Source: Escherichia phage SSL-2009a. Taken from it: a DNA stretch of 44,899 bases. Both the position numbers and the translations under genes were made by a program. How positions within the stretch are numbered: position 1 is the stretch's first letter; the number at the start of each line of letters is the position of its first letter. Positions 1-44,899 of this stretch are shown here, one piece after another. A model generated the notes under the pieces. The model had not been told where the DNA came from. It ran no database searches and saw nothing but the letters and a program-made list of their open reading frames with translations. The stretch lies in sequence record NC_012223.2, one strand, 5' to 3'.

Positions 1-55
1 TATAATCCCCGTTAGATGGCAGGGCCGTCTCCTATGTTGCCGATGGTCGGCGCAT

Positions 56-628
56 ATGAACAAAAGGGCATATATCATGGCAGAAATCAAAGTTAAGGGC
101 CGACGCGCCAAACTGGACGGACGAGTAGCAGTTACCCCGCGCCGTAAACCAGGAGAGCAAACCGAGCATACCAATCTCGGACCTGAAATCGAGTACGGAA
201 AGCGCCGTAAAGGCGGCAAATGTGGACGCCCTACTGACTACCGATCCGTTTACTGCGACCAGCTTCGCCGCTATTTTGCCGACGCCGACGCCTGGCAGAT
301 CAACTACTCCGATAAAGGCGCTGCGCAAGTAATCCCCCGCAACAAAATGCCAACCTTCGGTCGATTTGCCGCGGAAATCGGTGTGGGCGTAGCTTGCCTG
401 TATCGCTGGGCGCGCGCACATGAGGAGTTCGCCGAGGCGATGGCGGATGCTATGGAGTTGCAGAAAACTTTCCTGATGGAAGCTGGGGGCGTGACCATCG
501 CGGCGGGCTTCGCTACATTCCTGCTTAAAGCAAACCACGGCGTCCGCGACGATGTGCCGCTGGATGACGACGAAGATGATAACGGCGACGTCGTTGTGGA
601 ACCTACCGGCAAAGGTCAGGGTGATTAA
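56..628 (+). CDS. terminase small subunit (putative)
   Basis: 190 aa ORF immediately upstream of and overlapping (TAATG) the large terminase; acidic C-terminal tail; alternative start ATG 77 has a better SD (AAGGG). Assignment by position and composition only. Confidence 0.5.
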   Translation: MNKRAYIMAEIKVKGRRAKLDGRVAVTPRRKPGEQTEHTNLGPEIEYGKRRKGGKCGRPTDYRSVYCDQLRRYFADADAWQINYSDKGAAQVIPRNKMPTFGRFAAEIGVGVACLYRWARAHEEFAEAMADAMELQKTFLMEAGGVTIAAGFATFLLKANHGVRDDVPLDDDEDDNGDVVVEPTGKGQGD

Positions 629-2013
629 TGCGTAACTATGCGGCAGAACACCGCGCACTGGAACGCGCGATCGCAAAGCGAAACAGACCGCCGCGCCCGA
701 CACGCGTTGCGCAGGCCGTCCGCCTTTACCAGCCTGATTGCTTGCCGCACCAGGTTGAACTACTGCGGGACACGAAGACTAAAATCCTCGGCCTGTGTTC
801 CGGCTTCGGTGGCGGCAAGTCATGGGTTGCCGCACGTAAGGTCATCCAGCTTCTGACACTTAACCCTGGTTATGACGGCATCGTGACCGAACCGACTATT
901 CCACTCCTGGTTAAAATCATGTATCCGGAACTGGAGAAGGCATTCGACGAGGCTGGCTTCCGGTGGAAGTTCAATAAGCAGGACAAGATCTACAACGTGC
1001 TGGTGAAAGGCAAATGGACTCGCGTTATCTGTGAATCAATGGAGAACTATACCCGCCTGATCGGGGTCAACGCCGCATGGATTGTTGCCGACGAGTTCGA
1101 CACCACGAAACAAGACGTCGCAATGGCGGCATACCACAAATTGCTCGGTCGTCTGCGTGCGGGCTTCGTCCGCCAGTTTGTCATCGTGTCCACGCCGGAA
1201 GGCTACCGGGCGATGTATCAAATTTTCGAGGTGGAGAAGGGTAGCCAGAAGCGCCTGATCCGGGCGAAGACCACGGACAACCACCATTTACCGGCAGACT
1301 TTATCGACACGCTGCGCAGTCAGTACCCGGCTAACCTGATTGATGCGTACCTGAACGGCCTGTTTGTTAACCTTACGTCGGGCGCGGTGTACAAGATGTT
1401 CAACCGCGAGGGGAACGCCAGCACCGAAGAAGTGCATCCGGACGACACGCTGATTATCGGTATGGACTTTAACGTAACGAAAATGGCGGCGGTTGTGTAT
1501 GTCAGACGGCAGCGCATCACCGAGAACAAGGAGTTCCGCGACGAGATCCACGCAGTGGATGAATTTGTGGACCTGTTTGACACCCCGGCTATGATTGAGG
1601 CGATCGAGGAGCGCTACCCGGAACATTGTGCCGCCGGTAGGGTCGTCGTTTACCCGGATAGCAGCGGCAAATCCCGCAAGACGGTCAACGCGTCGTCGTC
1701 CGATATCGCACAACTGGAAGACGCTGGCTTCGAGGTGGAGTATGACAGCGTTAACCCACCTGTGAAAGACAGACTTATCGCGATGAATACGATGATGTGC
1801 AACTCGAAGGGCGTGCGCCAGTATTTTGTCAACCTGGATAAATGCCCTACACTAGCGAAATGTCTGGAACAGCAGGTGTACGACCTGAAGAAAGGCGAAC
1901 CGGATAAAACTGCCGGTGTGGACCACATGAATGACGCGGCAGGCTACCCTATTGCGCACTTGTTCCCTGTGATTCGTCCGATCGCCGTTGTTCCAACCGT
2001 AGACTTCTACTAA
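628..2013 (+). CDS. terminase large subunit
   Basis: 461 aa; P-loop-like GLCSGFGGGKSW, Walker B-like WIVADEFD, C-terminal nuclease-like acidic residues; followed directly by portal. Confidence 0.8.
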   Translation: MRNYAAEHRALERAIAKRNRPPRPTRVAQAVRLYQPDCLPHQVELLRDTKTKILGLCSGFGGGKSWVAARKVIQLLTLNPGYDGIVTEPTIPLLVKIMYPELEKAFDEAGFRWKFNKQDKIYNVLVKGKWTRVICESMENYTRLIGVNAAWIVADEFDTTKQDVAMAAYHKLLGRLRAGFVRQFVIVSTPEGYRAMYQIFEVEKGSQKRLIRAKTTDNHHLPADFIDTLRSQYPANLIDAYLNGLFVNLTSGAVYKMFNREGNASTEEVHPDDTLIIGMDFNVTKMAAVVYVRRQRITENKEFRDEIHAVDEFVDLFDTPAMIEAIEERYPEHCAAGRVVVYPDSSGKSRKTVNASSSDIAQLEDAGFEVEYDSVNPPVKDRLIAMNTMMCNSKGVRQYFVNLDKCPTLAKCLEQQVYDLKKGEPDKTAGVDHMNDAAGYPIAHLFPVIRPIAVVPTVDFY

Positions 2014-2024
2014 GGAAACCGACC

Positions 2025-3545
2025 ATGACCGTTAACGTTGACAACCAGCACCCGCTCTATGCGCGCATCGCGCCAGAGTGGAAAATGATCCGTGACTGCG
2101 TAGCAGGGGAGCGCGCCGTGAAGGCGTGCGGACCATTGTACCTGCCACACCCAGCCAGCGGCGACACCACCGACCCGAAATCGCGTGCGCGCTATAAGGC
2201 ATATAAGCAACGTGCTGTCTTCCTGAACGCCACCGCCCGCACACTGAATGCCCTGTTAGGCGTGGCCTTCGCCAAACCGGTGAGTATGGACCTTTCCGGG
2301 GCAATGGCGGACCTGATTGATGACGTAGACGGCAGCGGGATGCCGCTGGCGCAACTCCTGCGCGGCGCTATGTCGGAAGTGCTGCAATCGGGGCGCGCTG
2401 GCTTTATGGTGGACTACGACCGCCAGGCGCATTTTGATGAACTGGGTAACGTAGTGCCGCAGACAGCCGCTGAGATGGCGTCACACCGCCCGCTCATCCG
2501 CCTGTATACGGCTGAACAGATCATCAACTGGCGGCAGACACACGGCGTCGACACGCTAATCGTGCTGAAGGAGACGGACGAAATCAGCACCGAAGACCCG
2601 GACGACTTCGCAAACCACGAAGTTACAATCTGGACCGAGCTTCGCATGATTAACGGTGCGGCACACGCCCGCCGCTGGTTTTACAACGCGGACACGTCCG
2701 AGGTGCAAATGGACTTGCCGCGGGGATTCACCCGCACCGACCTTGTACCACTGGTGGATGCCGCCGGTAACGCGCTTACGCAACTGCCTTTCTGTTGGTG
2801 TGGCGCGGTGGATAACAATGCGACACCAGATGCCGCACCGCTGGCGGATATCGCGTCCATCAACATTAAGCACTACAACGCCGAAGCTGACGTCGCAGAG
2901 ATTGCGCACATCGTAGGTCAACCTACCCTAGTTGCGACCGGCTTGACCCAATCATGGGCTGATAAAAACCTGAAGGGCGGCATCGCGCTCGGGGCAACTA
3001 AAGGCGTCATCCTGGGTCAGAACATGGACGCTAAACTGCTTCAGGCGGAGGAGCGAAACCTGTCAGTTGCGCTGTGTGAGCGACGCGAATTGCAAATGGC
3101 TAAACTGGGCGCGGCCCTGGTCGAGAAGGGGACCGCACCTAAGACGGCAACTGAAGCGGCCTACGATGCGCAGACTGATAACAGTATCCTGTCACTTATT
3201 GCCGGTAACGTTGAGAAGGCTTTCAACCGTGCGCTGCAAATCGTCAAGCTGTTCACGGGGGACACCGCAGATCAACGTGTAACGCTGAATAAGTTCTACA
3301 CCGAGATCACGGTGGATGCACAGCTTATGACCGCGATGATGGCGGGTGTGCAGACCGGTACGGTCCGTCTGGCGGACTTTATCAAGTGGATGATGGCCCA
3401 GGGCGTTATCGATGACTCGCAAACCGTCGAGCAGGTGGAAGACGAACTGCGAAATCAGAATCCATTGCCTCAAATGTCCCCGGATGCGGTAGAATCTACC
3501 GAAGAAGACCCGGACAAGGTAGCGGACAATGGCGAAGACAATTAA
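2025..3545 (+). CDS. portal protein
   Basis: 506 aa ORF after terL, SD AGGAAA 6 nt before ATG, acidic C-terminus; canonical gene order. Confidence 0.75.
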   Translation: MTVNVDNQHPLYARIAPEWKMIRDCVAGERAVKACGPLYLPHPASGDTTDPKSRARYKAYKQRAVFLNATARTLNALLGVAFAKPVSMDLSGAMADLIDDVDGSGMPLAQLLRGAMSEVLQSGRAGFMVDYDRQAHFDELGNVVPQTAAEMASHRPLIRLYTAEQIINWRQTHGVDTLIVLKETDEISTEDPDDFANHEVTIWTELRMINGAAHARRWFYNADTSEVQMDLPRGFTRTDLVPLVDAAGNALTQLPFCWCGAVDNNATPDAAPLADIASINIKHYNAEADVAEIAHIVGQPTLVATGLTQSWADKNLKGGIALGATKGVILGQNMDAKLLQAEERNLSVALCERRELQMAKLGAALVEKGTAPKTATEAAYDAQTDNSILSLIAGNVEKAFNRALQIVKLFTGDTADQRVTLNKFYTEITVDAQLMTAMMAGVQTGTVRLADFIKWMMAQGVIDDSQTVEQVEDELRNQNPLPQMSPDAVESTEEDPDKVADNGEDN

Positions 3546-4632
3546 TCAATATATGGCGGATCGAATGATTCGCCGTCACATCTTCACCCAGCGCCTGAGC
3601 AATGACCAGGCGCGAAGGGTGCTGTCCATGTGGGAGAAGTTCCGGCCCACATTACTGGGAAAGCTGACCGAGTTGCTTGATGGCAAATCGTCAATGAATA
3701 ACAGGGCACTTTCCACCCTGCTAACGCAAATCGACAAGACCGTTAAATCAGAATTGCGCACCGAGTTTAAGGCGTTGGCTGAAAGCCTTCAGGAGTTCGC
3801 CGACACGGAGGCTGATTATCTCACCGACACATTAACGGCAGCGATCCGGCCGGTGGTCGCCGTACCTGCGATCGAGGTGGTGGGCGTGGTGACAGGTGCG
3901 CAGATCGCAGCGACGGCAATGAAAAACCCGTTTCAGGGCAATACCCTGATGCAATGGCCCGATTCACTTTCAGAATGGACCAGGACGCAGATCGGCAATC
4001 AGGTGCGCGCGGGATTCATCCAGGGTAAGCCGACTATGGAAATTTTAGCGGACGTGAGGCGCGCGCTCGGCGGTCGTAGTGCGCAAGCTATCTCAAGCGT
4101 TGTTAAGTCCGCAGTCAACCACTATGCGGCGACCGCCCGCGAACTAATGGTAAAAGCAAATGACGATATTCTCGAAGGGCGCCAGTGGTTATCTACATTG
4201 GACACGCATACTTCTCCCATGTGCCAGCTACGCGATCGCCTGTTTTATCCAGTTGATGTTACTCCCGACACCAAAGGAAAGCGCGGCGGGAAAGTGGTGG
4301 CTGGATCACAATATGGCGCTGGTCCGGGCAAGCTGCATTATTGCTGCCGGTCTACGGAGACGTGGAAGGTTAAAGGCATGGAAGATTGGCCCAGTGGTAA
4401 GCGTCCGGCACTGAAGGCTGACGCTGGTCGATTGCTGAGTGAGCAGGTCGACGCGCAGACTGATTTCTTCTCATGGGTGCAGCGCCAGCCGCGCCATATC
4501 CTGGAAGAATTATACGGAGTGCAACGCGCCGACCAGATTATGCGCGGCGTGAAAGTGCCGAAGATGTTCACCGATTCAGGCGAACTAATGACTATTGCGC
4601 AGCTTAAAAACCGGGGGTTATGGCGTGATTAA
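3529..4632 (+). CDS. head morphogenesis protein (Mu F-like / SPP1 gp7-like minor head protein)
   Basis: 367 aa ORF overlapping the portal stop; position after portal; size and composition typical of F-like proteins. Confidence 0.6.
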   Translation: MAKTINQYMADRMIRRHIFTQRLSNDQARRVLSMWEKFRPTLLGKLTELLDGKSSMNNRALSTLLTQIDKTVKSELRTEFKALAESLQEFADTEADYLTDTLTAAIRPVVAVPAIEVVGVVTGAQIAATAMKNPFQGNTLMQWPDSLSEWTRTQIGNQVRAGFIQGKPTMEILADVRRALGGRSAQAISSVVKSAVNHYAATARELMVKANDDILEGRQWLSTLDTHTSPMCQLRDRLFYPVDVTPDTKGKRGGKVVAGSQYGAGPGKLHYCCRSTETWKVKGMEDWPSGKRPALKADAGRLLSEQVDAQTDFFSWVQRQPRHILEELYGVQRADQIMRGVKVPKMFTDSGELMTIAQLKNRGLWRD

Positions 4633-4954
4633 GTATGCGGCTATTGGACTGGTTATAGGTCTGGCGGTAGGATTCTGGCTTGGAGACTCCTATCGCGCTG
4701 GCGTAGTGGCTGAGGCGGCGCAAGAAGCGCAAGCCGAAGCCCAACGGCAGCAAACTAAAGTAATTGAGCGCTCCGTGCAGGCAGAACAAGCCCGCGACGT
4801 GGAATACCGGACTATCACAAAAGAGGTTGTAAAATATGTTACGCGCCCTAACCGCCCTGATTGTAGTTTTGACGCTGAGCGCGTGCGGATCAAGCAGCGT
4901 GCCGTTGATGCCGCTAACGGAGTCGGCACTGCGACCGCCGTGCAAGTTCGATAA
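4595..4954 (+). CDS. i-spanin (Rz-like), start uncertain (TTG 4595 or more likely GTG 4625)
   Basis: N-terminal TM segment YAAIGLVIGLAVGFWLG followed by charged coiled-coil-like periplasmic region; GTG 4625 preceded by GGGGG SD; contains the o-spanin ORF in the +1 frame. Confidence 0.6.
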   Translation: MRSLKTGGYGVIKYAAIGLVIGLAVGFWLGDSYRAGVVAEAAQEAQAEAQRQQTKVIERSVQAEQARDVEYRTITKEVVKYVTRPNRPDCSFDAERVRIKQRAVDAANGVGTATAVQVR

Positions 4955-5066
4955 CCCGTCTGCAGACCCCGACGAAGATTTGATGATTGACGTTAAAAAT
5001 ATGGAATGCGGGGCGAAGCTGAGGGCGCAGGTGTTGGAGTTGCAGCAAATAATTAAGGGGCCGTAA
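4836..5066 (+). CDS. o-spanin (Rz1-like outer membrane lipoprotein)
   Basis: 76 aa; signal peptide with lipobox LSAC-G, proline-rich mature part; SD AGAGG 9 nt before ATG 4836; overlaps the 3' part of the i-spanin gene in another frame (overlapped Rz/Rz1 architecture). Confidence 0.6.
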   Translation: MLRALTALIVVLTLSACGSSSVPLMPLTESALRPPCKFDNPSADPDEDLMIDVKNMECGAKLRAQVLELQQIIKGP

Positions 5067-5081
5067 TGGCCCCTTTTCGTT
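5057..5081 (+). terminator. rho-independent terminator (GGGGCC-gtaat-GGCCCC + TTTT)
   Basis: Perfect 6-bp GC stem, 5-nt loop, T-run; sits at the end of the o-spanin gene and at the convergent end of minus-strand gene 5080-5844. Confidence 0.6.
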
Positions 5082-5844
5082 AGCGCGGAATACCGCAAAT
5101 CTCGTTGAGAGTTTTCACATCCAGCGCCACCGCCGTGGATTTTTGCTTGTCCGGGTATGGTATGAATTGCTCAACTTCAGGCCATGCCTTAATCAGCTTC
5201 TTGTCAGTATTGTGTAGGTCCAGCACACCGGTAACGGTGAGTTTGAACGCGTCATACTTCGCACGCAACTCGCGACGTGCCTTGTCGTTGCGGTCCAGGC
5301 GCTTACAGAAGTCATGGTCCGCCGGGTAGTCTACGCGACCGCGTGGGAGATATATCGGCAGCGCTTTCCCTTCCTCGTCCACTTCGCACACTGACGCGAG
5401 CATAACTGTCTCGAACCCCGGAACGATATCGCCGAGATCAGGCGAGAGCTTATTCATATATTTCTCTTCCCAGTATCCGCGATGTACGCGGTATTGGCGA
5501 CCGTCACCGCTCAAGGACAAGGTGCGAACATTGCCGCCTGCGTTGATTTCAAAGGTGGCGTCATAGACGCTGCCGATACCCTTCGGGCGGTCGGAGTTAT
5601 AACTATACGTCGCCTTATTGGTGTATACGCTGACGCCGTACATCTGCGACTGGTCATCGCGGATTAACAGGATATGCTCGCGTAGCGCGGCGAATGTGCG
5701 AATGCCGTCCGGCATACAGTCCAGCGTGATTGCGTACGCCAGATCGCGTGAGTCCATCATGATTTGTTTGGCTTCGGTTGCGATTTCGTGGTCGCGCAGG
5801 ATGTTAGCCAGGATCTGATTTTTAATATCTTTCGTCAGTCTCAT
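5080..5844 (-). CDS. hypothetical protein (antisense accessory gene inside head module)
   Basis: 254 aa ORF, strong SD GAGGA 7 nt before ATG (5844); opposite strand to flanking structural genes; no motif recognised. Confidence 0.6.
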   Translation of the reverse strand: MRLTKDIKNQILANILRDHEIATEAKQIMMDSRDLAYAITLDCMPDGIRTFAALREHILLIRDDQSQMYGVSVYTNKATYSYNSDRPKGIGSVYDATFEINAGGNVRTLSLSGDGRQYRVHRGYWEEKYMNKLSPDLGDIVPGFETVMLASVCEVDEEGKALPIYLPRGRVDYPADHDFCKRLDRNDKARRELRAKYDAFKLTVTGVLDLHNTDKKLIKAWPEVEQFIPYPDKQKSTAVALDVKTLNEICGIPR

Positions 5845-5883
5845 TTTTGTGTCCTCATTATTGGGGCTTTCGCCCCGATTGGT

Positions 5884-6198
5884 TTAGTTAAATTTGATGT
5901 TGCCGCTGGTTGAGGTTAAGCGAGCACATACAGCTTCAACGGCATCGACGCACATGAAATCGTTAAAGGCTTCGACCAGGGCGTTTATGAAAGATGCCGG
6001 AACCAGGCCGCAAGCCGGATTATCGAATGTCGCGGAGTTGATCGCCGCTTTTGCCGCTTCAGAAGCATTCATGCTCTGGCACAGATTCAGCGCTTCCGCG
6101 TTACGCATTGCGTGAAAGGTAAAGGTATTCGCTACAGTAGCTTTATTGAAACGGGCCATTGCGGCGTCTACTGGAGTTGCTACGGTCATGTTAGTCAT
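5884..6198 (-). CDS. hypothetical protein (antisense accessory gene, first gene of two-gene unit)
   Basis: 104 aa from ATG at 6198 with SD AAGGA 7 nt upstream (six-frame ORF extends to 6249); cysteine-containing, alanine-rich; no motif recognised. Confidence 0.5.
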   Translation of the reverse strand: MTNMTVATPVDAAMARFNKATVANTFTFHAMRNAEALNLCQSMNASEAAKAAINSATFDNPACGLVPASFINALVEAFNDFMCVDAVEAVCARLTSTSGNIKFN

Positions 6199-6226
6199 TT
6201 TGTTTTCCTTCATATCTATGTTGGTG

Positions 6227-6250
6227 TGCAACCAATATAGCGCAACCAAT
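6227..6250 (-). promoter_or_regulatory. paired ATTGGTTGC half-sites (minus-strand orientation) upstream of gene 5884-6198
   Basis: tgcaaccaat (6227-6236) and gcaaccaat (6242-6250) on + strand; TATATT between them on the minus strand; member of the recurrent dyad motif family. Confidence 0.45.
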
Positions 6251-6282
6251 TCCAGCAGCGCAAGCGAATTTTGCGATTATTT

Positions 6283-6295
6283 TTATCACTGATAA
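6283..6295. promoter_or_regulatory. 13-bp palindrome TTATCA-C-TGATAA in divergent control region
   Basis: Perfect inverted 6-bp arms seen directly; lies between divergent genes 5884-6198 (-) and scaffold (+). Confidence 0.3.
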
Positions 6296-6352
6296 TATTA
6301 AGGCGTGAAGTCAAGCGGGTGGCCCGCTTTGCCACAATCCCAGGGGGATAGC

Positions 6353-7054
6353 ATGAAACTTACTAAAGCAGAATATGACGCGTTGCCAGAAGGCATGAAG
6401 GCTTTATTTGTTGCCGATGGTGATGGGTATAAATCCACGTTCATGACCGCCGAAGAAGTACAGGCGGAGATCAAGGGTCTGAAAGACAACAACGCGAAGC
6501 TGGTGAGCGAGAAGAAAGCAGAAGCCGAACGTCGCGCCGAAGCCGAGCGCCTTGCGAAAGAGAAAGAGGAAGCCGCCGCGCGCAAAAATGGCGACCTCGA
6601 AGCGATTGATAAATCCTGGAAGGATAAGTTCGCAAAACATGAAGCGGACACATCGGGGAAAATCGAAGCCTACCGCAAGCAGATCCACGACTTAACCATC
6701 GGCAGCGCTGCCAAAGATTTGGCCTCGAAGCTGTTCGGTAAGAATGCCGGCATCATGCAACGCCACGTTATGGACCGCCTCACGCTGGAAGACGGCGAGG
6801 ACGGCAGCTTGAAGGTGCGGGTACTGAAGGACGGCAAACCCTCCGCGCTGACTATGGAAGAACTAGAAAAAGAGTTCCGTAGTAACGCCGATTTTGCATC
6901 CGTCCTGGCTGGCACGCCAGCCGGTGGTGCTCCGAGCAAACCGACGCAGGTCGTCGAAGATGTGAAGTCGAAAATCACTATGGGACACAGCTTCGGTATC
7001 ACTGACTTGACGAAACAGGCCGGGGATATCATTGCTAAAATGGGCGACGAGTAA
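6353..7054 (+). CDS. scaffolding protein (putative)
   Basis: 233 aa from ATG 6353 (SD AGGGGGA); highly charged, predicted coiled coil (AEAERRAEAERLAKEKEEAAARK); immediately upstream of major capsid gene. Confidence 0.55.
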   Translation: MKLTKAEYDALPEGMKALFVADGDGYKSTFMTAEEVQAEIKGLKDNNAKLVSEKKAEAERRAEAERLAKEKEEAAARKNGDLEAIDKSWKDKFAKHEADTSGKIEAYRKQIHDLTIGSAAKDLASKLFGKNAGIMQRHVMDRLTLEDGEDGSLKVRVLKDGKPSALTMEELEKEFRSNADFASVLAGTPAGGAPSKPTQVVEDVKSKITMGHSFGITDLTKQAGDIIAKMGDE

Positions 7055-7060
7055 GCAGGC

Positions 7061-7086
7061 CGCCCGCGAAAGCGGGCGATTTTGCG
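7061..7086 (+). terminator. rho-independent terminator after scaffold gene
   Basis: CGCCCGC-gaaa-GCGGGCG followed by ATTTTG. Confidence 0.55.
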
Positions 7087-7151
7087 AGCGCGTAAATCTA
7101 AGGTAACATTAACGGCACTGGGCGAATGCTCACAACTCAAAGGATTCTAAT

Positions 7152-8252
7152 ATGTCTTTAACAGTGTTCCAGCGTAAACTCGTCACCGCGGTTACGCAAA
7201 TGATTCCCGATAACCTGAACGTGTTCAACGCTGCCGCTAACGGCGCTGTTGTTCTCGGTACGGGTGAAGTGCTTAAGGACGTTGTAGAAAAAATGTCCGT
7301 AGGCTTGATCGCCAACCTCGTTACCGACCGTAACGCCTATGCCCCTGTCGGTACACCGGCAACCGCAAAAGTGCTGGCGCGTATGCTGACCAACTCGGTT
7401 AACCTTTCCGCGAAAGTGGGTCCTGTTGCGATCACGAAGGCCATGATGGCTAAAATCGAAACCAACGTTAACAGCGTTGCGGCTGAGATTGCGGCACAGG
7501 CAACTCAAGCGATTATGCTGCACTATCTGAAAGCTGGTATCGGCGCGGGTAAAGCGGCTATCGAAAGCAACACAGCGGCAAACTACACCCAACCGGCTCG
7601 CGTTGACGGCGTTGGCGGTCGTACATTCCCGACCCTGGCAGACTTCCCGCTGGCGGCTTCTAAGTTCGGCGATCAGGCGTCTTTGATTAAGTCATGGTTT
7701 ATGGACGGCGTTACCTGGGCAAACTTCATCGCTTACCAGGCGCTTCCATCTGCCGAGCAGGTATTCGCGATCGGCGATCTGCAGGTAATGGGCGATGGCC
7801 TGGGCCGCCGTTTCATTATCTCCGATGCCGCTGCCGATGCAATGGGCGCGGGTAAAATGCTGGGTCTGGTCCCTGGCGCGGTTGCAGTTACCACCAACGG
7901 CCTTGATATGCTGGCGCAGGAAAAAGGCGGTAACGAGAACATTGAGCGCTGGTGGCAGGGCGAGTTCGACTTCAACGTGGCTGTTAAAGGCTATCGTCTG
8001 AAGGCGTCCGCTCGTACTCCGATCGAAGGTGTACGCTCGTTCAAACTGGACGATATCACCACTAAGGATAACTGGGAACTGGATCAGGGCCAGGTAGACA
8101 ACGCCCCGGCAACCGTTCAGGATGTTGGCGCTGTTGGTGACGGCGATACTAAAGGCCGTCGTAAGACCCAGGCCGCACAGGCAGTGCCTACCCGTCACAT
8201 CAAGGAAACCGCTGGCGTACTGGTTACGCTGACTGCGACCACAGCGTCCTAA
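7152..8252 (+). CDS. major capsid protein
   Basis: 366 aa ORF after scaffold, strong SD, Ala/Gly/Val-rich composition, followed by strong terminator; position typical for the major capsid gene. Confidence 0.75.
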   Translation: MSLTVFQRKLVTAVTQMIPDNLNVFNAAANGAVVLGTGEVLKDVVEKMSVGLIANLVTDRNAYAPVGTPATAKVLARMLTNSVNLSAKVGPVAITKAMMAKIETNVNSVAAEIAAQATQAIMLHYLKAGIGAGKAAIESNTAANYTQPARVDGVGGRTFPTLADFPLAASKFGDQASLIKSWFMDGVTWANFIAYQALPSAEQVFAIGDLQVMGDGLGRRFIISDAAADAMGAGKMLGLVPGAVAVTTNGLDMLAQEKGGNENIERWWQGEFDFNVAVKGYRLKASARTPIEGVRSFKLDDITTKDNWELDQGQVDNAPATVQDVGAVGDGDTKGRRKTQAAQAVPTRHIKETAGVLVTLTATTAS

Positions 8253-8269
8253 CAGGCGCACATCCCAAA

Positions 8270-8297
8270 GGGGCGGGCTTATGCCCGCCTTTTTTAT
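8270..8297 (+). terminator. rho-independent terminator after capsid gene
   Basis: GGCGGGC-ttat-GCCCGCC followed by TTTTTTAT. Confidence 0.65.
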
Positions 8298-8310
8298 AGG
8301 AGTGAATGAA

Positions 8311-8811
8311 ATGTATGGCGACCCGCAAACATTTGTCGATTATGCCGCGGCGCGAGGCGTTGAAGTCACGCTGGGCGATGCAACGCGACACCTCACCGTC
8401 GTTAATGACTTCCTTAACGGAATAAACTGGATCGGCGAACCAGCAGACCAGACTGGCATCGACGCATGGCCTCGCATCAATTACCCTTCGGATGGTAAGC
8501 CGGTGCGCGACACGCTCACTGAAGTTGTGGCAGTAGTGCCCGCAGGGCAAATCGTAGATTTTGCATCAACCCCCATTGCCGTCGAGCAAGCCGTTTACAG
8601 GTTGGCGATGTTGGTGGCGGACGAGGTCGATATTTCTCCTGTTGGCAGTGGTAAGGAGACTATCCGCGAAACTGTTGGCCCGATCACGATGGAATATGAC
8701 CCTGCGACGATTGGTAGCGGTGTCTCGTTCCCGTGGTGGGATGGCTTGCTGGGCCACTGGATTGACTCAGACGGCAACGCAGCGGGTAATTTTGACGTAT
8801 TCCGGGGGTGA
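8311..8811 (+). CDS. head-tail adaptor / head completion protein (putative)
   Basis: 166 aa from ATG 8311 (SD AGGAG, 8-nt spacer); position directly after capsid gene. Confidence 0.45.
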   Translation: MYGDPQTFVDYAAARGVEVTLGDATRHLTVVNDFLNGINWIGEPADQTGIDAWPRINYPSDGKPVRDTLTEVVAVVPAGQIVDFASTPIAVEQAVYRLAMLVADEVDISPVGSGKETIRETVGPITMEYDPATIGSGVSFPWWDGLLGHWIDSDGNAAGNFDVFRG

Positions 8812-8812
8812 T

Positions 8813-8929
8813 ATGAATCCTGCATTACTGGCGGCTATTTTAGCCGCAAATACTAAACGTCAACCAGAACCTGAACCAGAGCCAGAACCGGAACCACCGG
8901 TACAGGAGGATGATAATGGCGGGCTTTAA
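8813..8929 (+). CDS. small PE-repeat protein (38 aa, speculative)
   Basis: ATG 8813 overlaps previous stop (TGATATG); encodes MNPALLAAILAANTKRQPEPEPEPEPEPPVQEDDNGGL; overlaps start of next gene. Confidence 0.25.
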   Translation: MNPALLAAILAANTKRQPEPEPEPEPEPPVQEDDNGGL

Positions 8930-9269
8930 TTACACGGGCTTAAAGCGGAAAGTCAATCCGCTGATTAAAAAGTTCGGCATGACGGCTACGGTGACGCGAC
9001 CAGGCACCGTAGACCGCGTAGACGGCGACGAAGTGGTCATCCCTCCGACCTCGTTTGACGTCATCGGGCTTCGCGAGGAGTACAAGCCTAGCGAGATCGA
9101 CGGTACGCGTATCGTTGCCGGGGATGTGAAATTTTTGTGCCAGGCCATCAAGCAGGTAAAGGTCGGTGATTTGGTTAGCCTGAACAATACAGACTACCGG
9201 GTTATCAATCCCAACCCCCTGCAACCAGCGGGACAGACCATGCTGTTTCAACTACAGCTAAGGGGCTAA
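8916..9269 (+). CDS. head-tail joining protein (putative)
   Basis: 117 aa; AGGAGG SD at 8904-8909, ATG 8916 (ORF also has ATG at 8910); position in head-tail connector block. Confidence 0.5.
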   Translation: MAGFNYTGLKRKVNPLIKKFGMTATVTRPGTVDRVDGDEVVIPPTSFDVIGLREEYKPSEIDGTRIVAGDVKFLCQAIKQVKVGDLVSLNNTDYRVINPNPLQPAGQTMLFQLQLRG

Positions 9270-9270
9270 C

Positions 9271-9864
9271 GTGGCTGAGGTATACTCATTCGCCGCCACG
9301 ATCGCAACGTGGGTGGATAAGACGAAGGAGAACAACGACAAGGCGGTGCGGGCGTACGGTATGCAAATACTCGGACGCCTGATCGAGATCTCCCCGGTTG
9401 GGGATCCCCGCCGGTGGAAAATTAACAGGGCTTACGCGCTGGCCCGCCAGCACGCAAACAAGGTGAACGCCGCGCAGCGGCGCAAGAATGGCGGCAAACT
9501 GAAGCGCGGGCAGAAGAAACACGCCAGTGTGCTGGTATCATTCAAAACTAAAAACGGCAATGTAACATTCCGCCAGCGTGGTTGGGCCGCGAAGAATTAC
9601 ACCGGCGGGCGCTTCCGGGGTAACTGGCAGGTGACGTTCGACCGCCCGGCTGTTGGCGCTATTGACCGCGTGGACAAGGCCGGAACGGCAACACTAGCCG
9701 CTGGGCGTGAAGTGCTGGCACATTACGATTCGAGTGAATACGGGTCGATCTGGTTTACTAACAACGTGCCATACGCGCAGCGCCTGGAGTATGGCTGGAG
9801 TAAACAAGCGCCCGCGGGGATTGTTCGCGTAGTAGCGGCAGAAATCAATTCGAAGGTGAAATAA
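9271..9864 (+). CDS. neck / tail component protein (putative)
   Basis: 197 aa, GTG start with SD AAGGGG; position between head-tail genes and tail terminator. Confidence 0.5.
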   Translation: MAEVYSFAATIATWVDKTKENNDKAVRAYGMQILGRLIEISPVGDPRRWKINRAYALARQHANKVNAAQRRKNGGKLKRGQKKHASVLVSFKTKNGNVTFRQRGWAAKNYTGGRFRGNWQVTFDRPAVGAIDRVDKAGTATLAAGREVLAHYDSSEYGSIWFTNNVPYAQRLEYGWSKQAPAGIVRVVAAEINSKVK

Positions 9865-10286
9865 TGAGCAATACTCTAATCCGCAAGGCGCTTAACCGCG
9901 TGGTAGAAGATTTATCGGTAAGCCTGAGCACCAGCCATCGACCGATCCTTGTTAACTGGGAGAACGTGCAGGGGGACCACGCAAACGGTAGTGGTGTCTA
10001 CCTGGAGCCGTACTTACTACCGGCACCGACCCAGTTTGTGGGCTTCCAGCAAAAGGGGAGAATCTATGCAGGCGTTTATCAGGTTGCCGTTGTGTTTCCC
10101 GCGGGTACTGGCACACAGTACGCGAGCGAACTGGCGGACGCCATCGCTACGTCGGATAAGTGGCTGGCGGTAAAGATTTCCGGCGCTGCATTCCAGCTTC
10201 AGGACGCGCCATACACCAGTTCGGTGATTGAAGACGTTGACCGCGCCCGCATCGTAGTTACAGTCCCCTACACCTGTTGCGCCTGA
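9864..10286 (+). CDS. tail terminator / tail completion protein (putative)
   Basis: 140 aa, start overlaps previous stop (TAATG); immediately upstream of major tail protein gene. Confidence 0.5.
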   Translation: MSNTLIRKALNRVVEDLSVSLSTSHRPILVNWENVQGDHANGSGVYLEPYLLPAPTQFVGFQQKGRIYAGVYQVAVVFPAGTGTQYASELADAIATSDKWLAVKISGAAFQLQDAPYTSSVIEDVDRARIVVTVPYTCCA

Positions 10287-10347
10287 TTTGGCGCTATTCT
10301 GCGCGTGCTGTATCATTGAACCGTATATCTAAACAGGAGTGTTCATT

Positions 10348-11073
10348 ATGGGTTATCAACTTCCTAACGGGTCCAGCGTCCAGATTGGGTCCGTACTGGG
10401 CAACGGCATCGCTGTTACGGCAGCTACCAACGCCGCCGCGTCGATCTCTGATCTTACGAAAGGTTGCGTTATCACCTGCGCGGCTTCTCATGGCCTGCAA
10501 GTTGGTGACGTGGTTATGTTCACTAAAACCCCGTGGGTCCGTGCGCTGAACCGCGCGTTCATCGTGGGTAAAGTGGCGACTAACGACGTTACACTGGCGC
10601 GCTTCGACACCTCGGACGTCACCAAATATCCTGCCGGTGCTTTTGGGGCGGGAACCCCAGGCGAAGTGGTGAAAGTGTCGAATTTTATCGACTTCCCGTA
10701 TATCACTAACGTTGCCGTGTCGGGTGGCGACCAGCAGACCACCACCTTCCAGCCGTTGCAGGTGAATACTGCGATCAGTCTGAATACCACGAAAAACCCG
10801 TTGGTCCAGACTTACACGTTCACCCACGACGAAGAAGACCCGATCCGCCCGATTCTGGAAGACCTGGACGACACACAGAAAACCACTGTGATTAAGTTCA
10901 CTAACCCGGCAGCGGCAAGCGGCAAAGGTGAGATCCGCATTTACCCGGCTAAGGTGTCTTTCCAGAAGATTCCATCGGCTGAAGTAAACAACGTGGAGAC
11001 GGTGGAGTCCACCCTCACTATGCAGTCCGATATGGTTATTTACCGTAAGGACCTGGTTGAAGCGCTGTCGTAA
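10348..11073 (+). CDS. major tail protein
   Basis: 241 aa from ATG 10348 (SD AGGAG 9 nt upstream); directly precedes the G/G-T chaperone and tape measure genes; followed by terminator. Confidence 0.65.
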   Translation: MGYQLPNGSSVQIGSVLGNGIAVTAATNAAASISDLTKGCVITCAASHGLQVGDVVMFTKTPWVRALNRAFIVGKVATNDVTLARFDTSDVTKYPAGAFGAGTPGEVVKVSNFIDFPYITNVAVSGGDQQTTTFQPLQVNTAISLNTTKNPLVQTYTFTHDEEDPIRPILEDLDDTQKTTVIKFTNPAAASGKGEIRIYPAKVSFQKIPSAEVNNVETVESTLTMQSDMVIYRKDLVEALS

Positions 11074-11103
11074 TTTGGTCGCTTAAATAGCGGGTGTTAA
11101 TAT

Positions 11104-11128
11104 GGGGCCAGTACGGCCCCTTTTTTTA
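11104..11128 (+). terminator. rho-independent terminator after major tail gene
   Basis: GGGGCC-agtac-GGCCCC followed by TTTTTTT. Confidence 0.65.
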
Positions 11129-11143
11129 TTGGAGAATACCACA

Positions 11144-11506
11144 ATGGCTAAAGCACCACTCTTTACACTCGACCCTAAACCGACTTTTAAGCTACCGATT
11201 GAGATCCCGCGCCCCGGAGAAAACGAACCTGGCAAAATGACGTTTACCGTGCGCCACCGTCCGATCGACGAGTTTTCGCAGACCATGCAGGATACTGAGC
11301 GCAAGTTGTCAGAATATGACGACAATGACCCGGACGGCTTTAATGTTATGGTCGAGGCCATCATGCACGTCGCAGAAGGCTGGAATCTGCCGGACGAATT
11401 TAACGCGGAGAACGTCCGCCGCTTGGTGGTCAACTACCCGCGCGCGTTCGGCGTGTTCCATACGTCGTACTATCTCGAACTGATGGGATTGCGTGAAAAA
11501 AACTAA
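11144..11506 (+). CDS. tail assembly chaperone (gpG-like)
   Basis: 120 aa from ATG 11144 (SD GGAGA); acidic; ends just after the slippery heptamer A_AAA_AAC (11497-11503). Confidence 0.7.
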   Translation: MAKAPLFTLDPKPTFKLPIEIPRPGENEPGKMTFTVRHRPIDEFSQTMQDTERKLSEYDDNDPDGFNVMVEAIMHVAEGWNLPDEFNAENVRRLVVNYPRAFGVFHTSYYLELMGLREKN

Positions 11507-11820
11507 TTGAGGCGGCGCGACGCTTTTATGGCCCGCCGCCACCCTCCGAAGATTTAGCCGCGAGTTTATGGGGCGCGGCCCCTGAAGATGTTTGCCCACC
11601 AGTTGCGCTATGGCCCGACAACGCTAAGGTAGTCGCCGTCTTCACGGATTGCTCCACGCAATGGCGCACCGGATTCGGCGGCGCATACGGCATCGACTAC
11701 GGCGTACTGGAATGGCTTTTTAAGATGCACGGCATCGAAAACGCGCAACGTGCGTTTAAAGATATCAAGCTAATGGAACGAGTTGCGCTGGATGAAATGG
11801 CGCGGCAGAACCACGCATAA
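11144..11820 (+). CDS. tail assembly chaperone frameshift product (gpG-T-like, via -1 frameshift at 11497-11503)
   Basis: The -1 frame is open from the slippery site A_AAA_AAC to TAA 11818-11820 (about 105 extra codons, translated by hand with no stops); canonical position between major tail and tape measure genes. Confidence 0.6.
11497..11503 (+). other. programmed -1 ribosomal frameshift slippery heptamer A_AAA_AAC
   Basis: X_XXY_YYZ heptamer in the zero frame of the gpG-like gene, two codons before its stop. Confidence 0.6.
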
Positions 11821-12145
11821 CGGAGCGGGACAGGCGGGACGTCCCGTTTTGTCCCGCCACCACTAAACCGCATATATACTCACTTTCATTGCATAAATTA
11901 AAAGCGGGACAGGTGCGCTGTCCCGATCTGTCCCACCCCCAAAATGTGAATATCTATTCGATTTTCGTGCATAAAACAAACGGGACAAAAAGCGGGACAG
12001 AATTGGGCGGGACAAAGCGGGACAGCACCCCTGTCCCCGCCAGTGCTGCCGCGGGTTTTAGCCGATCGGGACAGGCGGGACAAAGCCAAGTCTTTCAGAC
12101 TAGACGGGGGTCAATGGCCCCCCTCGTCTGAGACTGAATAAGGTT
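11821..12145. repeat. iteron/palindrome-rich element A (GCGGGACA units, GGGACAG-N5-CTGTCCC palindromes, terminal GC hairpin)
   Basis: At least 9 direct and 5 inverted copies of GCGGGACA-like units; about 150 bp (11978-12137) nearly identical to 39700-39860; hairpin 12101-12130. Confidence 0.7.
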
Positions 12146-12204
12146 TGTTTTAAATTCGCTGATACAATGACCGACGGCAACTGCATAAAAAGGGGGACTG
12201 CATA

Positions 12205-14844
12205 ATGGCAGATCAGGCAGCGGGCATCACGCTCAAGGCGGACGTCGCGCAAATTAAAACGGCGAATACTGTGCTGGACACATTTGCGCAGAAATCCGAG
12301 AACACAGAACAGAAAGTAAAAAAATTAAACGACACCCTCGGCAAGTCGAAAAAGGTTACTGGCGACGCCGCGGGCGGAATGGAAAAGTTAGCGACTGAAT
12401 CGCAGCGCGCCGCCGACGGCATGACGAAACAGGAGCGACTAGCCAGCCGATTAGGCATGTCGACCAAAAACCTGGGATTCGCATCGCGGAACGCCGCATT
12501 CCAGTTACAGGATATCGCGGTTACGCTTGAGATGGGTATGCCGGTGCACCGCGTTATGCTTCAGCAGCTACCGCAGCTTACTGGGGCGTTTGGCGGACTG
12601 GGAAACACGCTGCGTTATGTCGTCGGCACACTCGGCCCGTTAGGGATCGGCATCGCTGCATTAACGGCAACGCTCGGCGTAGGGGTGGCAATTACGACCC
12701 GCGCAGAGAACCAGGTGGCGGCGCTTAATAAGACGCTGGCGCTGTCCGGTAATATTTCAGGCCTGACAGCTAACCAGATCCTTGTGCTGTCCGAGAACGC
12801 CGAGCGCATGGGCGGGTCATTTCGCAAGACGCGTGACACAATCCAGGCGCTGGCGGCGGCGGGTGTGAAAGCGGGTGGTGACTTTGGCGCATTGGCTAAG
12901 GTAGTGAATGACTTTGCGAAGGTGTCCAGCCAGCCGATCGAGGATGTGGTAGCGGCGGTGGCGAAGCTGTCAACCGACCCGGTAGGCGGCTTGCGCGCAC
13001 TGGCGGATAAGTATCACGTCGTAAACGAAGCGCAGATCCAGCAGGTACAGTCGCTGGTTGATGCGGGTCGTGAGACAGACGCAGTTGCGTTGGCTAACAA
13101 AACAGCCGCTGCGTCGTTCACCAGCATGACCAATGAGATCAAGGCGAACATGGGTACGCTTGAGCGGTCTATGAACGTCGTCACTTCGGCAGCTAAATCA
13201 ATGTGGGACGCTATCCTGGATGTGGGTCGCGCGCAGTCCTCCAATGAGTCTGAGATGAAAGCGCGCGAATCACTCCAGCGCATGACCACGGCGTACTATG
13301 CCGAGATGAAAGCGGTAAACGCAGCCGGTGGGGTAATGACTGAAGCGCAGAAAGCGCGTATTAACATGCTTTATAGCGAACTGGTCGCCCAGGAGAAAGT
13401 AGTAGCGTCGCTCACCCTGCGTAACCGTGCGGAGCGAGACAACGCCCGATCCGCAGACGAATCCGCAAAGGCGAACGAGGAGGCTAACCGCACCGCCCGC
13501 GACCGCGCTGCGTTCGAGAAGGAGTACGCAACCAACGCGAAGAAGCGCGCAGACGAGATCGCCCGCCTCAATTTGCTGAATAAGCGCGGCGTTATTGACG
13601 AGAAAGAGCTTGCTGAGGCGGTTAAGCAGGTAAACGAGCGTTACAAAGACCCGGCCCCGAAGAAGGCCGCGGCTGTTCGCGTGGATGCCGGTATGAAAAT
13701 GCTGGAAGTCGCACGGAGCGAACTGGCCCAGCTTCGAGAATCCGGCAAGCAGATCGAAGCCAACGCGTCTACGCAGACCCGCACGCAACGCGCGCAAGCG
13801 GCCTTAAACAAGCTGATCGCCGACAATGAGCAGTTAATTGCTGCGAGCAAAGAAAGAGCGCTAACGGCAGCAGAAAAGCAGCAGATGGTCGAATTCGGAC
13901 GCGTGAAGGAAGTGCGCGAGCAGATCGTCGAAGAAGCCAAATTGCTGGACGCGAAAGAGAAGCAGGTTAAGGCGCACGCGCAGATCGATGCCTTCGTTAA
14001 GAACCAGAACGCCGAACTAAAAGCCACCGCCGCGGGCTATGCGCTTTCCACTCGCGAAGCGGCAAACCTGCGCGAAGAATTGCAGTTAATCGACCGCCTG
14101 AAGCGTGTAGGCGCTAACGATACCGATATTGACAAGGCGGTGTCTAAGCTGCGGGAAGTGCAGGAGGCGCAGACCGGCGCTAACGCCTCGCTATGGGATG
14201 GATTCAGTCGCGGGCTTAAGGATAGCGTGGATGAAATGGGTAACGGATATACGCAGATGGCGTCGCTTACGAAATTCACATTCAGCGCTATGCAAGACAC
14301 GATGAACGAGTTTTTCGAGACTGGCAAGATTAACGCGAAGGATATGGTCAAATCCATCCTGAGCGAGTTAATCAAGCTGGCTACCTCGCAGGCGTTCAAG
14401 TCCATCGTTGGCGCTTTCGGTGGCGGCGGCAAAAACGGATTGTTCGGCGCTATCTTCTCGGGCCTCACTAAGAATGCGGACGGCGGAGCGTACGCAGGAG
14501 GCAATCTCGCGGCCTATTCGGGTAAGGTGGTAAGCCAGCCTACCTTTTTCAGTTATGGCGTCCAGGCGTTCGCTAAGGGCGCAGGATTGATGGGTGAGGC
14601 TGGACCCGAGGCCATCATGCCACTGAAGCGCGGGCCGGACGGGAAACTTGGCGTTGCCGCGTCGGGTGCGGGCGGTGGTATGGTCGTGACGACTAACGTT
14701 TACACTGGGGCCGGTAAAACAGACACCAGTGTGAGCGGCCCAGACCCCCGTACAGCGCAGGCGTTCGGCAAGCAAATCACCGAGGCGGTGAAGGCCGAGA
14801 TCGTGAAAGCGACGAAACCGGGTGGTGTACTTTACAAACGATGA
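12205..14844 (+). CDS. tail tape measure protein
   Basis: 879 aa, Ala/Gln/Lys-rich coiled-coil composition, glycine-rich C-terminal part; SD AGGGGGA; located after the G/G-T chaperone. Confidence 0.85.
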   Translation: MADQAAGITLKADVAQIKTANTVLDTFAQKSENTEQKVKKLNDTLGKSKKVTGDAAGGMEKLATESQRAADGMTKQERLASRLGMSTKNLGFASRNAAFQLQDIAVTLEMGMPVHRVMLQQLPQLTGAFGGLGNTLRYVVGTLGPLGIGIAALTATLGVGVAITTRAENQVAALNKTLALSGNISGLTANQILVLSENAERMGGSFRKTRDTIQALAAAGVKAGGDFGALAKVVNDFAKVSSQPIEDVVAAVAKLSTDPVGGLRALADKYHVVNEAQIQQVQSLVDAGRETDAVALANKTAAASFTSMTNEIKANMGTLERSMNVVTSAAKSMWDAILDVGRAQSSNESEMKARESLQRMTTAYYAEMKAVNAAGGVMTEAQKARINMLYSELVAQEKVVASLTLRNRAERDNARSADESAKANEEANRTARDRAAFEKEYATNAKKRADEIARLNLLNKRGVIDEKELAEAVKQVNERYKDPAPKKAAAVRVDAGMKMLEVARSELAQLRESGKQIEANASTQTRTQRAQAALNKLIADNEQLIAASKERALTAAEKQQMVEFGRVKEVREQIVEEAKLLDAKEKQVKAHAQIDAFVKNQNAELKATAAGYALSTREAANLREELQLIDRLKRVGANDTDIDKAVSKLREVQEAQTGANASLWDGFSRGLKDSVDEMGNGYTQMASLTKFTFSAMQDTMNEFFETGKINAKDMVKSILSELIKLATSQAFKSIVGAFGGGGKNGLFGAIFSGLTKNADGGAYAGGNLAAYSGKVVSQPTFFSYGVQAFAKGAGLMGEAGPEAIMPLKRGPDGKLGVAASGAGGGMVVTTNVYTGAGKTDTSVSGPDPRTAQAFGKQITEAVKAEIVKATKPGGVLYKR

Positions 14845-14851
14845 TAAAATG

Positions 14852-14880
14852 GCCTCCACATCCATCGTGGGGGCTTTTCT
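14852..14880 (+). terminator. intrinsic terminator-like hairpin after tape measure gene
   Basis: 8-bp stem (one G-U) 14852-14874 followed by CTTTTCT; abuts ATG 14881. Confidence 0.4.
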
Positions 14881-15480
14881 ATGGCACAAGGTACAATCAC
14901 ACTAACGAACGGAAGTAAGACCGTCACGGGTGCGGGGACGGCGTTCTTGAGCGAGGTCGGGAAGGTCCGCGTATTCGCCCGCATCGACGGCAACGACTAC
15001 ACCGGAAAAATTGCGGCATTCAACTCTAACACCGTCATCACCCTGGCGGATAACTGGGCAGGCCCGACAAAAGCCGGTGCGGCTTATGAGTTAATCGAAG
15101 CGCACGACCCGCGGTCAAACGAATGGCCCTATTACTGGCACATGCAATTGCAAGGCGGCGGCGACGTGCAGTTGGCTTTCCGGTCCGAGGAATTGCAATT
15201 CGGTAACGGCTACGGTCAGAACATCGCGGACGGCCCGAACGCCGAAACGAAACAGTTCCCCGTGCAATTCATAGGACTGACTACCGACAAGTGGTGCAAT
15301 CCCAAACTGGTTTACAACTTCCTTCGCGGGCACTTCGTCACGCCGTTTGTCGTCACCGCGCCGGATGGCGAAACCGGTTTATTCGTGGTCGAGCGTTCGA
15401 GCTTGTCGTACACTGACAACGGGCACTACACGGCAACGGTATCCGCCACCCTTAAGACTGCTATTGGATTCGTAAGATGA
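14881..15480 (+). CDS. minor tail protein (lambda gpM-like)
   Basis: 199 aa, first gene after tape measure; M/L/K/I/J-like gene order and sizes. Confidence 0.7.
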   Translation: MAQGTITLTNGSKTVTGAGTAFLSEVGKVRVFARIDGNDYTGKIAAFNSNTVITLADNWAGPTKAGAAYELIEAHDPRSNEWPYYWHMQLQGGGDVQLAFRSEELQFGNGYGQNIADGPNAETKQFPVQFIGLTTDKWCNPKLVYNFLRGHFVTPFVVTAPDGETGLFVVERSSLSYTDNGHYTATVSATLKTAIGFVR

Positions 15481-16265
15481 ATAAATTATATCGTGAGGCG
15501 ACGCGCTTTGACCCATCGGGACGCGTTCGCCTGATTCACATTGACGCGCAGGACGTGGAACCAGGCGACGGCGCAATCGGAGCGGGCCATCACTATTTTC
15601 ATTACTGCTTTATCCCGCACACCGCCGAGGATATTGCTGCCGCCGGTGGTGACGAGGATAAGCTAAAACCTAAATCAATCTTCTTCGGCGGGCAGGAGTT
15701 CGAATTTTGGCCCTTCGATTTGTCCGGCCTCAACTTCTCCACGTCAACGGCAGCGGAACCGCAACTAACCATCGTCGATATTGGCGGGATTATCACCCGG
15801 CTGTCGCTGAACCACGACCAGCTACTGGGAGCGAAGGTTGAGATCATTGATACGTTCGCGAAGTTCCTGGACAACGGGGCAGACCCAGACCCGACGCAGA
15901 AACGAGTTCAGGAGTATTACATCGACTCGCAGGTCGGGCGCAATCCTGGCAAGCAAATCACCTTCGCACTATCCTCACCTGCTGATATGGAAGGGCAGGT
16001 CGTTCCCCGTCGCCAAATCATGAATATGTGCGAATGGGCGCTCAACGGGAAGTACGCCAGCGGTGACGGGTGCACATGGAACCTTGCGAAGCCGGGGATC
16101 AAGTATTACGACGAGCGTGGTAATGAAGTCATTGCGATGAATATGGACCGATGCGGCGGCTGTCTGTCCGACTGCTATCTTCGTTTTGGGCAAGGGCTTG
16201 CGGATCCTAAAGCTGCGGTGTTGGACTTCGGTGGTTTTCCTGGGTCCAAGTTGATTAAGGGGTAG
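15477..16265 (+). CDS. minor tail protein (lambda gpL-like)
   Basis: 262 aa, ATGA overlap with previous gene; cysteine cluster near C-terminus (CGGCLSDC); position. Confidence 0.7.
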   Translation: MNKLYREATRFDPSGRVRLIHIDAQDVEPGDGAIGAGHHYFHYCFIPHTAEDIAAAGGDEDKLKPKSIFFGGQEFEFWPFDLSGLNFSTSTAAEPQLTIVDIGGIITRLSLNHDQLLGAKVEIIDTFAKFLDNGADPDPTQKRVQEYYIDSQVGRNPGKQITFALSSPADMEGQVVPRRQIMNMCEWALNGKYASGDGCTWNLAKPGIKYYDERGNEVIAMNMDRCGGCLSDCYLRFGQGLADPKAAVLDFGGFPGSKLIKG

Positions 16266-16267
16266 CC

Positions 16268-17008
16268 ATGTTAACGAAAAAGGTTAAAAGCGATATCGCC
16301 GCACACGTTGCGGCGTGTCTGCCGGAAGAAGCCTGCGGCCTGGTTGTCATGGTTGGTCGTAAGCAAGTATTCGTCCCATGTCTGAACGTATTCGAAGACC
16401 CGACCGGCGTGCGCTCACGCAAGGACGCGTTTACTATTAGTGATATGGCCTGGATGGATGCCGAGGATATGGGCGACGTCGTGCGCGTAGTCCATTCGCA
16501 TCCGGGACAGCGAGAGCTTACCCCCTCACTGGGCGACGTTAATGGATGCAACGGCAGCGGCGTAGTCTGGACCATCACTAACGAATATGGCGACTTTATC
16601 GAGATCGACCCTGAAGACCCGCCGCTGGTGGGGCGTCGATTTGTTCTCGGAATTACGGATTGTTACGGCCTCGTCATGGACTGGCACAAAAAGCAGGGAG
16701 TAAACCTGCCCGACTTCCGCGTGCCGTATAACTGGTGGGAGACAGGCGAAAACCTGTATATGGACAATTGGTACGGTGCGGGCTTCAGGGAATGCGAGGA
16801 GAATACGCCGGGGGCGATGGTCATAATGCAGATCAGCGCGCCAGTGCCAAACCACGCTGGGATATTCCTTCCGGGCAACCAACTACTACACCATATCTAC
16901 GGTAGTCTGTCGAGCGTGATACCCTTCCGGTCAGGATTTTTCCGCGACAATGTGGTTAAATGGGTACGTCATAAAGACCTACCGGGGGATATCACAGAAT
17001 GGCAATGA
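16268..17008 (+). CDS. tail tip protein (lambda gpK-like; JAB/MPN plus NlpC/P60-like domains)
   Basis: 246 aa; HSHPG (JAMM-like HxH) motif and later Cys/His pair (DCYGLVMDWH) consistent with NlpC/P60; position. Confidence 0.7.
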   Translation: MLTKKVKSDIAAHVAACLPEEACGLVVMVGRKQVFVPCLNVFEDPTGVRSRKDAFTISDMAWMDAEDMGDVVRVVHSHPGQRELTPSLGDVNGCNGSGVVWTITNEYGDFIEIDPEDPPLVGRRFVLGITDCYGLVMDWHKKQGVNLPDFRVPYNWWETGENLYMDNWYGAGFRECEENTPGAMVIMQISAPVPNHAGIFLPGNQLLHHIYGSLSSVIPFRSGFFRDNVVKWVRHKDLPGDITEWQ

Positions 17009-17616
17009 CCACGTTTAAATTGTACGGCGTCTTAGGGCGTCGATTCGGCAAAGTGCATAAGCTGGACTGCTTCACACCGGGCGAAGGAATCACCGGCTTG
17101 TGTGTGAAGTTGCCAGGGTTACAAGACTTTTTAATGTCGGCCCACCTGGACAACATGATGTTCAAGGTGCGCAAAGGCGACCACACAATGACCGGCTATG
17201 ACGAGCTAGGCGAGTTCCACGGCAACCGCGTCGTCACCATCGCTCCGGTTATGACTGGCGCAAAAAGAGGATTGGGCCAATTGCTGGCGGGTGTCGCGAT
17301 CGTAGTGGCGTCGTTCTATACGGGCGGACTTGCTACTGCCGCTTTCGGGGCTTCGGCTGCAACCGCTGCCGCGATCGGTACGGCGACATTTTCGTTCGGG
17401 ATGTCGATGGCGCTGGGTGGCGTTATGCAATTGCTGTCGCCTCAACCGAAAGGATTGCAAACAAGGCAGGACGTGGATAACAAGGCTTCGTATGCGTTCG
17501 GGGGGCCGGTAAACACGACCGCGCAAGGCACGGCACTTGGTGTATTATGGGGCGAGCGTGAGATCGGCGGCGCTATTATTTCAGCCGGAATCGTAACCGA
17601 GGATTTGAACGAATGA
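16999..17616 (+). CDS. tail assembly protein (lambda gpI-like)
   Basis: 205 aa with glycine/alanine-rich hydrophobic central region; overlaps neighbours; position between K-like and J-like genes. Confidence 0.65.
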   Translation: MAMTTFKLYGVLGRRFGKVHKLDCFTPGEGITGLCVKLPGLQDFLMSAHLDNMMFKVRKGDHTMTGYDELGEFHGNRVVTIAPVMTGAKRGLGQLLAGVAIVVASFYTGGLATAAFGASAATAAAIGTATFSFGMSMALGGVMQLLSPQPKGLQTRQDVDNKASYAFGGPVNTTAQGTALGVLWGEREIGGAIISAGIVTEDLNE

Positions 17617-20600
17617 CGATTATCTACGACGTCACGGGCCATAAAGGCGGCGGCGGCAAACAGCACACCCCACAGGAGACGCCCGATAGCCTGCATTCGC
17701 TGGCTAAAATCCGCATCTTGCTCGCGTTGGGCGAGGGTGAATTCGAAGGCATTACGAGCGCCAGCGAATTGCGGCAGCGTGTATACCTGGACGGAACACC
17801 GATCCAGAACGCAGACCTGTCTGAAAACTTCCCCGGAGCGCGTGTGGAGTTCCGCCCCGGAACACAGCACCAGGATGTGATCCACGGATTTTCAGCGGTG
17901 GAAAGTGAGCAATCCGTTGGGGTAAAACTGGAGAACGGCACGCCGTGGGTGCGCCAGATTAACGACACCAGTTTGGACGCCGTGCGCATTCGCATCGGCA
18001 TTCCGGCCTTGTACACAAACGAAGATAATGGCGACCTGGTGGGTGGGCGCATCGACTATAAGATCGTTGTGTATACGGATAACGCCGACCCGCGTGAGTT
18101 TACCTTCGCTGCCGTTGGTAAAACAATGTCGCTATACGAGCGCGATCACCGCATCGAATTACCGCCGAACGTGAATACCGGCTGGCGCGTGGAGGTGCAC
18201 CGCATAACGGCAGACTCCACATCGGCGAAAGTGGTTAATGATATCCGGGTGCAGTCCATCACTGAGATTATCGACGCCCGCCTGCGTTACCCGCTAACCG
18301 CGCTGTTGTTTGTGGAGTTCGACGCCAAAGCGTTCCAGAACATCCCGCGCGTGTCCATCAAGTGCAAAGGCCGCAAAGTTCTAATACCGAACAACTACGA
18401 CCCGATTAATCATACTTATTCCGGGGACTGGGACGGCACGTTTAAACGCGCATGGACGGATAACCCTGCGTGGCACTGGTACGATATTTGTATTACTGAG
18501 CGCTTCGGCCTCGGTCGGCGTATCAAACCGCAAATGTTAAACCGGTACGCGCTCTACCAGATCGCGCAGCGCTGCGATCAGTTGGTCAGCGACGGCAACG
18601 GTGGTCGAGAAATCCGCTTTAAGAATGATATGTACATTCAGTCACAGACGGATGCCTGGACCGTGCTTAAGGATTTGGCTGCCATCTTCGCCGGAATGAC
18701 CTGGTGGGGCAACCAGATGTTGAATATCGTCAGTGACCAACCGGTCGCAGCAGTGTCGCACACTATCACCAACGCATCTGTTATTGATGGGCGATTCGAC
18801 TACGCATCTGGCAGCCAGAAAACTCGCTATTCCACATTCGCGGTAGCATACGGCAATCCGAAAAACCACTACGATGACGCCATCGCAACGGGCCAACGTG
18901 TTGAACTGGTACGCCGCCATAAGATTAACCGTCTTGATATTACGGCGATCGGCTGTACGCGCGAATCCGAAGCGCAACGCCGCGGGCATTGGGCGCTAAT
19001 ATCCAACCAGCTTGACCAGCAAGTTAGTTTTAAGGTGGGCATGGAAGGGTTATTCTTTATTCCTGGTAGCGTAGTCGCGATCGCGGATACAAACATTTCT
19101 GGCGGATTCGAGACTCGCGGCGGTCGCCTGTTGTCGGACCCAGGAACGCGTACCGTGCTGAACACGGACAGCGAAATCACATTCCGCCCTGGTGATAAGT
19201 TCTTGGTGCGCACCGATAGCGGAAATGTGGAGACTCGCGAGATCGCCAGCGTCAACGGCAACAAGGTCACGCTAAAAACCGCACTGGATGCCGACCCGAT
19301 TCCAGACCAACCGTTTTGCGTTGACGGCGATGATATCCAGTTGCAGAAATTCCGCATCACCGATCTGGAATATGACGACTCTACCAGCACTTTCTCGGTG
19401 CGCGGGATTGAATACAACGATAGCAAGTATGATGCCGTTGATAATGGCGCACGACTAGACCCAGGCATCTTTACGCAAGTGCCAGACGGTGTAATGAAGG
19501 GGCCGGAATCCGTTACCATCACCCCGTCGCAGATCTCATCGCAAGGCCAGCTAATCACCAACGTGGATATTGTTTTCCCGCCGGTGAAAGATGCCGTGGT
19601 GTATGAAATCCAGTGGAGGCGTACTAGCCTGCAGAATATGGAGATCCAGTGGGGTAACGACTGGGTGAATATCCCTCGCACGGCGTCGAATGGGGCGCAC
19701 ATCCCTAACGTGTTCTCCGGTAACTATCAGGCACGCGTCCGCGCAATTGGTATGGGCGAAATCTCGTCCCCGTGGGTGTCTTCCGCGATCACGCCGGTGG
19801 AAGGTCGCCTCGGTGGGCTTAACGCCCCAATCATCACCAACGCGATTTCGGGTCTGCACCAGATTCTATGGAAGTGGAACCACAACAACGCTGCGACTGA
19901 TATATCATACACCGAGCTTGAAGTGCGCAAGACGGGTGAAACGGAATGGAAATTCTTAACAAACGTCCCCTATCCTGGCGCGGAGTACGCGCAAACGTCG
20001 CTGGAGTTCGGCATATACCAGCAGTTGCGCGCCCGTGTAGCGGATAAAATCGGCAACCTGTCGGACTGGTCCGCCCCGTTCGAAGGCCAGGTGAGTGACA
20101 AAGTTGACGAGTACATGAAGGGGCTTGATGACGAGTTCTTGACTTCTGAGGATGGTAAACACTTCCAGGAAGCTATTAACACGATCCCGCAAGGCATTTA
20201 CGAATCAATGCTCACGGACGCCCAGCAGATGTTCAACGCCCGCGCCGAGTACAAAGGGATTTACGCAGAAATCAAGGTCGCATATAACGTGGCGGCAGAC
20301 GCCCACAAGGCAGTCGCGCAACTGGAAACGTTGATCGGCACTCGCCTTGACGATGCGGAAGCGGCAATCCACACGTTGCAGACAGCGCAAAGCACGCACG
20401 AGCAAGCATTCGCCCAGTATCAGCAAACTGTTGCCGCTAAGTTCGGGGAACAGGAAGCCGCCATCCAGCAGGTACAAACGGCAACGGCGGACGTGGCTGG
20501 CGCACTGGCGGAGTACAAGACCCAAGTGGCGGCACAGTTCGGGCAGCAGTCCGCCGCTATCGAGCAGAAGATGACGTCCACGTTTAACCATGCCGGTGGT

Positions 20601-21032
20601 AACGCCACATACAGCCTTAAGGCGGGCGTGACGTATAACGGGACTTACTATGATGCCGGTATGCAGCTTTCCGTCGTGGCGGAAGGCGGCGCGGTTAAAT
20701 CCCGTATAGCGTTCAAAGCGGACCAGTTCTATATCATGCACCCGTCTAACGGCACGCTGTCGTCTGCGTTTATCGTCGACGGTGGGGCGGTGTATATCGA
20801 CACAGCGCGCATCAAGGACGCGACTATTAACTTCGCGCAGATCACGGACACGCTGCAATCGAATAACTATGACGGCAACACGCGTGGTTGGCGCTTAGGG
20901 AAAGAGGGGACGTTTATCAACCTGGGAACCGGTAACGGCGGCGGGATGAAACAGACGAACACGCAAATCAGCGTTAGGGACGGAAACGGCGTGCTCCGCG
21001 TGCAGCTTGGAGAACTCACAGGTAGTTGGTAG
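17613..21032 (+). CDS. central tail fiber / host specificity protein (lambda gpJ-like)
   Basis: 1139 aa, ATGA overlap with upstream gene; size and position typical for J. Confidence 0.8.
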   Translation: MTIIYDVTGHKGGGGKQHTPQETPDSLHSLAKIRILLALGEGEFEGITSASELRQRVYLDGTPIQNADLSENFPGARVEFRPGTQHQDVIHGFSAVESEQSVGVKLENGTPWVRQINDTSLDAVRIRIGIPALYTNEDNGDLVGGRIDYKIVVYTDNADPREFTFAAVGKTMSLYERDHRIELPPNVNTGWRVEVHRITADSTSAKVVNDIRVQSITEIIDARLRYPLTALLFVEFDAKAFQNIPRVSIKCKGRKVLIPNNYDPINHTYSGDWDGTFKRAWTDNPAWHWYDICITERFGLGRRIKPQMLNRYALYQIAQRCDQLVSDGNGGREIRFKNDMYIQSQTDAWTVLKDLAAIFAGMTWWGNQMLNIVSDQPVAAVSHTITNASVIDGRFDYASGSQKTRYSTFAVAYGNPKNHYDDAIATGQRVELVRRHKINRLDITAIGCTRESEAQRRGHWALISNQLDQQVSFKVGMEGLFFIPGSVVAIADTNISGGFETRGGRLLSDPGTRTVLNTDSEITFRPGDKFLVRTDSGNVETREIASVNGNKVTLKTALDADPIPDQPFCVDGDDIQLQKFRITDLEYDDSTSTFSVRGIEYNDSKYDAVDNGARLDPGIFTQVPDGVMKGPESVTITPSQISSQGQLITNVDIVFPPVKDAVVYEIQWRRTSLQNMEIQWGNDWVNIPRTASNGAHIPNVFSGNYQARVRAIGMGEISSPWVSSAITPVEGRLGGLNAPIITNAISGLHQILWKWNHNNAATDISYTELEVRKTGETEWKFLTNVPYPGAEYAQTSLEFGIYQQLRARVADKIGNLSDWSAPFEGQVSDKVDEYMKGLDDEFLTSEDGKHFQEAINTIPQGIYESMLTDAQQMFNARAEYKGIYAEIKVAYNVAADAHKAVAQLETLIGTRLDDAEAAIHTLQTAQSTHEQAFAQYQQTVAAKFGEQEAAIQQVQTATADVAGALAEYKTQVAAQFGQQSAAIEQKMTSTFNHAGGNATYSLKAGVTYNGTYYDAGMQLSVVAEGGAVKSRIAFKADQFYIMHPSNGTLSSAFIVDGGAVYIDTARIKDATINFAQITDTLQSNNYDGNTRGWRLGKEGTFINLGTGNGGGMKQTNTQISVRDGNGVLRVQLGELTGSW

Positions 21033-21036
21033 CATA

Positions 21037-21058
21037 GGGGCTTCGGCCCCATTCTTTT
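21037..21058 (+). terminator. rho-independent terminator after J-like gene
   Basis: GGGGC-ttcg-GCCCC followed by ATTCTTTT. Confidence 0.6.
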
Positions 21059-21069
21059 GGAGGTATAGC

Positions 21070-21372
21070 ATGGCTTTCGGTGTCGCAACATGGGACGCGC
21101 AAGGGCGACCAAACAACTACGGGATCAAGCCCGTTTCGGTTGTAGGAATTATTAAACTGGCACAAGGTCAAACATCGGGGGCGTGGGCGTTCGATATTCC
21201 TTCAGGTATGAAAGTAGGTTTTGCGGTTACGCTGGACGTAGGCGGCACTACGGTCGGTCGGGCGATCCGTGCCAGCGGGAACACGATAACAGTATCTGCG
21301 GCAAACAGCGTCGGTATTGGAAACTACCCGGCGTCAGAATGTGAAGTAGTAGTTTTTGTGGAGAAAGCGTAA
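21070..21372 (+). CDS. hypothetical tail-associated protein
   Basis: 100 aa from ATG 21070 (SD GGAGG 6 nt upstream); located between J and tail fiber genes. Confidence 0.45.
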   Translation: MAFGVATWDAQGRPNNYGIKPVSVVGIIKLAQGQTSGAWAFDIPSGMKVGFAVTLDVGGTTVGRAIRASGNTITVSAANSVGIGNYPASECEVVVFVEKA

Positions 21373-21374
21373 AA

Positions 21375-22046
21375 ATGGCAAACTTCGGCGCGTTAATCGA
21401 TAACAACAACGGCAACCCATTCGTAACGCCAAACTCAACGCCGTTCGTCCTCTACGCTAAGGTGTCGGCAAATTCAGTGGACGCCGGTGCTGATTATAAA
21501 ACAGCAAGCGGGGGCGTGGATATTCCAGCGAACTATCCGGCGATGGTGTTTATGCGGTCAAATAACCGTTGCGTCCTGGCGGCGTCACGATCAGGTAACC
21601 GGATTATATTTAGCGGAAGCATTCAGGGGCAGAATAACCCACATTTTACCGTCACGGCGTACATATTCGCGCGATTCCCGCAACCGCTGCCGAGATGGGG
21701 GTTTGCTATTTGGGACGCCAGCGGGACTTGCATACTAACCAACGAGAGCAAGGTACTCACCGATTTAGTCACGGTTGGCAGCTTTGGCAATAACGGCGGC
21801 ATCAACATAGACCAGACGCTGCCGGGTAAGTACGCGGTATCACCTATGTTAATGGGCGCTACTCTGATCCAGATCTTTGTACAGGGGCAGCCGCTGATTA
21901 TCCAGATCACGGCGGGGGCAGGGGCTTACGACAACGGAAGCGGAACACGGATTAACGCCGTGGCAACACAAGCGGGGTCTGGTAGCGTCGCGGGGTATCA
22001 AAACACTGGGGTTGCTTTGACAGCGATTAACGTGGATGGAATATGA
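21375..22046 (+). CDS. hypothetical tail-associated protein
   Basis: 223 aa ORF, start 3 nt after previous stop; Gly/Asn-rich; between J and tail fiber. Confidence 0.5.
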   Translation: MANFGALIDNNNGNPFVTPNSTPFVLYAKVSANSVDAGADYKTASGGVDIPANYPAMVFMRSNNRCVLAASRSGNRIIFSGSIQGQNNPHFTVTAYIFARFPQPLPRWGFAIWDASGTCILTNESKVLTDLVTVGSFGNNGGINIDQTLPGKYAVSPMLMGATLIQIFVQGQPLIIQITAGAGAYDNGSGTRINAVATQAGSGSVAGYQNTGVALTAINVDGI

Positions 22047-22047
22047 A

Positions 22048-22063
22048 AGCCCCTTCCGGGGCT
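22048..22063. terminator. hairpin between convergent genes (AGCCCC-ttcc-GGGGCT)
   Basis: Perfect 6-bp stem between the end of 21375-22046 (+) and the stop of the lipoprotein gene (-); T-runs are weak on both sides. Confidence 0.4.
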
Positions 22064-22281
22064 TATTCGCAGGTGGTGCTTTTGAAGTGGTCGACCGACA
22101 CATACTGGAAGTTGAACGGGTAGCCCGCCCGCAACATTTTATGCCCGCTAAAATCGGCAACACCGAACACCGGGACCGAGTATTCCATGCCGCTATTAAC
22201 ATATGTCGCGTCGCAGACTTTAGTCGGCATGTTGGCACAACCCGACAAAAGAACCGCACAAATCATAATTAAAGTTTTCAT
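22063..22281 (-). CDS. lipoprotein, candidate receptor-blocking superinfection-exclusion protein (Cor/Llp-like by context)
   Basis: 72 aa from ATG 22281 (SD AGGGGA); signal peptide with lipobox LLSGC; antisense gene directly upstream of the tail fiber gene. Confidence 0.55.
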   Translation of the reverse strand: MKTLIMICAVLLSGCANMPTKVCDATYVNSGMEYSVPVFGVADFSGHKMLRAGYPFNFQYVSVDHFKSTTCE

Positions 22282-22312
22282 GGTATCATCCCCTATATTT
22301 GGTTGAGTTTTA

Positions 22313-22345
22313 GTATTACACCGCTCGACCAGGATTGCAACCAAT
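22313..22345 (-). promoter_or_regulatory. candidate sigma70-type promoter for the lipoprotein gene (extended -35 ATTGGTTGCAAT, -10 TAATAC)
   Basis: On the minus strand: ATTGG-TTGCAA, 16 nt spacer, TAATAC; TTGCAA at 22335-22340, -10 at 22313-22318. Confidence 0.45.
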
Positions 22346-22361
22346 TTATGAGGATTCAGCT

Positions 22362-23978
22362 ATGGCAGCGGGTACACTATCCGTAACGAATAACAGCAAG
22401 GCGGTTGTCGGGGTAGGCACGACGTTTACCGCGTTTAAAGCTGGCGACTTCTTAACGCTGGTGGTAGGACAAGTCCCCTACACCGTGGCAATCGCGTCCA
22501 TTGAAAGCGCAACCGCGCTCACGCTGGTGTTACCGTTCGACGGACCCACGGCCACCGGCCTTGCCTGGGATGGCGTTGCGCGCGATACCATGTCACTGGC
22601 GACGATGGGCGTAACAGTCCAGGCACAGAAAGCATTGCGCTTGATGATTGCGGATGAAAACAACTGGCGTGCAATCTTCGGCGACGCTGAAGAGATCACC
22701 GTTACGCTGCCCAACGGGCAAGTTATGCAGGGTATGTCATGGGGCTACCTGTCGCAATTGATGAAGCAGATCGACCCCGTTGAAATGCGCAACCTACAAC
22801 AACAAGCCGCCGCGTCTGAAGCAGCAGCGCAAGGATTTCGCAATGAGGCCGAAGGCTTCAAGAACGATGCCAATACCATCAAGACGCAGACCAACCAAAT
22901 CAAGGCCGATACGCAGGCGGTCCACGACGCCACCAACACCATCAAGACGCAGACGAATCAGATTAAGGCCGATACGCAAGCCATCAAGGACCAGACGAAC
23001 CAGATCAAGACGGATACCGGCATTATTCGGGACCAAGCCAATACGGCGAAGACTGACGCGCAAGCCGCCAGAGATGCCGCGAAAGGGTATCGGGATGAAG
23101 CCGAAGACTTCAAAAACGCGGTCAACCCTACGCAATTCATGAAGACGTCTCAGAACCTGGCAGACGTAGCAAATCAATCAGCGGCACGCTCTAATCTTGG
23201 TCTTGGGTCGGTAGCTACGGAGAACACCGTTCCGATCGAGAAAGGAGGAACCGCCGCGACAACGGCAGCGGCGGCACGCTCTAATTTCGGGTTGGGCGAA
23301 AACAATAACGTAAAACTTGGTACGTTGCGCCTAAACGGTGGTGAATCGCTAGTCTTCAATGATGTCGAAAGAAACGGCTTAGCACTATCAAACGTCTCAT
23401 ATGGGATAGATAGTTGGGTAGGCTTCACCATGCACAAATGGTACGCCGACTGGACCCGCGCAGGAATTGTGCGTGCGGGGGACACCCACCTGTCAGACTA
23501 CCGCGTCCACGTGTGGAAAGATGGTATGACTGAATCGCTATTCCGCTTCCTACCGGACGGCAGGCTTATTAGTGGTAACAGCGGCAACCCGTCGGTTAAC
23601 GAGTTCCAGAAAGCGGCGCTATCGGACCGCGACCTTAAAAAAGAAATCAAATACACGGACGGCGAGGAAAGCTACAACCGCGTTCGCCAGTGGCTTCCGG
23701 CGATGTTCAAGTATAAGGAGTCGGACGTACAGCGATACGGCCTTATCGCGCAGGATCTGGCAAGGATTGACCCGGAATACGTGCATTTGCTGCCGGGTTA
23801 CGCCATTTATGAGGACGTCAAGGGGGTCGACGAGGAAGGGAATGAGGTTGTAGTCGACCGCAAGGAGATCGGGTATACCGACGATGTGCTGTCTTTGGAT
23901 AGTAACGTGCTGTTGATGGACCTGTGTGCCGCCTTCGTCCACCTGTTGCATAAAGTGGAGAAGCTGGAAGGTAAATAA
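22362..23978 (+). CDS. tail fiber protein with internal 21-residue repeats and C-terminal chaperone-like domain
   Basis: 538 aa from ATG 22362 (SD GAGGA); tandem TIKTQTNQIKADTQA repeats; C-terminal region (DRDLKKEIKYTDGEESY...GLIAQDLARIDPEYV) resembles the intramolecular chaperone of S74-type fibers (by recollection). Confidence 0.7.
   Translation: MAAGTLSVTNNSKAVVGVGTTFTAFKAGDFLTLVVGQVPYTVAIASIESATALTLVLPFDGPTATGLAWDGVARDTMSLATMGVTVQAQKALRLMIADENNWRAIFGDAEEITVTLPNGQVMQGMSWGYLSQLMKQIDPVEMRNLQQQAAASEAAAQGFRNEAEGFKNDANTIKTQTNQIKADTQAVHDATNTIKTQTNQIKADTQAIKDQTNQIKTDTGIIRDQANTAKTDAQAARDAAKGYRDEAEDFKNAVNPTQFMKTSQNLADVANQSAARSNLGLGSVATENTVPIEKGGTAATTAAAARSNFGLGENNNVKLGTLRLNGGESLVFNDVERNGLALSNVSYGIDSWVGFTMHKWYADWTRAGIVRAGDTHLSDYRVHVWKDGMTESLFRFLPDGRLISGNSGNPSVNEFQKAALSDRDLKKEIKYTDGEESYNRVRQWLPAMFKYKESDVQRYGLIAQDLARIDPEYVHLLPGYAIYEDVKGVDEEGNEVVVDRKEIGYTDDVLSLDSNVLLMDLCAAFVHLLHKVEKLEGK
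22836..23120 (+). repeat. tandem 63-bp coding repeats within the tail fiber gene
   Basis: accatcaagacgcagac...aaggccgatacgca repeated at 22875 and 22938 with a third degenerate copy; flanked by repeated FKN(D/A) segments. Confidence 0.6.
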
Positions 23979-23984
23979 GGAGAA

Positions 23985-24008
23985 GGGGCCGTGCGGCCCC
24001 TTTTTTAG
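23985..24008 (+). terminator. rho-independent terminator after tail fiber gene
   Basis: GGGGCC-gtgc-GGCCCC followed by TTTTTT; marks the convergent junction with the minus-strand operon. Confidence 0.7.
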
Positions 24009-24580
24009 TTTGAGTTTTCCCAGTCCATTTTGCGCCGCACCAGCGGGCTTTCGTAGTATTCTTTACCGTCCACTTCCACTAAAGGCCAATCGTTAACAAT
24101 CACGTATGGCTCCGCGACATCTTCAATCACGCCGCGCGCGCTATGTTGTCCGAACGATACGCCCACCAGGATAACACCGGCAACGCGACGGGTAAGGTAT
24201 TCGCGAGCGCAACGTGCCTCAACCAGTCCGCGACGGATGCCGCTGGTAGCTTTGACTTCGTAGGTCCAGACGGCATCAATCATATGTTCGCGGAAGTCGG
24301 GACCGGATTTTACCTTGCGCTTGCCAACCATGATAATATCGCCGCGGTCGATAGTGTTAGCGCTAAACAGGCCGGTACGCATTAGCAAACCTTGCGGGAT
24401 ACAGCTACGCCCGCCCGCCTGCCCTTCGAGGTACATGCCTGCAAACATTTCGCCCAGCACACCGACGAGTCTGCTTTGCTTGCACGCGTCAGACTTGTAT
24501 CGCCACTGTTCAAACTCGATGCTTGCAATCATCGCCGCCAGGTGGAATTGTTTACCGGTTATTTCATATTCGCCGTACAT
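24005..24580 (-). CDS. hypothetical protein, possible PD-(D/E)xK-type nuclease
   Basis: 191 aa, SD GAGGGA; D...EVK arrangement (GDIIMVG ... TYEVKA) weakly suggestive of a restriction-endonuclease-like fold; last gene of the leftward operon. Confidence 0.45.
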   Translation of the reverse strand: MYGEYEITGKQFHLAAMIASIEFEQWRYKSDACKQSRLVGVLGEMFAGMYLEGQAGGRSCIPQGLLMRTGLFSANTIDRGDIIMVGKRKVKSGPDFREHMIDAVWTYEVKATSGIRRGLVEARCAREYLTRRVAGVILVGVSFGQHSARGVIEDVAEPYVIVNDWPLVEVDGKEYYESPLVRRKMDWENSN

Positions 24581-24621
24581 TGTGAATCCCTCATTGATGC
24601 GGGCCGAAGCCCGCGATTAAA

Positions 24622-25173
24622 TTATTTAAGTGCGCCAGTCACCAGTGTTTTTTCCATGTTACGGAAATCTTCCTGCGTCATGCAGATTTTCGATCCGTCT
24701 TCGCCGGTGAGCACGACCATAGGCTGGACGTCCTGGGCTACAACTCCAAAATTGGCGGCTGTAACCGTTTTACCGGGGGTAAATGCGCCGCCTGTTTTGA
24801 CGGGCCAACCTTTGAGGCTGTCGAATTGTGCTGCCGTTGTATCGATCTGAATCTCGTCATGTACGGTCATGTAAGACTCGCCCAGCAGGGCGGCATACGC
24901 CACCAGATCCACGATGTTATCTTCCTGGTGCTTACGGTGCTGGCGCACCAGCTTCAGGCAGATCAGGAAGGTCCAGGCTTCTTGCTCTGTAAGGTCGCGA
25001 CCGGTAAGCGCGTTAAACACGGCTGCGATTTGTTTAGCGCTGCGTTCTTCTTTCGCGTTGTCATAGCCGTTTTCTTTCCCGCGCTGTTCCATAGTGGTGG
25101 CGGCGTTTTTGCAGTATTCGTATGCTTTCACAGTATTACCCTTTTTATTGAGGGGCTGTATTGCCCCCGACAC
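24622..25173 (-). CDS. hypothetical protein (start uncertain: GTG 25173 or ATG 25092)
   Basis: 183 aa ORF; upstream palindrome and TATAGT lie immediately 5' of the GTG; no motif recognised. Confidence 0.45.
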   Translation of the reverse strand: MSGAIQPLNKKGNTVKAYEYCKNAATTMEQRGKENGYDNAKEERSAKQIAAVFNALTGRDLTEQEAWTFLICLKLVRQHRKHQEDNIVDLVAYAALLGESYMTVHDEIQIDTTAAQFDSLKGWPVKTGGAFTPGKTVTAANFGVVAQDVQPMVVLTGEDGSKICMTQEDFRNMEKTLVTGALK

Positions 25174-25184
25174 GTTTACTATAG

Positions 25185-25206
25185 TGCAACCAACCTATTG
25201 GTTGCA
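25185..25206. promoter_or_regulatory. 22-bp perfect palindrome TGCAACCAA-ccta-TTGGTTGCA (operator-like)
   Basis: Seen directly; overlaps the stop codon of the HAD gene and lies just 5' of gene 24622-25173; TATAGT follows on the minus strand. Confidence 0.55.
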
Positions 25207-25665
25207 AGTGAATTTCGCAACATTTATCGCGTAAATTTTAGGGACCAAATCACCACACGCCCGACGAATTGCCGCGATGTTTTTCTCGCAATCTTCAATG
25301 ATTACCAGTTCCGACACGTCCGCATAGCAGACCATTTTGAACACGGCGCACGCCTTAAACTCTGGCGGCGGGGTGTCGTCCAGCATGTGGCGCATGAATA
25401 ACCGGCCTACCGGGAAGACCTCCAGTTGTTTGGCGGTGGTGTCCCAACATTCTCGCTGCCGGTTGGTCAGATACGCGATCTCGAAACCTTGCTCTTTATA
25501 CATGCGCAGTAGCGGCAGCATATCCATGTTCAGGTCTTCGCGGACGTGCGCCTTGTGCCACTTTGCCCAAAAGGTGGATTTCGTTTTTATCCCCGGCACC
25601 AGGTCGGCGCGCGCATCACTTGAACCGTTAATAACGCCATCCAAATCACAAATCAGTAATTTCAT
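25195..25665 (-). CDS. HAD-superfamily phosphatase (putative nucleotidase)
   Basis: 156 aa; N-terminal LICDLDGV (HAD motif I DxDG); later Lys and acidic motifs compatible with the HAD fold. Confidence 0.6.
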   Translation of the reverse strand: MKLLICDLDGVINGSSDARADLVPGIKTKSTFWAKWHKAHVREDLNMDMLPLLRMYKEQGFEIAYLTNRQRECWDTTAKQLEVFPVGRLFMRHMLDDTPPPEFKACAVFKMVCYADVSELVIIEDCEKNIAAIRRACGDLVPKIYAINVAKFTCNQ

Positions 25666-25886
25666 TTTAAGCTCTCAATAAGGGTGTATCGGGCGCTGCG
25701 CGCGGTGTAAGAGTTGCACACGAAATGACAACGTCGGGTAATGACAAGCCACCCGGTAAGGTCCATACCCAGGAGGTGTTCAGGCCGTGACACGCGACGC
25801 ACACGATCGCGGCGCGGGTCAATGTTATAGTCTTTTTGCATTTGGTCTACGACCGCGTGGTCGCGGTCAACGATTAAGATATTCAT
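25662..25886 (-). CDS. hypothetical small protein
   Basis: 74 aa from ATG 25886 (ORF extends to GTG 25895); overlaps the 3' end of the Dam-like gene by about 20 nt and the HAD start (ATGA). Confidence 0.35.
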   Translation of the reverse strand: MNILIVDRDHAVVDQMQKDYNIDPRRDRVRRVSRPEHLLGMDLTGWLVITRRCHFVCNSYTARSARYTLIESLK

Positions 25887-26352
25887 GTAGCTCACTCTCG
25901 CTCATTATTTCAATCTGTGCGCTGCCGGTGGGCGGCGCTTCGTCAAAGATTATCAATTGCTGGCACTTGTTATTGCTCGGACCGACTTCACCGGTGACTG
26001 CATGTATGAATCGGATCCGCCAGTCCAGAAGAATTATCAGGTTTGCAGTCTTCCGGGCCAGCTTTGCCCACTTCGTCGACGTGTCCTGATTCAGCAGCAT
26101 GACGGTCCGGCGTCCGTGCGCTGCGCACTTAACCCACGGCAGCGGATCGGAATACGGCGGGTTGCACCACTTCCACCCTTTCAACTCTGACCAGTCCGCA
26201 TCGAGCGCGCTGTGCTCTGCCGTGAAGTAACGCGGTAGCAGGTGGTTGGCATCGCTCGCCGCCATGTCATAACGGAATCGGTACTTCCGACGAAGCGGTT
26301 TAAATAAAGCTGGCGGAGTGCGCCAGCCATCTTTTTGCTCACTCTTCTGCAT
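25867..26352 (-). CDS. DNA N6-adenine methyltransferase (phage Dam-like)
   Basis: 161 aa; N-terminal DGWRTPP and catalytic NPPY motif (WCNPPYSD). Confidence 0.75.
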   Translation of the reverse strand: MQKSEQKDGWRTPPALFKPLRRKYRFRYDMAASDANHLLPRYFTAEHSALDADWSELKGWKWCNPPYSDPLPWVKCAAHGRRTVMLLNQDTSTKWAKLARKTANLIILLDWRIRFIHAVTGEVGPSNNKCQQLIIFDEAPPTGSAQIEIMSESELHEYLNR

Positions 26353-26797
26353 GGTCTGGATCTATCGCGTACAGGGCAATTTTCTTATTACTGTTTAGAA
26401 CGCGTTGCACGCGCTTTGATTCCTCGGCGCCGAGCGGTCGGCAGTCGGAGTAGTAAGACCCGTTCCCCCGCCACGCAACCAGCACCAGGTCTTTCCGGTC
26501 AATCTTAGACTGGCGGCCCTTCGGACGCACGTACTCCTCGGCCCGTTTGCAATGCTCACGCAGCCCGTCGGCAGTGATGCGGTTTAGTGCAACGCTGGTG
26601 GTGTATCCGGTGCGCTGCATAATCCCCATCAATTCGAATAGCAGTTCGAAACGCTCCTCTAGCTCCTGGCGCACTTTCTTCTCCCCTTCATATAGCGCCT
26701 GGTTGGTGTCCGCCAACGCGTTCGCACGTTCGGCCTGTTCTCGAGCTTCGAGGCATTGCGCTGCCCAGTAATTTTTCTCTTCTTGTAAAATTTTCAT
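26339..26797 (-). CDS. hypothetical protein with N-terminal coiled coil
   Basis: 152 aa, SD GGAG 9 nt upstream; overlaps Dam start; no catalytic motif recognised. Confidence 0.5.
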   Translation of the reverse strand: MKILQEEKNYWAAQCLEAREQAERANALADTNQALYEGEKKVRQELEERFELLFELMGIMQRTGYTTSVALNRITADGLREHCKRAEEYVRPKGRQSKIDRKDLVLVAWRGNGSYYSDCRPLGAEESKRVQRVLNSNKKIALYAIDPDHAEE

Positions 26798-27040
26798 TTA
26801 TTTAATCTCCGTTGTGCGGATTTCATTGCGTGGAATAAGTTTGCCGCCAATCTCCACCCAGCAGACACCGTAGCGCCATTGGGTATTACGTCCCGTTTGC
26901 TCGGCGTACACGGTCTTGCATTCGTAGCGTTCCGTGTAGTAAATAGCCGTCGAAGGTATGCCAATACAACCGGCAATCATGAGGGTGAGTAGCACCCAAA
27001 ATCGAAGGTCGCCGTCGTAGTCGAAAAATAATGATTTCAT
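26798..27040 (-). CDS. small membrane protein
   Basis: 80 aa, SD GGAGA; one predicted TM helix (FWVLLTLMIAGCIGIPSTAIYY). Confidence 0.45.
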   Translation of the reverse strand: MKSLFFDYDGDLRFWVLLTLMIAGCIGIPSTAIYYTERYECKTVYAEQTGRNTQWRYGVCWVEIGGKLIPRNEIRTTEIK

Positions 27041-27059
27041 CTCACTGTCTCCGGGTATT

Positions 27060-27085
27060 AAAAAGGGCGTCCAAACCGGACACCC
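27060..27085 (-). terminator. intrinsic terminator hairpin on minus strand (between HNH-like gene and membrane protein gene)
   Basis: Minus-strand RNA GGGUGUCC-gguuu-GGACGCCC followed by UUUUU; located immediately downstream of a candidate promoter -10. Confidence 0.45.
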
Positions 27086-27087
27086 TC

Positions 27088-27121
27088 AATATAATGCAAC
27101 CAATATGATTATGCAACCAAT
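27088..27121 (-). promoter_or_regulatory. candidate promoter with two direct ATTGGTTGCAT sites (-35 TTGCAT, 17 nt, -10 TATATT)
   Basis: atgcaaccaat at 27094-27104 and 27111-27121 (+ strand); on the minus strand the first copy supplies TTGCAT, the second fills the spacer, TATATT at 27093-27088. Confidence 0.5.
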
Positions 27122-27444
27122 TTACGCATAAAAGTTAGGGTCGCGCGCAACGTCCACCAAATAGAGATTGCTGATCCGGTTGCCGTAATGGCCTGGCGTG
27201 CGCTGACGGCACACAACGGCAAAGCTGGGGGGATTGTATTGCCAGTCTCAATAATCCACGCCACGCGTGCGCCAGACAGCGTCTTGCCGTTGCATTCGAT
27301 ACGAGTACCGCCATCGGCAGTATTGAGGTTGCCAATCTTGCAGCCGGTGGACTTTAGGCGGATAACGCCTGTTTTGCTGTCGTAGGAAAAAAGCTGATTG
27401 GTCATTGCCACTGAAAAGTCGATGGCGTCGAATGCAGTATTCAT
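27109..27444 (-). CDS. HNH/AP2-like homing-endonuclease-related protein (putative)
   Basis: 111 aa, SD GAGGA; FSYDSKTGVIRLK...IECNGKTLSGARVAW resembles the N-terminal module of free-standing phage HNH endonucleases, but no clear HNH His was identified. Confidence 0.4.
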   Translation of the reverse strand: MNTAFDAIDFSVAMTNQLFSYDSKTGVIRLKSTGCKIGNLNTADGGTRIECNGKTLSGARVAWIIETGNTIPPALPLCAVSARQAITATGSAISIWWTLRATLTFMRKLVA

Positions 27445-28136
27445 TTTAAATTTTCCTCGTTAACCGCTATCGCGAAGCCGCGCGGGGTGAGCGACCTGAT
27501 TAATTTGGTGCGGGCAGATTTGCCTCCGAGGCGACTATACTGCTTCGAGTACCCTTTTTCAACGAATACCGGCTTTTTCTCTGGTATACGGAAGCCGTTG
27601 CCGGTCCATAAGCAGGTCAGCTTCGGATATGAATCGCGGGCGTTGATGTATTCCGGGAAGAGCGGGTGCACGTCATCCTCCGGCAAATAGCCGCCATACT
27701 CCCACGGGTCAAACGAGTGGTCCGGCTTACGCCATTGAGTGGAGAGCACGCTGCGCGGATTCTCAATCATATATGGCACTTCAAAGAAATCACCCAGGTA
27801 AGCGGCGATCTTCGCGGTGCGCACCGCCTTAAGCTGGAAGGCAGGGTCGCGGGCGCGTTTGCGCGGGAAAGCTGGCGCACCGCTCACCGCCAGATCCGTA
27901 CACGGCGGGAATGCGTATATGATATCCGGCGCGCCGAAATCACCATTCATCGCGCGGTCAACGAAGTCCAGGTCGATAAACTCATTACGATATCGAATGC
28001 CGCAACCATAGATCCGGTAATCAAGGTACAACCCGTGATCGGCTTCGGAGTAGTTGAAGCAATAACACTTATGCCCCATCTCGGCAGCACGCTCAATCAT
28101 CAAGCCGCTGCCGTCAAATAATGACCATATAATCAT
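27441..28136 (-). CDS. C5-cytosine DNA methyltransferase-like protein (short, no obvious target-recognition domain)
   Basis: 231 aa; motif I-like LFDGSG, PC motif AFPPCTDLAVSG, ENV-like MIENP; shorter than typical Dcm-class enzymes. Confidence 0.55.
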   Translation of the reverse strand: MIIWSLFDGSGLMIERAAEMGHKCYCFNYSEADHGLYLDYRIYGCGIRYRNEFIDLDFVDRAMNGDFGAPDIIYAFPPCTDLAVSGAPAFPRKRARDPAFQLKAVRTAKIAAYLGDFFEVPYMIENPRSVLSTQWRKPDHSFDPWEYGGYLPEDDVHPLFPEYINARDSYPKLTCLWTGNGFRIPEKKPVFVEKGYSKQYSRLGGKSARTKLIRSLTPRGFAIAVNEENLK

Positions 28137-29593
28137 TTGCGCGCCTTTTTAGCTTTCATGTATTCCATTAGATCGTCCTGGATATCGCGCTTACTGTCGC
28201 GACGCTCGGCGACCAGTTCGTCCAGTGTGCCGCGCGCCTGGATAATGTAGACGAATACTGGACGAGGGTGTCCGGCTTGCATCTGGCGAACTGGCCCGAT
28301 ACGCTCCACGATCTGCGCAAAGTGCTCATAGTTCCAGGTGTCTGAGAAGATAGCAAGGTGGTGTCCGCCATCCTGCAAGTTAAGGCCGTGACCCGCCGAA
28401 GCCGGGTGTGCGAACATGATGGGGATCTCACCCCTGTTCCACGCTTCCATATCCTTATTCCCTTGCTTTCCCTTACCCATCGCGACGCCGTGCGGGAATT
28501 TCTTCTTAAGACGTGCCAAGTCATGCTTGTACTGGTATGCGACGAGCAACGGCGCGCCGTTCAACTCCTCCACGATACTTTCCAGCGCGTCCAGTTTAGC
28601 GTCGTGAATTTTCACCCATTCGTCGGTGCGCTCGCCGTCTTCGTCGACTTTATACACGGCCCCGGAAGCAAGCTGAAGGCACTTAATAGTCTTCGACGCG
28701 GCGTTAGCCGCCTCCACTGTCCCGCTTTCCAGTTCGGCAAATAGCTCCGCTTCGAACTGGTCATAAATCTTGCGGGCTTTCTTCGGCAGGTCCACAACAA
28801 CCGGCGTATAGATCGGCTTGTCACACCCGAAGTATTCAGCCGCGTCAACTGTTAGCGACACGTCGGACAGGCGTTGTTGGATTTCTTTCTCGGAGTTCTT
28901 AAGCGGGGCGTGCTGCATAGTGAAGCTGCCAGGCTTAACAGGCTTGCTAATAAACCAGCGATCCGTGAATGCCTTATAACTACTGCCGAGGCGTTCGCCC
29001 CCGTCGACAAACCACGTCTGGCCCCATAGGTCTTTTAGTCCGTTTGGTGCGGGTGTGCCGGTCAGGTTAATCCAGCGCTTGACGTGCTTATGTGCGATCG
29101 CCGCCAGGGCGCGGGCGCGCTTACTTCCCTGCTTGCTTCTATATCCTTTCAGCTTAGTGGATTCATCGGCAACAACGACCGTAAAGGGCCACTCGTCGCC
29201 GCAATACTCAACAAGCCACTCAACCACATCATAGTTAACACAAACCACGTTAGCGTCGCTCTCAAGCGCAGCGATGCGGTCCTTCTCTGACCCGGTGCCG
29301 TCTACTACCAGCAGGGCGGGGAAGCGCCATTTTTCTTGTTCCGGGGGCCATGTGCCAGATGCAACGCGCAGCGGGGCCAGCACCAGTACGCGGTCCTCCT
29401 GGTTGGACAGGATGCCGGTCTGGAACATTTTATTCAGCGCCCACATGGTCGCGCCTGTTTTACCCGACCCCATTGTCGCCCAAATATTGCAGCGCTTATG
29501 CTTGAGGATGAACGCGGTTATCAACTTCTGATATTCGCGACGTCGGAAACGTGCCATATCTTTATTCCGCCTTTTTCCAGACTTCGGTTTCAC
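28133..29593 (-). CDS. SNF2-family DNA helicase
   Basis: 486 aa; Walker A TMGSGKTG, motif II VVADESTKLK, SNF2 motif III LTGTPAPN, C-terminal helicase motifs; GTG start with SD AAGGA. Confidence 0.8.
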   Translation of the reverse strand: MKPKSGKRRNKDMARFRRREYQKLITAFILKHKRCNIWATMGSGKTGATMWALNKMFQTGILSNQEDRVLVLAPLRVASGTWPPEQEKWRFPALLVVDGTGSEKDRIAALESDANVVCVNYDVVEWLVEYCGDEWPFTVVVADESTKLKGYRSKQGSKRARALAAIAHKHVKRWINLTGTPAPNGLKDLWGQTWFVDGGERLGSSYKAFTDRWFISKPVKPGSFTMQHAPLKNSEKEIQQRLSDVSLTVDAAEYFGCDKPIYTPVVVDLPKKARKIYDQFEAELFAELESGTVEAANAASKTIKCLQLASGAVYKVDEDGERTDEWVKIHDAKLDALESIVEELNGAPLLVAYQYKHDLARLKKKFPHGVAMGKGKQGNKDMEAWNRGEIPIMFAHPASAGHGLNLQDGGHHLAIFSDTWNYEHFAQIVERIGPVRQMQAGHPRPVFVYIIQARGTLDELVAERRDSKRDIQDDLMEYMKAKKARK

Positions 29594-29780
29594 TGTTCCA
29601 GTTCCTTTTTGTGGCGTCGTAGTTGGTGGCGTGTCCGATGTGCACGCCGGTCGCCCGGAAGCTCTTAAATTTTTGCCAGCACACCGTTAACGGCAGCGGG
29701 TAATTCATGCCTGCGATAAACCATACTCGATCGCCTGGTTTGCATTCGCCCAGTGTGGTTAGTCGGTAGTGTTCTTTCAT
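29562..29780 (-). CDS. hypothetical small protein
   Basis: 72 aa from ATG 29780 (SD GGGAG 8 nt upstream); overlaps helicase start. Confidence 0.35.
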   Translation of the reverse strand: MKEHYRLTTLGECKPGDRVWFIAGMNYPLPLTVCWQKFKSFRATGVHIGHATNYDATKRNWNSETEVWKKAE

Positions 29781-29790
29781 CGTCATGTCT

Positions 29791-29816
29791 CCCAAAAATG
29801 GCGGGACAAGCCCGCC
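29791..29816 (-). terminator. intrinsic terminator on minus strand (GGCGGG-cuugu-CCCGCC + UUUUU), contains a GCGGGACA unit
   Basis: Hairpin directly after the stop of gene 29824-29997; T-run on the minus strand. Confidence 0.45.
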
Positions 29817-29823
29817 GTATTAA

Positions 29824-29997
29824 TTATGCTTGCGCGGCACGGTAGCGGCGCTGCCGTTCACGCTCTTTTTTATTTCGGCACGATTTGCACTCGGCCCGAT
29901 ACCCGTCTGGGCTGCGCGCCGTCTTTCCGGTGTATTTGTGGAACTGGGATAGCGGTTTAACACAACCGCAATTACTACAACGTTTTTCTTCAACCAT
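29824..29997 (-). CDS. small zinc-ribbon protein with basic tail
   Basis: 57 aa from ATG 29997 (SD GAGGA 8 nt upstream); CxxC...C..C (CSNCGC ... ECKSC) followed by KKERERQRRYR. Confidence 0.4.
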   Translation of the reverse strand: MVEEKRCSNCGCVKPLSQFHKYTGKTARSPDGYRAECKSCRNKKERERQRRYRAAQA

Positions 29998-30028
29998 TTC
30001 TAAAATCCTCGATAGGGCTAACCGGCCC

Positions 30029-30062
30029 ACTATACTGCTACGCGACCAATTCAGCAACCAAT
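30029..30062 (-). promoter_or_regulatory. candidate promoter (-35 TTGCTG within ATTGGTTGCTG, 17 nt, -10 TATAGT)
   Basis: On the minus strand; -35 overlaps the last codons of the VRR-NUC gene, -10 at 30034-30029, upstream of the zinc-ribbon gene. Confidence 0.4.
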
Positions 30063-30316
30063 AAATCACAGTCGTCTATGTTGTCGATGACGCGAACGTC
30101 CGCACCACGGCGGGCCATTCGCTCATGTTCACGTATCTGGTGCGGCTTCGGTTTTCCGCCCGGGCGCTTCACTTCGACGAACACTATTTTGCCGTTGATG
30201 ATGATAATCAGATCGGGCGCACCTGCGCGCCCCTCCCATGCCACTTTACGGCAGAATCCGCCGACGGCTTTCACCTGTTTCATCAGGTATATTTGAATCC
30301 TGCCCTCGGGTGTCAT
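30038..30316 (-). CDS. VRR-NUC domain nuclease
   Basis: 92 aa; GAPDLIII...VFVEVKRPGGKPKPHQ matches the PD-(D/E)xK pattern of VRR-NUC proteins (D, E-x-K, Q). Confidence 0.65.
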   Translation of the reverse strand: MTPEGRIQIYLMKQVKAVGGFCRKVAWEGRAGAPDLIIIINGKIVFVEVKRPGGKPKPHQIREHERMARRGADVRVIDNIDDCDLLVAELVA

Positions 30317-30504
30317 TTTGTTTGCAACTCCACGTTACGCAGACGAAGGTCTACCGGTATCTCCGATCGACCAGTTAGCGCCAGCGCCAGGTTTTCCGGT
30401 GTGACAAGTGCCGTAATGGTCTTGCCACGTTCCAGTCTAATGACGATGCTAATCTCATCATTGTCCGCCGCGCCAGCGCGCATAATGCTCATATCTGCTT
30501 TCAT
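30313..30504 (-). CDS. hypothetical small protein
   Basis: 63 aa from ATG 30504 (SD AGGAA 8 nt upstream; ORF extends to TTG 30549); immediately downstream of the DNA polymerase stop. Confidence 0.4.
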   Translation of the reverse strand: MKADMSIMRAGAADNDEISIVIRLERGKTITALVTPENLALALTGRSEIPVDLRLRNVELQTK

Positions 30505-30508
30505 AATA

Positions 30509-32800
30509 TTATTTCCTGTACCTATACATAATGTCGCCTTCCGCGGCAAGCGGGAATCCTTTCGCCCAAACCGGCAGGTCGCACATCAGCGCGCACAACT
30601 CCTCGGTTGTGTAGTCGTCGGTATCCGGCACTTCGGTTATCAGTTCATCGTGTACGGACAGTACGATCTCATACCCCGCAGCTTCAACGCCAGGCATGGA
30701 CCATGCGAGGATATCGCGGCACAGCGCCTGCACGATGTTTTCCGTCAGTTTGCCGCCGTAGGTGTACTGGAATCCCCACTGGCGCGTCGTCTGATTCTCA
30801 CCCTGATATTTAATGCGGGTGCTGGTGCGTTTCTTGCCGGTGTCTTCGTCGATCTCGGTCGTGACAGACAGCGCGATGCCGGGGTAGCTCATGATGCGCC
30901 CCGACGGTAACTCAATTTTCAACCACCACCCCGCGGCGTTCGGGTCGTCGCGTTCCTCGTCGAAGGTTGGGTCATGCTTCGCCTTCGTGCGGACTATCTT
31001 GAGCGCTTTCTTTCCATCCGGGCGAACGTTCGCGCCCGCCCAGTACGCTTTGCCCGGATTGCGGATCGCACAGAGCACCGCGTCTTCCAGTTCGGCCCAA
31101 AATGCTACCGTCTTCGGGTGCGACTCACGCCACATACGTTTGATTGCATCACACGTCAGCCATACGTTTTTCGGCAGTATGTAAGTCGGGCGCTCGTCCT
31201 TCTTGCCCGGCTTCGGCGGGCGCTTCGCTTCGTTAATGCGGGCGTATTCATAACCCCGTTTCGCCGCCGCCCATATGTGATCGGGGAATGTGCCCTTCAT
31301 CACTTCAGCCATCGCGTAAAGGTCGAGGCCCAGGTTTTTAGCGAACTGCAAGAACGCCGCCACGCCGCCACCATAGCCCAGGCCCAATTCGCACGCCTTA
31401 CCGATCTGGCGTAAGTCTTTGCGGTTGGCTTTAATGTATTCTGGGTCAAGGCCGAACATCTTACCGGCAGTTTCACAATAAATGTCGCGACCGGCCTTAA
31501 ACACCATTAGCGCTGTTTTCTCGCCAGCGATCCAGGCAAGTCCACGCCCTTCCACGTTGGAGTAGTCCGCTACGACAAACTTCTTACCCTTCGCCGGAAT
31601 AATGCACCCACGAACAGTCGAGGCCGTTAGCTTCGATATGTCATACGCCCAGTGCGCTGTCCCACGTAACAGGGAGTTGATGCCGTTGGTGAGCATGTGC
31701 GACCGCACCCAAAACGCGACGTCGCTCTCGCCCTCACGGCGCTTAATCTTCCCTTCGTGGTCGTCGCTATACTCGCCTCGCGCCAGGTTTTGCGGCTGGA
31801 AGCCTTTACCGGCCCAGCGTAGCGTGCGCTTTGCCCCACCATACTGAAGACAACCACGGCGGCGACCATCGGCGGACAGACCATTTACAAGCGGATTGTA
31901 CTTAGTCGATGCCGTTGATGACGCACCGAGGCGCATTTCGATAAGCACTTTGCCTTCGTCGGGGAAGTCTGGGTCTTCCAGCAGGTCGTTAAGCGTGGAT
32001 TTCTGCGCGTTGTGAATTGTGAACGCAGGCGCGAGGTCGCGCAGCGCTGGCAAGAAGTCATTGCCAGTCAGCTTACCGCCGAAGCGCTCCCAGGCTTCTT
32101 CCTTCAATTCTTCCTTATGCGCCTGTACCGCTTTGATCGCAGCGCGCGCCAGGTCAACGTCCACATAGAAGCCGCGGTCATTGATCAACTGGTCAATAAG
32201 CAGGATTTCGTCTTCCTTCGGCGTGTTACCCCAGTCCGGTATGCGCCAATAGACTTCCCTCATCGCTATAATATCCAGCGCGGCATAGCGCAGGAATTTA
32301 GCCCATTCTTCAGGGTGAGTCTCGCGAGTGTAGCGGCGGATTTTGTAAGTCTTAGGGGTGGGCTTACAGAATCGTTTAATCAGCGCCTTGCCTGCCTTAT
32401 CCTTCGCGTGCTCTGCGTCAACGCCCAGCACCTGGCATTGCATATCGAGGCTACCGGGCAGCGCGTGGCGAAAGGCCATAATCATGGTATCTTCGATCTG
32501 ACACACTGGCAGGTCAATGCCCCACTTCTCGCGAATAACCAGGCGGTCAAACAGGAGGCCGTTAGCCATCACTATTTTTGCTTTCTTGCGGGATACCCGG
32601 CGGAGCGCCTTGCGCAGTTCACGCGGCATTGTGGGGGACTCGGTGCAATCCCACGTTTGCACGCGGCCTTCGTCGATGGCGTATGTGCAAATCATAATCT
32701 CAGTAGTTGGGTGTTCCGCGTAGGCGTATGCGCCCACTTTCTTCAGATCCACCCCGCTAAATGTCTCGGTATCGAGAAACAGGCGTTCAAAGTCTTTCAT
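30509..32800 (-). CDS. DNA polymerase I-type (family A) with 3'-5' exonuclease domain
   Basis: 763 aa; N-terminal exo motif LFLDTETFSG; polymerase motif A VADYSNVEGRGLAW, motif B RQIGKACELGLGYGGG, motif C VHDELI. Confidence 0.9.
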   Translation of the reverse strand: MKDFERLFLDTETFSGVDLKKVGAYAYAEHPTTEIMICTYAIDEGRVQTWDCTESPTMPRELRKALRRVSRKKAKIVMANGLLFDRLVIREKWGIDLPVCQIEDTMIMAFRHALPGSLDMQCQVLGVDAEHAKDKAGKALIKRFCKPTPKTYKIRRYTRETHPEEWAKFLRYAALDIIAMREVYWRIPDWGNTPKEDEILLIDQLINDRGFYVDVDLARAAIKAVQAHKEELKEEAWERFGGKLTGNDFLPALRDLAPAFTIHNAQKSTLNDLLEDPDFPDEGKVLIEMRLGASSTASTKYNPLVNGLSADGRRRGCLQYGGAKRTLRWAGKGFQPQNLARGEYSDDHEGKIKRREGESDVAFWVRSHMLTNGINSLLRGTAHWAYDISKLTASTVRGCIIPAKGKKFVVADYSNVEGRGLAWIAGEKTALMVFKAGRDIYCETAGKMFGLDPEYIKANRKDLRQIGKACELGLGYGGGVAAFLQFAKNLGLDLYAMAEVMKGTFPDHIWAAAKRGYEYARINEAKRPPKPGKKDERPTYILPKNVWLTCDAIKRMWRESHPKTVAFWAELEDAVLCAIRNPGKAYWAGANVRPDGKKALKIVRTKAKHDPTFDEERDDPNAAGWWLKIELPSGRIMSYPGIALSVTTEIDEDTGKKRTSTRIKYQGENQTTRQWGFQYTYGGKLTENIVQALCRDILAWSMPGVEAAGYEIVLSVHDELITEVPDTDDYTTEELCALMCDLPVWAKGFPLAAEGDIMYRYRK

Positions 32801-32967
32801 TGCTTAATCCTCACCACGGCGTCAGCACTGCCGATCATGGAGAAGATACCGTCGGAAAGGGTAATCTCCTCGCCGTTGTTGCGAATCTCGGCAACTGTGA
32901 AATATTCGCCCAGCATTTTGGACCATACTTGCATTCCGACTTTTACTTCGCTGGCTTTAATACGCAT
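32797..32967 (-). CDS. hypothetical small protein (56 aa), translationally coupled to DNA polymerase
   Basis: ATG at 32967, stop overlaps the polymerase start codon (ATGA); below the 60-aa cut-off of the ORF track, found by manual translation. Confidence 0.35.
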   Translation of the reverse strand: MRIKASEVKVGMQVWSKMLGEYFTVAEIRNNGEEITLSDGIFSMIGSADAVVRIKQ

Positions 32968-32982
32968 TTTTCATTGTCCTAT

Positions 32983-33006
32983 TAAAAAGCCCGCATTAAG
33001 CGGGCT
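32983..33006 (-). terminator. intrinsic terminator on minus strand after SSB gene
   Basis: GCCCGC-loop-GCGGGC with UUUUU on the minus-strand transcript. Confidence 0.5.
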
Positions 33007-33025
33007 TGAATAGTGGGCTTTGCCC

Positions 33026-33805
33026 TTAACGGCGGCGACGTTTACGTGGCGCTTCGTCTTCGTCGTCGTCCTCATCTTCGTCATCGCGTGGCTTACGACG
33101 TTTACGAGGTTTTTCATCTTCGTCGTCTTCGTCATCGCGGCGCTTGGACTTTTTGGACTTGCGCGGCTTGTCGTCTTCGTCATCGTCATCACGACGTTTT
33201 GACTTTTTGGACTTGCGCGGGCTTTCATCTTCGTCATCGTTGTCCAGGTCTTCGTCTGAGCACGAAGATCCGCCACCGCCGAAGGCTTCGCCGTCATCAC
33301 GGAAGCGCAGACCCAAAAGACCAGCACCGAGTCCCTTGCCGTTGGTATTGTTCCACGCCCAGATATCGAGGGACACGTTGCAATAACAACCGGAGTAGAT
33401 CTCCTGGCCTTCGATCTCGTCGCCTTCTACGGTCAGACCTTGTTCAGTCTGCTTCTCGCCGAGTGACGTTTGAATGATCGGCTGCTTGAACGATTTGGCG
33501 TTGATGTACAACATGCCTTCGAATTCTTCGGTTACTTCGTCGCGCTCGTCACCGTCGCGAACTGCGCATTCCTTAGAATCCTGGGCGTAGTGGCGGTCCA
33601 TCCACTTATCGGCATTCTTCTCGGATTTCAGCTTGTCGGTGAGCACTGCGCGCGCTGCCGCTTCCACTTTGTCCACCTGCGGATCTTCTTTATCCAGAAG
33701 AATCACGGCACGGTATGCCGGTTTTTGTCCATCCTGTTTAGGGGTATCACGTTCCCAAATTTTCAGGAAACATACGCGCACTTTTTTCAGGTTGACTTTA
33801 GCCAT
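33026..33805 (-). CDS. single-stranded DNA-binding protein candidate (T7 gp2.5-like) with repetitive mixed-charge C-terminal tail
   Basis: 259 aa from ATG 33805 (SD AGGAA); N-terminus MAKVNLKKVRVCF resembles gp2.5-like SSBs (by recollection); C-terminal 70 residues are tandem D/E-rich and KPRKSKKSKRR-type repeats. Confidence 0.5.
   Translation of the reverse strand: MAKVNLKKVRVCFLKIWERDTPKQDGQKPAYRAVILLDKEDPQVDKVEAAARAVLTDKLKSEKNADKWMDRHYAQDSKECAVRDGDERDEVTEEFEGMLYINAKSFKQPIIQTSLGEKQTEQGLTVEGDEIEGQEIYSGCYCNVSLDIWAWNNTNGKGLGAGLLGLRFRDDGEAFGGGGSSCSDEDLDNDDEDESPRKSKKSKRRDDDDEDDKPRKSKKSKRRDDEDDEDEKPRKRRKPRDDEDEDDDEDEAPRKRRRR
33030..33245 (-). repeat. tandem coding repeats (about 55-bp period) in the SSB C-terminal tail
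   Basis: ttggactttttggacttgcgcgg repeated at 33144-33166 and 33198-33220 with flanking gtc/ttc triplet runs. Confidence 0.55.
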
Positions 33806-33861
33806 TTTCCAATTCCTCATTTTCACATGTATCGGGGTTATTGTGAGCCACCCCGTTCGGC

Positions 33862-33886
33862 TTGGTTGCCAATCTACTTGGTTGCG
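33862..33886 (+). promoter_or_regulatory. two direct TTGGTTGC half-sites (plus-strand orientation) between minus-strand genes
   Basis: cttggttgcc (33861-33870) and cttggttgcg (33877-33886), spaced 16 bp; orientation opposite to the flanking genes. Confidence 0.35.
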
Positions 33887-33895
33887 CCTAAGCGG

Positions 33896-34138
33896 TCAAG
33901 CACTTTCATTAAAAAGATTTCTGGTCACGTAGTTGGTGGCGTTCTCAATCCAGCTTAACGGCGGTCGGTCGATGTTCTTCTCCACCCAGTGGACGGCAGC
34001 GTCACTATATCCGTCATCAAGCCAGCGGGTCGGATGGCGAATCATCCACGCCACCATTAACACGCCTTGCACGCAATGCAGGATAAAGCCCAGCGCGCCG
34101 AGTAAAAACATCAATAAGATTGCAAATACTTTATTCAT
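33896..34138 (-). CDS. small membrane protein (two predicted TM helices)
   Basis: 80 aa, SD GAGGA; hydrophobic segments FAILLMFLLGALGFIL and VLMVAWMI. Confidence 0.45.
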   Translation of the reverse strand: MNKVFAILLMFLLGALGFILHCVQGVLMVAWMIRHPTRWLDDGYSDAAVHWVEKNIDRPPLSWIENATNYVTRNLFNESA

Positions 34139-35561
34139 TGCCTAAGTCCTCGTCAGTGGCCTCCGACCACGCAGGGCGCGGGTCGTCGATTGGTGCTAAC
34201 ACCGGTTTAGCGGGTGCGCGTGTGATTTTAGCACACAGCTTCGCCCACACTTTCGGTTTTTCGTCCTTCAGTACCTTCTCGGCATCTGTCGGGCTGAGCA
34301 ATGTTTCTTTGTACATCACATCGCGCTTGATCCGGGCCTTCGTGAAGATTTCAATCACTTCGCTCTCGTCCGCCCACTTACGGATCCCTTCCTTACCGGC
34401 AACCATCTTGAGGCCCAGCGATTCGCCATCGCCCGCCATGACCGCCTTGAATACCGCGGACTCGATAGCCTTGATGTGCTGGCGCATTGCGTCCAGGCCT
34501 TCATAAGCCTTGCGCAGTTCCGCAGCGCTCATAGCGCCTGGTGTGGATTCCTTCTTGCCTCGTTTAGCACGTCGTGCCGCCTTCCGGGCTTCGCGGGCCA
34601 TATTGCGATCGTGGTTGGCGCATTCTTCCTCGGTCGCCTCGCTCACGTCGTCGCCCAGGTCTTCGTCGGTTGCCGTTGGTGGTGTCATAGTGTCGATTGC
34701 GGCCTTCGCCCGGACGCTGCACTGGTCCGCAAATCTGCACCACTGGCACGCATCGACGCTGGGCCGGAAGTCCGCGCGGGTTAGTCCCTTCTTGCCGCGG
34801 GCGTATGCATCGAGCGCGGCGATAGCACGCTTGGACGCAAACTTCGCGAATATCTCCAGGGCTTCTACCGAAATATCCCATTCCGACGCCCCACCGCAAT
34901 ACGGCTGGAAGATAACCAGGCGCACGGACGTAATGTCGTACATGGTTTGCAGCTTGCGCAGCAGGCCGAGCGCGTACAACATAAGCTGTTTGTTTTCTTT
35001 CGCCTCGACCTTATGCCGCCCGGTCTTCAGGTCGCCAACAATCAGCATGTACGTTCCGTCGGTCTTTTTCATGACCATGACCATATCGGCAGTACCGAAC
35101 GTTTTAATCCTGTCGCCGTCGATCTCGAAGCCTGAGTGAAGGACGCGGGTAAGATCGGCGCGCATCTCAAGCTGGACAAACTCCGCCACTTCAAGGAGCG
35201 GACGCCAGTGGTCGATGTATGCATCGCACTGCTTCACCATGTCGTCGTTGACCAGTACGCCGCCTTTCGGTGCTTTCGGGTGGGCCTTTACTGGCCCCTT
35301 GCCTTCGTTCTCGACGTAGCACCCTTTATACGTCTTAGCGGTTATTTTCTTCTCACCGGCGATAATGCGGTTTAGTACCACCTCAGATACGGTGTGCATA
35401 CTCGTACCGTTAATCGCGGCTTGCCCGGATTCGTTCGGGATATCTTTTTCTACCACCAGGGCGGCGGGACACCCCATCCATTTTTTAGCACCGGATGGGC
35501 CAAGTAATGAGTGTTCCGTATTACTACCTGATTGCGTTTTACGTTTTGGTTTAATCGCCAT
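34131..35561 (-). CDS. Cas4-like / RecB-family PD-(D/E)xK exonuclease
   Basis: 476 aa; N-terminal Cys (WMGCPAA), nuclease core GDLKTGRHKVEAK with QLMLYAL (QxxxY), C-terminal Cys triad CQWCRFADQC consistent with a Cas4-type Fe-S cluster. Confidence 0.65.
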   Translation of the reverse strand: MAIKPKRKTQSGSNTEHSLLGPSGAKKWMGCPAALVVEKDIPNESGQAAINGTSMHTVSEVVLNRIIAGEKKITAKTYKGCYVENEGKGPVKAHPKAPKGGVLVNDDMVKQCDAYIDHWRPLLEVAEFVQLEMRADLTRVLHSGFEIDGDRIKTFGTADMVMVMKKTDGTYMLIVGDLKTGRHKVEAKENKQLMLYALGLLRKLQTMYDITSVRLVIFQPYCGGASEWDISVEALEIFAKFASKRAIAALDAYARGKKGLTRADFRPSVDACQWCRFADQCSVRAKAAIDTMTPPTATDEDLGDDVSEATEEECANHDRNMAREARKAARRAKRGKKESTPGAMSAAELRKAYEGLDAMRQHIKAIESAVFKAVMAGDGESLGLKMVAGKEGIRKWADESEVIEIFTKARIKRDVMYKETLLSPTDAEKVLKDEKPKVWAKLCAKITRAPAKPVLAPIDDPRPAWSEATDEDLGNE

Positions 35562-35749
35562 TATTCCACCCTTGAAAACTGAGCAATGTAATATTCATGT
35601 TTAACACCGGCCCGCTTCGCGGCTTCGTTCATGGTAGCCGCCAAACCTCGGGCTTGAGTCCAGCAGCAATTCCAGTTCTGATTCATAACAATTTCTGGTT
35701 GCTCATCGCCGGTAATACGGCAACGAAATAAAACAAAGAATATAGCCAT
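35561..35749 (-). CDS. hypothetical small protein
   Basis: 62 aa, SD GGGAGA; stop overlaps the start of the Cas4-like gene (TAATG). Confidence 0.35.
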   Translation of the reverse strand: MAIFFVLFRCRITGDEQPEIVMNQNWNCCWTQARGLAATMNEAAKRAGVKHEYYIAQFSRVE

Positions 35750-36001
35750 TTATTTTGTCTCCCAGCGGTCAATTGTTTTTGCTTCGGATGCAACTGCGAA
35801 GCGAACATATTCCAGATTAGAATCCGCCCAAATATAAAAGTCGGGGTTAGTAAATGTGGTGCGCTTAATTTGCGCGGGGGTGTTGCGGCGTTTATCAATT
35901 ACAGCAACGCGCGATTGAAAGCTGCCGATGCGTTCGAATAACCAATAGTACGGGCGCTGGTCGCGGGAATCCACCGCCTCGATTAGCGTGAAGCGTGCCA
36001 T
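35750..36001 (-). CDS. hypothetical protein
   Basis: 83 aa, SD GAGGA 7 nt before ATG 36001. Confidence 0.45.
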   Translation of the reverse strand: MARFTLIEAVDSRDQRPYYWLFERIGSFQSRVAVIDKRRNTPAQIKRTTFTNPDFYIWADSNLEYVRFAVASEAKTIDRWETK

Positions 36002-36012
36002 TGTCTCGTCCT

Positions 36013-36041
36013 CTAAAAAGAGGCCCGCAGATTAGCGGGCC
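36013..36041 (-). terminator. intrinsic terminator on minus strand after the first gene of the leftward operon
   Basis: GGCCCGC-loop-GCGGGCC followed by UCUUUUU on the minus strand; overlaps the leader of the next gene. Confidence 0.45.
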
Positions 36042-36049
36042 GGATAATA

Positions 36050-36592
36050 TTAGTCTTCCAGTTCGAAATAAGTTTCGACGATTTCTTTTAGCTCGGTGTG
36101 GAAGTCTTCGACGTCGTCGTCTTCCAGTTTAGCGATTGATTTGATCTCGAACGATTCCAGCAGGTCGTCGAATTCGTCGTTCGCATCATCATCATCGCCG
36201 CCTGCAATAATAGCGGCATACTGTTTGATTTCGTCGCGCATCTCTGCCAGCGGGTCGGCTTCTTTCTTACCTTTGCCTTTCGCTGGTGCTTTTTTACCCT
36301 TCGCCGGTTTTTCGTCTTCGGCTTCATCATCATCGTCGTCATCCTCTACGACTTCTTTTTTGGCCTTTCCTTTAGACTTGGTTTCTTTTGCCGCGCCTTT
36401 TTTCGCCTTGGGCGTATCTTCGACTTCGTCCTGATCGTCGTCTTCGACTTCAGTCTCCGGCTTTGCCTTGCCTTTCTTAGCGGTGCCGTTTGCTTTTGGG
36501 CCTACGGCAGCGCCCACAGTTTCATAATGTTTAGCGATGGTTTCCAGTGCTACTACGCCGCGAGTGATCAGGTTTACGATTTGCTCAAACAT
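36050..36592 (-). CDS. highly charged acidic/lysine-rich protein (first gene of leftward early operon)
   Basis: 180 aa from ATG 36592 (SD GGAG 7 nt upstream; the six-frame ORF extends to 36820 but the upstream part lacks a start context); alternating poly-D/E and K-rich blocks. Confidence 0.5.
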   Translation of the reverse strand: MFEQIVNLITRGVVALETIAKHYETVGAAVGPKANGTAKKGKAKPETEVEDDDQDEVEDTPKAKKGAAKETKSKGKAKKEVVEDDDDDDEAEDEKPAKGKKAPAKGKGKKEADPLAEMRDEIKQYAAIIAGGDDDDANDEFDDLLESFEIKSIAKLEDDDVEDFHTELKEIVETYFELED

Positions 36593-36795
36593 GGTATATC
36601 TCCGATTGGTTAAGTTTAGGTGTCGGCAGTAAACTTCGTCGGTGGCCTTAACATAGTGCCAGGTTACGCGTTCTCCCTTTCGGGTAGTGGACCTGGTTAT
36701 ATAATCACGGTTGGGAATCCTGACACTTCGATCCGGCCCCTGCGTTGCCCCTCTCCAGTTTGCGTCCTGCATCCTGTCGACGAGGTGAATATTAG

Positions 36796-36805
36796 ATTGG
36801 TTGCA
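36796..36805 (+). promoter_or_regulatory. ATTGGTTGCA motif copy in the divergent control region
   Basis: Exact 10-mer; TTGCAG could serve as a -35 with TAATTT about 16 nt downstream. Confidence 0.35.
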
Positions 36806-36825
36806 GAAGGGAGTCAACAACTAAT

Positions 36826-36862
36826 TTAAAAAAAAAGCGCCGAAGCAAAATGCGACGGCGCT
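36826..36862 (-). terminator. terminator-like hairpin with A9/T9 tract in the divergent control region
   Basis: AGCGCCG-13 nt loop-CGGCGCT preceded on the + strand by AAAAAAAAA (U-run on the minus-strand transcript); no annotated gene upstream on the minus strand. Confidence 0.35.
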
Positions 36863-36932
36863 AACCAATAAGAGACAATGAGACGGGAGTATTATTACAC
36901 GCGTGCGCGCCCGTTTCAATATTCCAAAGGAG

Positions 36933-36961
36933 TTGACACCCTGCGGTTTTAGGTGTAGTTT
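36933..36961 (+). promoter_or_regulatory. candidate sigma70 promoter for the rightward early operon (TTGACA, 17 nt, TAGTTT)
   Basis: Consensus -35 TTGACA at 36933-36938, 17-nt spacer, weak -10 TAGTTT; about 30 nt upstream of ATG 36993. Confidence 0.4.
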
Positions 36962-36962
36962 C

Positions 36963-36979
36963 GTTGGTCATTAACCAAC
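36963..36979. promoter_or_regulatory. inverted repeat GTTGGT-catta-ACCAAC overlapping the leader of the HTH gene
   Basis: Perfect 6-bp arms; the arm sequence matches the core of the ATTGGTTGCA family. Confidence 0.35.
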
Positions 36980-36992
36980 CGGAGACAGAATA

Positions 36993-37322
36993 ATGAATAT
37001 CAACGACGCAATCGAAATGTTAACTAAGACTGTTTGCAGTGAGACTAGCCGGTCGTGGGCTTATACCGATGCCGTTGGGGCGGTGCTATTTGAGGTCGAG
37101 CGCCTGCGCAGTGTAGAAAAAGAATTACGCGCCAGGCTGGAATTGCTCAACGGTACAGCGGCGAGCAAGCTGCAGAAGCACAATGAAGAAATGGAAGAAT
37201 ATAAAAAACAGGTTATCAGTTTGCGCGCCGAGGGCAAATCCTGGGCGATGATTGCCGAGTTGACCGGAATTAATCAGAGCACAGTGCGCTCCTGGGTACG
37301 CAATAATAAAACTTCTAAGTAA
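36993..37322 (+). CDS. helix-turn-helix DNA-binding protein (putative transcriptional regulator)
   Basis: 109 aa, SD GGAGA; C-terminal HTH-like segment SWAMIAELTGINQSTVRSWV. Confidence 0.55.
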   Translation: MNINDAIEMLTKTVCSETSRSWAYTDAVGAVLFEVERLRSVEKELRARLELLNGTAASKLQKHNEEMEEYKKQVISLRAEGKSWAMIAELTGINQSTVRSWVRNNKTSK

Positions 37323-37332
37323 GGTCACGGCA

Positions 37333-39597
37333 ATGAGCTTAATTAAATTCGCTGTAACAAGACCCGCTAAAAAAGGCGAAAAAGCCAGGGCGGAAAACTT
37401 CCAGATGACTACCGAAGAGTTTTTCGAATTTATCAATGATGCGAAAGAAATCTCCTCGGTGCATATCAACAAAACGGAAGATAAAGCCGAGTATGCACGC
37501 CGCAAGCGTAAGGCCGACGGCATCGTGGCGTATACCAGTGACGGATTGCGTCGCAAGACCAGTGCGGTGGACCGCTCGATCCTGTTCTTCGATATTGACC
37601 GTACTGACACCCGCACCCTACGCCGCTGCCGTAAGGCGTTCACCGACGCGGGACTGGAGCACGTCTTCCACACCACAACCGGCGACCGTCACCCACTGAA
37701 AGGTGGAACGCGTTGCGCTCGCTTCCTTGTGTTGACCGACAAGCCTGTACCGGCTGAAGACCTGGGCCGTGTCCAGTATGCGCTATTACACCAACTGGGC
37801 CTGTCAGACGTGGACTTCGACGACTGCACGAAAGACACAAACCGCCTTATGTACCTGCCACACCAGCAGTCTGTTATTAAGTGCCACTATGGCAAGCGCG
37901 CCCGCGTCCGTCGTCTGCTCCGCCAGGCTGACAAGCTGGGAGTTGAGAAAGAGGAAGTCCGCCGCGAACTGACCCAGGGCGACGACGCAGTGGCAGACGG
38001 CATTCTGGACTGGTGCTTCCAGGCAGGATTCGAGGAGTTATCTTCCGGTCGCGGTTATGAAGTGCCGTGCCCGAACGAACATCTGCACAGCGGCGAAGGG
38101 TCAACGGCTATCATGGTCAAGGATGGCGAGATCCGTTTCAAGTGTATGCACACCGGCAACGAGTGTTGCTCGGAACTGAATAGACACCAGCACCTGGCGC
38201 TACGTCTTATAGGTATCCCGGACCACCTGAACGTCGAGCCACACAATATGTCCCGTAAGCAAATCGCCGCCATCCTGCCGGGGTTGGACGACGAGGAGGT
38301 CGAATCCTTATACGAACATATTGTTGATGCGGTTGGTGACGGCGAAGAATACGGCGTGTGCACCGATGCGGATCTGGATAACGAGCCGGTCGCACTATTC
38401 AGTAAGCACGACCCGATTATCGAGGGGTTGATTAACTTTAAATCGACCTGGTATCTCGCCGGTGAGTCGAACATTGGTAAGTCTTTCTATGTGCTGGGGC
38501 AAATGGCGTCAGTATCTGCCGGTATTCCGTTTGGGGGGGCGAAGGTCGTCCAGTGCCACAACTTCTATTTCGATGCGGAAGGTGGCGAAGCCTCAAATCA
38601 GCGTAAAGAAGCATTGCAGATTAAATACGAGCACGACCTGGACAAGCTGCACATTATCGATCTGCAATCACGCGGCTGGGATATCACCAGCAAATCCGGC
38701 TTGCGCGAAGTTATCAGCTTCATCAACCGCACCGCTAACGGCGAACCAGTTGGCCTGGTGGCGTTCGACTCACTCAACCAGACTGTTGCGCTGCGGTCCG
38801 CCGATGCTAAACCGTTTGACGAGAACAACGCCAGCGATATGGGTGAAGTGGTCAAAGCGCTGAAAGCCATTGCGGAAAATACAGGTGGCAGTGCTGGCGT
38901 CATCCACCACCCGGCGAAAGGTGCAAACGGCAGCAGAACCCCACGCGGATCCGGTGCGCTGCATGGTGCTGTCGATTCAGCTTTCTTCCTGGAACAGCCA
39001 GACGACAACCAGCCAGGCCAATTGAACCTGTATCACGAAAAGTCACGTAACGGCATCAAGCAAGCGCCGCGTGGCTTCGTCCTGCTCAAGTGCAAGGTGA
39101 AGGTAGATCTCCGCAAGTCGGAAGCGTTCGCGTCGCACCAGTCCACCAGCACCGGGCCGGACTTCGGCGACGTCGTTGCCGGTTGGGACGTCAAACCAAT
39201 TGCGTCCACGCCACGCGACGAGACTCTATACCTCGTACCGGTCGCCCTGGCACCGTTCGCTATAGAACAGGCGAAGGCCGCAGGGAAAGCCGCAGTTAAG
39301 GAAGAGAACACCGCAGGACCGCGCAACGAAAAAGAGAAAGTGCTTTATGCGGCCCTGGAAAAACTGATGGAAGATAACCCGGACCATACTGGATTCAGTA
39401 AATCGGCAATCGTCCGCCAGGCGGGACTCGCGAAGGGGGGCACTTCGACGAAGGCAATCGACGATATGGTCGAGCGCGGCGTGATTGGTTTCTATACAGA
39501 TCCGCACACCGGGGCCATCTATGGGTCGTCGAATTTAGTTATCAAATCGGATATCCCCATTACGCTTTCGGCGACCGATGACGACCTGAAAGATTAA
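37333..39597 (+). CDS. DNA primase/helicase-type replication protein (P-loop ATPase with zinc-binding region)
   Basis: 754 aa; Cys/His cluster CPNEHLHSGEG...FKCMHTGNECC; Walker A GESNIGKS and Walker B-like LVAFDSLNQ; immediately followed by iteron locus B. Confidence 0.7.
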   Translation: MSLIKFAVTRPAKKGEKARAENFQMTTEEFFEFINDAKEISSVHINKTEDKAEYARRKRKADGIVAYTSDGLRRKTSAVDRSILFFDIDRTDTRTLRRCRKAFTDAGLEHVFHTTTGDRHPLKGGTRCARFLVLTDKPVPAEDLGRVQYALLHQLGLSDVDFDDCTKDTNRLMYLPHQQSVIKCHYGKRARVRRLLRQADKLGVEKEEVRRELTQGDDAVADGILDWCFQAGFEELSSGRGYEVPCPNEHLHSGEGSTAIMVKDGEIRFKCMHTGNECCSELNRHQHLALRLIGIPDHLNVEPHNMSRKQIAAILPGLDDEEVESLYEHIVDAVGDGEEYGVCTDADLDNEPVALFSKHDPIIEGLINFKSTWYLAGESNIGKSFYVLGQMASVSAGIPFGGAKVVQCHNFYFDAEGGEASNQRKEALQIKYEHDLDKLHIIDLQSRGWDITSKSGLREVISFINRTANGEPVGLVAFDSLNQTVALRSADAKPFDENNASDMGEVVKALKAIAENTGGSAGVIHHPAKGANGSRTPRGSGALHGAVDSAFFLEQPDDNQPGQLNLYHEKSRNGIKQAPRGFVLLKCKVKVDLRKSEAFASHQSTSTGPDFGDVVAGWDVKPIASTPRDETLYLVPVALAPFAIEQAKAAGKAAVKEENTAGPRNEKEKVLYAALEKLMEDNPDHTGFSKSAIVRQAGLAKGGTSTKAIDDMVERGVIGFYTDPHTGAIYGSSNLVIKSDIPITLSATDDDLKD

Positions 39598-39607
39598 ATT
39601 TTGCGCG

Positions 39608-39653
39608 CATTGGTTGCCATTTTGTGTGCTTTTAGCTGGTCGCATTGGTTGCC
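39608..39653 (+). promoter_or_regulatory. two direct CATTGGTTGCC motifs downstream of the primase gene
   Basis: Copies at 39608-39618 and 39643-39653 (35-bp spacing), directly upstream of iteron locus B. Confidence 0.4.
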
Positions 39654-39699
39654 GTGTAGTGTAAATATAGTGCATAGTTATGCAATAAAACTGCATAAA

Positions 39700-39860
39700 G
39701 TAAGCGGGACAAAAAGCGGGACAAACCAGGGGCGGGACAAAGCGGGACAGCACCCCTGTCCCACCCCGGATGACGCGGCCTGGCGGGGAGCGGGACAGGC
39801 GGGACAACTCCCAGTCTTTCAGACTAGACGGGGGTCAGCGGCCCCCCTCGTCTGAGACTG
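39700..39860. repeat. iteron/palindrome-rich element B (second copy of the 150-bp GCGGGACA element; putative origin-associated)
   Basis: Six direct GCGGGACA units, one GGGACAG-cacccc-CTGTCCC palindrome, and the same terminal hairpin as locus A; near-identical to 11978-12137. Confidence 0.7.
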
Positions 39861-40014
39861 CATAAAATCCGGGATTGCAAAATACACGGCAGCATGTTGC
39901 GGATTGCGGTCGTCGCTGAACTAGGCAACCAATGCGAGTTGCAGAACGGTGGGTGGGAAATGCAGTTTGCAGTCACAGCAGATAGCGATCAACTTTTTCA
40001 TGCGCATGATTAAT

Positions 40015-40055
40015 ATTGGTTGCATTCGTGCCAGCACCCTGCTAGATTGGTTGCA
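40015..40055 (+). promoter_or_regulatory. candidate promoter/operator (ATTGGTTGCAT as -35, TAGATT -10, second ATTGGTTGCA over -10/+1)
   Basis: TTGCAT 40020-40025, 17 nt, TAGATT 40043-40048; second motif copy 40046-40055; SD GAGGA 40065-40069; ATG 40077. Confidence 0.5.
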
Positions 40056-40076
40056 CACCAACATGAGGACTGAACA

Positions 40077-40367
40077 ATGAAAAAATTAATCTGGAATTAC
40101 GCAATGGCCCTGGCGAAGCTGGTTGAAGTTAAACACACACACGGCAGCGCACCCGAGGCGCGCCAGGTAGCTCCGACCTGGTATGCGATCATGAACGCGA
40201 CCGCGGACCTGAAAGACCCAGAACCGCTGCGCATGGCTATCCGGGTCTACGCGATGGCATTTGCCCGTGAGCGCATGGCGTATCGCTTCGGGGTCGGTGA
40301 GACGGCAGCGGCAAACGTCGCCCGGATTGCAGCCCAACGTGAGCTATTCGCCCAGCTTGCAAAATAA
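40077..40367 (+). CDS. hypothetical early protein
   Basis: 96 aa, SD GAGGA 7 nt upstream; first gene after the origin-like region. Confidence 0.5.
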   Translation: MKKLIWNYAMALAKLVEVKHTHGSAPEARQVAPTWYAIMNATADLKDPEPLRMAIRVYAMAFARERMAYRFGVGETAAANVARIAAQRELFAQLAK

Positions 40368-40376
40368 GGGGCCAAA

Positions 40377-40646
40377 ATGGACCGCAGACGCGCGAAACAG
40401 CTTTCGTGGCATATTCCACTGCATTGCGTACGAATGTGGGCTAAGAATGCGTCTGAGGGCGATTCTGTGTTCTGGAGCTATCGCGACGACGTTAAGCCGT
40501 TGACGCAGACTCGCTACTTGCACCAGTTCGCCGCGCAACATGATTTCTATGTGCGGACCTCCTTGCAACCAATGGGGATCCGTATTACATTACGCCGGAA
40601 GCCCGCAGTCGAGCGGGTAGGCAAACACTGGAGACTGAGCAAATGA
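40377..40646 (+). CDS. hypothetical early protein
   Basis: 89 aa, SD AAGGGG; basic (Arg/His-rich). Confidence 0.45.
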   Translation: MDRRRAKQLSWHIPLHCVRMWAKNASEGDSVFWSYRDDVKPLTQTRYLHQFAAQHDFYVRTSLQPMGIRITLRRKPAVERVGKHWRLSK

Positions 40647-40786
40647 CACCAGCACTAATGGCGGGATTCTCGCAGAAGTTTATTTCTGTTGATGCCTGCA
40701 TAGCAGATTATGAGATGGACGGCATCGCTACTGTGTGCGATGGCGACACGAAAACTGCCGACGAGATTGAGGAGACAGAACAATGA
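40643..40786 (+). CDS. hypothetical small acidic protein (47 aa)
   Basis: ATGA overlaps with both neighbours, SD GGAGA 8 nt upstream; found by manual translation (below ORF-track cut-off). Confidence 0.4.
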   Translation: MTPALMAGFSQKFISVDACIADYEMDGIATVCDGDTKTADEIEETEQ

Positions 40787-41400
40787 AATTACTATTCCGC
40801 CGCAAGCATGATGGTCGCATCCTGAAGCCGATCCAGACCCTGGATTCCTACGTCCGCTTACAAAACGCGGCAGGCAATCGGGTGTGGCGGGCGCCGAAAC
40901 ACACGCTGCCGCAGTTCTTCGACGTACTCACTCACGATATCGAGCGCGGCGATGTGCTGCGTGATATTCGCGACGGCAGTATGTGGGTCGTCGAGTATGT
41001 CGGGCTTCATGGCCTGCGTATGCAAAACCGCAAGGATGGCGTCGCCGGTATGACTTACTTCGGCCTCGTAAATTACGAGCGAGTGGGTCGCAAATACAGC
41101 CTTCGTGACCGCCAGCCGCACGAGCGCGCGAACGTCATAGCGGATGCCGTTAACCGCGTAACGCATGATGTGGCGCAAAAGACGCGTGTGGAGTTCCGCA
41201 AGTCACAGCCAGCCTATGCAACCTATGACGCGAGCAAAGTGATGGATCCGATACGCCAGGCGACGCATGCGATTATTAATCGCTTTGATGCCGTGACGAA
41301 TGCACAGCGCCATGCGCAGGAATACGGTTTTGGATTCATCCGGGTGGAACGAGACGGCAGCATGAAAGCCATCGACCCGCGCTCGGTGATTCTGAAATGA
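40783..41400 (+). CDS. hypothetical protein
   Basis: 205 aa, SD GAGGAGA; no motif recognised. Confidence 0.5.
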   Translation: MKLLFRRKHDGRILKPIQTLDSYVRLQNAAGNRVWRAPKHTLPQFFDVLTHDIERGDVLRDIRDGSMWVVEYVGLHGLRMQNRKDGVAGMTYFGLVNYERVGRKYSLRDRQPHERANVIADAVNRVTHDVAQKTRVEFRKSQPAYATYDASKVMDPIRQATHAIINRFDAVTNAQRHAQEYGFGFIRVERDGSMKAIDPRSVILK

Positions 41401-41537
41401 GTGCGACGACCCGTGATATGCTTCAGCACAACCGCTTTGAGATAGGCGGTCGGGTGTTTCGCAATTACTTCGTGGCGCGTGCATGGGCGCGCCATATTGG
41501 CAAACCGGAAGGGGCAATTCGATGTTACACGATGTGA
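41397..41537 (+). CDS. hypothetical small protein (46 aa, speculative)
   Basis: ATGA overlap with upstream gene; overlaps the start of the next gene. Confidence 0.3.
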   Translation: MSATTRDMLQHNRFEIGGRVFRNYFVARAWARHIGKPEGAIRCYTM

Positions 41538-41809
41538 TTTATTGGTTTGGTTTGATCGGGGGGCTGTGCCTGCTTACTGCGGTGCTGTTGGGCGTCCTGT
41601 TATTCGTAGCATGGCCCGCCGTGGAAGCCGCCAGCATTACCCGCATGACGTTCGAAATATACAAGCGCCGTGGAATCACGGAGCACCCAACCAGGTTGCG
41701 CATGTGGTGGCTGTGGTATCGGGATATGATAGGCGGGCGAACATTCGAAGCCGTCCGATCATCCGGGTGGGAGTGGAAAGGCGTCGGCAAGTGGTCCGTT
41801 TTCGATTAA
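41522..41809 (+). CDS. membrane protein (lysis-cassette-associated, function unknown)
   Basis: 95 aa from ATG 41522 (SD AAGGGG); one N-terminal TM helix and Trp-rich C-terminal part. Confidence 0.45.
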   Translation: MLHDVIYWFGLIGGLCLLTAVLLGVLLFVAWPAVEAASITRMTFEIYKRRGITEHPTRLRMWWLWYRDMIGGRTFEAVRSSGWEWKGVGKWSVFD

Positions 41810-41826
41810 TTATGCAAGCGTGATAT

Positions 41827-41862
41827 AGTCCCAGTGAGCTAAAACTTACTGGGACTTTTTTA
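41827..41862 (+). terminator. strong intrinsic terminator abutting the holin start codon
   Basis: Perfect 9-bp stem AGTCCCAGT/ACTGGGACT with 11-nt loop, then TTTTTTA running directly into ATG 41862. Confidence 0.55.
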
Positions 41863-42152
41863 TGGATAAGCTAAACGAGTGGCTATTCGCCCTGGCATGT
41901 CTGGCGGGTGGCTTCGTAGGCGCACGCATTCATGGTGAGGCTACGAAGGGGCCGCTAAACTTCGTTTTGTATGTGGTAGTCGGCTTCCTGTGTGCCATAT
42001 TTGGCGCACCGGCTATTGCCGAGTGGGCTGGTTTGTCGGGTGAGCGCACTGTCGCCGGTTTGGGCTTCGTAACCGCAATCTTCTGGATGCCAATCGCCGA
42101 CCGGATCAGGGAGACTATTGCGTCGTTCCGACTTCCGGGGGGTGCAAAATGA
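41862..42152 (+). CDS. holin-like membrane protein
   Basis: 96 aa with about three hydrophobic helices; immediately upstream of a second membrane protein and the endolysin. Confidence 0.5.
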   Translation: MDKLNEWLFALACLAGGFVGARIHGEATKGPLNFVLYVVVGFLCAIFGAPAIAEWAGLSGERTVAGLGFVTAIFWMPIADRIRETIASFRLPGGAK

Positions 42153-42394
42153 TTATCTCCGTCCTGTTGTTTGTTATCATCGGGGCTTCGTCCCTGTTTA
42201 ACGTGTATGCGCCGTCCGTCCAGGATGGCATTTTCGGTCGGGTGCTGTATCTGCTAACGGCAATGATCTGTATTATCGGACTGTTGCAAACAGGAGACGT
42301 ATCTGATACCACCTGGACCGCGTTAATCTGGCTGTTTGCATTGCGCACCCTGCGTAATGCTGTTTTGAATGGGGTAAAACATGCGATTCAGTGA
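42149..42394 (+). CDS. holin/antiholin-like membrane protein
   Basis: 81 aa, two to three TM helices; ATGA overlap upstream, overlaps endolysin start. Confidence 0.45.
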   Translation: MIISVLLFVIIGASSLFNVYAPSVQDGIFGRVLYLLTAMICIIGLLQTGDVSDTTWTALIWLFALRTLRNAVLNGVKHAIQ

Positions 42395-42872
42395 CAACGG
42401 TCTAAGATTCACGGCAGCATGGGAGGCTTTCAGCCCGGTGCCGTATTTCGCGACCAAGAAAGAGCAGGCCCGCGGCCTGTACACCTGGGGTTATGGTCAT
42501 ACCGGCACTAACCCGCCGCGAAGCATTACCCGAGAGGAAGCGCTGGCGCTACTTAAGCGCGATGTGGCGTATGCCGAGGACTGGGTTAACAAATACGCAC
42601 ATCCGAGCATTAACCAGGCGCAATTCGACGCGCTGGTGGATCTGGTAATCAATGCCGGTCCTGGTCCGATCGTACCGGATGACGTCGCGAATGATTTCGA
42701 TGATGCGGTGCGACTGGGCAACTGGGCGAAGGTCCGTGCTACGCTGCCGCTGTTCCGCAAGCAAGGCGGGGAAGTGCTTAAGGGTCTGGTACGCCGTGCA
42801 ATCGGCAGACAGGCGTTGTTTGATGGTAAGCAGTGGGACGTTGCCGAGCGAATCGGTCGTAACGCTGCATAA
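42381..42872 (+). CDS. endolysin (phage lysozyme, T4-lysozyme-like fold)
   Basis: 163 aa; conserved Glu (WEAF) followed by GLYTWGYGHTG, resembling the E...GYYTIGIGH signature of T4-type lysozymes. Confidence 0.65.
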   Translation: MRFSDNGLRFTAAWEAFSPVPYFATKKEQARGLYTWGYGHTGTNPPRSITREEALALLKRDVAYAEDWVNKYAHPSINQAQFDALVDLVINAGPGPIVPDDVANDFDDAVRLGNWAKVRATLPLFRKQGGEVLKGLVRRAIGRQALFDGKQWDVAERIGRNAA

Positions 42873-42888
42873 TACGAGGTGACACAAT

Positions 42889-43290
42889 ATGTTAGATTCG
42901 ATCTTGCGACGTAAAGAACGCATTATCAAGACACTGCCCGCAGTGCAGAACCCAGAAGCGCGCCGCATCCTGGCGGGGGATATGAATGTATCAGGCGTCT
43001 TTGACAAGGCCGTGCCTGAAGGGACGCCGGTGGCTAGCGCTACCGTCACCATCACGCCAGCTACCGCCGCAGTTGGTGAGACAGCCGCCGCGACTGTTGC
43101 CATCCTGCCATCCGGAGCGACCAACAAGACCGGGTCGTGGGTGTCGGCTAACCCTAACCGCGCCTCAATCAATCCGACTACCGGAGAAATCACAGCGAAA
43201 GCAGCGGGTAACGTCCGCATCGTTTGGGTGGCGTCCGACGGTAGCGGGGTGCAGGCTGACGCAGGCTTCACAGTAACGGCAGCCGCATAA
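42889..43290 (+). CDS. Ig-like (Big_2-type) domain protein
   Basis: 133 aa; C-terminal region rich in T/A/V/G (ATVTITPATAAVGETAAATVAILPSGATNKTG...GNVRIVWVASDG); SD GAGGTGA. Confidence 0.45.
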   Translation: MLDSILRRKERIIKTLPAVQNPEARRILAGDMNVSGVFDKAVPEGTPVASATVTITPATAAVGETAAATVAILPSGATNKTGSWVSANPNRASINPTTGEITAKAAGNVRIVWVASDGSGVQADAGFTVTAAA

Positions 43291-43297
43291 ACCAACA

Positions 43298-43324
43298 AGC
43301 CCGGATAATACCGGGCTTTTTATT
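43298..43324 (+). terminator. rho-independent terminator after Ig-like gene
   Basis: GCCCGG-ataata-CCGGGC followed by TTTTTATT. Confidence 0.6.
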
Positions 43325-43331
43325 GCTTGAC

Positions 43332-43369
43332 TTGCAACCAACATAGGGGCCATACTGCAACCAACCAAT
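43332..43369. promoter_or_regulatory. two TGCAACCAA motif copies (reverse orientation)
   Basis: ttgcaaccaa 43332-43341 and tgcaaccaaccaat 43356-43369, just upstream of the micro-ORF SD. Confidence 0.4.
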
Positions 43370-43385
43370 AAGAGGAGTAATCAAG

Positions 43386-43475
43386 ATGACACGTAACGAT
43401 ATTTGGGTATTAGCAATCTGGACCACCGCGGCTTTTATTGGCATGGTTATTTGCGAGGTGATGTATGGCTTTTAA
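43386..43475 (+). CDS. hydrophobic micro-protein (29 aa, single predicted TM helix)
   Basis: MTRNDIWVLAIWTTAAFIGMVICEVMYGF; strong SD AGAGGAG 8 nt upstream of ATG 43386; found by manual translation. Confidence 0.4.
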   Translation: MTRNDIWVLAIWTTAAFIGMVICEVMYGF

Positions 43476-43654
43476 ACCGCGGCGCGATTCCCGACCTTTG
43501 GCAGACAGACCACGGGGTGCACAAATGGAGGCGTCATTCTTCCAGGGGTTATCATTCCTCACCAAAAAAGAGCAGGGGAAAGTAATGGGTGAATTCCGAC
43601 GCGTATTGGCGGAATTCAAGCAGCAAGACGCAGAATAGTGCCTCGCCGCCATAC

Positions 43655-43680
43655 GGACCGTGGTATATTGTCCACGGTCC
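43655..43680. promoter_or_regulatory. perfect 9-bp inverted repeat GGACCGTGG-tatattgt-CCACGGTCC upstream of the phosphoesterase gene
   Basis: Seen directly; loop contains TATATT; 22 nt upstream of ATG 43703. Confidence 0.45.
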
Positions 43681-43702
43681 ACTAATCAGGAATTAATTAA
43701 AT

Positions 43703-44845
43703 ATGCACCCGCAAACTAAAATTACCGATGAGCAATTGATCGCCGAAATTCAGGCAGGGACTACGGTTAAAGAGATTGCGAAGAAATACGGCATTGCACT
43801 TCGTAACGTCTACATGCGCAAAGCCCGCCTGTCGAAAAAGGGGATTGGTCATGGCAATGACGCCGTGATCCGTAAGCGCGTTGCCGATGGCTTTGGGGTT
43901 AAGCGCGTATCGGCCCTGGTGCGCGGCAATGGCGAAGAGGTCATGTCGTGGGTCATCACTGAGCAGGACAAGGAGCGCCAACTCGAAGCCATGCGCGCTG
44001 TTGTCGAGGGTATGAACAGCGAAATCACACCGGCAGCGCCCGTAAACGCCACGCCAGTCCCGATTCAGGCGCTCGACTTGCTCAACCTGTACACAGTGTC
44101 CGACTTCCACCTGGGTATGCTGGCGTGGGGCGAGGAGACTGGCGAAGACTGGGATATGGCGATTGCTGAAGACCTGTTCTACCGCTGGTTTGTCGAAGCC
44201 TTCGCCCGCGCACCGGACGCAGGCACTGCCGTTATCAATATCCTCGGTGATATGGCCCACTTTGATAGCCTCGACGCCGTCACACCAGCAAGCGGTCACG
44301 TACTGGACGCCGACACACGATACCAGAAGTTGGTCCGCTATATGATTCGCATGGTGCGCAACGTCGTAGACCTGGCGCTGCAAAAACACCACAAAGTCAA
44401 ACTGCTAATCGTCCAGGGTAATCATGACGAATCGGGTATGATTTGGCTTGCTGAGATGTTCAATACCCTGTATGAGAACGAGCCACGCGTCGATGTGGAC
44501 ACGTCCCCGGACGTCTACAAAATGGTGCAGCACGGTAAGACCACGCTGTTTTTCCATCACGGGCACAAAGCGCGATTCGATGCTATCGAGCAGGTTATGA
44601 TCGCTAAATTCAGACAGGCGTTCGGGTCGAGCGAATACAGCTACGCGCACGTAGGTCATTTGCACCACCAGAAGATTGTCGAGTCTCGCAACATGATTGT
44701 TGAACAGCACCGGACGCTCGCAGCGAAAGACGCCTACGCCAGTCGTGGCGGTTGGATGTCCGGTCGCAGCGCAAACGTCATCACCTACAGCGCCAACTAC
44801 GGCGAAGTAGCGCGCTTAACCATTAGCCCAGAAATGTTGAAGTAA
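43703..44845 (+). CDS. metallophosphoesterase (calcineurin-like) with N-terminal HTH domain
   Basis: 380 aa; N-terminal HTH-like TVKEIAKKYGIALRNVY; C-terminal phosphoesterase motifs GDMAHFD, GNHDE, GHKARFD, GHLHH. Confidence 0.65.
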   Translation: MHPQTKITDEQLIAEIQAGTTVKEIAKKYGIALRNVYMRKARLSKKGIGHGNDAVIRKRVADGFGVKRVSALVRGNGEEVMSWVITEQDKERQLEAMRAVVEGMNSEITPAAPVNATPVPIQALDLLNLYTVSDFHLGMLAWGEETGEDWDMAIAEDLFYRWFVEAFARAPDAGTAVINILGDMAHFDSLDAVTPASGHVLDADTRYQKLVRYMIRMVRNVVDLALQKHHKVKLLIVQGNHDESGMIWLAEMFNTLYENEPRVDVDTSPDVYKMVQHGKTTLFFHHGHKARFDAIEQVMIAKFRQAFGSSEYSYAHVGHLHHQKIVESRNMIVEQHRTLAAKDAYASRGGWMSGRSANVITYSANYGEVARLTISPEMLK

Positions 44846-44861
44846 CGGCGACCCGTAACCC

Positions 44862-44891
44862 GCCCAGCCTGCCGATTTGGTGGGCTTTTTT
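44862..44891 (+). terminator. weak terminator-like hairpin with T-run at window end
   Basis: Short stem GCCCA/TGGGC followed by TTTTTT after the phosphoesterase stop. Confidence 0.3.
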
Positions 44892-44899
44892 GTGCCTGT

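Follow-up and report, generated by a model that had tools for sequence, protein, structure and literature searches.

A predicted two-component spanin gene pair behind the head morphogenesis gene of Escherichia phage SSL-2009a

Two overlapping genes of Escherichia phage SSL-2009a, located directly behind the head morphogenesis gene and far from the holin and endolysin genes, very probably encode a two-component spanin, a reading based on sequence comparison that best explains the evidence as a whole. The stretch of DNA analyzed here (the window, 44,899 nt) is the complete genome of a Dhillonvirus, i.e., an HK578/EP23-like coliphage, and its last base joins its first base in at least 94 relatives, so that the map is closed. 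Two-component spanins are recognized by a type II i-spanin with a helical periplasmic domain, an o-spanin lipoprotein with a proline-rich mature domain, and the adjacency of the two genes. These class criteria for i-spanins and o-spanins reportedly go back to Summer 2007, together with Kongari 2018.

The gene pair and its predicted products

The i-spanin gene (4625..4954, + strand) encodes a 109 aa product matching the 'Rz-like spanin' family phrog_2536 (3.2e-36). The longest form of this ORF runs from a TTG at 4595 to position 4954 on the + strand, and 4595 was the start given in the initial annotation. We rejected that start and take the GTG at 4625 as the best predicted one. The GTG has a GGGGG Shine-Dalgarno sequence 8 nt upstream, and both elements are kept in 16/16 Dhillonvirus loci, whereas the TTG lacks a Shine-Dalgarno sequence; moreover, all i-spanin homologues start at most about one residue from the GTG position, and its equivalent was curated as the start of the EP23 and HK578 i-spanins by Kongari et al. 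(2018, PMC6139136). In some relatives the i-spanin stop codon is reached 21 nt earlier, which yields a 102 aa product and an overlap of 98 nt.

Residues 1-19 of the i-spanin are hydrophobic (Kyte-Doolittle mean of 1.9) with Lys3 preceding the segment, and a single N-terminal transmembrane domain of type II topology (residues ~2-19) is predicted, followed by a charged, helical periplasmic domain. The AlphaFold2 model generated from an 8-sequence alignment is of low confidence (pLDDT 54) and consists of helices at residues 3-72 and 84-98 joined by a linker at 73-83; Cys80, the sole conserved cysteine of the i-spanin, is invariant in that alignment. The transmembrane anchor proposed in the initial annotation thus stands, whereas the coiled coil proposed alongside it is weakly supported, since the model is of low confidence and the Pepcoil table of Kongari et al. 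(2018, PMC6139136) is mixed, with one coil (29-56) for the SSL-2009a i-spanin and none for its near-identical EP23 and HK578 counterparts. Searched against Pfam, the i-spanin yielded no Rz family match and only a sub-threshold hit to DUF7904 (E 0.052).

The o-spanin gene (4836..5066, + strand) encodes a 76 aa product that retrieved two 'Rz-like spanin' PHROGs, phrog_5672 (2.5e-26) and phrog_1267 (2.4e-11). It begins 211 nt after the i-spanin start (4836-4625), which places it in the +1 frame of the i-spanin. Its N-terminus, MLRALTALIVVLTLSA|CGSS, is composed of an n-region with an arginine, an h-region, and the lipobox LSAC, and the residue at +2 is glycine rather than aspartate, from which sorting to the outer membrane is predicted. 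The mature protein would be 60 aa long, with seven prolines and three cysteines (Cys17, Cys36, and Cys58), in keeping with the lipobox, proline richness, and +1 frame described in the initial annotation. When all six frames were scanned from every start codon in the genome, only two lipoprotein-type signals were detected, namely those of the o-spanin and of Cor. No Pfam family was matched by the o-spanin, and an NCBIfam search with both spanins gave no match.

The two genes share 119 nt of dual-coding sequence (4836..4954, + strand), and because the o-spanin ORF extends past the i-spanin stop, the architecture is overlapped rather than embedded. As the initial annotation had described, the pair directly follows the head morphogenesis gene (MuF/SPP1 gp7-like, 3529..4632, + strand, phrog_241 1.6e-115). 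The end of the head gene, including its stop, and the beginning of the i-spanin gene share 8 nt (GTGATTAA), a junction that is kept among relatives.

Separation from the holin and endolysin genes

The remaining lysis genes are clustered elsewhere on the + strand, and comprise a holin gene (holin 1, 41862..42152, phrog_2359 holin 8.5e-32), a second holin or antiholin candidate (42149..42394, phrog_2508 holin 3.6e-27), and an endolysin gene of the phage lysozyme type (42381..42872, PF00959 5.9e-20, phrog_7 4.7e-35). In a classical cassette a spanin gene adjoins the endolysin gene; in SSL-2009a this neighbor is a gene for a Big_2 Ig-like protein (42889..43290, PF02368 1.6e-9, phrog_215 1.4e-24). 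Five genes (phosphoesterase, terS, terL, portal, and MuF) lie between the Ig-like gene and the spanins. On the closed map the endolysin stop and the i-spanin start are 6,651 nt apart; the corresponding distance in relatives is 5.1-6.9 kb. This agrees with the initial annotation, which had placed the holin and endolysin at 41862-42872 with the phosphoesterase and terminase genes in between. It had also suggested looking for the split arrangement in relatives, and all relatives examined have it. The split can be seen in published gene numbers as well (P78 genes 31-33 versus 40; SeF1 gp009/010 versus gp063-065), and in the literature on Dhillonvirus, Jerseyvirus, and Guernseyvirinae we found such gene-number annotations only and no explicit discussion of split lysis genes.

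A separate spanin beside the endolysin in an unsequenced remainder, which the initial annotation had named as a possible objection, is ruled out by the closed genome and by the identity of the endolysin's neighbor, and the lipobox ORF scan of the complete genome likewise returned no second spanin candidate. Two other arrangements were considered and rejected. The ORF at 42889-43290 with an inner +1 ORF at 42986-43276 has the appearance of an embedded spanin pair beside the endolysin; the outer ORF is the Big_2 Ig-like structural protein, and the inner one has neither a signal peptide nor a lipobox. The lipoprotein encoded at 22063..22281 on the - strand is the Cor exclusion lipoprotein (NF047972 1.4e-16, phrog_1119 6e-28), which is neither an o-spanin nor, lacking a C-terminal transmembrane domain, a u-spanin.

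Predicted transcription signals make it plausible that the lysis genes are divided between two transcription contexts, as the initial annotation had stated. A terminator-like hairpin, GGGGCC-GUAAU-GGCCCC followed by a U-run, overlaps the o-spanin stop (5055..5078, + strand; fold of -18.2 kcal/mol, z of -2.8) and is predicted to end a terS-to-spanin unit. The terminator scan reported this stem on the - strand only, and the + strand stem and T-run were read from the sequence and the fold; the hairpin is present in 16/16 relatives, even those with a different downstream gene. In SSL-2009a, a minus-strand gene (5080-5844) converges on the spanin end. A second terminator-like hairpin, found by the scan 3' of the Ig-like gene (43297..43318, + strand; -16.5 kcal/mol, z of -4.0), is predicted to end the holin-endolysin unit, and the scan placed a third, with a U6 run, after the phosphoesterase gene (44866..44886, + strand), its stem being preserved in relatives via wobble-to-Watson-Crick changes. 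Upstream of terS there is a promoter-like site (44877..44899 on the + strand, continuing into 1-6) with a -35 of TTGGTG (44877-44882), a 17-nt spacer ending in TGT, and a -10 of TATAAT formed by positions 1-6 across the origin; the TGnTATAAT before terS is kept in nine relatives, the divergent L018 included (TGATATAAT).

A more far-reaching version, which we put forward tentatively and with more doubt than confidence, is that terS, terL, portal, and MuF make up an operon of their own with a conserved promoter, the distal end of which, coupled in translation and closed by a terminator, is the spanin pair. In that case the virion-assembly program, and not the holin-endolysin unit, would determine the capacity for outer-membrane disruption, and the arrangement would be an ancestral, selected trait of Dhillonvirus and Guernseyvirinae that arose by relocation of a cassette still adjacent to the endolysin in lambdoid relatives.

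It is also possible, if rather unlikely, that the pair is a spanin expressed from a single late transcript, which would start upstream of the holin and run through the endolysin, phosphoesterase, terminase, portal, and MuF genes to the spanins. On this view the predicted hairpins would be pauses that leak or are overcome by anti-termination. As such a transcript would need, all called genes between holin 1 (41862) and position 5066, counted across the origin, lie on the + strand, and the 44866 hairpin is no better in its fold than shuffled sequences (z of only -0.95). In addition, a strong hairpin with a U6 run stops 5 nt short of the holin ATG in all relatives, and expression of the holin from upstream would require read-through there. 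Set against this are the conservation of the U-run hairpins at 43297 and 44866, the extended -10 right before terS, and the variable presence of the Ig-like and phosphoesterase genes in relatives, which suggests separate modules.

Related spanins and selection on both frames

Neither the spanin pair of SSL-2009a nor its placement apart from the other lysis genes is new; both have been catalogued before and are ordinary. Kongari et al. (2018, PMC6139136) assign EP23, HK578, JL1, SSL-2009a, and SO-1 to the overlapped 'Jersey' families of i- and o-spanins, along with Jersey, SETP3, and K1G/K1H, and these are equivalent to phrog_2536 plus phrog_5672/1267. Their table gives the EP23 spanins as 4624-4954 and 4835-5066, with an overlap of 119 and a frame of +1. 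The SSL-2009a proteins are 94-98% identical to those of EP23 and HK578, and as a member of the family SSL-2009a has the 109-aa and 76-aa products, the starts, and the 119-nt overlap curated for these two phages. Spanins are also annotated at the equivalent position in RefSeq EP23 and BASEL Oekolampad.

Homologues of the i-spanin are present in 665 phage records, and the head modules of Jerseyvirus, Kagunavirus, and phage TS6 likewise contain the pair. The Guernseyvirinae spanins are only 35-43% identical to those of SSL-2009a, and at least one gene (head decoration, HNH) separates them from MuF, in contrast to the direct overlap in SSL-2009a. By eye, and without an alignment, a PPC...DEDL...EC motif of the o-spanin can also be seen in the o-spanin ORFs of Jerseyvirus and Kagunavirus. 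In three lambdoid-like IMG/VR contigs (L020-L022), overlapped +1 pairs of the same PHROGs (in L022, phrog_2536 8e-43 and phrog_5672 1.4e-19), with i-spanins 39-40% and o-spanins 34-36% identical to those of SSL-2009a, are found directly after holin-holin-endolysin and upstream of the terminase genes, which, unlike the position in SSL-2009a, is that of a classical cassette.

The presence of homologues of both proteins directly after the endolysin supports a spanin function for the SSL-2009a pair, and it argues against a non-lysis role, in which the two proteins, expressed alongside the head genes, would as a pair modify the envelope or exclude superinfection, or would serve as an accessory of morphogenesis. 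The head-module location and the translational coupling to the MuF gene would fit such a role; a second small lipoprotein of the phage, Cor, is used for exclusion, and in the searched literature we found no experimentally tested member of this spanin family. Nevertheless, the i- and o-spanin class features are all present and the genome holds no other spanin candidate though the host is Gram-negative, and we consider a non-lysis role very improbable.

The likeness to lambda Rz/Rz1 lies in the pairing of a type II inner-membrane protein with an outer-membrane lipoprotein encoded in the +1 frame of shared DNA, in the periplasmic cysteines of both, and in the presumed role of disrupting the outer membrane after wall degradation. 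The lambda genes are embedded rather than overlapped, the SSL-2009a pair is apart from its S and R equivalents, and the SSL-2009a proteins are shorter, the i-spanin having 109 aa as opposed to 153 aa for lambda Rz (table of Kongari 2018, PMC6139136). No homology to lambda Rz/Rz1 was detected, in that Pfam returned no Rz/Rz1 match at E<=0.1; the label 'Rz/Rz1-type' fits the SSL-2009a pair solely as an analogy in function and architecture. T4 offers a precedent for the split, its spanin genes PseT.3/PseT.2 being unlinked to its holin and endolysin genes (Kongari 2018, Fig. 8 legend, PMC6139136). The T4 spanin genes have a 'separated' architecture and belong to another family, and the T4 lysis genes are all scattered, whereas the holin and endolysin genes of SSL-2009a are still clustered.

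Of the Dhillonvirus loci examined, 16/16 have the overlapped architecture, and purifying selection acts on both spanin frames. The pN/pS ratio is 0.17 in the i-spanin-only part (1.2-2.1 off-frame) and 0.13 in the o-spanin-only part (3.9-4.4 off-frame), and within the overlap it is 0.47 in the i-spanin frame and 0.57 in the o-spanin frame as opposed to 3.97 in the third frame. Although GC-balanced phage DNA commonly contains short ORFs that overlap and the o-spanin ORF is unannotated or called truncated in several GenBank and RefSeq records, the chance that it is an accidental open frame in or after a single membrane-protein gene is close to nil, being effectively refuted by its own-frame ratio of 0.13 against about 4 off-frame and opposed further by the conservation of its ATG, AAGAGG Shine-Dalgarno sequence, lipobox, length, and three cysteines in 16/16 Dhillonvirus loci and by its homologues in Jerseyvirus, Kagunavirus, and the lambdoid contigs. 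The overlapping head-module spanin pair of the initial annotation is thus borne out, with both ORFs present, PHROG spanin matches for each, and both frames constrained.

Proposed function and significance

In the mechanism that we propose, the N-terminal helix of the i-spanin would anchor in the inner membrane with its largely helical, charged domain reaching into the periplasm, while the o-spanin would be exported, lipidated at Cys17, and, with glycine at +2, sorted to the outer membrane. At least one periplasmic cysteine for an intermolecular disulfide is present in each protein, namely Cys80 of the i-spanin and the conserved Cys36 and Cys58 of the o-spanin. The complex would build up in late infection under the restraint of the peptidoglycan mesh and, once the holin and endolysin have destroyed the wall, would disrupt the outer membrane. 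In the predicted terS-terL-portal-MuF-spanin unit the spanin genes would come last, with their translation coupled to that of MuF and a terminator behind them. Restraint by the wall makes co-regulation of the spanins with the holin unnecessary, and a position at the end of a head-gene unit is consistent with this.

For annotation, the i-spanin start should be set at the GTG at 4625 and the o-spanin annotated at its full length of 76 aa, and Dhillonvirus genomes should not be scored as 'spanin-less' merely because no spanin follows the endolysin. Beyond correct annotation the SSL-2009a pair is of little importance and opens no new question. Its conserved head-module position is an example of the known point that wall-restrained spanins need no co-regulation with the holin, for which it may offer a natural test case.

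Overlapped spanin genes behind the head morphogenesis gene

The initial annotation described an Rz/Rz1-type pair at 4595-5066, directly after the head morphogenesis gene (3529-4632, plus strand), and both plus-strand ORFs stand: an i-spanin ORF, 4595-4954 in its longest form, and an o-spanin ORF at 4836-5066 in the +1 frame relative to it. The o-spanin ORF overlaps the first by 119 nt and extends 112 nt past its stop codon; the architecture is "overlapped". The left end had to be moved, with TTG 4595, the first possible i-spanin start, replaced by GTG 4625. The latter is the supported start because it has a GGGGG Shine-Dalgarno sequence upstream, overlaps the head morphogenesis stop codon (GTGATTAA), is kept in 16 of 16 Dhillonvirus loci, and lies within about one residue of the starts of all homologues in Jerseyvirus, Kagunavirus and lambdoid-like contigs.

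The i-spanin matches phrog_2536 (3.2e-36) and the o-spanin phrog_5672 (2.5e-26) and phrog_1267 (2.4e-11), all "Rz-like spanin", which supports the Rz/Rz1-type reading. Searches of Pfam and NCBIfam models with both proteins returned no matches, so the pair is analogous to lambda Rz/Rz1, with no homology that these searches could detect. Of the 665 phage records with an i-spanin homologue by tblastn, 361 belong to Salmonella phages, 237 to Escherichia phages and 23 to Klebsiella phages, among others.

The 76 aa o-spanin begins MLRALTALIVVLTLSA followed by CGSS, with a basic n-region and an h-region ahead of the lipobox LSAC, and with Gly at +2; its mature part of 60 aa contains 7 Pro and 3 Cys, in agreement with the proline-rich, +1-frame lipoprotein originally proposed. 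In E. coli lipoproteins, the "+2 rule" governs membrane sorting, and the lack of Asp at +2 therefore implies sorting to the outer membrane. By eye, without alignment, its PPC...D(E/A)DEDL...EC pattern also occurs in the Jerseyvirus and Kagunavirus o-spanin ORFs and in that of a lambdoid-like IMG/VR contig (L022).

For the 109 aa i-spanin, a membrane anchor and coiled coil had been claimed. The anchor is borne out by a Kyte-Doolittle mean of 1.9 over residues 1-19; in the 88-aa domain behind this hydrophobic stretch, 31% of the residues are charged and one is Cys. All eight i-spanins of an alignment share Cys80 and a V-KY--P motif. AlphaFold2, given a shallow alignment, models helices at 3-72 and 84-98 joined by a linker, the usual i-spanin plan, at low confidence (pLDDT 54). 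The coiled coil is a weakly supported prediction: the Pepcoil table of Kongari et al. 2018 (PMC6139136) gives one coil for the SSL-2009a protein (residues 29-56) and none for those of its near relatives EP23 and HK578.

The spanin pair is already known in Dhillonvirus. Kongari et al. 2018 (PMC6139136) placed EP23, HK578, JL1, SSL-2009a and SO-1 in overlapped "Jersey" i- and o-spanin families with Jersey-like and K1G-like phages, and their supplements list the EP23 pair as "ovl", 4624-4954 / 4835-5066, overlap 119, frame +1, with start MIKYAAIG..., a GGGGG Shine-Dalgarno and products of 109 and 76 aa. RefSeq EP23 carries two "Rz-like spanin" genes at the equivalent site, the o-spanin being called from an internal start (4908-5066, 52 aa) without a signal peptide; BASEL phage Oekolampad has both genes annotated there, the o-spanin at its full 231 nt. 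The phrog_5672 profile (47 positions) covers only o-spanin residues 32-76 and appears to have been built on internally started calls such as that in RefSeq EP23.

Selection and signal evidence for both genes

Selection was compared by reading frame across the region in 16 different Dhillonvirus sequences, using pairwise counts, so that the values are descriptive and not independent. The i-spanin-only part gave a pN/pS of 0.17 in its own frame (off-frame controls 1.2 and 2.1) and the o-spanin-only part 0.13 (controls 4.4 and 3.9); the overlap gave 0.47 in the i-spanin frame, 0.57 in the o-spanin frame and 3.97 in the third. Judged by these sequence comparisons, both ORFs are genuine coding sequences under constraint.

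Scanning every ATG, GTG and TTG start in six frames across the genome found only two lipoprotein-type signals, that of the o-spanin and that of a minus-strand ORF at 22063-22281. The latter sits among tail genes and encodes a Cor superinfection-exclusion lipoprotein (NF047972, 1.4e-16; phrog_1119, 6e-28).

Between 4625-5066 and five relatives (L004, L012, L016, L017 and the divergent L018), the spanins are 74-84% identical in amino acids, against 95-98% for the head morphogenesis and scaffold proteins of the same genomes, and the i-spanin occurs as two alleles of 109 and 102 aa. Either exchange of the cassette or faster evolution may account for this. Convergent with the predicted spanin terminator lies an Nmad5 gene (nucleotide modification associated domain 5; 5080-5844, minus strand; PF18757, 6.7e-62), which is missing in some relatives (L007, L013, L016), so that the stretch from the spanins to the scaffold gene varies in content.

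Separation from the holin and endolysin genes

The holins (41862-42152, phrog_2359; 42149-42394, phrog_2508) and the endolysin (42381-42872, PF00959) are all on the plus strand, and on the closed map the endolysin lies 6,651 nt from the i-spanin, with the Ig-like, phosphoesterase, terS, terL, portal and head morphogenesis genes between them. The proposed split thus holds within the genome, and also among relatives: the distance is 5.1-6.9 kb in ten of them, varying with the presence of the Ig-like (Big_2; 42889-43290) and phosphoesterase (43703-44845) genes, which changes the endolysin-terS spacing by up to 1.8 kb. We also considered 42889-43290, with its internal +1 ORF, as an embedded spanin pair but rejected it: the gene codes for the Ig-like structural protein, and its inner ORF lacks an export signal.

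The initial annotation had allowed for a spanin gene beside the endolysin in an unsequenced remainder. A 421-nt probe across the end-start junction aligned in a single piece in at least 94 relatives with other record starts, so the window is a closed genome with no such remainder. IMG/VR contig UViG_643677414_000001 (44,899 bp) is identical over all genes tested, and Shigella phage EP23 (NC_016566) has the same coordinates and gene order, with terS first, at 56. The 156 phage records matching 3500-5900 at 80-97% identity are nearly all Escherichia or Shigella phages of Dhillonvirus (EP23, HK578-like, YD-2008.s, B2, BASEL phages).

The head-module position is not peculiar to Dhillonvirus. Jerseyvirus S528, Kagunavirus fPoEco01 and Guernseyvirinae phage TS6 carry the pair between the head morphogenesis and scaffold genes, and S528 is likewise split, its holin and lysin being upstream of the terminase genes (the fPoEco01 and TS6 loci examined exclude holin and endolysin genes). 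The split is implicit in the published accounts of two phages, vB_EcoS_P78 (holins 31-32, endolysin 33, spanin 40) and Jerseyvirus SeF1 (spanins gp009/010, same PHROGs; holins gp063/064; endolysin gp065); our literature search found no paper discussing the head-module spanin position as such.

The slot after holin and endolysin is the canonical lysis cassette position. It is there, directly 3' of a holin-holin-endolysin set and 5' of the terminase genes, that the distantly related L022 carries its pair, in the overlapped +1 arrangement; its proteins match phrog_2536 (8e-43) and phrog_5672 (1.4e-19) and show 39% (i-spanin) and 34% (o-spanin) identity to those of the window. This gene order supports, independently, a probable lysis role for the families. 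Another comparison locus, L023, encodes a 167-aa i-spanin (9941-10444; phrog_2536, 7.6e-13) sharing the N-terminal half and a TITKEVVKY motif, with a lipobox ORF (about 10209-10409, LSSGC) wholly embedded in its +1 frame; the pair lies 1 kb downstream of an endolysin, with an HNH gene intervening. By sequence, it is a relative in embedded architecture; Kongari et al. 2018 (PMC6139136) reported finding no mixed embedded and overlapped architectures within one family.

Predicted transcription units and lysis

Plus-strand hairpins with U-runs were predicted at 43297-43318, 3' of the Ig-like gene (-16.5 kcal/mol, z -4.0), at 44866-44886, 3' of the phosphoesterase gene (-12.3 kcal/mol, z -0.95), and at 5055-5075, over the o-spanin stop (-18.2 kcal/mol, z -2.8); the last is present in 16 of 16 loci, including those with a different downstream gene. 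A candidate promoter, an extended -10 (TGT-TATAAT) spanning the coordinate origin (44897-44899 and 1-6), has TTGGTG (from 44877) 17 nt upstream, about 50 nt before terS and directly after the terminator-like hairpin. It was missed by the automatic scan because it crosses the window boundary, and it is kept in nine relatives, including L018.

The most economical reading is a predicted terS-terL-portal-MuF-i-spanin-o-spanin unit (MuF being the head morphogenesis gene) separate from a holin-holin-endolysin-(Ig) unit, in agreement with the "two transcription contexts" first suggested. A single transcript reading through from the holin round to the spanins seems less likely, but it would fit the shared orientation of all called genes between the holin and 5066, and the place of the holin just 3' of a strong hairpin. 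That 12-bp hairpin with U6 (41827-41856, plus strand; -24.1 kcal/mol, z -6.9) stops 5 nt short of the holin ATG (41862), so that no Shine-Dalgarno sequence can be seen there; TGATATAGT, resembling an extended -10 element, precedes the hairpin. The hairpin is kept in 10 of 10 relatives, with compensatory stem changes in L018, and could act as a terminator, in anti-termination, or in the control of holin expression as a 5' stabiliser.

We regard the spanin pair as confirmed, with its i-spanin start corrected, and its spanin interpretation as supported; the coiled coil and the separate transcription units remain predictions. Following the established spanin model, the inner-membrane i-spanin and lipidated outer-membrane o-spanin would form periplasm-spanning complexes late in infection, which the peptidoglycan mesh would hold inactive; once the holin has triggered and the wall has been broken down by the endolysin, they would disrupt the outer membrane. 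Because this restraint would be physical, the spanin genes would need no regulatory tie to the holin and could therefore sit elsewhere in the genome, as they do in T4, where, as in the window, they lie away from the holin and endolysin genes (t and e in T4; Kongari et al. 2018, PMC6139136).

Follow-up and report, generated by a model that had tools for sequence, protein, structure and literature searches.

Dhillonviruses are common phages of Escherichia coli and candidates for therapy. Their gene nmad5 has been described in connection with the Tmn defence: it can be deleted, a single change in its product (K216E/K296E) leads to escape from Tmn, and phage carrying the nmad5 deletion stays Tmn-sensitive (PMC11846954, Yamashita et al. 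2025). In the same study nmad5 from SM_S22 resisted cloning in E. coli, with apparent toxicity, its product was called a 'DNA modification enzyme', and ORF35 (anti-Tmn) was presented as separate from nmad5 (CDS6) (PMC11846954). A second phage protein, RIIB of T2, binds and activates Tmn; a point variant of RIIB binds yet no longer activates, and RIIB nonsense mutations give escape from Tmn (PMC13001434). The Tmn variants of the two studies differ.

Another point of comparison is the nmad5 gene of Yuavirus (M6-like Pseudomonas phages), which lies inside a thymidine-hypermodification cluster with dU hydroxymethylase, kinase and DNA polymerase genes as neighbours and whose product belongs to the same Pfam family as the protein studied here, with 37–40% identity in the C-terminal third. 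The Nmad5 family is said to have been named, by Iyer et al. in 2013, for its association with base-modification clusters. In Escherichia phage SSL-2009a, in contrast to Yuavirus, nmad5 is solitary and runs antisense within the head module. The published PhiSMA8 CDS7 and PhiSMS22 CDS6 are this same gene, in the same position beside the scaffold gene.

Organisation of the antisense locus

The DNA analysed, referred to as the window, is a 44,899-nucleotide stretch of SSL-2009a (NC_012223.2) that is 94–96% identical to Dhillonvirus genomes. An earlier note, made from the letters of the window, had described a two-gene antisense unit inside the head module, and this arrangement was confirmed: in this Dhillonvirus phage both genes lie on the minus strand, with the spanins to one side and the scaffold gene to the other, and the plus strand carries all of the large flanking genes (terminase, portal, head morphogenesis, spanins, scaffold and capsid). 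The coordinates are collected in Table 1. The two genes have the same orientation and are separated by 39 nt. For the smaller gene, an alternative ATG at 6213 would make a protein of 109 aa. The ribosome-binding site of nmad5 is kept in four of four aligned genomes, including relatives without the small gene. Pairwise dN/dS values of 0.10–0.18 for nmad5 and 0.03–0.09 for the 104-aa gene indicated purifying selection on both. The GC content of the antisense unit carried no foreign signature, and the divergence of Nmad5 was not above that of its neighbours, the spanins and scaffold varying equally or more. We lean towards regarding the locus as a non-structural accessory operon running against the head genes, part of which was already known.

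Table 1. Features of the antisense locus and its control region in the window
Feature	Position	Strand	Details
Terminator-type hairpin	5055-5075		AAGGGGCC-5 nt-GGCCCCTT; between convergent o-spanin and nmad5
nmad5	5080-5844	minus	254 aa, ATG start
Codon of Nmad5 K216	5197-5199	minus	AAG
Ribosome-binding site of nmad5, GAGGA	5852-5856	minus	7 nt upstream of ATG; read from sequence
Inserted cassette, 363 bp	5857-6219	minus	Small ORF, own ribosome-binding site and trailing GC hairpin
GNRA-tetraloop hairpin	5863-5876	minus	GGGGC-GAAA-GCCCC; 3' end of small gene, intergenic
Small gene	5884-6198	minus	104 aa, best start ATG 6198; full ORF 5884-6249
Ribosome-binding site of small gene, AAGGA	6206-6210	minus	7 nt upstream of ATG 6198; read from sequence
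Two direct copies of ATTGGTTGC	6242-6250 and 6228-6236	minus	Control region
Putative sigma-70 promoter of antisense unit	6234-6263	minus	-35 TTGCGC (6258-6263), 18-nt spacer, -10 TATATT (6234-6239)
Palindrome	6259-6275		CGCAA-N7-TTGCG; control region
Putative divergent promoter, scaffold-capsid operon	6271-6298	plus	TTGCGA-16-TAATAT; read from sequence, inferred
Palindrome	6277-6301		Control region

Family, sequence conservation and predicted fold of Nmad5

The earlier note recognised no family for either protein, which proved incorrect. The 254-aa protein was identified as a member of Pfam Nmad5 (PF18757; E = 6.7e-62, 209.6 bits against a cut-off of 27) with an alignment over its full length (protein residues 1–253 on model positions 1–206 of 206), and also of phrog_1965 (E = 2.4e-62); the 104-aa protein belongs to phrog_24635. 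PADLOC and NCBIfam scans of both proteins returned nothing meaningful, neither was called a membrane protein or lipoprotein in the family searches, and no obvious hydrophobic leader was seen by eye. The window protein is 87% identical to that of SM_S22, and its 254 aa agree with the length expected of the SMA8 protein from the equal K216 numbering; nothing distinguishes SSL-2009a nmad5 from the published Dhillonvirus gene. The annotated SM_S22 nmad5 ORF (334 aa) extends back over the promoter and the start of the scaffold gene, and the 80-aa 'N-terminal extension' that results is regarded here, on sequence grounds, as an over-called ORF. Because of this overlap the published deletion result carries a caveat.

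Nmad5 of the window has the motifs of the family, R-L-T-x-x-I-R/K at the N-terminus and T-x-x-K-L-x-x-x-W-P-E and L-N-x-x-x-G-L-P at the C-terminus. In an alignment of 72 members only L217, W221 and N247 were invariant, with G104, P222 and L246 near-invariant, and no conserved catalytic-type residues were found. Position 216 is K, R or Q in 65 of the 72; in the window protein it is a lysine, within T-D-K-K-L-I-K-A-W-P-E. The AF2 model (pLDDT 90, pTM 0.82) shows a long stalk made of a helical hairpin, along with a variable beta insert and a conserved patch. The insert spans about 110 residues here (about 65–175) and is much shorter in most family members. The patch brings together the N-terminal helix (R2, T4, R/K8, N14) with the C-terminal T213-x-x-K216-L-x-x-x-W-P-E ... 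L-N-x-x-x-G-L-P, so that the published K216E site falls within it. A structure comparison with the model yielded no solved relative and no likeness to any enzyme, and matches in the viral structure library were only Nmad5-type or unnamed phage proteins, the overall predicted fold being common to the members. The LNxxxGLP motif was considered as a sliding-clamp-binding peptide and dropped, as it is modelled in a folded helix (pLDDT about 80–87) packed around the invariant L, W and N.

Distribution and genomic neighbourhoods of Nmad5

Nmad5 is found at one and the same place in about 148 of the roughly 153 records that make up a capsid-defined Dhillonvirus set; by tblastn, full-length Nmad5 was found in 144 records and the small gene in 70. 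In the more distant relatives L004, L007 and L008 the antisense slot is likewise occupied, with companion genes that differ. Nmad5 is a genus-core gene with its own putative promoter, not variable cargo, and therefore not a moron in the usual sense. The proposal that the unit is accessory cargo was thus borne out in part: it is self-contained and non-structural, and its nmad5 is deletable and affects the outcome with Tmn, but Nmad5 lacks the variability of cargo.

Elsewhere, homologs of Nmad5 lie in early, replication or counter-defence neighbourhoods and never among virion genes. One is located in the lambdoid pL operon after N/Nun (mEp235), one within the replication module of another phage, one in PTXU04 after a DNA methyltransferase, and another beside NADAR/YAcAr/HD genes. 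The name of the family, the methyltransferase in PTXU04 and above all the Yuavirus cluster, where the association with base modification is real, would fit Nmad5 being a DNA-modification enzyme or an essential cofactor of such an enzyme, with Tmn sensing DNA modified via Nmad5; Dhillonvirus itself has Dam-like and C5 methyltransferases, about 20 kb from nmad5. We consider this unlikely. The neighbours of nmad5 here are the spanins, a small unknown gene and the scaffold gene, none of them a base-hypermodification gene, and none was seen beside the mEp235 homolog; hydroxymethylase, kinase and aGPT-Pplase genes were not annotated in either of the two whole relatives read (YD-2008.s and JLBYU60). 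The lack of catalytic-type residues and of likeness to any enzyme argues in the same direction, as do the Tmn sensitivity of the nmad5 deletion (PMC11846954) and the reported activation of Tmn by protein, not DNA (PMC13001434).

Because there are no conserved catalytic residues, no solved structural relative and no adjoining base-modification genes, we propose a non-catalytic role for Nmad5, as a binding or adaptor protein rather than as the 'DNA modification enzyme' that the name evokes, although the missing features could still fit an unusual enzyme or an enzyme cofactor.

A possible interaction of Nmad5 with Tmn

In the most economical reading, which draws on the analogy with RIIB, Nmad5 would engage Tmn or a complex that Tmn senses, because deletion of nmad5 gives no escape and Tmn is reported to read RIIB directly. 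K216E would then turn Nmad5 into a non-productive, dominant blocker of Tmn rather than represent the loss of a trigger. Nmad5 K216E resembles the T2 case in that one substitution is enough, in an early phage protein of the non-structural kind, to abolish the Tmn defence, and the RIIB variant that binds without activating displays the behaviour proposed for K216E. The two systems differ in that RIIB nonsense mutations lead to escape whereas the nmad5 deletion does not. No sign of relatedness between the proteins was seen in the viral structure search with Nmad5, which retrieved only Nmad5-type or unnamed proteins. As a binding protein, Nmad5 may act on the DNA-metabolism machinery of phage or host, which could explain the resistance of nmad5 to cloning in E. 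coli and its apparent toxicity.

The small gene as an inserted cassette

SM_S22, Opt212 and LM40P1 lack the segment that carries the small gene and have 3 nt at the site instead, with identical flanks; in the alignment the boundaries of the indel are clean, between the leader ...CACCAAC and GAGGACAC. The small gene is also present in SM_A8, and in about 59 of the 153 Dhillonvirus records overall, about 60% of records having Nmad5 without it. The 'insert' of the earlier note therefore has to be divided: Nmad5 and its promoter are fixed, and only the 363-bp cassette is a true insert in the antisense unit. Variability among relatives likewise belongs to the small gene, which is present or absent and occurs also in unrelated phages, and not to Nmad5.

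Homologs of the small gene were found in at least six other phage contexts without Nmad5. They occur in Pantoea Dibbivirus, Ackermannviridae and metagenomic phages, and also in an ERF/SSB/primase module, on a contig with a PurZ-like gene and in an antisense island of a tail module; one adjoins an Imm_superinfect gene. In each of three unrelated contexts a comparable GC hairpin follows the gene. The cassette has no promoter of its own and is placed behind the resident nmad5 promoter, a point in which it differs from morons, as Nmad5 does in being genus-core. The 104-aa gene is probably a separate, horizontally mobile cassette that landed between promoter and nmad5 and uses the nmad5 promoter.

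Two adjacent, co-oriented genes under one promoter could also be a functional pair, in which the small protein, for instance as a modulator or antitoxin, tunes or neutralises a toxic Nmad5, and it is consistent with this that the nmad5 that resisted cloning came from SM_S22, a phage without the small gene (PMC11846954). Such a pairing seems quite improbable to us, given the large fraction of Dhillonvirus records in which Nmad5 is alone, the occurrence of small-gene homologs away from Nmad5 and the situation in L007, where the slot of the small gene is taken by a 105-aa gene unrelated to it. The two genes do not form an obligate pair.

The 104-aa protein contains invariant H29, C63, C83 and C91 and the motifs FDNPACGLVP and FMCVD. 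On profile search the family grew to only 16 clusters, all of them unnamed, and the AF2 model was unreliable (pLDDT 50). A Pfam match to Mis12 (E = 0.16) was dismissed as noise. The gene is not the published anti-Tmn, which is ORF35 of SM_S22, a phage without the small gene, nor Ksap1, the Dhillonvirus trigger of KpAvs2, which has 74 aa and is located elsewhere, between methyltransferase and phosphatase genes. Our guess would be a small Cys3-His protein of host interaction or counter-defence.

Control region and predicted transcription

The antisense unit has its own control region, with the paired motif that had been noted earlier and palindromes. One copy of ATTGGTTGC lies inside the promoter spacer and the other across the -10 and start region, and the same two-copy layout is found at the promoter in L004 and L007. 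Exact copies of ATTGGTTGC number 14 in the window against 0.34 expected. The genome has 21 copies of the TTGGTTGC motif, where chance would give 1.4; most lie outside structural genes, and the replication and early half holds the majority of the copies other than those at this promoter. Downstream of the motif copies, the leader TTGGTTGCACACCAAC has an identical counterpart at 40047.

A simple sigma-70 consensus scan of the control region returned no promoter above its own threshold, and the -35 element of the antisense promoter in the window, with its 18-nt spacer, is weak. The layout is kept in SM_S22, L004 and L007 (TTGCAA-17- followed by TATATT, TATAGT or TAGTAT), including relatives whose proteins are just 37–44% identical, and the putative promoter was called because of the sub-threshold match together with this conservation. 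The putative promoter of the scaffold-capsid operon, for which L004 has the equivalent TTGTAT-16-TACTAT, lies outside the antisense unit but shares its control region. Judged from their positions, the arms of the palindrome at 6259-6275 would coincide with the leading five bases of the -35 elements of these divergent promoters, which stand back-to-back.

The intergenic GC hairpin of the earlier note is likewise present (-11.5 kcal/mol; z = -2.9 against shuffles). It has no U-tract after it on the sense strand and is therefore probably an RNA-stabilising or processing element that permits read-through into nmad5. The hairpin at the end of the unit, described earlier as shared with the spanin gene, folds on both strands (minus, -15.9 kcal/mol; plus, -15.4, centroid). 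It overlaps the stop codon of the o-spanin gene (5064–5066) and ends 4 nt short of the nmad5 stop. Of its two tails, UUUUCGUU on the plus strand and just AAUUAUUU on the minus strand, the former alone offers a good U-tract.

These elements suggest that a sigma-70-type promoter, back-to-back with the scaffold promoter and overlaid by two copies of TTGGTTGC, drives a minus-strand transcript that would run through the 104-aa gene, past the GNRA hairpin and through nmad5 and end at the hairpin common with the spanin operon. Given where most other TTGGTTGC copies lie, the unit may be expressed with the early or middle genes, not with the late virion genes. Alternatively, TTGGTTGC could be part of a strong promoter consensus, not an operator, and would then say nothing firm on timing.

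Comparison with the cor-like gene and with virion genes

The sole other antisense gene in the virion region of the genome encodes a cor-like exclusion lipoprotein (22063–22281, tail module). With phage morons and accessory islands, of which this gene is an example, the antisense unit shares its orientation against a block of virion genes, presence that varies from one close relative to the next, a trailing hairpin and dispensability; the TTGGTTGC motif lies upstream of the cor-like gene too. The likeness to the cor-like gene, the Imm_superinfect gene next to one small-gene homolog and the resistance of nmad5 to cloning (PMC11846954) could point to defence cargo that favours the resident phage by superinfection exclusion or abortive infection. 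We give this little chance of being correct. Neither protein had a PADLOC match, none of the family searches classed either as a membrane protein or lipoprotein, by all appearances the phage is strictly lytic (the genomes of the two relatives read have no annotated integrase or repressor), and the only known phenotype is the evasion of a host defence.

That both proteins are head-assembly or virion components is hardly credible: the conservation of Nmad5 between head-morphogenesis and scaffold genes in nearly all relatives speaks for it, and to that extent the refuting case of the earlier note, a conserved virion component, holds in its first half, but the unit has the opposite strand and a separate promoter, nmad5 is deletable (PMC11846954), its homologs elsewhere are in early or replication regions, the small gene is missing from about 60% of the genus, no structural-protein match was obtained in Pfam or PHROG, and the viral structure library gave Nmad5-type or unnamed phage proteins only and therefore no known virion protein.

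Implications

A more far-reaching interpretation, which takes the two genes separately, we regard as possible but doubtful: Nmad5 as a widespread non-enzyme adaptor whose Lys-Leu...Trp-Pro-Glu patch is read directly by Tmn arms, with K216E acting as a dominant decoy, and the cassette as the carrier of a new mobile Cys3-His protein of counter-defence or host takeover that repeatedly lands promoter-proximal in antisense islands of virion modules.

In other respects the locus is an unremarkable case of accessory genes lying within a virion module. Since the cassette has clean boundaries, phages that carry it and phages that lack it amount to natural isogenic pairs in which the role of the small gene could be sought. 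For the design of nmad5 deletions the corrected gene model of SM_S22 is important, because the annotated ORF overlaps the start of the scaffold gene and both putative promoters. Just two engineered ways to evade Tmn are known, and nmad5 is one of them; if Nmad5 is a binding protein, the published idea of Tmn sensing modified DNA would become a testable model of protein recognition.

Identity and anatomy of the antisense unit

The window holds all or nearly all of the genome of a Dhillonvirus, an E. coli siphophage of the HK578-like type; positions 4500-6700 are 94-96% identical to vB_Eco_Lzu_P3, SD276, PC2, YD-2008.s and many others, with 157 records matching. The plus-strand order of small terminase, large terminase, portal, head-morphogenesis protein, i-spanin and o-spanin is followed by two minus-strand genes and then, again on the plus strand, by scaffold, major capsid protein and tail genes. 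The lysis cassette is split: the i-spanin with its embedded o-spanin (4595-5066) belongs to the head module, and holin and endolysin are encoded about 37 kb away, at about 42.3-43.3 kb. A non-coding stretch (11818-12081) that separates the tail chaperone region from the tape-measure gene contains several diverged copies of a unit based on GCGGGACAG...CTGTCCC inverted repeats, and the 8-mer GCGGGACA occurs in 18 copies across the window.

All features of the unit described in the earlier note were found in the sequence; its statement that neither protein is recognisable fails for the 254-aa protein, which is a full-length match to Pfam PF18757, 'nucleotide modification associated domain 5' (Nmad5; E = 6.7e-62), and also belongs to phrog_1965. 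Across Dhillonvirus genomes both genes are under purifying selection, with dN/dS of 0.10-0.18 for the 254-aa gene and 0.03-0.09 for the 104-aa gene (capsid gene 0-0.12). The intergenic hairpin is not followed by a U-tract and should therefore allow transcription into the next gene, and the hairpin at the distal end (about -15.9 kcal/mol on either strand) has a good U-tract on the plus strand only.

Features of the antisense unit, its control region and related sites in the window
Feature	Position	Strand	Details
nmad5 ORF	5080-5844	-	254 aa
Small-gene ORF	5884-6249	-	Best start ATG 6198, AAGGA 7 nt upstream, 104 aa
Intergenic hairpin	5863-5876	- (sense)	GGGGC-GAAA-GCCCC, -11.5 kcal/mol, z = -2.9
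Distal hairpin	5055-5075	Both	Overlaps o-spanin stop codon; ends 4 nt before nmad5 stop
ATTGGTTGC, two copies	6228-6236 and 6242-6250		Control region
Palindromes	6259-6275 and 6277-6301		Control region
Putative unit promoter	TTGCGC 6258-6263, TATATT 6234-6239	-	18 nt spacing; from conservation
Putative divergent scaffold promoter	6271-6298		TTGCGA-16-TAATAT; counterpart TTGTAT-16-TACTAT in L004
TTGGTTGC motif sites	6228/6242, 22337, 25186/25197, 27096/27113, 30042/30054, 33861/33877		
Further motif sites	36796, 39609/39644, 39925, 40015/40046, 40565, 43334/43357		
cor-like exclusion lipoprotein gene (MKTLIMICAVLLSGC...)	22063-22281	-	Inside tail module

An exhaustive HMMER search returned 88 cluster representatives of Nmad5, all about 180-250 aa. 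In an alignment of 72 sequences only L217, W221 and N247 were invariant, and G104, P222 and L246 nearly so. Conservation is concentrated in an N-terminal helix (R-L-T-x-x-I-R/K...N) and the C-terminus (T-x-x-K-L-x-x-x-W-P-E...L-N-x-x-x-G-L-P), with a middle part of highly variable length.

Distribution of the two genes

Nmad5 was found at no less than 60% identity in 148 phage records (tblastn), set beside about 153 Dhillonvirus records as defined by a capsid protein match of at least 95%. The gene, antisense and adjoining the scaffold gene, was also present in three more distant metagenomic relatives (L004, L007 and L008), in which the N-terminal half of the capsid protein is 87-91% identical to that of the window and Nmad5 only 37-44%; in L007 and L008 it lies between the scaffold gene and the spanin and head-morphogenesis genes. 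The companion genes differ in these relatives, being either a 170-aa protein that matches PHROG families with the annotations RusA-like resolvase or polymerase processivity factor, or a 105-aa unknown together with a Phage_VG64 protein. In Escherichia phage vB_EcoD_Opt212 (L012 1474-2267) the annotation divides Nmad5 into two CDS, and the tblastn match falls in two pieces; the split is a frameshift or sequencing error and agrees with the gene being dispensable.

Only 70 records, of which about 59 are Dhillonvirus, have the 104-aa gene, because genomes such as those of SM_S22, Opt212 and LM40P1 lack a 363-bp insert. DNA alignment showed that in these three phages a leader ending ...TATATTGGTTGCACACCAAC is followed after 3 nt by GAGGACAC...ATG of nmad5, and that in the window 363 bp (5857-6219), containing the small ORF, its RBS and the GC hairpin, are inserted exactly between the leader and the nmad5 start region. 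A further hairpin, AAGCGGG-TGG-CCCGCTT (6313-6329), in the scaffold gene 5' leader immediately upstream of the scaffold RBS, is largely kept in SM_S22, LM40P1, Opt212 and L004.

The small protein has homologs (56-73% identical) in unrelated phages that lack Nmad5: in a Pantoea Dibbivirus and in Ackermannviridae phages; in an ERF/SSB/primase module, adjoining an Imm_superinfect gene; in a 47-kb phage contig (L018 344-5309, 73% identical) which has further genes for a PurZ-like adenylosuccinate synthetase, an HD/YfbR-like hydrolase, a ligase and a D12 methyltransferase, and whose phage may have 2-aminoadenine DNA; and in another siphophage (L019 4269-6109), where the homolog opens an antisense island of five genes, located between the tape-measure and minor tail genes, and is promoter-proximal as in the window. 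A GC hairpin lay 3' of the homolog in all three contexts checked. H29, C63, C83 and C91 are invariant, as part of a protein with the motifs FDNPACGLVP and FMCVD; Pfam, PADLOC and NCBIfam searches gave no match to a known family, and the AF2 model was unusable. From its distribution, a mobile role in host interaction or counter-defence is a guess.

Since each gene occurs without the other, the two are not an obligate pair: nmad5 is the resident anchor and the small gene a mobile cassette. The earlier view of the unit as inserted accessory cargo was partly right: it does not hold for the proteins being unrecognisable or for an insert of the whole unit, Nmad5 being fixed in place, and 'insert' does describe the 363-bp small-gene cassette.

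Control region and genome-wide motif

A consensus promoter scan of the control region returned none at the scan threshold; conservation identified a putative unit promoter, with equivalents TTGCAA-17-TATATT (SM_S22), TTGCAA-17-TATAGT (L004) and TTGCAA-17-TAGTAT (L007). The window promoter and each equivalent have one TTGGTTGC (or close variant) in the spacer and another overlapping the -10 and start region. The best interpretation of the palindrome CGCAA-N7-TTGCG (6259-6275) is a pair of -35 elements placed back to back, one arm probably serving the unit promoter and the other the divergent scaffold promoter.

The window has 21 copies of TTGGTTGC(A), where 1.4 would be expected, and YD-2008.s has 18. 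Most TTGGTTGC copies are paired, intergenic and within the replication/early half of the genome, and the motif often provides a -35-like TTGCAn 17 nt before TAnAnT. It resembles an early or middle promoter or operator motif used throughout the phage, and may be either an operator or a part of the promoter consensus. An exact second copy of the unit's leader TTGGTTGCACACCAAC is present at 40047, which together with the motif distribution ties the regulation of the unit to non-structural genes. Only one other gene of the virion block is antisense, the cor-like gene; it has TTGGTTGC just upstream (22337-22345) and represents a second antisense accessory gene of this design.

Nmad5 neighbourhoods and the Tmn defence

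No Nmad5 homologs were found among virion genes outside this siphophage group. In lambdoid phage mEp235 the homolog is a pL operon gene flanked by N/Nun and cIII, a site occupied in lambda by ral and sieB; in a relative sharing the Dhillonvirus replication module, in an early operon upstream of a DUF2800 nuclease, SSB and PolA; in PTXU04, directly after a DNA methyltransferase; in Yuavirus, in a thymidine-hypermodification cluster; and in one metagenomic phage, adjoining NADAR, YAcAr and HD genes. What these settings share is early expression together with genes for DNA metabolism, modification or counter-defence.

In Dhillonviruses nmad5 has been studied in PhiSMA8 and PhiSMS22, where mutants escaping the bacterial defence Tmn had one common nmad5 substitution, K216E in SMA8 and K296E in SMS22; reverting it restored sensitivity, introducing it gave escape, and cloning of nmad5 failed, apparently from toxicity (Yamashita et al., 2025; PMC11846954). 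K216 is present in the window protein (codon 5197-5199), in the same motif (T-D-K-K-L-I-K-A-W-P-E). The SM_S22 CDS (PP627283.1) is annotated at L010 1261-2265 (334 aa), with the conserved start at L010:1501 behind GAGGA, and is over-called by 80 codons, which explains the K296 and K216 numbering (PMC11846954). These codons overlap the divergent promoters and reach about 90 nt into the start of the scaffold gene, which is on the opposite strand; neither LM40P1 nor the window conserves the extension.

Deletion of nmad5 is reported to have left the phage viable and still Tmn-sensitive (PMC11846954), a result to be taken with caution because the SM_S22 gene model overlaps promoter and scaffold start. 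Were Nmad5 the sole trigger of Tmn, deletion should give escape, which it does not; were it one of several triggers, simple loss of function would not give escape either. From this, gain of function is the best reading of K216E. Most likely the unit would be an accessory operon expressed with early or middle genes, and Nmad5 a non-catalytic binding protein, its working surface being a conserved basic and polar patch (R2, R/K8, N14, T213, K216, E223 and N247). K216E Nmad5 would still engage Tmn, or a complex sensed by Tmn, non-productively, and so block activation. This proposed behaviour is paralleled by the T2 protein RIIB, which is reported to activate Tmn through direct binding and in which a single substitution kept binding and lost activation (2026 preprint, PMC13001434).

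The locus is the published Dhillonvirus nmad5, and the core of the finding is therefore already known. To this the present analysis adds evidence against an enzymatic role of Nmad5, the corrected SM_S22 gene model, the promoter anatomy with its genome-wide motif, the resolution of the pair into fixed anchor and 363-bp mobile cassette, and a wider pattern in which the antisense slot is conserved and its cargo changes.

Follow-up and report, generated by a model that had tools for sequence, protein, structure and literature searches.

A conserved asymmetric box within the predicted non-structural promoters of Escherichia phage SSL-2009a, and its candidate phage-encoded reader

Virulent phages classically switch on their middle genes with an activator made early, as in T4 (MotA/AsiA) and phi29 (p4). 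The MotA box, TGCTTtA, is centred at -30, and MotA itself has a double-wing fold and needs AsiA. Lambda CII sites (TTGC-N6-TTGC) straddle the -35 of PRE, PI and PaQ, and the Cox boxes of P2 are asymmetric 9-mers arranged as direct repeats. Operator and 'stoperator' sites for gp71 of mycobacteriophage L5 were reportedly described by Brown et al. in 1997. Here we describe a recurrent box in Escherichia phage SSL-2009a. The window analyzed, 44,899 nucleotides (NC_012223.2), is a complete Dhillonvirus genome of the HK578/EK99P-1 type (~92% identical); the phage is virulent, with no integrase in the annotated relatives.

The invariant core of the motif is the 8-mer TTGGTTGC, usually extended to aTTGGTTGCa. 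It occurs in 21 copies in the genome, compared with 2.0 ± 1.4 in 300 dinucleotide shuffles (~10-fold enrichment), and an unbiased k-mer count ranked it first among non-coding 8-mers. Fifteen copies are wholly non-coding, although only 7-8% of the genome is (binomial P ~1e-12); three are no more than 17 bp from the 3' end of a gene, and three lie deep in coding sequence (13528, 16875 and 40565), approximately the chance background. The 10-mer ATTGGTTGCA was matched exactly nine times (0.11 expected) and 18 times with up to one mismatch allowed (3.47 expected). These counts are in line with the original prediction of a recurrent intergenic motif, and the sites that it listed were all present within 1-3 bp with the exception of 36605, which is merely TTGGTTAA and carries three mismatches to the 10-mer. 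An exact 10-mer at 40564, in coding sequence, was absent from that list. A literature search recovered no publication describing the motif.

The label of a dyad with a self-complementary TTGCAA core did not survive closer inspection. The conserved core is asymmetric, and the boxes repeat in the same direction in seven of eight pairs; TTGCAA arises only if A follows the core, and this flank varies between A, C, G and T. The supposed perfect 22-bp palindrome at 25185-25206 consists of perfect 9-bp inverted arms, TGCAACCAA and TTGGTTGCA, around a non-palindromic CCTA (9+4+9). Palindromes of the form TTGGT-N5-ACCAA are formed at three sites (6228, 40047 and 36964), with boxes 6228-6235 and 40047-40054 each extending to TTGGTTGCACACCAA. 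The boxes and associated features are as follows, with promoter positions in parentheses.

6228-6249, minus strand: two direct boxes, 6242-6249 (-22 to -15) and 6228-6235 (-8 to -1), within a predicted leftward promoter, TTGCGC (6263-6258)-18-TATATT (6239-6234); downstream are variable leftward cargo (5884-6186) and then the Nmad5 gene (5080-5844).
22337-22344, minus strand: single direct box (-39 to -32) forming the -35 TTGCAA, with -10 (TG)TAATAC/AATACT at 22318-22312; predicted promoter between the tail-fibre gene and its target, a leftward lipoprotein-like gene (22063-22281).
25186-25205, both strands: inverted pair, 25186-25193 on minus (direct, -22 to -15) and 25198-25205 on plus, the complement of the latter giving -35 TTGCAA (25207-25202), with -10 TATAGT (25183-25178); predicted leftward promoter for genes 24622-25173 and 24005-24580.
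27096-27120, minus strand: direct boxes in tandem at 17-bp spacing, 27113-27120 (-39 to -32), which gives -35 TTGCAT, and 27096-27103 (-22 to -15); -10 TATATT (27093-27088).
30042-30061, minus strand: box 30054-30061 (-39 to -32; -35 TTGCTG; -10 TATAGT, 30034-30029) beside an invariant variant box, TTGGTCGC (30042-30049); predicted leftward promoter for a Lar-like gene, helicase and methylase unit.
33862-33885, plus strand: two boxes inverted relative to a predicted leftward promoter, TTGACC (33899-33894)-17-TAGATT (33876-33871), in the spacer (-21 to -14) and at -5 to +2; leads to a gp2.5-like SSB and DNA polymerase unit.
36797-36804, plus strand: spacer box (-22 to -15), in inverted orientation, of the main early promoter; this leftward promoter, TTGACT (36817-36812)-17-TAATAT (36794-36789), is also annotated in the HK578 record.
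36933-36961, plus strand: predicted promoter TTGACA-17-TAGTTT upstream of the HTH gene; of all promoters in the genome it best fits the consensus, and it has no perfect box.
36964-36978: palindrome TTGGTCATTAACCAA following the HTH promoter, including a degenerate inverted box, TTAACCAA.
36993-37322, plus strand: candidate box-binding protein, 109 aa, with a C-terminal HTH.
39610-39652, plus strand: direct pair with 35-bp spacing, situated shortly after the stop codon of helicase-primase, where 'region B' has its left edge; weak promoter score, the second box adjoining TGTAGT/CATAGT -10-like hexamers directed into a GCGGGACA cluster.
39925-39932, minus strand: lone box bordering region B on the right and facing leftward into the GCGGGACA cluster, for which a search gave no convincing -10.
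40016-40054, plus strand: direct boxes 40016-40023 (-39 to -32; -35 TTGCAT) and 40047-40054 (-8 to -1), with -10 TAGATT (40043-40048); predicted rightward promoter for 40077 onward, variable cargo and then lysis genes.
40565-40572, minus strand: coding box inside 40377-40646, conserved in relatives; a function for it is doubtful.
43334-43364, minus strand: two boxes (-29 to -22 and -6 to +1) inverted relative to a predicted rightward promoter, TTGACT (43327-43332)-18-CATACT (43351-43356), directly after a terminator (~43300-43325) and upstream of a small ORF and a metallophosphatase gene.

Nine of the 11 box clusters coincide with the best sigma70-like candidate on the strand carrying the gene that follows, and no convincing promoter was found at the two region B clusters (39610/39645 and 39925). 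In these nine predicted promoters the boxes span -40 to +2. In all, some 18 boxes are associated with promoters in this way, and almost all predicted promoters of the early and replication genes have boxes in their core. The transcription units that they head are non-structural, several visibly bounded by terminators, and comprise replication/recombination genes, accessory 'moron' cargo and units leading into the lysis and metallophosphatase genes. Generic sigma70 consensus sites showed no overall enrichment; of four intergenic sigma70 sites flagged by a scan of 21000-40999, only 36919-36891 is box-free. Box orientation splits the promoters into two classes without exception. Direct boxes (at -39, -22 and -8) characterize six promoters, where they supply a TTGCAx -35 with only 3/6 consensus matches, all of them from the box, and inverted boxes (at -29 to -14 and -6 to +2, thus in the spacer and at +1) the three that have their own TTGACx -35. 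Placement of the motif at the -35, as originally proposed, was confirmed with a 16-18 bp spacer for 22337, 27113, 30054 and 40016, and for 25198 on the opposite strand. An extended -35 family explains these five of 18 boxes (-39/-38), which supply TTGCAx 17 ± 1 bp from TAnnnT hexamers, but not the other 13, found as direct boxes at -22 and -8 or as inverted boxes in the spacer and at +1. At 27096-27120, an intrinsic-terminator hairpin (~27085-27060) directly follows the -10 and overlaps the predicted start site; it is preserved through compensatory changes in relatives L002, L003 and L011.

Ten related genomes and contigs retain the boxes at the orthologous positions. Column identity was 94% within boxes and 76% in neighbouring columns (11 alignments of 7-11 genomes each), for sites that are not independent observations because the box promoters are orthologous between genomes and partly paralogous within one. 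Spacer boxes, which lie where sigma70 makes no sequence demand, are as conserved as those at -35, and the adjoining spacer bases are variable. Box columns at 6228-6249 are 100% conserved across 7 genomes, those at 40016-40054 are also 100% conserved, and ATTGGTTGC.GA.TTGGTCGC at 30042-30061 shows no variation among 10 genomes. Boxes are kept even in distant syntenic contigs whose exonuclease, helicase-primase and polymerase are just 65-85% identical, where new spacings of 9, 13 and 16 bp appear. L003 has a tandem pair at the locus equivalent to 22337, and distant relatives have two overlapping boxes at that of 36797. Beyond Dhillonvirus-sized contigs, tandem boxes amounted to single matches; L060, the one array with several matches that was examined, proved to be a coding repeat.

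Pfam gave a DNA-binding match for just one of 20 small non-structural ORFs, the 109-aa protein, and this protein is one of few small proteins common to all box-bearing phages. The N-terminus is hypervariable, residues 21-79 form a long helix, through which the protein is probably a dimer, and the C-terminal part is a three-helix HTH (AF2 model, mean pLDDT 87.7). The match to Sigma70_r4_2 (PF08281) scores 27.4 bits against a curated cut-off of 25.7, with similar scores for HTH_23 and HTH_28, and weak Foldseek matches include sigma region 4, GerE/NarL and resolvase HTH domains. Pairwise BLASTP with E. coli RpoE found no significant similarity, and a sigma factor was ruled out since the protein has no region 2. 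The family forms just 3 clusters (50% identity) in 1.8 billion proteins; it is confined to these phages, a distribution as narrow as that of the box. The C-terminal 60 aa are near-invariant among 19 homologs, a near-invariant putative DNA-reading domain to match an invariant box. No covariation was seen in L013, where the recognition helix is STIKNWIYR vs STVRSWVRN and the box is the same. Between the -10 and RBS of the HTH gene, the distant relatives L008, L010 and L011 have a perfect GCAACCAA; HK578 and L013 have no box there.

With confidence slightly better than even, we interpret the boxes as operators of one phage-encoded regulator, likeliest the 109-aa protein, that would coordinate the non-structural promoters; the link between protein and box is circumstantial. 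The regulator would be made from a strong early promoter with a weak box or none, and its dimer could reach box pairs with two flexibly linked HTH heads. The predicted promoters of the nine units each hold one to three boxes in their core (-40 to +2), and occupancy would place all nine units under one factor. The default effect may be promoter occlusion, either repression or feedback control, because boxes occupy the spacer, lie across the start site or extend over the -35 hexamer, and feedback may extend to the regulator's own gene in some relatives. Judged from sequence, operators would accommodate every box position, including -22, -8, spacer and +1. A pure repressor would also turn off the rightward promoters at 40043 and 43351, from which the lysis and late genes follow, leaving late expression unexplained, and 'block anywhere' repression does not require the perfect correlation of orientation with promoter class. 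A dual role is possible, with activation at the six direct TTGCAx promoters and repression at the three inverted TTGACx promoters.

That orientation rule would also follow if the early HTH protein bound the box at -39 (and -22) and redirected host RNA polymerase to middle promoters with weak TTGCAx -35 elements, in effect replacing sigma70 region 4, with inverted boxes turning TTGACx early promoters off. This tentative reading, which we consider unlikely, draws on the fixed register (-39/-38) and orientation of boxes in six promoters with poor -35 elements, the Sigma70_r4_2 score, the consensus promoter without a perfect box at the regulator's own gene, and the fit with early activation of middle genes in virulent phages. 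However, TTGCAx as a -35 already accounts for the -39 register, direct boxes at -8 to -1 cover the start site and are in no activator position, and the second box is 1, 4 or 5 nt from the -10 depending on the relative. In addition, TTG with a 5/6 -10 may be active unaided, and no MotA or AsiA homolog or like partner was detected among the small ORFs. The five boxes serving as -35 might instead belong to an extended -35 cassette read by the sigma70 holoenzyme, spread by duplication and without a dedicated binder; a longer stretch, TA.ATTGGTTGCACACCAACA, is identical between the promoters at 6239 and 40043 and suggests paralogy, and the same conserved promoters precede different cargo in different phages. 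This appears very unlikely given the 13 boxes away from -35, the conservation of inverted spacer, -8 and +1 boxes at the level of -35 ones while adjacent bases vary, and the invariant TTGG half upstream of the hexamer, where we know of no sigma70 contact.

In all relatives the helicase-primase gene directly follows the HTH gene, and five boxes fall in the 480-bp region 3' of helicase-primase, where the SO-1 record has a repeat region annotation. The boxes might be iterons, with the HTH protein marking origins and the promoter association secondary, but they are scattered (11 clusters over 37 kb, nine promoter-tied), and the independent repeat GCGGGACA, in two tight clusters (11825-12083 and 39704-39807), fits much better, making this more doubtful still. 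Invariance of the 8-mer across diverged phages, even where the HTH recognition helix has diverged, could equally reflect a conserved host reader (GntR-, PdhR- or CytR-like) wiring phage promoters to a host signal. ATTGGT is the PdhR half-site (ATTGGT-N3-ACCAAT) and GTTGCA belongs to the CytR octamer, resemblances joined by the three TTGGT-N5-ACCAA palindromes. Their spacing is N5 rather than the N3 of PdhR, however, most boxes are lone half-sites, and the flank after the core (CA, CC, CG or CT) is unlike CytR octamers; to our knowledge no E. coli site combines TTGG with TGC, and we rate this the least probable of the readings.

As putative operators of a small phage regulator, the boxes resemble several described systems in part. 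Like lambda CII sites, they are TTGC-bearing direct repeats that overlap the -35 region of promoters with poor -35 elements and would be read by a small phage HTH protein (~100 aa), but the TTGC spacing is 9-35 bp rather than 6, the unit is 8-10 bp, and boxes also occur at -22, -8 and +1 and inverted; no sequence similarity to CII was detected. T4 MotA/AsiA likewise has an asymmetric 9-bp box in place of the -35 with the sigma70 -10 kept, and an early-made factor that switches a gene class as a whole; its double-wing fold differs from the HTH, and MotA boxes are not known to occur in spacers or at +1. The C-terminal HTH resembles region 4.2 of ECF/sigma-70 factors (PF08281) in a protein that, unlike them, lacks region 2. 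Many operator copies at early promoters for one small phage regulator are also found in the conserved inverted repeats of phiC31 and the P2 Cox boxes, although the former are dyads of 17 bp, the target of an immunity repressor, and Cox doubles as the excisionase of a temperate phage. The L5 gp71 sites are reportedly similar in being short, asymmetric and many-copy, mostly in short intergenic regions, with one copy overlapping an early promoter -35, and in being read by a small HTH protein without need of a dyad. L5, for which gp71 serves as immunity repressor, is a temperate phage, in contrast to the virulent SSL-2009a; stoperators block elongation and keep a constant orientation with respect to transcription, whereas the SSL-2009a boxes lie within core promoters and their orientation depends on promoter class.

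The recurrence of the 10-mer ATTGGTTGCA described in the original prediction was borne out, with nine exact copies against 0.11 expected, and 18 copies against 3.47 expected when up to one mismatch is allowed. With all copies placed in one orientation, the invariant portion is an asymmetric 8-mer, TTGGTTGC (here referred to as the box), flanked in most copies by A on its 5′ side (13 of 18) and by A on its 3′ side (11 of 18), where C, G and T also occur. The 8-mer occurs 21 times, compared with 2.0 ± 1.4 in 300 dinucleotide shuffles, and 15 of the 21 copies are wholly non-coding (binomial P ~1e-12), the non-coding share of the genome being 7-8% (7.3% with a corrected gene table, which left the conclusions the same). 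Three further copies overlap the final 4-17 bp of a gene adjoining an intergenic gap. The remaining three, deep within genes (13528, 16875 and 40565), are at about chance level. Boxes are absent from the structural genes. GCAACCAA headed the list when non-coding 8-mers were counted without bias. The positions first assigned to the motif were correct within a few bases, apart from 36605, which holds only TTGGTTAA, and a copy at 40564 had been overlooked. The proposed dyad symmetry did not hold: the core lacks symmetry, and all but one of the eight pairs are direct repeats, at spacings of 12-35 bp. The sole inverted pair (25186/25198), taken for a perfect 22-bp palindrome, is a 9+4+9 arrangement around a non-palindromic CCTA centre.

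A megablast search with 24000-44000 as query returned 185 phage records, 94 of which had at least 80% query coverage, mostly at 90-95% identity. All 94 are Dhillonvirus siphophages of E. coli, Shigella or Sodalis, and the relatives include HK578, JL1, EK99P-1, SO-1 and BASEL isolates. The window is a complete genome of ~44.9 kb with the layout usual for these relatives:

56 to ~24000, rightward: structural genes, interrupted by two short leftward inserts
24005-36592, leftward: replication/recombination block
36593-36992: divergent control region
36993 to end, rightward: gene for a protein with a helix-turn-helix (HTH) domain, helicase-primase, small genes, lysis genes and metallophosphatase

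At 21007-22046, two rightward ORFs (121 and 223 aa) replace a leftward membrane-protein gene of ~966 bp, which in the relatives is placed after a lipoprotein-like gene; the lipoprotein-like gene (22063-22281) and the predicted promoter P22317 are still present beside the replacement.

Generic sigma70 consensus sites were not enriched across the genome (16 against 14.6 expected and 9 against 12.0 expected). Within 21000-40999 the sigma70 scan flagged four intergenic sites, three coinciding with boxes and one (36919-36891) box-free. A search for the best −35/−10 pair around each box cluster yielded nine predicted promoters, named here by the position of the −10 element, in which a −35-like TTGnnn and a −10-like TAnnnT lie 16-18 bp apart on the strand of the downstream gene. 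They score 8-9.5 of 12-13, three were also found in the independent scan, and they fall into two classes:

P6239, minus strand: class I, −35 TTGCGC outside any box
P22317, minus strand: class I
P25183, minus strand: class I, −35 TTGCAA from the complement of the inverted box 25198-25205
P27093, minus strand: class I
P30034, minus strand: class I
P40043, plus strand: class I
P33876, minus strand: class II
P36794, minus strand: class II
P43351, plus strand: class II

In the six class I promoters the boxes are oriented as transcription. The upstream box lies at −39/−38 to −32, so that its TTGCAx forms the −35 hexamer, with only three of six matches to TTGACA; the −10, at 17 ± 1 bp, is TATATT, TATAGT, TAGATT or TAATAC. 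Additional direct boxes lie at −22 to −15, giving the composite TTGGTTGCxnTATAnT, and at −8 to −1, giving TAnATTGGTTGCA. In the three class II promoters a near-consensus −35 (TTGACT or TTGACC) is present apart from the boxes, which run opposite to transcription and lie in the spacer (−29 to −14) and across the start site (−6 to +2). Box orientation and promoter class are thus perfectly correlated.

One of the two readings first offered for the motif, beside operators for a phage regulator such as the HTH protein, was an extended −35 element, in which case it could serve the host polymerase alone. Five of 18 boxes do occupy the −35 position at −39/−38, but this reading covers only those five: the others lie at −22 or −8, or inverted at −29 to −14 and −6 to +2, and no position or orientation relative to the −10 is common to all copies. 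The boxes are too conserved, and too diverse in position and orientation, to be merely a −35 variant.

Several of the transcription units have terminator boundaries. At P27093 an intrinsic-terminator hairpin (27060-27087, minus strand, GGGTGTCC...GGACGCCC followed by T5) begins 2 nt past the −10; it is conserved, with its stem maintained by compensatory changes in three relatives (L002, L003 and L011). From this placement, read-through from upstream would stop, and transcripts starting within the stem would escape.

Five additional non-coding half-boxes (TTGGTT/AACCAA) were observed at 22299, 36606, 36863, 36973 and 43363. Four of them, in mRNA leaders, read AACCAA in the sense direction 1-15 nt 5′ of the Shine-Dalgarno sequence, and that at 36863 is UUGGUU on the strand of a putative small RNA; they could act as weak operator half-sites or belong to an RNA element of the leader. 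Three TTGGT-N5-ACCAA palindromes (6228-6242 on the minus strand, 40047-40061 and 36964-36978), with half-site centres 10 bp apart, each lie directly 3′ of a −10 hexamer; two extend full boxes and the third is downstream of the HTH gene’s own promoter. The leaders of P6239 and P40043 start with ACACCAACA, and TTAACCAAYCGGAGAYA precedes both divergent genes, 36592(−) and 36993(+).

Identical intergenic box sites were found in six complete Dhillonvirus genomes, to ~80% nucleotide identity (L001-L006). Four metagenomic contigs (L008, L010, L011 and L013) from syntenic but more distant phages likewise contain boxes; the replication proteins of these phages (exonuclease, helicase-primase and DNA polymerase) are only 65-85% identical to those of the window; in L013, ATTGGTTGC is the commonest 9-mer, at 11 copies per 20 kb. 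Across eleven orthologous alignments of 7-11 sequences each, with the window as reference, 94% of cells in box columns matched, compared with 76% in all other columns (Mann-Whitney P = 5e-19). Three sites show the contrast best. At P30034, ATTGGTTGC.GA.TTGGTCGC is unchanged in 10 genomes while the flanks drift, GCTTGAC.TGCAACCAA of P43351 is unchanged in nine, and at P36794 the spacer bases beside the box are variable. Distant relatives keep the class of an orthologous promoter and alter box number and spacing, the second box lying 1, 4 or 5 nt from the −10; in the P36794 orthologue, two overlapping inverted boxes fill the spacer. In a scan of viral contigs for tandem boxes, among the matches listed, multiple separate matches were confined to a few Dhillonvirus-sized contigs; the others gave single matches, except for several multi-match arrays, and the one array inspected (L060) is a coding repeat.

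Among 20 small non-structural ORFs, only the 109-aa HTH protein (36993-37322) has a DNA-binding domain. Its residues 65-105 match Sigma70_r4_2 (27.4 bits, cut-off 25.7) as well as HTH_23 and HTH_28, and the remainder is a variable N-terminus and a long helix. Identity as a sigma factor was rejected because region 2 is absent, only residues 65-105 matching an HTH/region 4 profile. The PHROGs family label is ‘transposase’, without functional evidence. The AlphaFold model (mean pLDDT 87.7) has a short helix, a long helix (21-79) and a three-helix HTH, and structure searches returned just generic small-HTH matches (resolvase, GerE/NarL, sigma region 4, IstA) or coiled coils. The family comprises 24 clusters at 90% identity, most of them on ~45-kb contigs; at 50% identity, 1.8 billion proteins contain just three full-length clusters of it. 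All four homologues whose contigs were inspected (P0013, P0014, P0022 and P0025) lie upstream of the helicase-primase gene on syntenic phage contigs.

In a 19-member alignment, the C-terminal 60 residues, including the recognition helix STVRSWVRN, are almost invariant; the first 45 (codons 36993-37130) are hypervariable or swapped for unrelated sequence, which suggests a modular or fast-evolving domain that may bind a partner or be exposed to host defence. The HTH is invariant in 18 homologues, and the single divergent orthologue (P0025) has conservative helix changes and an unchanged box. The protein is among the few small proteins common to all box-bearing phages examined, a co-distribution consistent with its predicted binding of the box. 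No promoter in the genome is closer to consensus than that of its gene (TTGACA-17-TAGTTT), downstream of which the window carries TTGGTCATTAACCAA, itself containing an inverted box in degenerate form. Three relatives (L008, L010 and L011) have a perfect GCAACCAA 3′ of this −10 and ahead of the ribosome-binding site, as is typical of autorepression; in HK578 and L013, GCAACCAA is missing from this place.

Other features of the control region were also noted. A possible small RNA is predicted at 36828-36919 (−), where the promoter TTGAAA-17-(TG)AATAAT (36919-36891) is followed after ~55 nt by a hairpin, GCGCCG...CGGCGC, with a T9 run (36861-36828). Relatives retain the hairpin and T-run with a different stem sequence, and Rfam matches to the candidate were sub-threshold only. 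In the leader of the leftward early operon, a 52-bp stretch (~36705-36756) is 92-94% identical to unannotated DNA in otherwise unrelated ~51-kb coliphages and in Salmonella phages (slyngel, swan01, ityhuna and tunus). Rfam had no match in the window, none for 36500-37000 at a relaxed threshold and none for the 52-bp stretch, and the 192-nt leader (36594-36785) folds no better than its shuffles (z = −0.61).

The boxes occur more often than chance predicts, lie mainly in non-coding DNA, coincide with core promoter elements and are better conserved than their flanks, as would be sought in a set of operators, and they behave as predicted binding sites within core promoters. On balance, we slightly favor the reading that they are operators of a phage-encoded regulator. 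A role as replication-origin iterons would call for tandem clusters at one or two loci by replication genes, but the boxes are spread over 11 clusters. A separate repeat family, (a/g)GCGGGACA(a/g), suits iterons better. Of its 18 copies, 14 are non-coding, and nearly all of the 18 are on the plus strand and clustered at exactly two sites, which the record of Sodalis phage SO-1 annotates as repeat regions (‘region A’ and ‘region B’):

11825-12083: between the tail-chaperone and tape-measure genes
39704-39807: just past the helicase-primase gene

These clusters look like iterons (an origin or cis-replication region) or the sites of another regulator. Both regions also have a 46-bp element, gtctttcagactagacgggggtca..ggcccccctcgtctgagact (12090-12135 and 39814-39859), a G/C hairpin within a longer inverted repeat, and beside it several CTGCATAA repeats (12181, 12198, 39691 and 39858).

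The sole argument that a host factor reads the box is that the 8-mer is invariant although the phage helix has diverged in L013; we know of no E. coli site that matches it. Sites for sigma54 (−24/−12 GG-N10-GC), PdhR (ATTGGT-N3-ACCAAT), CytR (GTTGCATT), NtrC and FNR, in the forms known to us, misfit in spacing or sequence. The conserved cassettes could also be recombination linkers, in line with the differing cargo downstream of P6239 and P40043 among isolates, but any such linking probably follows from the conservation of the promoters and is not what they are for. The cargo genes directly 3′ of these two promoters (5080-6186 and 40077-40646) differ wholly between isolates, as in moron-like slots; an Nmad5 domain (‘nucleotide modification associated’, E = 7e-62) was identified in one of those in the window, 5080-5844.

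If the boxes are operators, the HTH protein would be their likely reader; we infer both its binding of the box and the sign of its regulation. In the simplest mechanism, a phage regulator occupying the boxes would compete with RNA polymerase, resulting in repression or feedback, in some lineages also on its own gene. Judging by the modeled long helix, the protein may be a dimer with two HTH heads able to span box pairs at variable spacing, an arrangement that would suit the prevalence of such pairs. Within the operator reading, repression only is somewhat preferred to a dual role. The dual model, in which consensus early promoters would be repressed and box-type promoters activated, keeps some plausibility from the correlation of orientation with class and the weak −35 of class I. 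Repression alone would also fail to explain how the rightward units, and the late genes that follow them, are expressed. It is improbable that the HTH protein is a free-standing surrogate of sigma region 4 that re-targets the sigma70 holoenzyme to the six box-type promoters. The invariant LELLNGTAASKL helix would then contact core or sigma, docking the protein on host RNA polymerase, TTGGTTGCA would be read instead of a −35 hexamer, and the protein in opposite orientation would block the three consensus early promoters. If true, this would be sigma appropriation by one protein in a virulent siphophage, with a hypervariable N-terminus evolving under host-defense pressure.

Phage-defense and therapy research makes wide use of Dhillonviruses (HK578, JL1, SECphi4/18 and several BASEL phages). 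Our literature search found no Dhillonvirus transcriptome and no description of the motif or of Dhillonvirus transcription and its control, the genome papers of YD-2008.s, vB_EcoS-B2 and Edwardsiella phages included, and nothing useful on ECF −35 elements. An 8-bp box at nearly every predicted non-structural promoter provides a ready map of transcription units, and points to a candidate master regulator and to short portable promoter/operator parts. The box also accounts for identical conserved intergenic cassettes standing beside different cargo genes in different isolates. As a concept, another phage factor with many operators is useful and unsurprising, unless the sigma region 4 surrogate proves right.

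The register of the class I boxes resembles that of lambda CII and T4 MotA boxes, but the boxes lack the defining features of the known families, namely a single orientation with a temperate lifestyle, TTGC-N6-TTGC, MotA/AsiA or dyad symmetry. T4 middle promoters have a MotA box at −30 and use the MotA and AsiA proteins; the sequence here differs, and no Pfam or PHROG match to MotA or AsiA was found among the 20 small ORFs. Lambda CII-type sites are TTGC-N6-TTGC direct repeats centered on the −35, whereas the TTGC-TTGC distances here are 9, 12-17, 23, 31 and 35 bp. Stoperators of the L5 type belong to a temperate phage that has an immunity repressor, and their orientation relative to transcription is uniform; here, six promoters have direct boxes and three have inverted ones, and the annotations of the relatives include neither an integrase nor a repressor. 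By analogy, the boxes would work most like the sites of phage regulators that have many operators, for example L5 gp71 sites, phiC31 CIRs and P2 Cox boxes.

Follow-up and report, generated by a model that had tools for sequence, protein, structure and literature searches.

Record NC_012223.2, the window analysed here (44,899 nt), is the complete genome of a Dhillonvirus (HK578/EP23-like) coliphage. Its plus strand carries the genes for the head scaffolding protein (6353..7054; phrog_206, E = 5.5e-51), the major capsid (major head) protein (7152..8252; phrog_247, E = 1.1e-53), the major tail protein (10348..11073; phrog_584, E = 6.7e-75), the tape measure protein (12205..14844; phrog_24, E = 2e-180), a minor tail protein (14881..15480; phrog_9922, E = 4e-140), the J-like central tail fibre (17613..21032; phrog_31, E = 0) and a tail fibre (22362..23978; phrog_1980, E = 1e-130). 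For the last of these, the phrog_1980 match starts at residue 10 of an ORF that begins at 22335; GAGGA lies upstream of ATG 22362, which is probably the start codon rather than TTG 22335. A preliminary description had treated the region as one late structural operon, a continuity that does not hold: the array is broken by a minus-strand gene at 22281-22063 that encodes the superinfection-exclusion lipoprotein Cor (phrog_1119, E = 6e-28), with the lipobox MKTLIMICAVLLSGC read from the sequence and annotation on the same strand in relatives. The cor gene is convergent with a plus-strand gene at 21375-22046, and the tail fibre gene with a minus-strand gene at 24580-24005.

The same description had reported GC-rich stems with U-runs at six places, and all six are present where it put them. 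They are called T1 to T6 below; phages T1 and T7 are always named as phages. Each follows one gene (scaffold, capsid, major tail, tape-measure, J-like or tail-fibre) and lies 4-30 nt past its stop codon; these gene identities were checked and confirmed by PHROG scans. T1 (7061-7078, to 7083 with its U-run, plus strand) reads CGCCCGC-GAAA-GCGGGCG followed by ATTTTG, 6 nt past the scaffold stop codon. T2 (8272-8289, to 8295, plus strand) is GGCGGGC-TTAT-GCCCGCC with a run of six T, 19 nt past the capsid stop codon, and T3 (11104-11120, to 11127, plus strand) is GGGGCC-AGTAC-GGCCCC with a run of seven, 30 nt past that of the major tail gene. T4 (14851-14875, to 14879, plus strand) begins 6-7 nt past the tape-measure stop codon and has a 9-bp stem with two G-U pairs, a 7-nt loop and TTTTC; as had been noted, it abuts the next start codon, ATG 14881 of the minor tail gene. 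T5 (21037-21050, to 21058 with its tail, plus strand), 4 nt past the J stop codon, is GGGGC-TTCG-GCCCC followed by ATTCTTTT. T6 (23983-24002), AAGGGGCC-GTGC-GGCCCCTT with a T-run at 24001-24006, can be read in both directions between the tail fibre gene and 24580-24005. The loop of T1 is a GNRA tetraloop and that of T5 a UUCG tetraloop. A further hairpin, absent from the earlier list, occupies 22049-22062 between 21375-22046 and cor (GCCCC-TTCC-GGGGC) and satisfies the strict scan on both strands.

Downstream of T2 come connector genes (8311-10286), of T3 chaperone genes (11145-11820) and of T4 the tail-tip genes (14881-21032). The next translation start follows closely: AGGAG and ATG 8311 come directly after T2, GGAG and ATG 11145 directly after T3, and GGAGG and ATG 21070 after T5. 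Between stem end and start codon there are 21 nt at T2, 24 nt at T3, 6 nt at T4 and 19 nt at T5, consisting mostly of U-run and Shine-Dalgarno sequence.

A strict scan, whose matches needed an unbroken stem of 5 bp or more, dG <= -8, four or more T in eight and a TTT, gave seven matches on the plus strand of 6305-24030, six of them T1-T6. All six are intergenic, and intergenic sequence makes up 454 of the 17,726 nt (2.6%; binomial P = 1.9e-9). Sites with dG <= -9.6 numbered six, against 0.97 +/- 1.0 in 300 dinucleotide shuffles, none of which reached six. Across the genome, 19 of 23 sense-strand matches lay just past a stop codon when classified against the ORF map. A loose hairpin scan of positions 1-20000 gave no overall enrichment (25 found, 23 expected). 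The six sites are beyond chance.

Comparison across about 25 related loci shows stems that are kept and loops that vary. Standard pairs fill 91-93% of alignment cells, as opposed to 32-67% after the 3' partners have been shifted, the exception being T3 shifted by +1 (86%). Covariation is thin among such close sequences, with one or two doubly changed pairs per stem and shuffle controls only marginally exceeded. Compensatory changes are seen in T1 (C-G to U-A) and in T3 of two relatives, L022 and L004 (C-G to G-C). Other stem changes are U-G to U-A in T4 of the same two and A-U to G-C in T6 of L029; the T6 stem is otherwise invariant and its loop variable in ten relatives. The T1 loop GAAA is TTTC in L002, and the conserved stem at 22049-22062 carries TTCC, TTTC or GAAA. 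One relative, L023, has a different stem at T1 with the layout retained, and ACCCCC...GGGGGT plus six T in place of T4, where other relatives carry runs of five or six T. T2 is kept in all Dhillonvirus loci, with different stems at its position in L023 and in Eiauvirus eiAU-183. Eiauvirus again has terminators after the capsid and major tail genes with different stem sequences, that at the T3 junction of eiAU being GGCCGCC-GCAT-GGCGGC plus five T. T5 is identical in relatives of the same gene order; at least three unrelated hairpins follow J in those of other gene orders, making at least four different post-J hairpins in all.

In other Dhillonviruses (PTXU06, WF5505, HK578 NC_019724; Korf et al. 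2019, PMC6563267), homologous elements with near-identical stems occupy the same junctions. The PTXU06 record (vB_EcoS_PTXU06, NC_073064) lists ARNold terminators after the scaffold, capsid, major-tail, tape-measure and fibre genes, and that of WF5505 (vB_EcoS_WF5505, NC_073060) at the same junctions minus the major-tail one. Five of the six sites are thus already annotated in relatives' GenBank records, the post-J hairpin (T5 here) being the unannotated one, and their presence is an ordinary finding of low novelty. Those annotations consist of a software call and a dG, and do not address differences in strength, nearness to the ribosome, promoters or function. Judged by their sequences, the six sites are real, conserved Rho-independent (intrinsic) terminators.

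Their predicted strengths are unequal. An approximate d'Aubenton-Carafa-type score, calculated with modern energy parameters, gives 49 for T2, 48 for T3, 24 for T6, 5.5 for T4, -3 for T1 and -15 for T5, which by this approximate scoring places T1 and T5 at or below the usual terminator threshold. The dG is -14.9 for T1, -15.6 for T2 and -15 for T4. Folded in context, T2 and T6 stand out from shuffles (z = -3.5 and -4.1), T5 folds no better than shuffles (z = +1.2), and the U-run of T1 is predicted to pair with upstream GCAGG in a possible extended helix. Only T2 and T3 look strong, and T1 and T5 appear weak as terminators; the earlier picture of GC stems with U-runs stands as conserved terminator-type hairpins, with poor U-runs at these two. 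The best-scoring pair follows the capsid and major tail genes, which encode the two most abundant virion proteins. Distance from the stop codon may add to the inequality: ribosomes almost wholly suppress terminators that lie within a few bp of a stop codon, and efficiency reaches ~0.9 beyond 30 bp (PMC4824070).

Candidate promoters lie upstream of four of the genes. Before the scaffold gene, in the divergent intergenic region 6199-6352, a sigma-70-type candidate (6271..6298, plus strand) reads TTGCGA, 16 nt, TAATAT; it has a TG 2 nt before the -10 hexamer and 8/12 consensus matches, and is conserved in the three relatives that align there. The capsid candidate (7082..7109, plus strand; TTGCGA, 16 nt, TAACAT) has a -35 that overlaps the U-run of T1; its hexamers are invariant, with a spacer that differs in L004 and L022, and the same place in L023 holds TTGCAC, 16 nt, TATCAT. 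Before the major tail gene lies TTGGCG, 17 nt, TATCAT (10288..10316, plus strand; 9/12 matches), with an invariant -10, a nearly invariant -35 and a varying spacer among 14 distinct relative sequences. Upstream of the tape-measure gene, an extended -10 candidate, TGATACAAT (12160..12168, plus strand), lacks a good -35 hexamer and is invariant in 16 distinct relative sequences with varying flanks. The sigma-70 candidates are weak consensus matches (8-9/12), and promoter-like sites show no overall enrichment.

From the anatomy, placement, enrichment and conservation observed here, we infer how termination in vivo, its efficiency, the effect of ribosomes and promoter activity might combine. The reading that we consider fairly probable is that of conserved intrinsic terminators of unequal strength, with the late region forming a chain of modules (promoter, gene, leaky terminator) instead of a single attenuated operon. 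T1-T6 would stop host RNA polymerase to different extents. T2 and T3, with perfect GC stems of 6-7 bp and U6-U7 runs 19-30 nt past the stop codon, would lie beyond reach of a terminating ribosome and halt most, but not all, transcripts, leaving capsid and tail-tube mRNA in excess of connector, chaperone and tail-tip mRNA. Both would have to leak because the Shine-Dalgarno sequences and start codons of essential genes follow at once and leave no space for a promoter; such read-through would naturally bring a step down in mRNA level. At T1, T4 and T5, 4-7 nt past their stop codons and with poorer U-runs, a terminating ribosome should cover the 5' arm, so that the steps at these sites would probably be small and contingent on whether the gene before them is being translated. 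The candidate promoters would lift transcription again before the scaffold, capsid, major-tail and tape-measure genes. Tape measure protein is needed in few copies only, so a module that boosts its gene misfits a simple stoichiometry argument. Contrary to the earlier supposition, not all six sites would act as graders: T6 sits between convergent genes and, like the 22049-22062 hairpin, would be a bidirectional terminator that closes convergent transcription units. Stepping-down of late mRNA by terminators is plausible; because neither RNA-seq nor term-seq data from a Dhillonvirus were found in the literature, we infer it from the sequence.

The earlier expectation that capsid and major tail mRNA exceed the rest agrees with the position of the strongest pair, but the conserved candidate promoters mean that such an excess could reflect promoters as much as attenuation. 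It is possible, though we favour it less, that every abundant gene carries a promoter of its own plus an efficient terminator, in the manner of the 'transcriptons' of phage T1, and that mRNA differences arise mainly from promoter strength. The terminators would then only prevent run-on, with downstream genes served by rare read-through or further promoters. The candidate promoters before four structural genes fit such insulation, as does the late region of phage T1, which has been described in this way (PMC11447400). Terminator-then-promoter junctions also occur elsewhere in this genome, at 43297-43356 and, on the minus strand, 27120-27063. However, the promoter calls are weak matches, and the connector, chaperone and tail-tip genes have no candidate promoter between the preceding terminator and their start, so that polymerase would still have to read through to reach them, as the attenuation model has it.

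T4 taken alone might primarily be a translational coupling hairpin, a reading to which we give rather less than even weight, that sequesters the Shine-Dalgarno sequence of ATG 14881 until the tape-measure ribosome melts the stem. The ATG has no Shine-Dalgarno-like sequence other than the GGGGG of this 3' arm, 7-11 nt upstream, a layout found in every relative including L023, and the stem lies within the ribosome footprint of the stop codon, where terminators are repressed. Relatives nevertheless retain a canonical U5-U6 run, needless for coupling, and ARNold calls a terminator there at about -15 kcal/mol. The two roles may coexist, and in the module chain T4 would likewise hide the next Shine-Dalgarno sequence and couple minor-tail to tape-measure translation.

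It is improbable that the hairpins serve mainly to shield upstream messages from 3'-to-5' exonucleases once termination or processing has taken place elsewhere; their effect would then be longer half-lives for the scaffold, capsid and tail-tube mRNAs, and not the choice of where polymerase stops. The stable, conserved stems of T1 and T5, with unusually stable tetraloops and poor U-runs, would fit such a role, and enhancement of upstream mRNA stability by terminators is addressed in PMC11696848. Yet T2, T3, T6 and the relatives' T4 keep U5-U7 directly after the stem, which a pure stability hairpin does not need; protection and termination are not exclusive. It is very unlikely that the sites are GC-rich palindromes arisen by chance, or scars of recombination at module boundaries, that play no part in RNA. 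They occur strictly just past stop codons in the sense orientation (P = 2e-9), every T-run flanks its stem on the 3' side relative to transcription, and two genera share the conservation of stems and T-runs. In favour of this reading are the unenriched loose scan and the loops that are sometimes reverse-complemented between relatives, at T1 and 22049-22062, as flipping of a DNA palindrome would give.

The lambda late operon has one promoter and a processive Q antiterminator that overrides terminators. Lambda and this phage share a long siphovirus structural gene array in which host polymerase passes terminators, but candidate internal promoters are found here and no Q-like protein was recognised among ten non-structural proteins screened, most of them of no known function; a phage antitermination factor is conceivable. 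In phage T7, the T-phi terminator lies after capsid gene 10. In LUZ7, ONT-cappable-seq revealed sequential read-through of weak terminators from one start site (PMC9163698). The principle shared with both is a balancing of expression by inefficient terminators placed behind highly expressed genes; those systems were measured and use phage-encoded RNA polymerases, whereas host polymerase would act here, on sites known from sequence. Phage T1 resembles this phage in being a virulent siphovirus of E. coli and in its reliance on host polymerase (PMC11447400). It belongs to another family, Drexlerviridae, and the likeness is one of layout rather than established homology; its promoter-terminator module model is in silico, only one clear module having been confirmed by the authors of the TLS study (PMC11447400). 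In phage T1, intergenic terminators bracket groups of structural genes with sigma-70-type promoters inside, the same layout as that proposed here.

The 44,899-bp window is the complete genome of a Dhillonvirus, a virulent E. coli siphovirus of the HK578/EP23/JL1-like group. Identity to JL1, PC2, EP23 and others reaches 93-96% over 8 kb; the genome runs co-linear with that of EP23, starting at the small terminase gene, and is identical to IMG/VR UViG_643677414. PHROG scans bear out the gene names used in the preliminary description, all on the plus strand: scaffold (6353-7054), major head or capsid (7152-8252), major tail (10348-11073), tape measure (12205-14844), central fibre J (17613-21032) and the tail fibre ORF (22335-23978), whose start is probably ATG 22362. 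Direct reading of the sequence also places a hairpin with U residues after each of these genes, as had been claimed. Sites T1 to T6, numbered in gene order, comprise CGCCCGC-GAAA-GCGGGCG followed by AUUUUG (T1, 7061-7078), GGCGGGC-UUAU-GCCCGCC (T2, 8272-8289), GGGGCC-AGUAC-GGCCCC (T3, 11104-11120), a 9-bp stem with a 7-nt loop followed by UUUUC (T4, 14851-14875), GGGGC-UUCG-GCCCC (T5, 21037-21050) and AAGGGGCC-GUGC-GGCCCCUU with a U-run to 24006 (T6, 23983-24002, both strands; the others are on the plus strand). The stems have 5-9 contiguous pairs, the loops 4-7 nt and the hairpins a ΔG of -9.6 to -17 kcal/mol, within the GC-rich format of Rho-independent terminators (stem of about 5-14 bp, loop of 3-8 nt), and all six begin 4-30 nt past a stop codon on the sense strand, where such elements are expected. 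A U-tract lies directly 3' of the stem in T2 (U6), T3 (U7), T6 (U6) and T4 (U4, lengthening to U5-U6 in relatives). The whole window yields no Rfam match at the gathering threshold and no tRNA or tmRNA gene; the hairpins belong to no known structured RNA.

All six hairpins are kept at homologous junctions across about 25 loci from GenBank relatives and IMG/VR contigs. Loops drift while stems stay; that of T6 reads GTGC, ATAC, ATGC, ATAT or ACAC. Compensatory changes convert C-G to U-A in T1, C-G to G-C in T3 (L022 and L004), U-G to U-A in T4 (the same two loci) and A-U to G-C in T6 (L029). Across three alignments, standard pairs occupy 91-93% of cells versus 32-67% when the 3' partners are slid, with the exception of a +1 slide on T3 (86%); MAFFT placed the stems of the divergent L023 and L004 at least one column out of register, which inflates the number of cells scored as not paired. 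Double-sided changes affect only 1-2 pairs per stem and only marginally exceed shuffle controls, and covariation by itself is weak because the sequences are close, most relatives being at least 88% identical. Positional conservation with sequence turnover is, in such a comparison, stronger evidence than covariation. In the divergent contig L023, the stems that follow the scaffold, capsid, major-tail and tape-measure genes differ in sequence, and relatives that carry other genes downstream of J show at least four unrelated hairpins behind it. In eiAU-183, an Eiauvirus with 61% capsid identity, GGGGCGGGGC-TTTT-GCCCCGCC and a T-run follow the capsid gene, and GGCCGCC-GCAT-GGCGGC with a five-T run follows the major tail gene. 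The paired cells, the few compensatory changes, the variable loops and the turnover of stems at the same junctions together indicate that base pairing has been maintained. The elements are not new, since terminators are annotated in the records of relatives: in PTXU06, ARNOLD-predicted "putative transcriptional terminators" follow the scaffold, capsid, major-tail, tape-measure and fibre homologues; WF5505 carries the same set minus the major-tail one (procedure in PMC6563267); and the HK578 record also holds several terminator features.

The six sites are of unequal quality. Approximate d'Aubenton-Carafa-type scores, computed with modern energy parameters, are 49 for T2 and 48 for T3, followed by 24 for T6, 5.5 for T4, -3 for T1 and -15 for T5. 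The U-tract is marginal in T1 (AUUUUG), where it is predicted to pair in context with the upstream GCAGG, and in T5 (AUUCUUUU; UUUCUU in relatives), the surroundings of which fold no better than shuffles (z = +1.2). Distance from stop codon to stem is 19 nt for T2 and 30 nt for T3, and 6, 7, 4 and 4 nt for T1, T4, T5 and T6, respectively. In E. coli, Li et al. found that the terminating ribosome represses an intrinsic terminator almost completely when only a few bp separate it from the stop codon, and that an efficiency of about 0.9 is reached only beyond about 30 bp (PMC4824070). By both score and distance, only T2 and T3 look efficient. These two follow the genes of the two most abundant virion proteins, and in eiAU-183 the corresponding stems begin 20 nt past the capsid and major tail stop codons.

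The junctions downstream of T2 to T5 are compact. T2 is followed by U6-AUAGGAGUGAAUGAA-AUG (8311) and T3 by U7-AUUGGAGAAUACCACA-AUG (11145). Six nucleotides separate the T4 stem from ATG 14881, which bears out the claim that this hairpin abuts the next start codon, and T5 is followed by GGAGG and then ATG 21070. All four gaps are too short for a promoter, which leaves transcription of the connector, chaperone and tail-tip genes entirely to polymerases that have read past the terminators. This apparent requirement for read-through provides the strongest sequence-level argument for a step-down in transcript supply. A literature search for Dhillonvirus RNA-seq or term-seq found none: one paper offered a host-only transcriptome, one only proteomics, and one dealt with a T5-like phage.

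The preliminary description had set these sites in a late structural operon. A single attenuated operon would have all genes from 6305 to 23978 in one direction under one upstream promoter, an arrangement that is interrupted here by the minus-strand cor gene and by convergent terminators. The cor superinfection-exclusion lipoprotein gene (22281-22063, minus strand) is identified by its lipobox (MKTLIMICAVLLSGC), by phrog_1119 and by annotation of relatives on the same strand. Between it and the plus-strand gene at 21375-22046 lies a bidirectional hairpin that had been overlooked, GCCCC-TTCC-GGGGC (22049-22062), flanked by stop codons at 22044-22046 (plus) and 22063-22065 (minus). T6, proposed as a further grading step, is likewise flanked by stop codons at 23976-23978 (plus) and 24005-24007 (minus). 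Both match on both strands and combine one hairpin, converging stops and a T-rich tail on each strand, as in bidirectional terminators; they would close transcription units rather than grade them. Given minus-strand cor and the convergent terminators, the fibre gene needs its own promoter.

The contents of this interval vary among relatives. Two membrane or outer-membrane protein genes (phrog_557 and phrog_425) lie between J and the fibre gene at 21070-22046 on the plus strand, and their arrangement with cor is common to about 31 relatives; others have two or three minus-strand genes there instead, namely membrane protein and lipoprotein genes in SO-1 and HK578 and three hypothetical proteins in PTXU06. 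Loops at two sites also occur in reverse-complemented form on an unchanged stem: the T1-site loop is GAAA in most relatives versus TTTC in PTXU06, and the loop at 22054-22057 within the 22049-22062 hairpin is TTCC or TTTC in some relatives versus GAAA in others (L027-L029 compared). This could reflect flipping of the palindrome in the DNA itself, or selection that favors a GNRA loop on one strand or the other.

Four conserved candidate σ70 promoters within the late region, all on the plus strand, had also escaped the preliminary description. They precede the scaffold gene (6271-6298, TTGCGA-16-TAATAT), the capsid gene (7082-7109, TTGCGA-16-TAACAT; TTGCAC-16-TATCAT in L023), the major tail gene (10288-10316, TTGGCG-17-TATCAT) and the tape measure gene (12160-12168, an invariant extended -10, TGATACAAT). 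In the latter three, spacers or flanks vary around key hexamers that show little or no change; all four have 8-9 of 12 consensus matches or lack a -35 hexamer. The candidate capsid -35 overlaps the T1 U-run (at 7080-7087). Terminator-then-promoter junctions occur elsewhere at 43297-43356 and, on the minus strand, at 27120-27063. The latter contains a promoter-like TTGCAT-17-TATATT, partly built from two copies of the 8-mer GCAACCAA. From this promoter-like site (27120-27088), transcripts would begin within the 5' arm of the hairpin terminator at 27087-27063; upstream transcripts would terminate there, and newly started ones would lack the hairpin. The T1 U-run serving as candidate capsid -35 and the 27120-27088 promoter with its start point inside a hairpin would both be terminator-promoter overlaps.

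We favor, with moderate confidence, a picture in which the late region would be a chain of promoter-gene-leaky-terminator modules read by host polymerase; here termination and how efficient it is, the activity of the promoters and the effect of the ribosome are all inferred. T2 and T3, strong but leaky, would leave capsid and tail-tube mRNA in excess. T1, T4 and T5 would be weak or ribosome-occluded; T4 also masks the sole Shine-Dalgarno-like sequence (GGGGG) of the next gene, whose translation should thereby depend on that of the tape measure. T6 and 22049-22062 would act as bidirectional unit ends. The proposed grading of capsid and major tail mRNA above tail-tip mRNA is partly supported, and the observation of the hairpins themselves is confirmed. 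Capsid and tail-tube proteins are needed in hundreds of copies per virion, connector proteins in about a dozen and tail-tip proteins in a few. The same promoter-gene-terminator layout has been proposed in silico for the "transcriptons" of phage T1 (PMC11447400), and stepwise read-through measured in other phages is consistent with leaky terminators here (PMC9163698). A tentative alternative, in which promoters dominate and the modules are insulated, draws on the same candidate promoters and largely overlaps the module chain. For T4 alone, a primary role as a coupling hairpin is a minority possibility. It is unlikely that the hairpins serve instead as mRNA-stability elements, a role that best fits T1 and T5 and is opposed by the conserved U-runs at the other sites. 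An antitermination-dependent late operon of the λ Q type is possible; no antiterminator was recognized in PHROG scans of ten non-structural proteins, most of which carry no functional assignment.

That the hairpins arose by chance is highly improbable. A loose built-in scan of positions 1-20000 gave no overall enrichment (25 observed versus 23 expected), and a stricter scan was therefore written, requiring no fewer than 5 contiguous base pairs in the stem, ΔG ≤ -8, at least four T in the next eight bases and the presence of TTT. On the plus strand of 6305-24030 it returns seven sites, namely T1-T6 and one intragenic hairpin (16618, ΔG -8.4). T1-T6 all fall within the 454 intergenic nt of 17,726 (2.6%; binomial P = 1.9e-9), and 300 dinucleotide shuffles gave 0.97 +/- 1.0 sites with ΔG ≤ -9.6 versus the six observed, none reaching six. 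Genome-wide, 19 of 23 strict sense-strand matches, classified against the ORF map, lie just past a stop codon, and the late-region sites thus belong to a genome-wide set. In 6305-24030, one hairpin-plus-T site lies inside late genes on the sense strand versus about 10 sites on the antisense strand of the region. Either selection to avoid premature termination or just the A>T skew of the coding strand may account for this.

The GCAACCAA 8-mer occurs 21 times in the genome versus 1.9 +/- 1.2 expected (6228, 6242, 22337, 25186/25198, 27096/27113, 30054, 33862/33878, 36797, five copies in 39610-40054, 40565 and 43334/43357). Copies are mostly intergenic, paired 14-23 nt apart, and overlap or flank promoter-like sites; SO-1 has 21 at syntenic positions and eiAU-183 has 23. 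A plain -35 element would fit 25207-25178 (minus), where the motif supplies the TTGCAA hexamer, and 27116-27088 (minus), but was dropped as the single explanation because the motif also lies in the spacer and at +1 (one copy each at 43327-43364; also 33899-33862). It is a candidate operator of a putative phage regulator, the sole DNA-binding candidate in PHROG scans of those ten non-structural proteins being a small helix-turn-helix protein (36993-37322).

A more elaborate and rather doubtful scheme holds that stop-codon distance sets terminator strength, and adds ribosome gating, T4 masking, terminator-promoter overlap and a GCAACCAA operator through which a phage regulator might time such promoters. 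T2 and T3, at least 19 nt past their stops, would be the sole sites to fire efficiently, with this spacing kept into Eiauvirus. The four at 4-7 nt would be ribosome-gated, firing only when the upstream gene is untranslated, and would form a built-in polarity or quality-control switch. Graded termination is a textbook principle with firm precedent in other phages, and sister genomes already carry annotations of the elements; the gain is therefore local detail rather than new biology. Only the possible tuning of strength by stop-codon distance and the overlapping terminator-promoter junctions would be mildly novel. If confirmed, the module chain would offer a simple, conserved account of how mRNA supply is matched to virion stoichiometry in a small virulent siphovirus without its own polymerase. 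It would also supply phage engineers with a natural series of terminators of graded strength and with compact terminator-promoter junctions.

The tail chaperone gene ends at a seven-A run (GTGAAAAAAACTAA; A's at 11496-11502, within 11490-11820), beyond which an ORF in another frame extends to the stop codon at 11818-11820; this is probably the usual G/GT-type programmed frameshift, and HK578 and SO-1 annotate a separate gp16 (DUF1799) at the downstream ORF. A hairpin after the frameshift product (11825-11847) was considered as a seventh terminator because terminators are annotated nearby in relatives. It was rejected for this genome, as in-context folding pairs its U's within an extended GCGGGACA...TGTCCCGC palindrome and the stem lacks a trailing U-run; the hairpin is part of the repeats that the SO-1 record names "region A". 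Non-coding repeat regions rich in GCGGGACA/TGTCCCGC (18 copies genome-wide) and long palindromes occupy 11821-12100 and 39598-40076, the SO-1 counterparts of which are recorded as "region A" and "region B" with direct, inverted and palindromic repeats; some relatives label hairpins in these regions as terminators. Just upstream of the candidate tape-measure promoter lies a conserved imperfect inverted repeat, CAAGTCTTTCAGACTAGACGGGGG-loop-CCCCCCTCGTCTGAGACTG (12087-12136), with arms fixed across relatives and a loop of TCAATGG, TCAGCGG, TTTAATG or TCTGGCA.

Follow-up and report, generated by a model that had tools for sequence, protein, structure and literature searches.

Gene content and order of the locus

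The window, which is the whole 44,899-nt stretch of Escherichia phage SSL-2009a (NC_012223.2) analysed here, is the genome of a Dhillonvirus, an HK578/JL1-like siphophage of E. coli. When positions 10300-12300 were searched by megablast, 157 phage records were retrieved, 147 of them with at least 80% query coverage at 80-96% identity. Dhillonvirus phages of Escherichia or Shigella, among them JL1, HK578, EP23 and YD-2008.s, make up nearly all of these records. In addition, the IMG/VR contig UViG_643677414_000001 is identical to the window. Two records with other host labels, OQ221563.1 (Acinetobacter phage NJ01) and one 'Campylobacter phage', are ~95% identical to E. coli Dhillonviruses in this region, and at such identity their host labels look doubtful.

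The genes, hairpins and junction elements of this locus lie on the plus strand. The tail terminator gene (9864-10286; PF13554 Phage_tail_terminator_5, E 2.5e-14), a marker of synteny, is followed by the gene for the tail tube, or major tail, protein (10339-11073; PF08813 Phage_tail_3, E 2.4e-33), whose homologues are labelled major tail protein in JL1, SD276 and other records and whose ATG start as annotated in relatives corresponds to 10348 here. Downstream, the tape measure protein gene (12205-14844; PF06791 TMP_2, E 1.8e-42; PF09718, E 1.6e-13) serves as the second synteny marker. Between tube and tape measure sits a pair of overlapping reading frames, G and T, so that the genes run from tail terminator through tail tube, G and T to tape measure, as is canonical where a G/GT pair is present; the tape measure protein is the presumed client of G and GT. 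Between T and the tape measure gene lie 384 bp of non-coding DNA, a repeat region.

Gene G (11144-11506) encodes a tail assembly chaperone of 120 aa in the zero frame, running from ATG 11144 to TAA 11504-11506 and ending in GAA AAA AAC TAA. Its product matches PF08748 (Phage_TAC_4) over residues 1-120 (E 1.4e-23; 83.9 bits against a cutoff of 21.1) and phrog_569 among the PHROGs (E 1e-40), and its variable sites in 21 distinct Dhillonvirus sequences are distributed over its own codon positions as 10/6/81. A ribosome-binding site, GGAGA, can be read directly at 11131-11135, 8 nt 5' of the start codon. A second in-frame ATG lies upstream at 11102, inside a terminator-like hairpin, and is taken as the start of G in one GenBank record; the Pfam match takes in the protein from residue 1 as counted from ATG 11144. 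Searching PDB by sequence yielded nothing meaningful and, for G, no relative of solved structure, and an NCBIfam search gave no match. The AlphaFold2 single-sequence model of G (pLDDT 55, pTM 0.34) is of too poor a quality for a chaperone-fold search.

The terminator-like hairpin, found by a consensus scan and by direct reading in the interval between the tube gene and G, consists of GGGGCC-AGTAC-GGCCCC followed by seven T (11104-11127), and it may reduce how much the chaperone gene and the genes beyond it are transcribed.

The T segment is a coding sequence

Beyond the stop of G, the -1 frame stays open from 11503 to 11820 as a T segment of 105 codons plus TAA, which matches PF08809 (DUF1799, E 3.3e-21) and phrog_680 (E 6e-31) and which can be reached only by a frameshift. 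The first ATG, GTG or TTG of this frame is the ATG at 11725, 74 codons in, and direct reading finds no Shine-Dalgarno sequence ahead of 11506. Joined to G, the segment gives a predicted GT fusion of 225 aa, join(11144..11503,11503..11820), and a single PHROGs profile of 213 positions, phrog_17368, aligns to this conceptual fusion over residues 1-223 of 225. A protein search with the fused sequence returned only three matches, two of them G-like and one T-like, none of which is an annotated fusion.

The pattern of variation among close relatives bears directly on the coding status of T. Across 11144-11820, 21 distinct Dhillonvirus sequences that are 85-98% identical were aligned, and the sole length difference among them is 3 nt. 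Within 11506-11817, the variable columns fall on the three codon positions of the -1 frame as 22/10/73 (chi-square p 1.3e-14), and therefore the ~300 bp that seem non-coding are in fact protein-coding; judged by this periodicity, T is under clear purifying selection. The earlier note had proposed that a frameshift accounts for these apparently non-coding ~300 bp, and both the codon periodicity and the DUF1799 match agree with it. It had also named a lack of coding conservation in relatives, together with the absence of a fusion product, as what would speak against the proposal; what is seen in the relatives instead is a -1 frame that evolves as coding sequence. The open stretch of about 105 codons that it described, ending in TAA 11818-11820, likewise holds, with 105 sense codons counted from the CTA at 11503.

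The G/T junction and its slippery heptamer

The junction reads ...CGT GAA AAA AAC TAA TTG AGG... and contains the slippery heptamer A_AAA_AAC at 11497-11503, in the X_XXY_YYZ phase of the zero frame. The zero-frame codons are AAA 11498-11500, AAC 11501-11503 and TAA 11504-11506, so that the final two codons of the heptamer are the last two sense codons of G, and the stop, which directly adjoins the heptamer, overlaps the first codon of the T frame, CTA (Leu). Thus the heptamer, which the earlier note had correctly recognized and phased, abuts the stop rather than lying two codons ahead of it; of the interval that the same note had assigned to the element, 11487-11820, the end coincides with the TAA and the start is arbitrary. 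The -1 frame itself is closed just 5' of the heptamer by TGA 11494-11496 (-1 translation ...GIA*KKLIEAARR...), and therefore a G-T fusion is possible only through a shift within 11497-11503. The overlap of the two frames is exactly the 7-nt heptamer.

The motif AAAAAAC is not enriched in the window, where it has 3 copies against 8.3 expected, and by itself it is therefore little evidence. What rises above chance is the phase and position of the heptamer, together with the codon-periodic, Pfam-matching -1 reading frame behind it, and the functional unit is 11497-11540 plus the reading frame to 11820. The heptamer is identical in all 21 distinct Dhillonvirus sequences, synonymous positions included. 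Moreover, the whole interval 11490-11517 is invariant in 21/21, including every synonymous position in both frames; elsewhere about 70% of third positions vary.

Conservation of the junction in distant relatives

The 105-aa T segment has homologues far outside the genus, as a tblastn search found it in 1,152 phage records, 995 of them at below 60% identity. Junctions were read in 12 diverse GenBank records and 44 IMG/VR loci, the window itself being left out. At every junction read, the T-homologous frame begins at the stop of the upstream chaperone gene and is -1 relative to that gene. This start of the T frame at the G stop is shared by the 12 GenBank relatives and ~30 IMG/VR loci at only 30-47% identity in the T domain, which include T1-like phages and phages of Edwardsiella, Pseudomonas, Vibrio, Xanthomonas, Ralstonia and Synechococcus. 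The first T-frame codon, overlapping the stop, encodes Leu in 15/15 aligned lineages.

Two heptamers recur at these junctions. A_AAA_AAC followed directly by TAA or TGA is found in Edwardsiella phage eiAU, in the T1-like phages ADB-2, JLBYU38 and CS01, in Synechococcus phage S-CBS1 and in one IMG/VR cluster of ~44% identity, and G_GGA_AAC followed by a stop is found in Pseudomonas phage AUS531phi, Vibrio phage Marilyn, Xanthomonas phage L522, a Ralstonia phage and another IMG/VR cluster of ~37% identity. The canonical heptamer is absent in three lineages, which have A_AAG_GTC TAA (Jk06; positions 870-883 of locus L017), A_AAA_GTT TAA (Klebsiella phage VAC11; 753-766 of L019) and A_AAG_CAC TAA (NewHawk; 891-904 of L020), and the sequences suggest slip sites for a single tRNA-Lys, one codon further from the stop.

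An arginine codon (CGN) stands two codons 5' of the heptamer (11492-11494 in the window) in almost every lineage, L522 being an exception. Its contexts are CGT GAA AAA AAC, CGC GCA AAA AAC and CGC CTG GGA AAC, with equivalents in loci L009-L016 and L036-L064, and the cause could be either conservation of this residue in G or an influence of the 5' context on shifting.

The surroundings of T differ among the relatives. Only 0-40 nt lie between T and the tape measure gene behind it in the T1-like and Pseudomonas relatives, and therefore the 384-bp spacer of Dhillonvirus is a lineage-specific insertion. In Edwardsiella phage eiAU (L009, 1209-1807), T is followed by a gap and then by a reverse-strand gene that is not a tape measure gene, and the record ends soon after.

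A candidate stimulatory hairpin

Downstream of the heptamer, after a 7-nt spacer, a GC-rich candidate stimulatory hairpin can be drawn at 11511-11540, with arms GGCGGCG (11511-11517) and CGCCGCC (11534-11540). In a local segment of 44 nt its energy is -17.1 kcal/mol (z -2.39), and 4 of 200 dinucleotide shuffles are equally stable, so that it stands only moderately above shuffles; it is solely this local fold that stands out. The fold of 104 nt downstream of the heptamer is not significant (z -1.32), the z-scores of 60-nt downstream segments from 16 lineages against mononucleotide shuffles are mostly unremarkable, and a fold of 60 nt has a z near 0.

Comparative evidence for the hairpin is partial. 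The arms are invariant in the 21 Dhillonvirus sequences, including all five synonymous sites. In an ungapped alignment of 26 diverse junctions, the column pairs of the structure derived from the window sequence can form in 68.7% of cells, compared with 56.8% in shuffled controls (0 of 500 reach the observed value) and 36-58% when the structure is slid along the alignment, and GC, CG and UA exchanges are present among the pairs. The minimum-energy fold opens a hairpin at exactly the eighth base 3' of the heptamer in 8 of 16 lineages, several lineages have no hairpin, and RNAalifold on the 26 junction sequences finds no family-wide consensus structure. With this partial support from covariation, the hairpin is likely to be a stimulator of shifting.

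Annotation of the locus in public records

In current annotation the fusion does not appear. None of ten sampled Dhillonvirus GenBank records carries a joined CDS or a frameshift annotation, and in all ten inspected records the T domain is missing, cut to a 'hypothetical protein' of 31-39 aa, split into small ORFs or started at ATT. The 31-aa ATG ORF at 11725-11820, which is a 'hypothetical protein' in many GenBank records (JL1 and SD276 among them), is a C-terminal fragment of T. The feature should read join(11144..11503,11503..11820), for a tail assembly chaperone of 225 aa that ribosomal slippage would produce, and the value of the result is mainly one of annotation. In addition, the region of CGGGACA repeats that precedes the tape measure gene has its left boundary fixed at 11821 by the T stop at 11820.

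The repeat region beyond T

The heptanucleotide CGGGACA has 23 copies in the window against 6.9 expected. Ten of them are clustered between T and the tape measure gene (11826-12082), the cluster that the earlier note called 'iteron locus A', and six lie 27.7 kb away (39705-39806). The two loci share a near-identical segment of ~190 bp with the same box spacing (about 11965-12160 and 39690-39885), which holds a strong inverted repeat, AGACGGGGGTCA..GGCCCCCCTCGTCT, around 12100-12130. These loci look like reiterated protein-binding sites of a regulatory or origin-like kind.

In the HK578 record, a rho-independent terminator is annotated just after the T stop (11124-11141, which is 11835-11852 in the window). 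At that place the window has the palindrome CGGGACGTCCCG, made of two inverted CGGGAC boxes, followed by TTTTGT, and the terminator consensus scan makes no call at 11835-11852.

Proposed mechanism and alternative explanations

On the evidence above, a programmed -1 ribosomal frameshift that yields a long tail chaperone, GT, is the most probable reading of the locus, and we give it a probability of about 0.9. The earlier note had already seen a tail chaperone frameshift of the G-T type here, and this is borne out by the Phage_TAC_4 and DUF1799 families, the position between tube and tape measure, the 74 codons of T that precede any start of its own and the conserved junction. Starting from the observed sequence anatomy, the family assignments, the coding selection on the -1 frame and the conservation of the junction, we infer the slip itself, its efficiency, the roles of the stimulators and, by analogy, the part that G and GT play in assembly.

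Most ribosomes that translate G would end at TAA 11504 and release the 120-aa G, and a minority would slip by -1 on A_AAA_AAC, with tRNA-Lys exchanging one AAA for another and tRNA-Asn exchanging AAC for AAA. CTA (11503-11505) would then be decoded, and translation would proceed through 105 codons to TAA 11818, giving a GT of 225 aa whose junction is predicted to read ...LREKN-LIEAARR.... The slip is likely to be stimulated by the stop that adjoins the heptamer and by the GC hairpin 7 nt 3' of it. If assembly proceeds as with gpG/gpGT of lambda, the tape measure protein (12205-14844) would be coated by many copies of G and few of GT, the DUF1799 domain of T would bring in the tail tube protein (10339-11073), and both chaperones would be absent from the virion.

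The choice of heptamer counts to some extent against this mechanism, as A_AAA_AAC is reported to be much less prone to shifting than A_AAA_AAG in E. coli (Atkins et al., PMC5009743). However, lambda needs about 30 G for each GT (PMC5009743), and a low shift rate is acceptable because such a ratio requires one; a heptamer of low efficiency, adjusted by the neighbouring stop and by the hairpin, would fit the ~30:1 requirement. A broader proposal can be put forward only tentatively and is rather doubtful. It holds that the Phage_TAC_4/DUF1799 families share a cassette in which a 'eukaryote-type' X_XXA_AAC lies against the zero-frame stop, the first T codon is Leu CTA or CTG and a hairpin follows 7 nt downstream, that the low G:GT ratio is set jointly by the hairpin and by a pause at the abutting stop (a 'shifty stop'), and that the arrangement has been kept from enterobacterial to cyanobacterial phages, with A_AAG or A_AAA P-site variants in a few lineages. 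X_XXA_AAC with an abutting stop across the family is a natural data set on the tuning of weak heptamers in bacteria.

The fusion might arise during transcription instead, if RNA polymerase added one A on the A7 run (11496-11502) in some transcripts, which would give the junction ...REKK-LIEAA. For E. coli RNA polymerase to slip efficiently, a run of seven A is short. The run is present at the junction in the window and its closest relatives, and polymerase slippage on runs of A or T is well known to yield such products (PMC5009743). However, relatives with G_GGA_AAC have no long homopolymer and still keep the G/T geometry and the X_XXY_YYZ phase; since either G_GGA_AAC or A_AAA_AAC stands at the junction of divergent relatives, ribosomal slippage is favoured over transcriptional slippage. 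A ribosomal site would also suit the specific phase of the heptamer, the stop next to it and the hairpin at 7 nt, and transcriptional slippage, improbable as the explanation of the locus, could make a contribution without being the main route. A still smaller chance is given to translation of T on its own, without fusion, from ATT 11506 or as the 31-aa ATG ORF 11725-11820. Exactly such features are annotated in GenBank, the ATT start in HK578 and the ATG ORF in JL1, SD276 and others, yet no Shine-Dalgarno sequence precedes 11506, and the ATT is not conserved outside the genus, the codon there being AGA in eiAU and AAA in ADB-2. As for the short ORF, it would carry just a fragment of the DUF1799 domain, whose match, like the codon periodicity, extends well upstream of 11725, and tblastn alignments to distant relatives start at the first post-shift codon.

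Homopolymer runs are also classic sites of sequencing error, and errors of this kind have been reported for the related JK06 genome (PMC3496638), so that G and T might be thought one gene with an artificial break, or T a dead remnant of a decaying pseudogene. This explanation is the least probable of all and is effectively refuted by the comparative data: the A7 run and the arrangement of frames are present in more than 20 independently sequenced Dhillonvirus genomes, the -1 geometry is also found in distant lineages with other heptamers, and the substitution pattern of T, which indicates clear purifying selection, is not that expected of a pseudogene.

Comparison with known systems

The programmed -1 frameshift proposed here has its closest model in phage lambda. 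Both lambda and the window have two overlapping ORFs between tube and tape measure, the second in the -1 frame and without a start of its own, and in both an X_XXY_YYZ heptamer lies near the end of G, with the short product presumably abundant and the fusion rare. The slippery site of lambda is G_GGA_AAG, several codons before the G stop, whereas the A_AAA_AAC of the window stands directly against the stop and is followed by a GC hairpin. The window also differs from lambda in its protein families, Phage_TAC_4 and DUF1799, and in the 384-bp non-coding repeat region between T and the tape measure gene. The frameshift in the window is, in our reading, the tail-chaperone frameshift whose conservation was described by Xu, Hendrix and Duda (2004). 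In lambda, the programmed -1 frameshift of gpG/gpGT has been described by Levin, Hendrix and Casjens (1993) and by Xu, Hendrix and Duda (2004, 2013, 2014), as summarised in PMC5009743, where G and GT are said to coat the tape measure protein and T to recruit the tube protein, with neither found in the virion. A conserved spiral fold of tail assembly chaperones is attributed to Pell et al. 2013 (cited in PMC5313236).

For HK578 or Dhillonvirus, no genus-specific description of a frameshift or a chaperone was found in the literature searched. Among T1-like phages, a conserved frameshift in the tape measure chaperone has been described for Stevie (PMC4319613) and U136B (PMC8104045) and tentatively for Rogue1 (PMC3496638), and the Rogue1 paper (PMC3496638) states that the lambda-type site is missing in this Jk06/Rogue1 lineage. 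The T domains of these phages (Drexlerviridae) are homologous to that of the window at 30-38% identity, the junction of A_AAA_AAC plus TAA is the same in ADB-2, JLBYU38 and CS01, and in ADB-2 and JLBYU38 a hairpin occupies the same alignment columns as in the window. They differ in belonging to another genus and in having the tape measure gene almost directly after T, and some lineages also differ at the site itself, with A_AAG_GTC in Jk06/Rogue1 and A_AAA_GTT in Webervirus VAC11, each followed by TAA. Outside these groups, Acinetobacter phage Loki has, at gp12/gp13, an AAAAAAC that adjoins the stop, where the frameshift is predicted only (PMC5313236), and its likeness to the window is one of arrangement. 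Set beside these systems, the tail-chaperone frameshift of the window is of a known, ordinary kind and does not alter the understanding of tail assembly.

Follow-up and report, generated by a model that had tools for sequence, protein, structure and literature searches.

The window, by which we mean the whole analysed stretch of 44,899 nucleotides from Escherichia phage SSL-2009a (NC_012223.2), is collinear with whole genomes such as that of EC115 and represents a near-complete Dhillonvirus genome; the phage is a virulent siphovirus that infects E. coli and has a genome of about 45 kb. Pfam searches identified the tail assembly chaperone pair G/T as Phage_TAC_4 (11102-11506) and DUF1799 (to 11820), and the gene encoding the tape measure protein, of 879 aa, starts at 12205. 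An earlier note on this DNA had described a non-coding island between these genes at 11821-12145. The start of the island was confirmed by the ORF and Pfam analyses, but its end was corrected, since non-coding DNA runs from the chaperone stop to the tape measure ATG (region A, 11821-12204, plus strand). A related non-coding region (region B, 39598-39870) follows the gene for a 754-aa helicase-primase (37333-39597, plus strand), and a 109-aa HTH protein, which is sigma-70 region 4-like, is encoded just 5' of the helicase-primase (36993-37322, plus strand).

Region A is composed of CGGGAC(A) units, in tandem and inverted orientation and spaced by approximately one helical turn, in the order A1 (+ + - -), AT-rich spacer, A2 (+ - -), AT-rich spacer, A3 (+ + + + -), A4 (+ +) and hairpin. 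Cluster A1 (11825-11858) contains four CGGGAC units, the cores of which were invariant in 15 genomes, and repeats the A3 core in inverted orientation, being 84% complementary to 12006-12037. It is followed by an AT-rich spacer (11860-11905, 63-77% AT) with a TGCATAAA box at 11890-11897, by cluster A2 (11904-11934), which consists of the palindrome GGGACAG-N5-CTGTCCC and one more inverted unit, and by a second AT-rich spacer (11935-11980, 67-73% AT), which has a TGCATAAA box at 11968-11975 and in which the segment common with region B begins. Cluster A3 (11980-12041, plus strand), with four direct units and one inverted unit, and cluster A4 (12066-12084, plus strand), with two direct units 9 bp apart, are both common to region B. 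The GC-rich bulged hairpin that had been placed at 12101-12130 is present, with a full span of 12089-12135 (plus strand); its stem is near-invariant, its loop is variable, and no T-tract lies directly 3' of it. The last 60 bp of the island contain the extended -10-like element TGATACAAT (12160-12168, plus strand) and the ribosome-binding site of the tape measure gene, after which the ATG follows.

Region B corresponds to the A3-A4-hairpin part alone, with one AT-rich stretch ahead of it (39655-39703, approximately 73% AT, TGCATAAA box at 39692-39699). Its iterons (39704-39808, plus strand) comprise four direct units and one inverted unit (39706-39762) and then two direct units (39792-39806), and its hairpin (39813-39859, plus strand) has a stem identical to that of region A, the loops being AAT in region A and AGC in region B. 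The AT content of the three AT-rich segments in the two regions, 63-77%, compares with a genome average of 45%. Relative to region B, region A has twice the number of iterons, two AT-rich spacers and strong dyad symmetry. The similarity between the regions that had been noticed earlier was recovered, but over a different length: instead of about 150 nearly identical bp matching 39700-39860, the shared segment covers about 200 bp (11946-12141 and 39670-39865) at 81% identity, and 33 consecutive nucleotides within it are the same in both copies (12005-12037 and 39730-39762). No additional copies of the element were found elsewhere in the window.

The units and boxes are concentrated in these two regions well above chance. 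The octamer GCGGGACA has 18 matches in the window, while 2.03 +/- 1.33 were expected from dinucleotide-preserving shuffles (shuffle maximum, 6), and 13 of the 18 lie within regions A and B (seven at 11825-12082 and six at 39704-39806). Core GGGAC/GTCCC units number 14 in region A, seven in region B and 74 in the whole window, and the palindrome GGGACAG-N5-CTGTCCC occurs at 11906-11924, 12019-12037 and 39744-39762. Five of the six matches to TGCATAAA in the window (1.65 expected) are located inside region A or region B. The count against shuffled sequence proposed in the earlier note thus demonstrated enrichment, and its description of a non-coding array of direct and inverted units with palindromes, accompanied by boxes at both copies, held at the coordinates given above. 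When folded as single-stranded DNA, region A had an energy of -67.5 kcal/mol (shuffles, -47.5 +/- 4.2; z = -4.7), with A1 pairing with A3, and the fold z-score for region B was -2.4.

The element TGATACAAT, which was kept in 15 of 15 aligned genomes, may be a promoter from which the tape measure gene and the downstream tail genes are transcribed, as judged by reading of the sequence and from the alignment. It was not called by the consensus promoter scan because it has no -35 element. A local transcriptional role is therefore possible for region A. Consensus scans for promoters and terminators in regions A and B were at chance level, and no T-run was present within 2 nt of the hairpins at 12089-12135 and 39813-39859, which consequently do not have the form of an intrinsic terminator. 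A scan for tRNA and tmRNA genes returned nothing meaningful.

A BLAST search of 11700-12300 against GenBank phages yielded 157 records, nearly all of them Dhillonvirus phages of Escherichia or Shigella, with JL1 at 98% identity. Regions A and B were both found in all 157 matching records (for region A, query coverage was 80% or more in 149) and in 14 IMG/VR contigs, and are therefore not lacking in related phages. Alignment of 15 copies of region A and 16 of region B indicated that the element is not unconserved filler, since the CGGGAC cores and the hairpin stem were invariant while the spacers and the loop varied. This pattern of invariant units amid varying spacers is that of purifying selection and indicates that the feature is functionally constrained. 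The 22-nt left arm of the hairpin was found in IMG/VR in only 15 contigs, all of them Dhillonvirus, and in exactly two copies in 13 of the 15. No match to the core of region B was obtained in 5,426 complete E. coli genomes, which argues that the host has no resident decoy or satellite copy.

Comparison of the copies also informed the history of the two regions. Identity was 0.895 among A copies, 0.874 among B copies, and 0.829 between A and B within one genome. A copies therefore group with A and B copies with B, indicating that the duplication is older than the radiation of the genus and that both copies have been kept separately. Concerted evolution of A and B was considered and rejected, a sign of conversion being detected in phage Ioannina only. 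Junction loci were fetched via the DUF1799 chaperone domain. In 14 Dhillonvirus contigs, the chaperone gene was separated from the tape measure gene by 357-394 bp containing 13-16 GGGAC units, and the same junction in 29 relatives (chaperone 37-45% identical) measured -38 to +51 bp, with no units. This tight, unit-free junction in the relatives indicates that region B is in the ancestral position of the proposed origin and that region A is a genus-specific duplicate. Region A is therefore an old Dhillonvirus-specific insertion that was enlarged by inverted clusters and AT-rich spacers, and its absence outside the genus indicates that the replication system does not need region A in general. 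The position of the array within the late tail operon, which the earlier note had called unusual, is indeed so among the relatives with their tight junction, but it has a precedent in oriR of phage SPP1 (PMC6316719).

The product of the gene upstream of region B was assigned as a helicase-primase, and is proposed as the iteron-binding initiator, by means of Pfam (AAA_25 was the only family found on this protein), PHROG ('replicative helicase-primase'), an AF2 model and fold searches. The mean pLDDT of the full-length AF2 model was 67, with a confident N-terminal domain. The N-terminus is similar to the cyanophage S-2L PrimPol, an AEP (6zp9, E 1.3e-4), and the core, a RepA/RecA-like AAA_25 ATPase, resembles RecA, RAD51 and KaiC in the fold search. 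The C-terminus (approximately aa 661-740, nt 39313-39552, plus strand) is predicted by the model to form a winged helix, the type of DNA-binding domain expected of an initiator. The first region B iterons are located 107 bp 3' of the helicase-primase stop (39597) in the window, and the distance from the stop to region B was 91-161 bp in 18 Dhillonvirus copies. Region B accordingly lies 3' of the proposed initiator gene; region A does not, being 27.7 kb away from it, or 17.2 kb on the circular map.

The linkage between arrays and helicase genes extends to unrelated phages. IMG/VR was scanned for GCGGGACANNGCGGGACA, and contigs with at least four octamers within 400 bp were regarded as array-bearing. 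Among the matches, which spanned 42-73% GC, there were 57 array-bearing contigs that share no DNA similarity with the window. An AAA_25 homologue, 24-31% identical, was identified by tblastn in 31 of the 57, and in those 31 the array overlaps the 3' end of the helicase gene or begins at its stop or within about 100 bp 3' of it, in the same orientation. At other array-bearing loci, primase-helicases with Prim-Pol and AAA_25, with Toprim and D5_N, or with zinc-ribbon and Toprim domains end at the array. Unbiased clustering of the ORFs within 2.5 kb recovered a helicase(-primase) family at 48 of the 57 loci as well as in the window, and no other ubiquitous ORF family near the 57 arrays. It is a possibility, though an unlikely one, that the GCGGGACA array is a travelling, interchangeable origin-specificity cassette, associated with at least three primase-helicase architectures in phages ranging from 42% to 73% GC.

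A C-terminal domain of approximately 100 aa with the pattern GPRLT...L.AL...WR..FY...TKRKAFqRa...L..G.I is common to the other helicases linked to GCGGGACA. Pfam contains no family for this domain or for the Dhillonvirus C-terminus. Similarity between this domain and the Dhillonvirus winged helix was weak (hhalign probability, 51%), and an HMM of the domain did not detect the Dhillonvirus C-terminus. A tblastn search with one such domain against named phages gave no match, and a homologue search with the C-terminal fragment alone gave two matches. Divergent C-terminal domains thus accompany one octamer, an observation that counts against a shared reading of GCGGGACA by a winged helix. A scan of bacterial genomes returned mostly chance matches; real arrays were present at eight of 120 loci, and the C-terminal domain was adjacent in six of these, five in Alphaproteobacteria.

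In syntenic relatives, the repeat unit that follows the helicase-primase gene differs according to the protein. In ENA contig L127 the helicase-primase is 68% identical to that of the window and is followed by GCGGGACA units and the same hairpin; in contig L128 (49%) it is followed by at least six TTGCGAGT/ACTCGCAA units, in contig L129 (48%) by at least ten TTGCGA units, and in Cornellvirus VSiA (44%) by five GGGGGAGA units at 37073-37156. The unit GGGGGAGA is the most clustered 8-mer of the VSiA genome, in which there is no second copy. The array unit was GCGGGACA where the helicase-primase was 68-100% identical to that of the window. In the protein alignment, the predicted recognition helix starts with GG(T/S)-(S/T/N)T(K/T)AI in proteins associated with GCGGGACA, with SGN-YKKVL or SAH-YGKTL in those associated with TTGCGA, and with GGD-RYKIL in the protein associated with GGGGGAGA. 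The four iteron types track the identity classes of the helicase-primase and the predicted differences in its recognition helix. The small HTH gene upstream switches family alongside the iteron and is therefore a confounded candidate binder. In Kagunavirus and Jerseyvirus phages, with helicase-primases 28-35% identical, the gene is followed by a terminator and a convergent gene, with no array, and this observation counts against an origin reading.

We propose, with a probability of about 0.65, that one iteron-type origin module is present in duplicate as regions A and B and that a self-loading helicase-primase reads it with its winged helix; region A itself is most likely a second copy of the phage's replication origin, inserted in the tail genes. 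Several features expected of an iteron origin were present: a repeat cluster above chance, an AT-rich segment, a predicted winged helix in the proposed initiator, and a unit that co-varies with this protein, although the upstream HTH gene changes too. From the anatomy, conservation, gene linkage and co-variation of the arrays and from the protein fold, we infer binding, melting and initiation as follows. The helicase-primase would recognise the units through its C-terminal winged helix, assemble on the array and melt the neighbouring AT-rich DNA, and would then load itself as the replicative helicase and prime, as SaPI Rep and P4 alpha do. The dyad symmetry of region A would suit head-to-head loading of two such complexes, and a promoter serving the tail genes 3' of region A may have come with it or been gained there. 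Region A would thus be another site that acts in cis on replication, and it might do so by firing, by assisting in the manner of P4 crr, by being bound by the initiator as oriR of SPP1 is, or by acting as a fork barrier.

The suggestion in the earlier note that region A is an origin-like array rather than a promoter gained support from the location of the array 3' of the helicase-primase in relatives, from the co-varying unit and from the winged helix, even though a promoter-like element is present in the island. Comparative genomics likewise backed the suggestion that replication has a second site in cis, with region A as the candidate. GC skew over the window followed the coding strand and gave no origin signal. 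No DnaA boxes (TTATCCACA, with at most one mismatch) were found in regions A and B, and a DnaA-dependent origin is therefore excluded. A pac or partition site was also considered for the element and rejected, because the terminase gene is not near and there is no ParB-like gene.

Other readings of the arrays were weighed against the origin module. The two regions could form a transcription-control module, in which the hairpin ends the upstream transcript (that of the chaperone genes at region A and of the helicase-primase at region B), a repeat-bound protein serves as a roadblock or activator, and the promoter-like element restarts the downstream genes (the tape measure and other tail genes at region A, and the next operon at region B). 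The conserved TGATACAAT just ahead of the tape measure gene would fit this reading, as would the location of both copies on the coding strand between transcription units, the terminators annotated here in the HK578 and PTXU06 records, and the fact that oriR of SPP1 is also 'bracketed between transcriptional signals' (PMC6316719). However, a canonical intrinsic terminator is missing, as the hairpin has no direct T-tract and the scans were at chance. In addition, the units do not occur in other intergenic and promoter regions, which bear TTGGTTGC boxes instead; arrays follow or overlap helicase 3' ends in unrelated phages and co-vary with the helicase; and the relatives express their chaperone and tape measure genes without any gap. 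Transcription control is thus considered unlikely as the function of the arrays. We regard as similarly doubtful a proposal for region A alone, in which it would be a genus-specific, initiator-loaded checkpoint that stalls the first forks, triggers the switch to concatemers and gates read-through from the chaperone genes to the tape measure gene; the helicase-primase bound to the 14 units would stall forks, and expression of the tail genes from the local promoter would be coupled to replication.

Under an origin module, the protein that binds the arrays might also be the 109-aa HTH protein, acting as a separate origin-binding or regulatory factor, instead of the helicase-primase. Its gene is immediately upstream of the helicase-primase gene in one operon, and in the lineages where the iteron changes this small gene switches from a sigma-70 region 4-like to an HTH_3 product. 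Yet no HTH homologue was found beside GCGGGACA arrays outside Dhillonvirus, and ORF clustering found no small protein common to the array-bearing loci. A more natural target for a small regulator is TTGGTTGC (21 matches, 2.1 expected), which occurs in many intergenic regions, including one directly upstream of the HTH gene. The HTH protein is more likely tied to these genome-wide boxes than to the arrays, and we consider its role as the array binder improbable. Very little probability is given to a structured non-coding RNA, or a hairpin for RNA processing or stabilisation, encoded twice: although the hairpin is conserved in the sense orientation in both copies and has a variable loop, Rfam gave no match at the gathering score (with permissive thresholds added, the only weak matches were to miRNA precursor models, scoring 28 bits where 105 would be needed), compensatory changes were found at none of the 16 pairs of a stem that never varies, and the RNA fold z-scores of the two hairpins were just -1.7 and -2.0. 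Furthermore, conserved repeats of 5-8 nt in both orientations are typical of DNA-binding sites. It is equally hard to credit a selfish or neutral duplication, such as a MITE-like insertion or a recombination relic, that would leave position A functionless. A duplication of this kind would account for region A as a lineage-specific insert at an otherwise tight junction, but not for its retention in 157 of 157 records and 14 contigs with invariant cores and diverging spacers, nor for the evolution of A and B as separate orthologous lineages; moreover, the genome has no extra copies, E. coli has none, and the hairpin was not found outside the genus.

Parts of this arrangement had been annotated before. 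The record of Sodalis phage SO-1 (NC_013600), which belongs to the same genus, contains repeat_region features for region A (11214-11597), between gp16 and the tape measure gene, and for region B (40178-40657), after the helicase-primase. The SO-1 note, in the portion displayed, reads 'direct, inverted and palindromic repeat sequences; sequence similarity with region B; possible ...', and that portion of the annotation contains no link to the helicase-primase winged helix and no co-variation or distribution data. In the HK578 record the first palindrome is labelled as a terminator, and the PTXU06 record also annotates a terminator there. Our literature search found no paper discussing regions A and B, and no published mapping or discussion of Dhillonvirus replication origins; repeats and origins were unmentioned in the Dhillonvirus genome papers examined, and searching with the octamer returned unrelated primer matches only. 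Already known, therefore, are the pair of regions, which was flagged in the SO-1 record, and the two-origin layout, which has been described in other phages. What is new is the assignment of the helicase-primase, the iteron co-variation series and the recognition of region A as a genus-specific insertion.

Dhillonviruses are common virulent coliphages that are represented in the BASEL collection and include several phage-therapy and biocontrol isolates. For these phages, the origin module offers a testable assignment, with one proposed initiator (the helicase-primase winged helix), two cis sites and predictions at the level of single units, and the natural specificity variants GCGGGACA, TTGCGAGT, TTGCGA and GGGGGAGA could be used in swap experiments. 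For phage engineering, a 384-bp element has been identified that could be tested safely. Plasmids carrying the origin might act as decoys, comparable to phage-encoded resistance that derives from origins. Should region A act like oriR of SPP1, it would add a second, independent example of an origin copy in the late region that controls the mode of replication; otherwise, it would represent an ordinary iteron origin that is duplicated.

Among known replication systems, the earlier note had pointed to ori and crr of phage P4. P4 alpha is a multifunctional primase-helicase with a C-terminal winged-helix origin-binding domain, and ori and crr contain the same octamer iteron, in direct and inverted orientation, in two separated clusters that are both cis-acting replication sites (cited in PMC4234260). 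However, P4 alpha combines a Toprim primase with a D5-type SF3 helicase and uses TGTTCACC as its iteron, whereas the Dhillonvirus helicase-primase has an AEP-like N-terminus and a RepA-like ATPase. The domain content of primase and helicase differs, and homology to P4 alpha is therefore excluded; the parallel stands as a functional analogy. In plasmid RSF1010, oriV has iterons, an AT-rich segment, hairpin priming signals and the RepA helicase, but the functions are divided among three separate proteins, RepA, RepB and RepC.

The Staphylococcus aureus pathogenicity island (SaPI) Rep helicase, which is sometimes fused to a primase, reads iterons of 5-6 nt with a C-terminal winged helix, and the SaPI ori has six to twelve iterons directly 3' of rep, in opposed orientation and flanking an AT-rich region (PMC9371898). 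The likeness to the Dhillonvirus system consists of a winged-helix initiator, iterons just past the initiator gene and AT-rich DNA. The SaPI protein is an MCM-like AAA+ helicase, unlike the RepA/RecA-like AAA_25 core of the Dhillonvirus protein; the islands have a single ori, and there is no sequence homology between the two systems. In pRN1, ORF904, a protein with prim-pol, helicase and winged-helix parts, is followed by a conserved stem-loop origin just downstream of its gene (PMC4234260), but this origin has no iterons.

The two-site layout, with one copy interrupting late genes, is shared with SPP1, a 44-kb virulent siphovirus with a pac signal and two similar origins of repeats with an AT-rich unwinding element, one at the initiator gene and the other interrupting conserved late morphogenesis genes, with transcription signals on either side (PMC6316719, PMC3485210). 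SPP1 differs in having a separate origin-binding protein (gp38), a loader (gp39) and a DnaB-type helicase (gp40), in the location of oriL inside gene 38, and in the sequences of its origins, which are unrelated to the Dhillonvirus regions. The SPP1 initiator binds both origins, and it has been proposed that, when bound at oriR, it stalls forks and so brings about the theta-to-sigma switch (PMC6316719, PMC3485210). The parallels with SaPI, P4, SPP1 and pRN1 are best read as functional analogies.

The same GCGGGACA iteron is accompanied by primase-helicases of differing architecture in four IMG/VR contigs with GGGACA-type iteron arrays (L012, L014, L026 and L098), namely Prim-Pol with AAA_25, Toprim with D5_N and DUF5906, and zinc-ribbon with Toprim, and no Pfam family was found for the C-terminal domains of these proteins. 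The constancy of the iteron across these differing architectures suggests a shuffled origin-specificity module.

In several unrelated phages, inverted GGGACA triplets were observed on either side of an alternating purine-pyrimidine tract rather than an AT-rich spacer. The tract consists of CG/CA repeats of 20-45 bp and was located at L014:4180-4215, L026:5090-5140, L098:8560-8620, L074:5330-5350 and, in an ENA contig, L127:12585-12615. It may represent an alternative unwinding or Z-DNA-prone element of these putative origins.

Region B of the Dhillonvirus Ioannina, which follows the helicase-primase gene, was closest to the phage's own region A, between the tail chaperone and tape measure genes (0.857), and not to the B copies of other phages, which suggests a gene-conversion event between regions A and B in the Ioannina lineage. 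In A4/B2, the iteron cluster common to both regions, the units lie either 8 or 9 bp apart, and variants of this cluster also turn up at both positions across genomes.

Other repeated elements in the window were also located. A terminator-like family with a canonical GC-hairpin and T-run (GGGGCCnnnnGGCCCCTTTTTT), which differs from the hairpin of regions A and B, is located at gene-block boundaries (5046-5073, 8273-8302, 11105-11134 and 23985-24014). Degenerate GACGAAGA-type repeats (33036-33250 and 36294-36450) are found in minus-strand genes, in the C-terminal part of the gene for an Enc34-type ssDNA-binding protein and also within a 256-aa ORF; they encode acidic low-complexity tails and have no relation to the iterons. 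A 63-bp tandem duplication (22870-22995, 79% identity) lies within a 547-aa tail fibre-like ORF.

Among the GenBank matches, OQ221563.1, labelled 'Acinetobacter phage NJ01', shared 98% identity with the E. coli Dhillonvirus studied here across the query, and one record was labelled 'Campylobacter'; the likely cause is either mislabelled hosts or contamination of the samples.

A second motif, TTGGTTGC (GCAACCAA), was over-represented in the window, with 21 copies against 2.1 expected, mostly in pairs and sited between genes (6228-6249, 25186-25205, 27096-27120, 30054, 33862-33885, 36797, 39610-39652, 39925, 40016-40054 and 43334-43364). It flanks region B on both sides and is also present upstream of the HTH/helicase-primase operon. 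A phage regulator, possibly the 109-aa HTH protein, probably uses this motif as its operator or promoter box. Analogous boxes of different sequence were found in relatives, TGTTGGC in the Cornellvirus VSiA and GGCCAAC in the syntenic relative L129.
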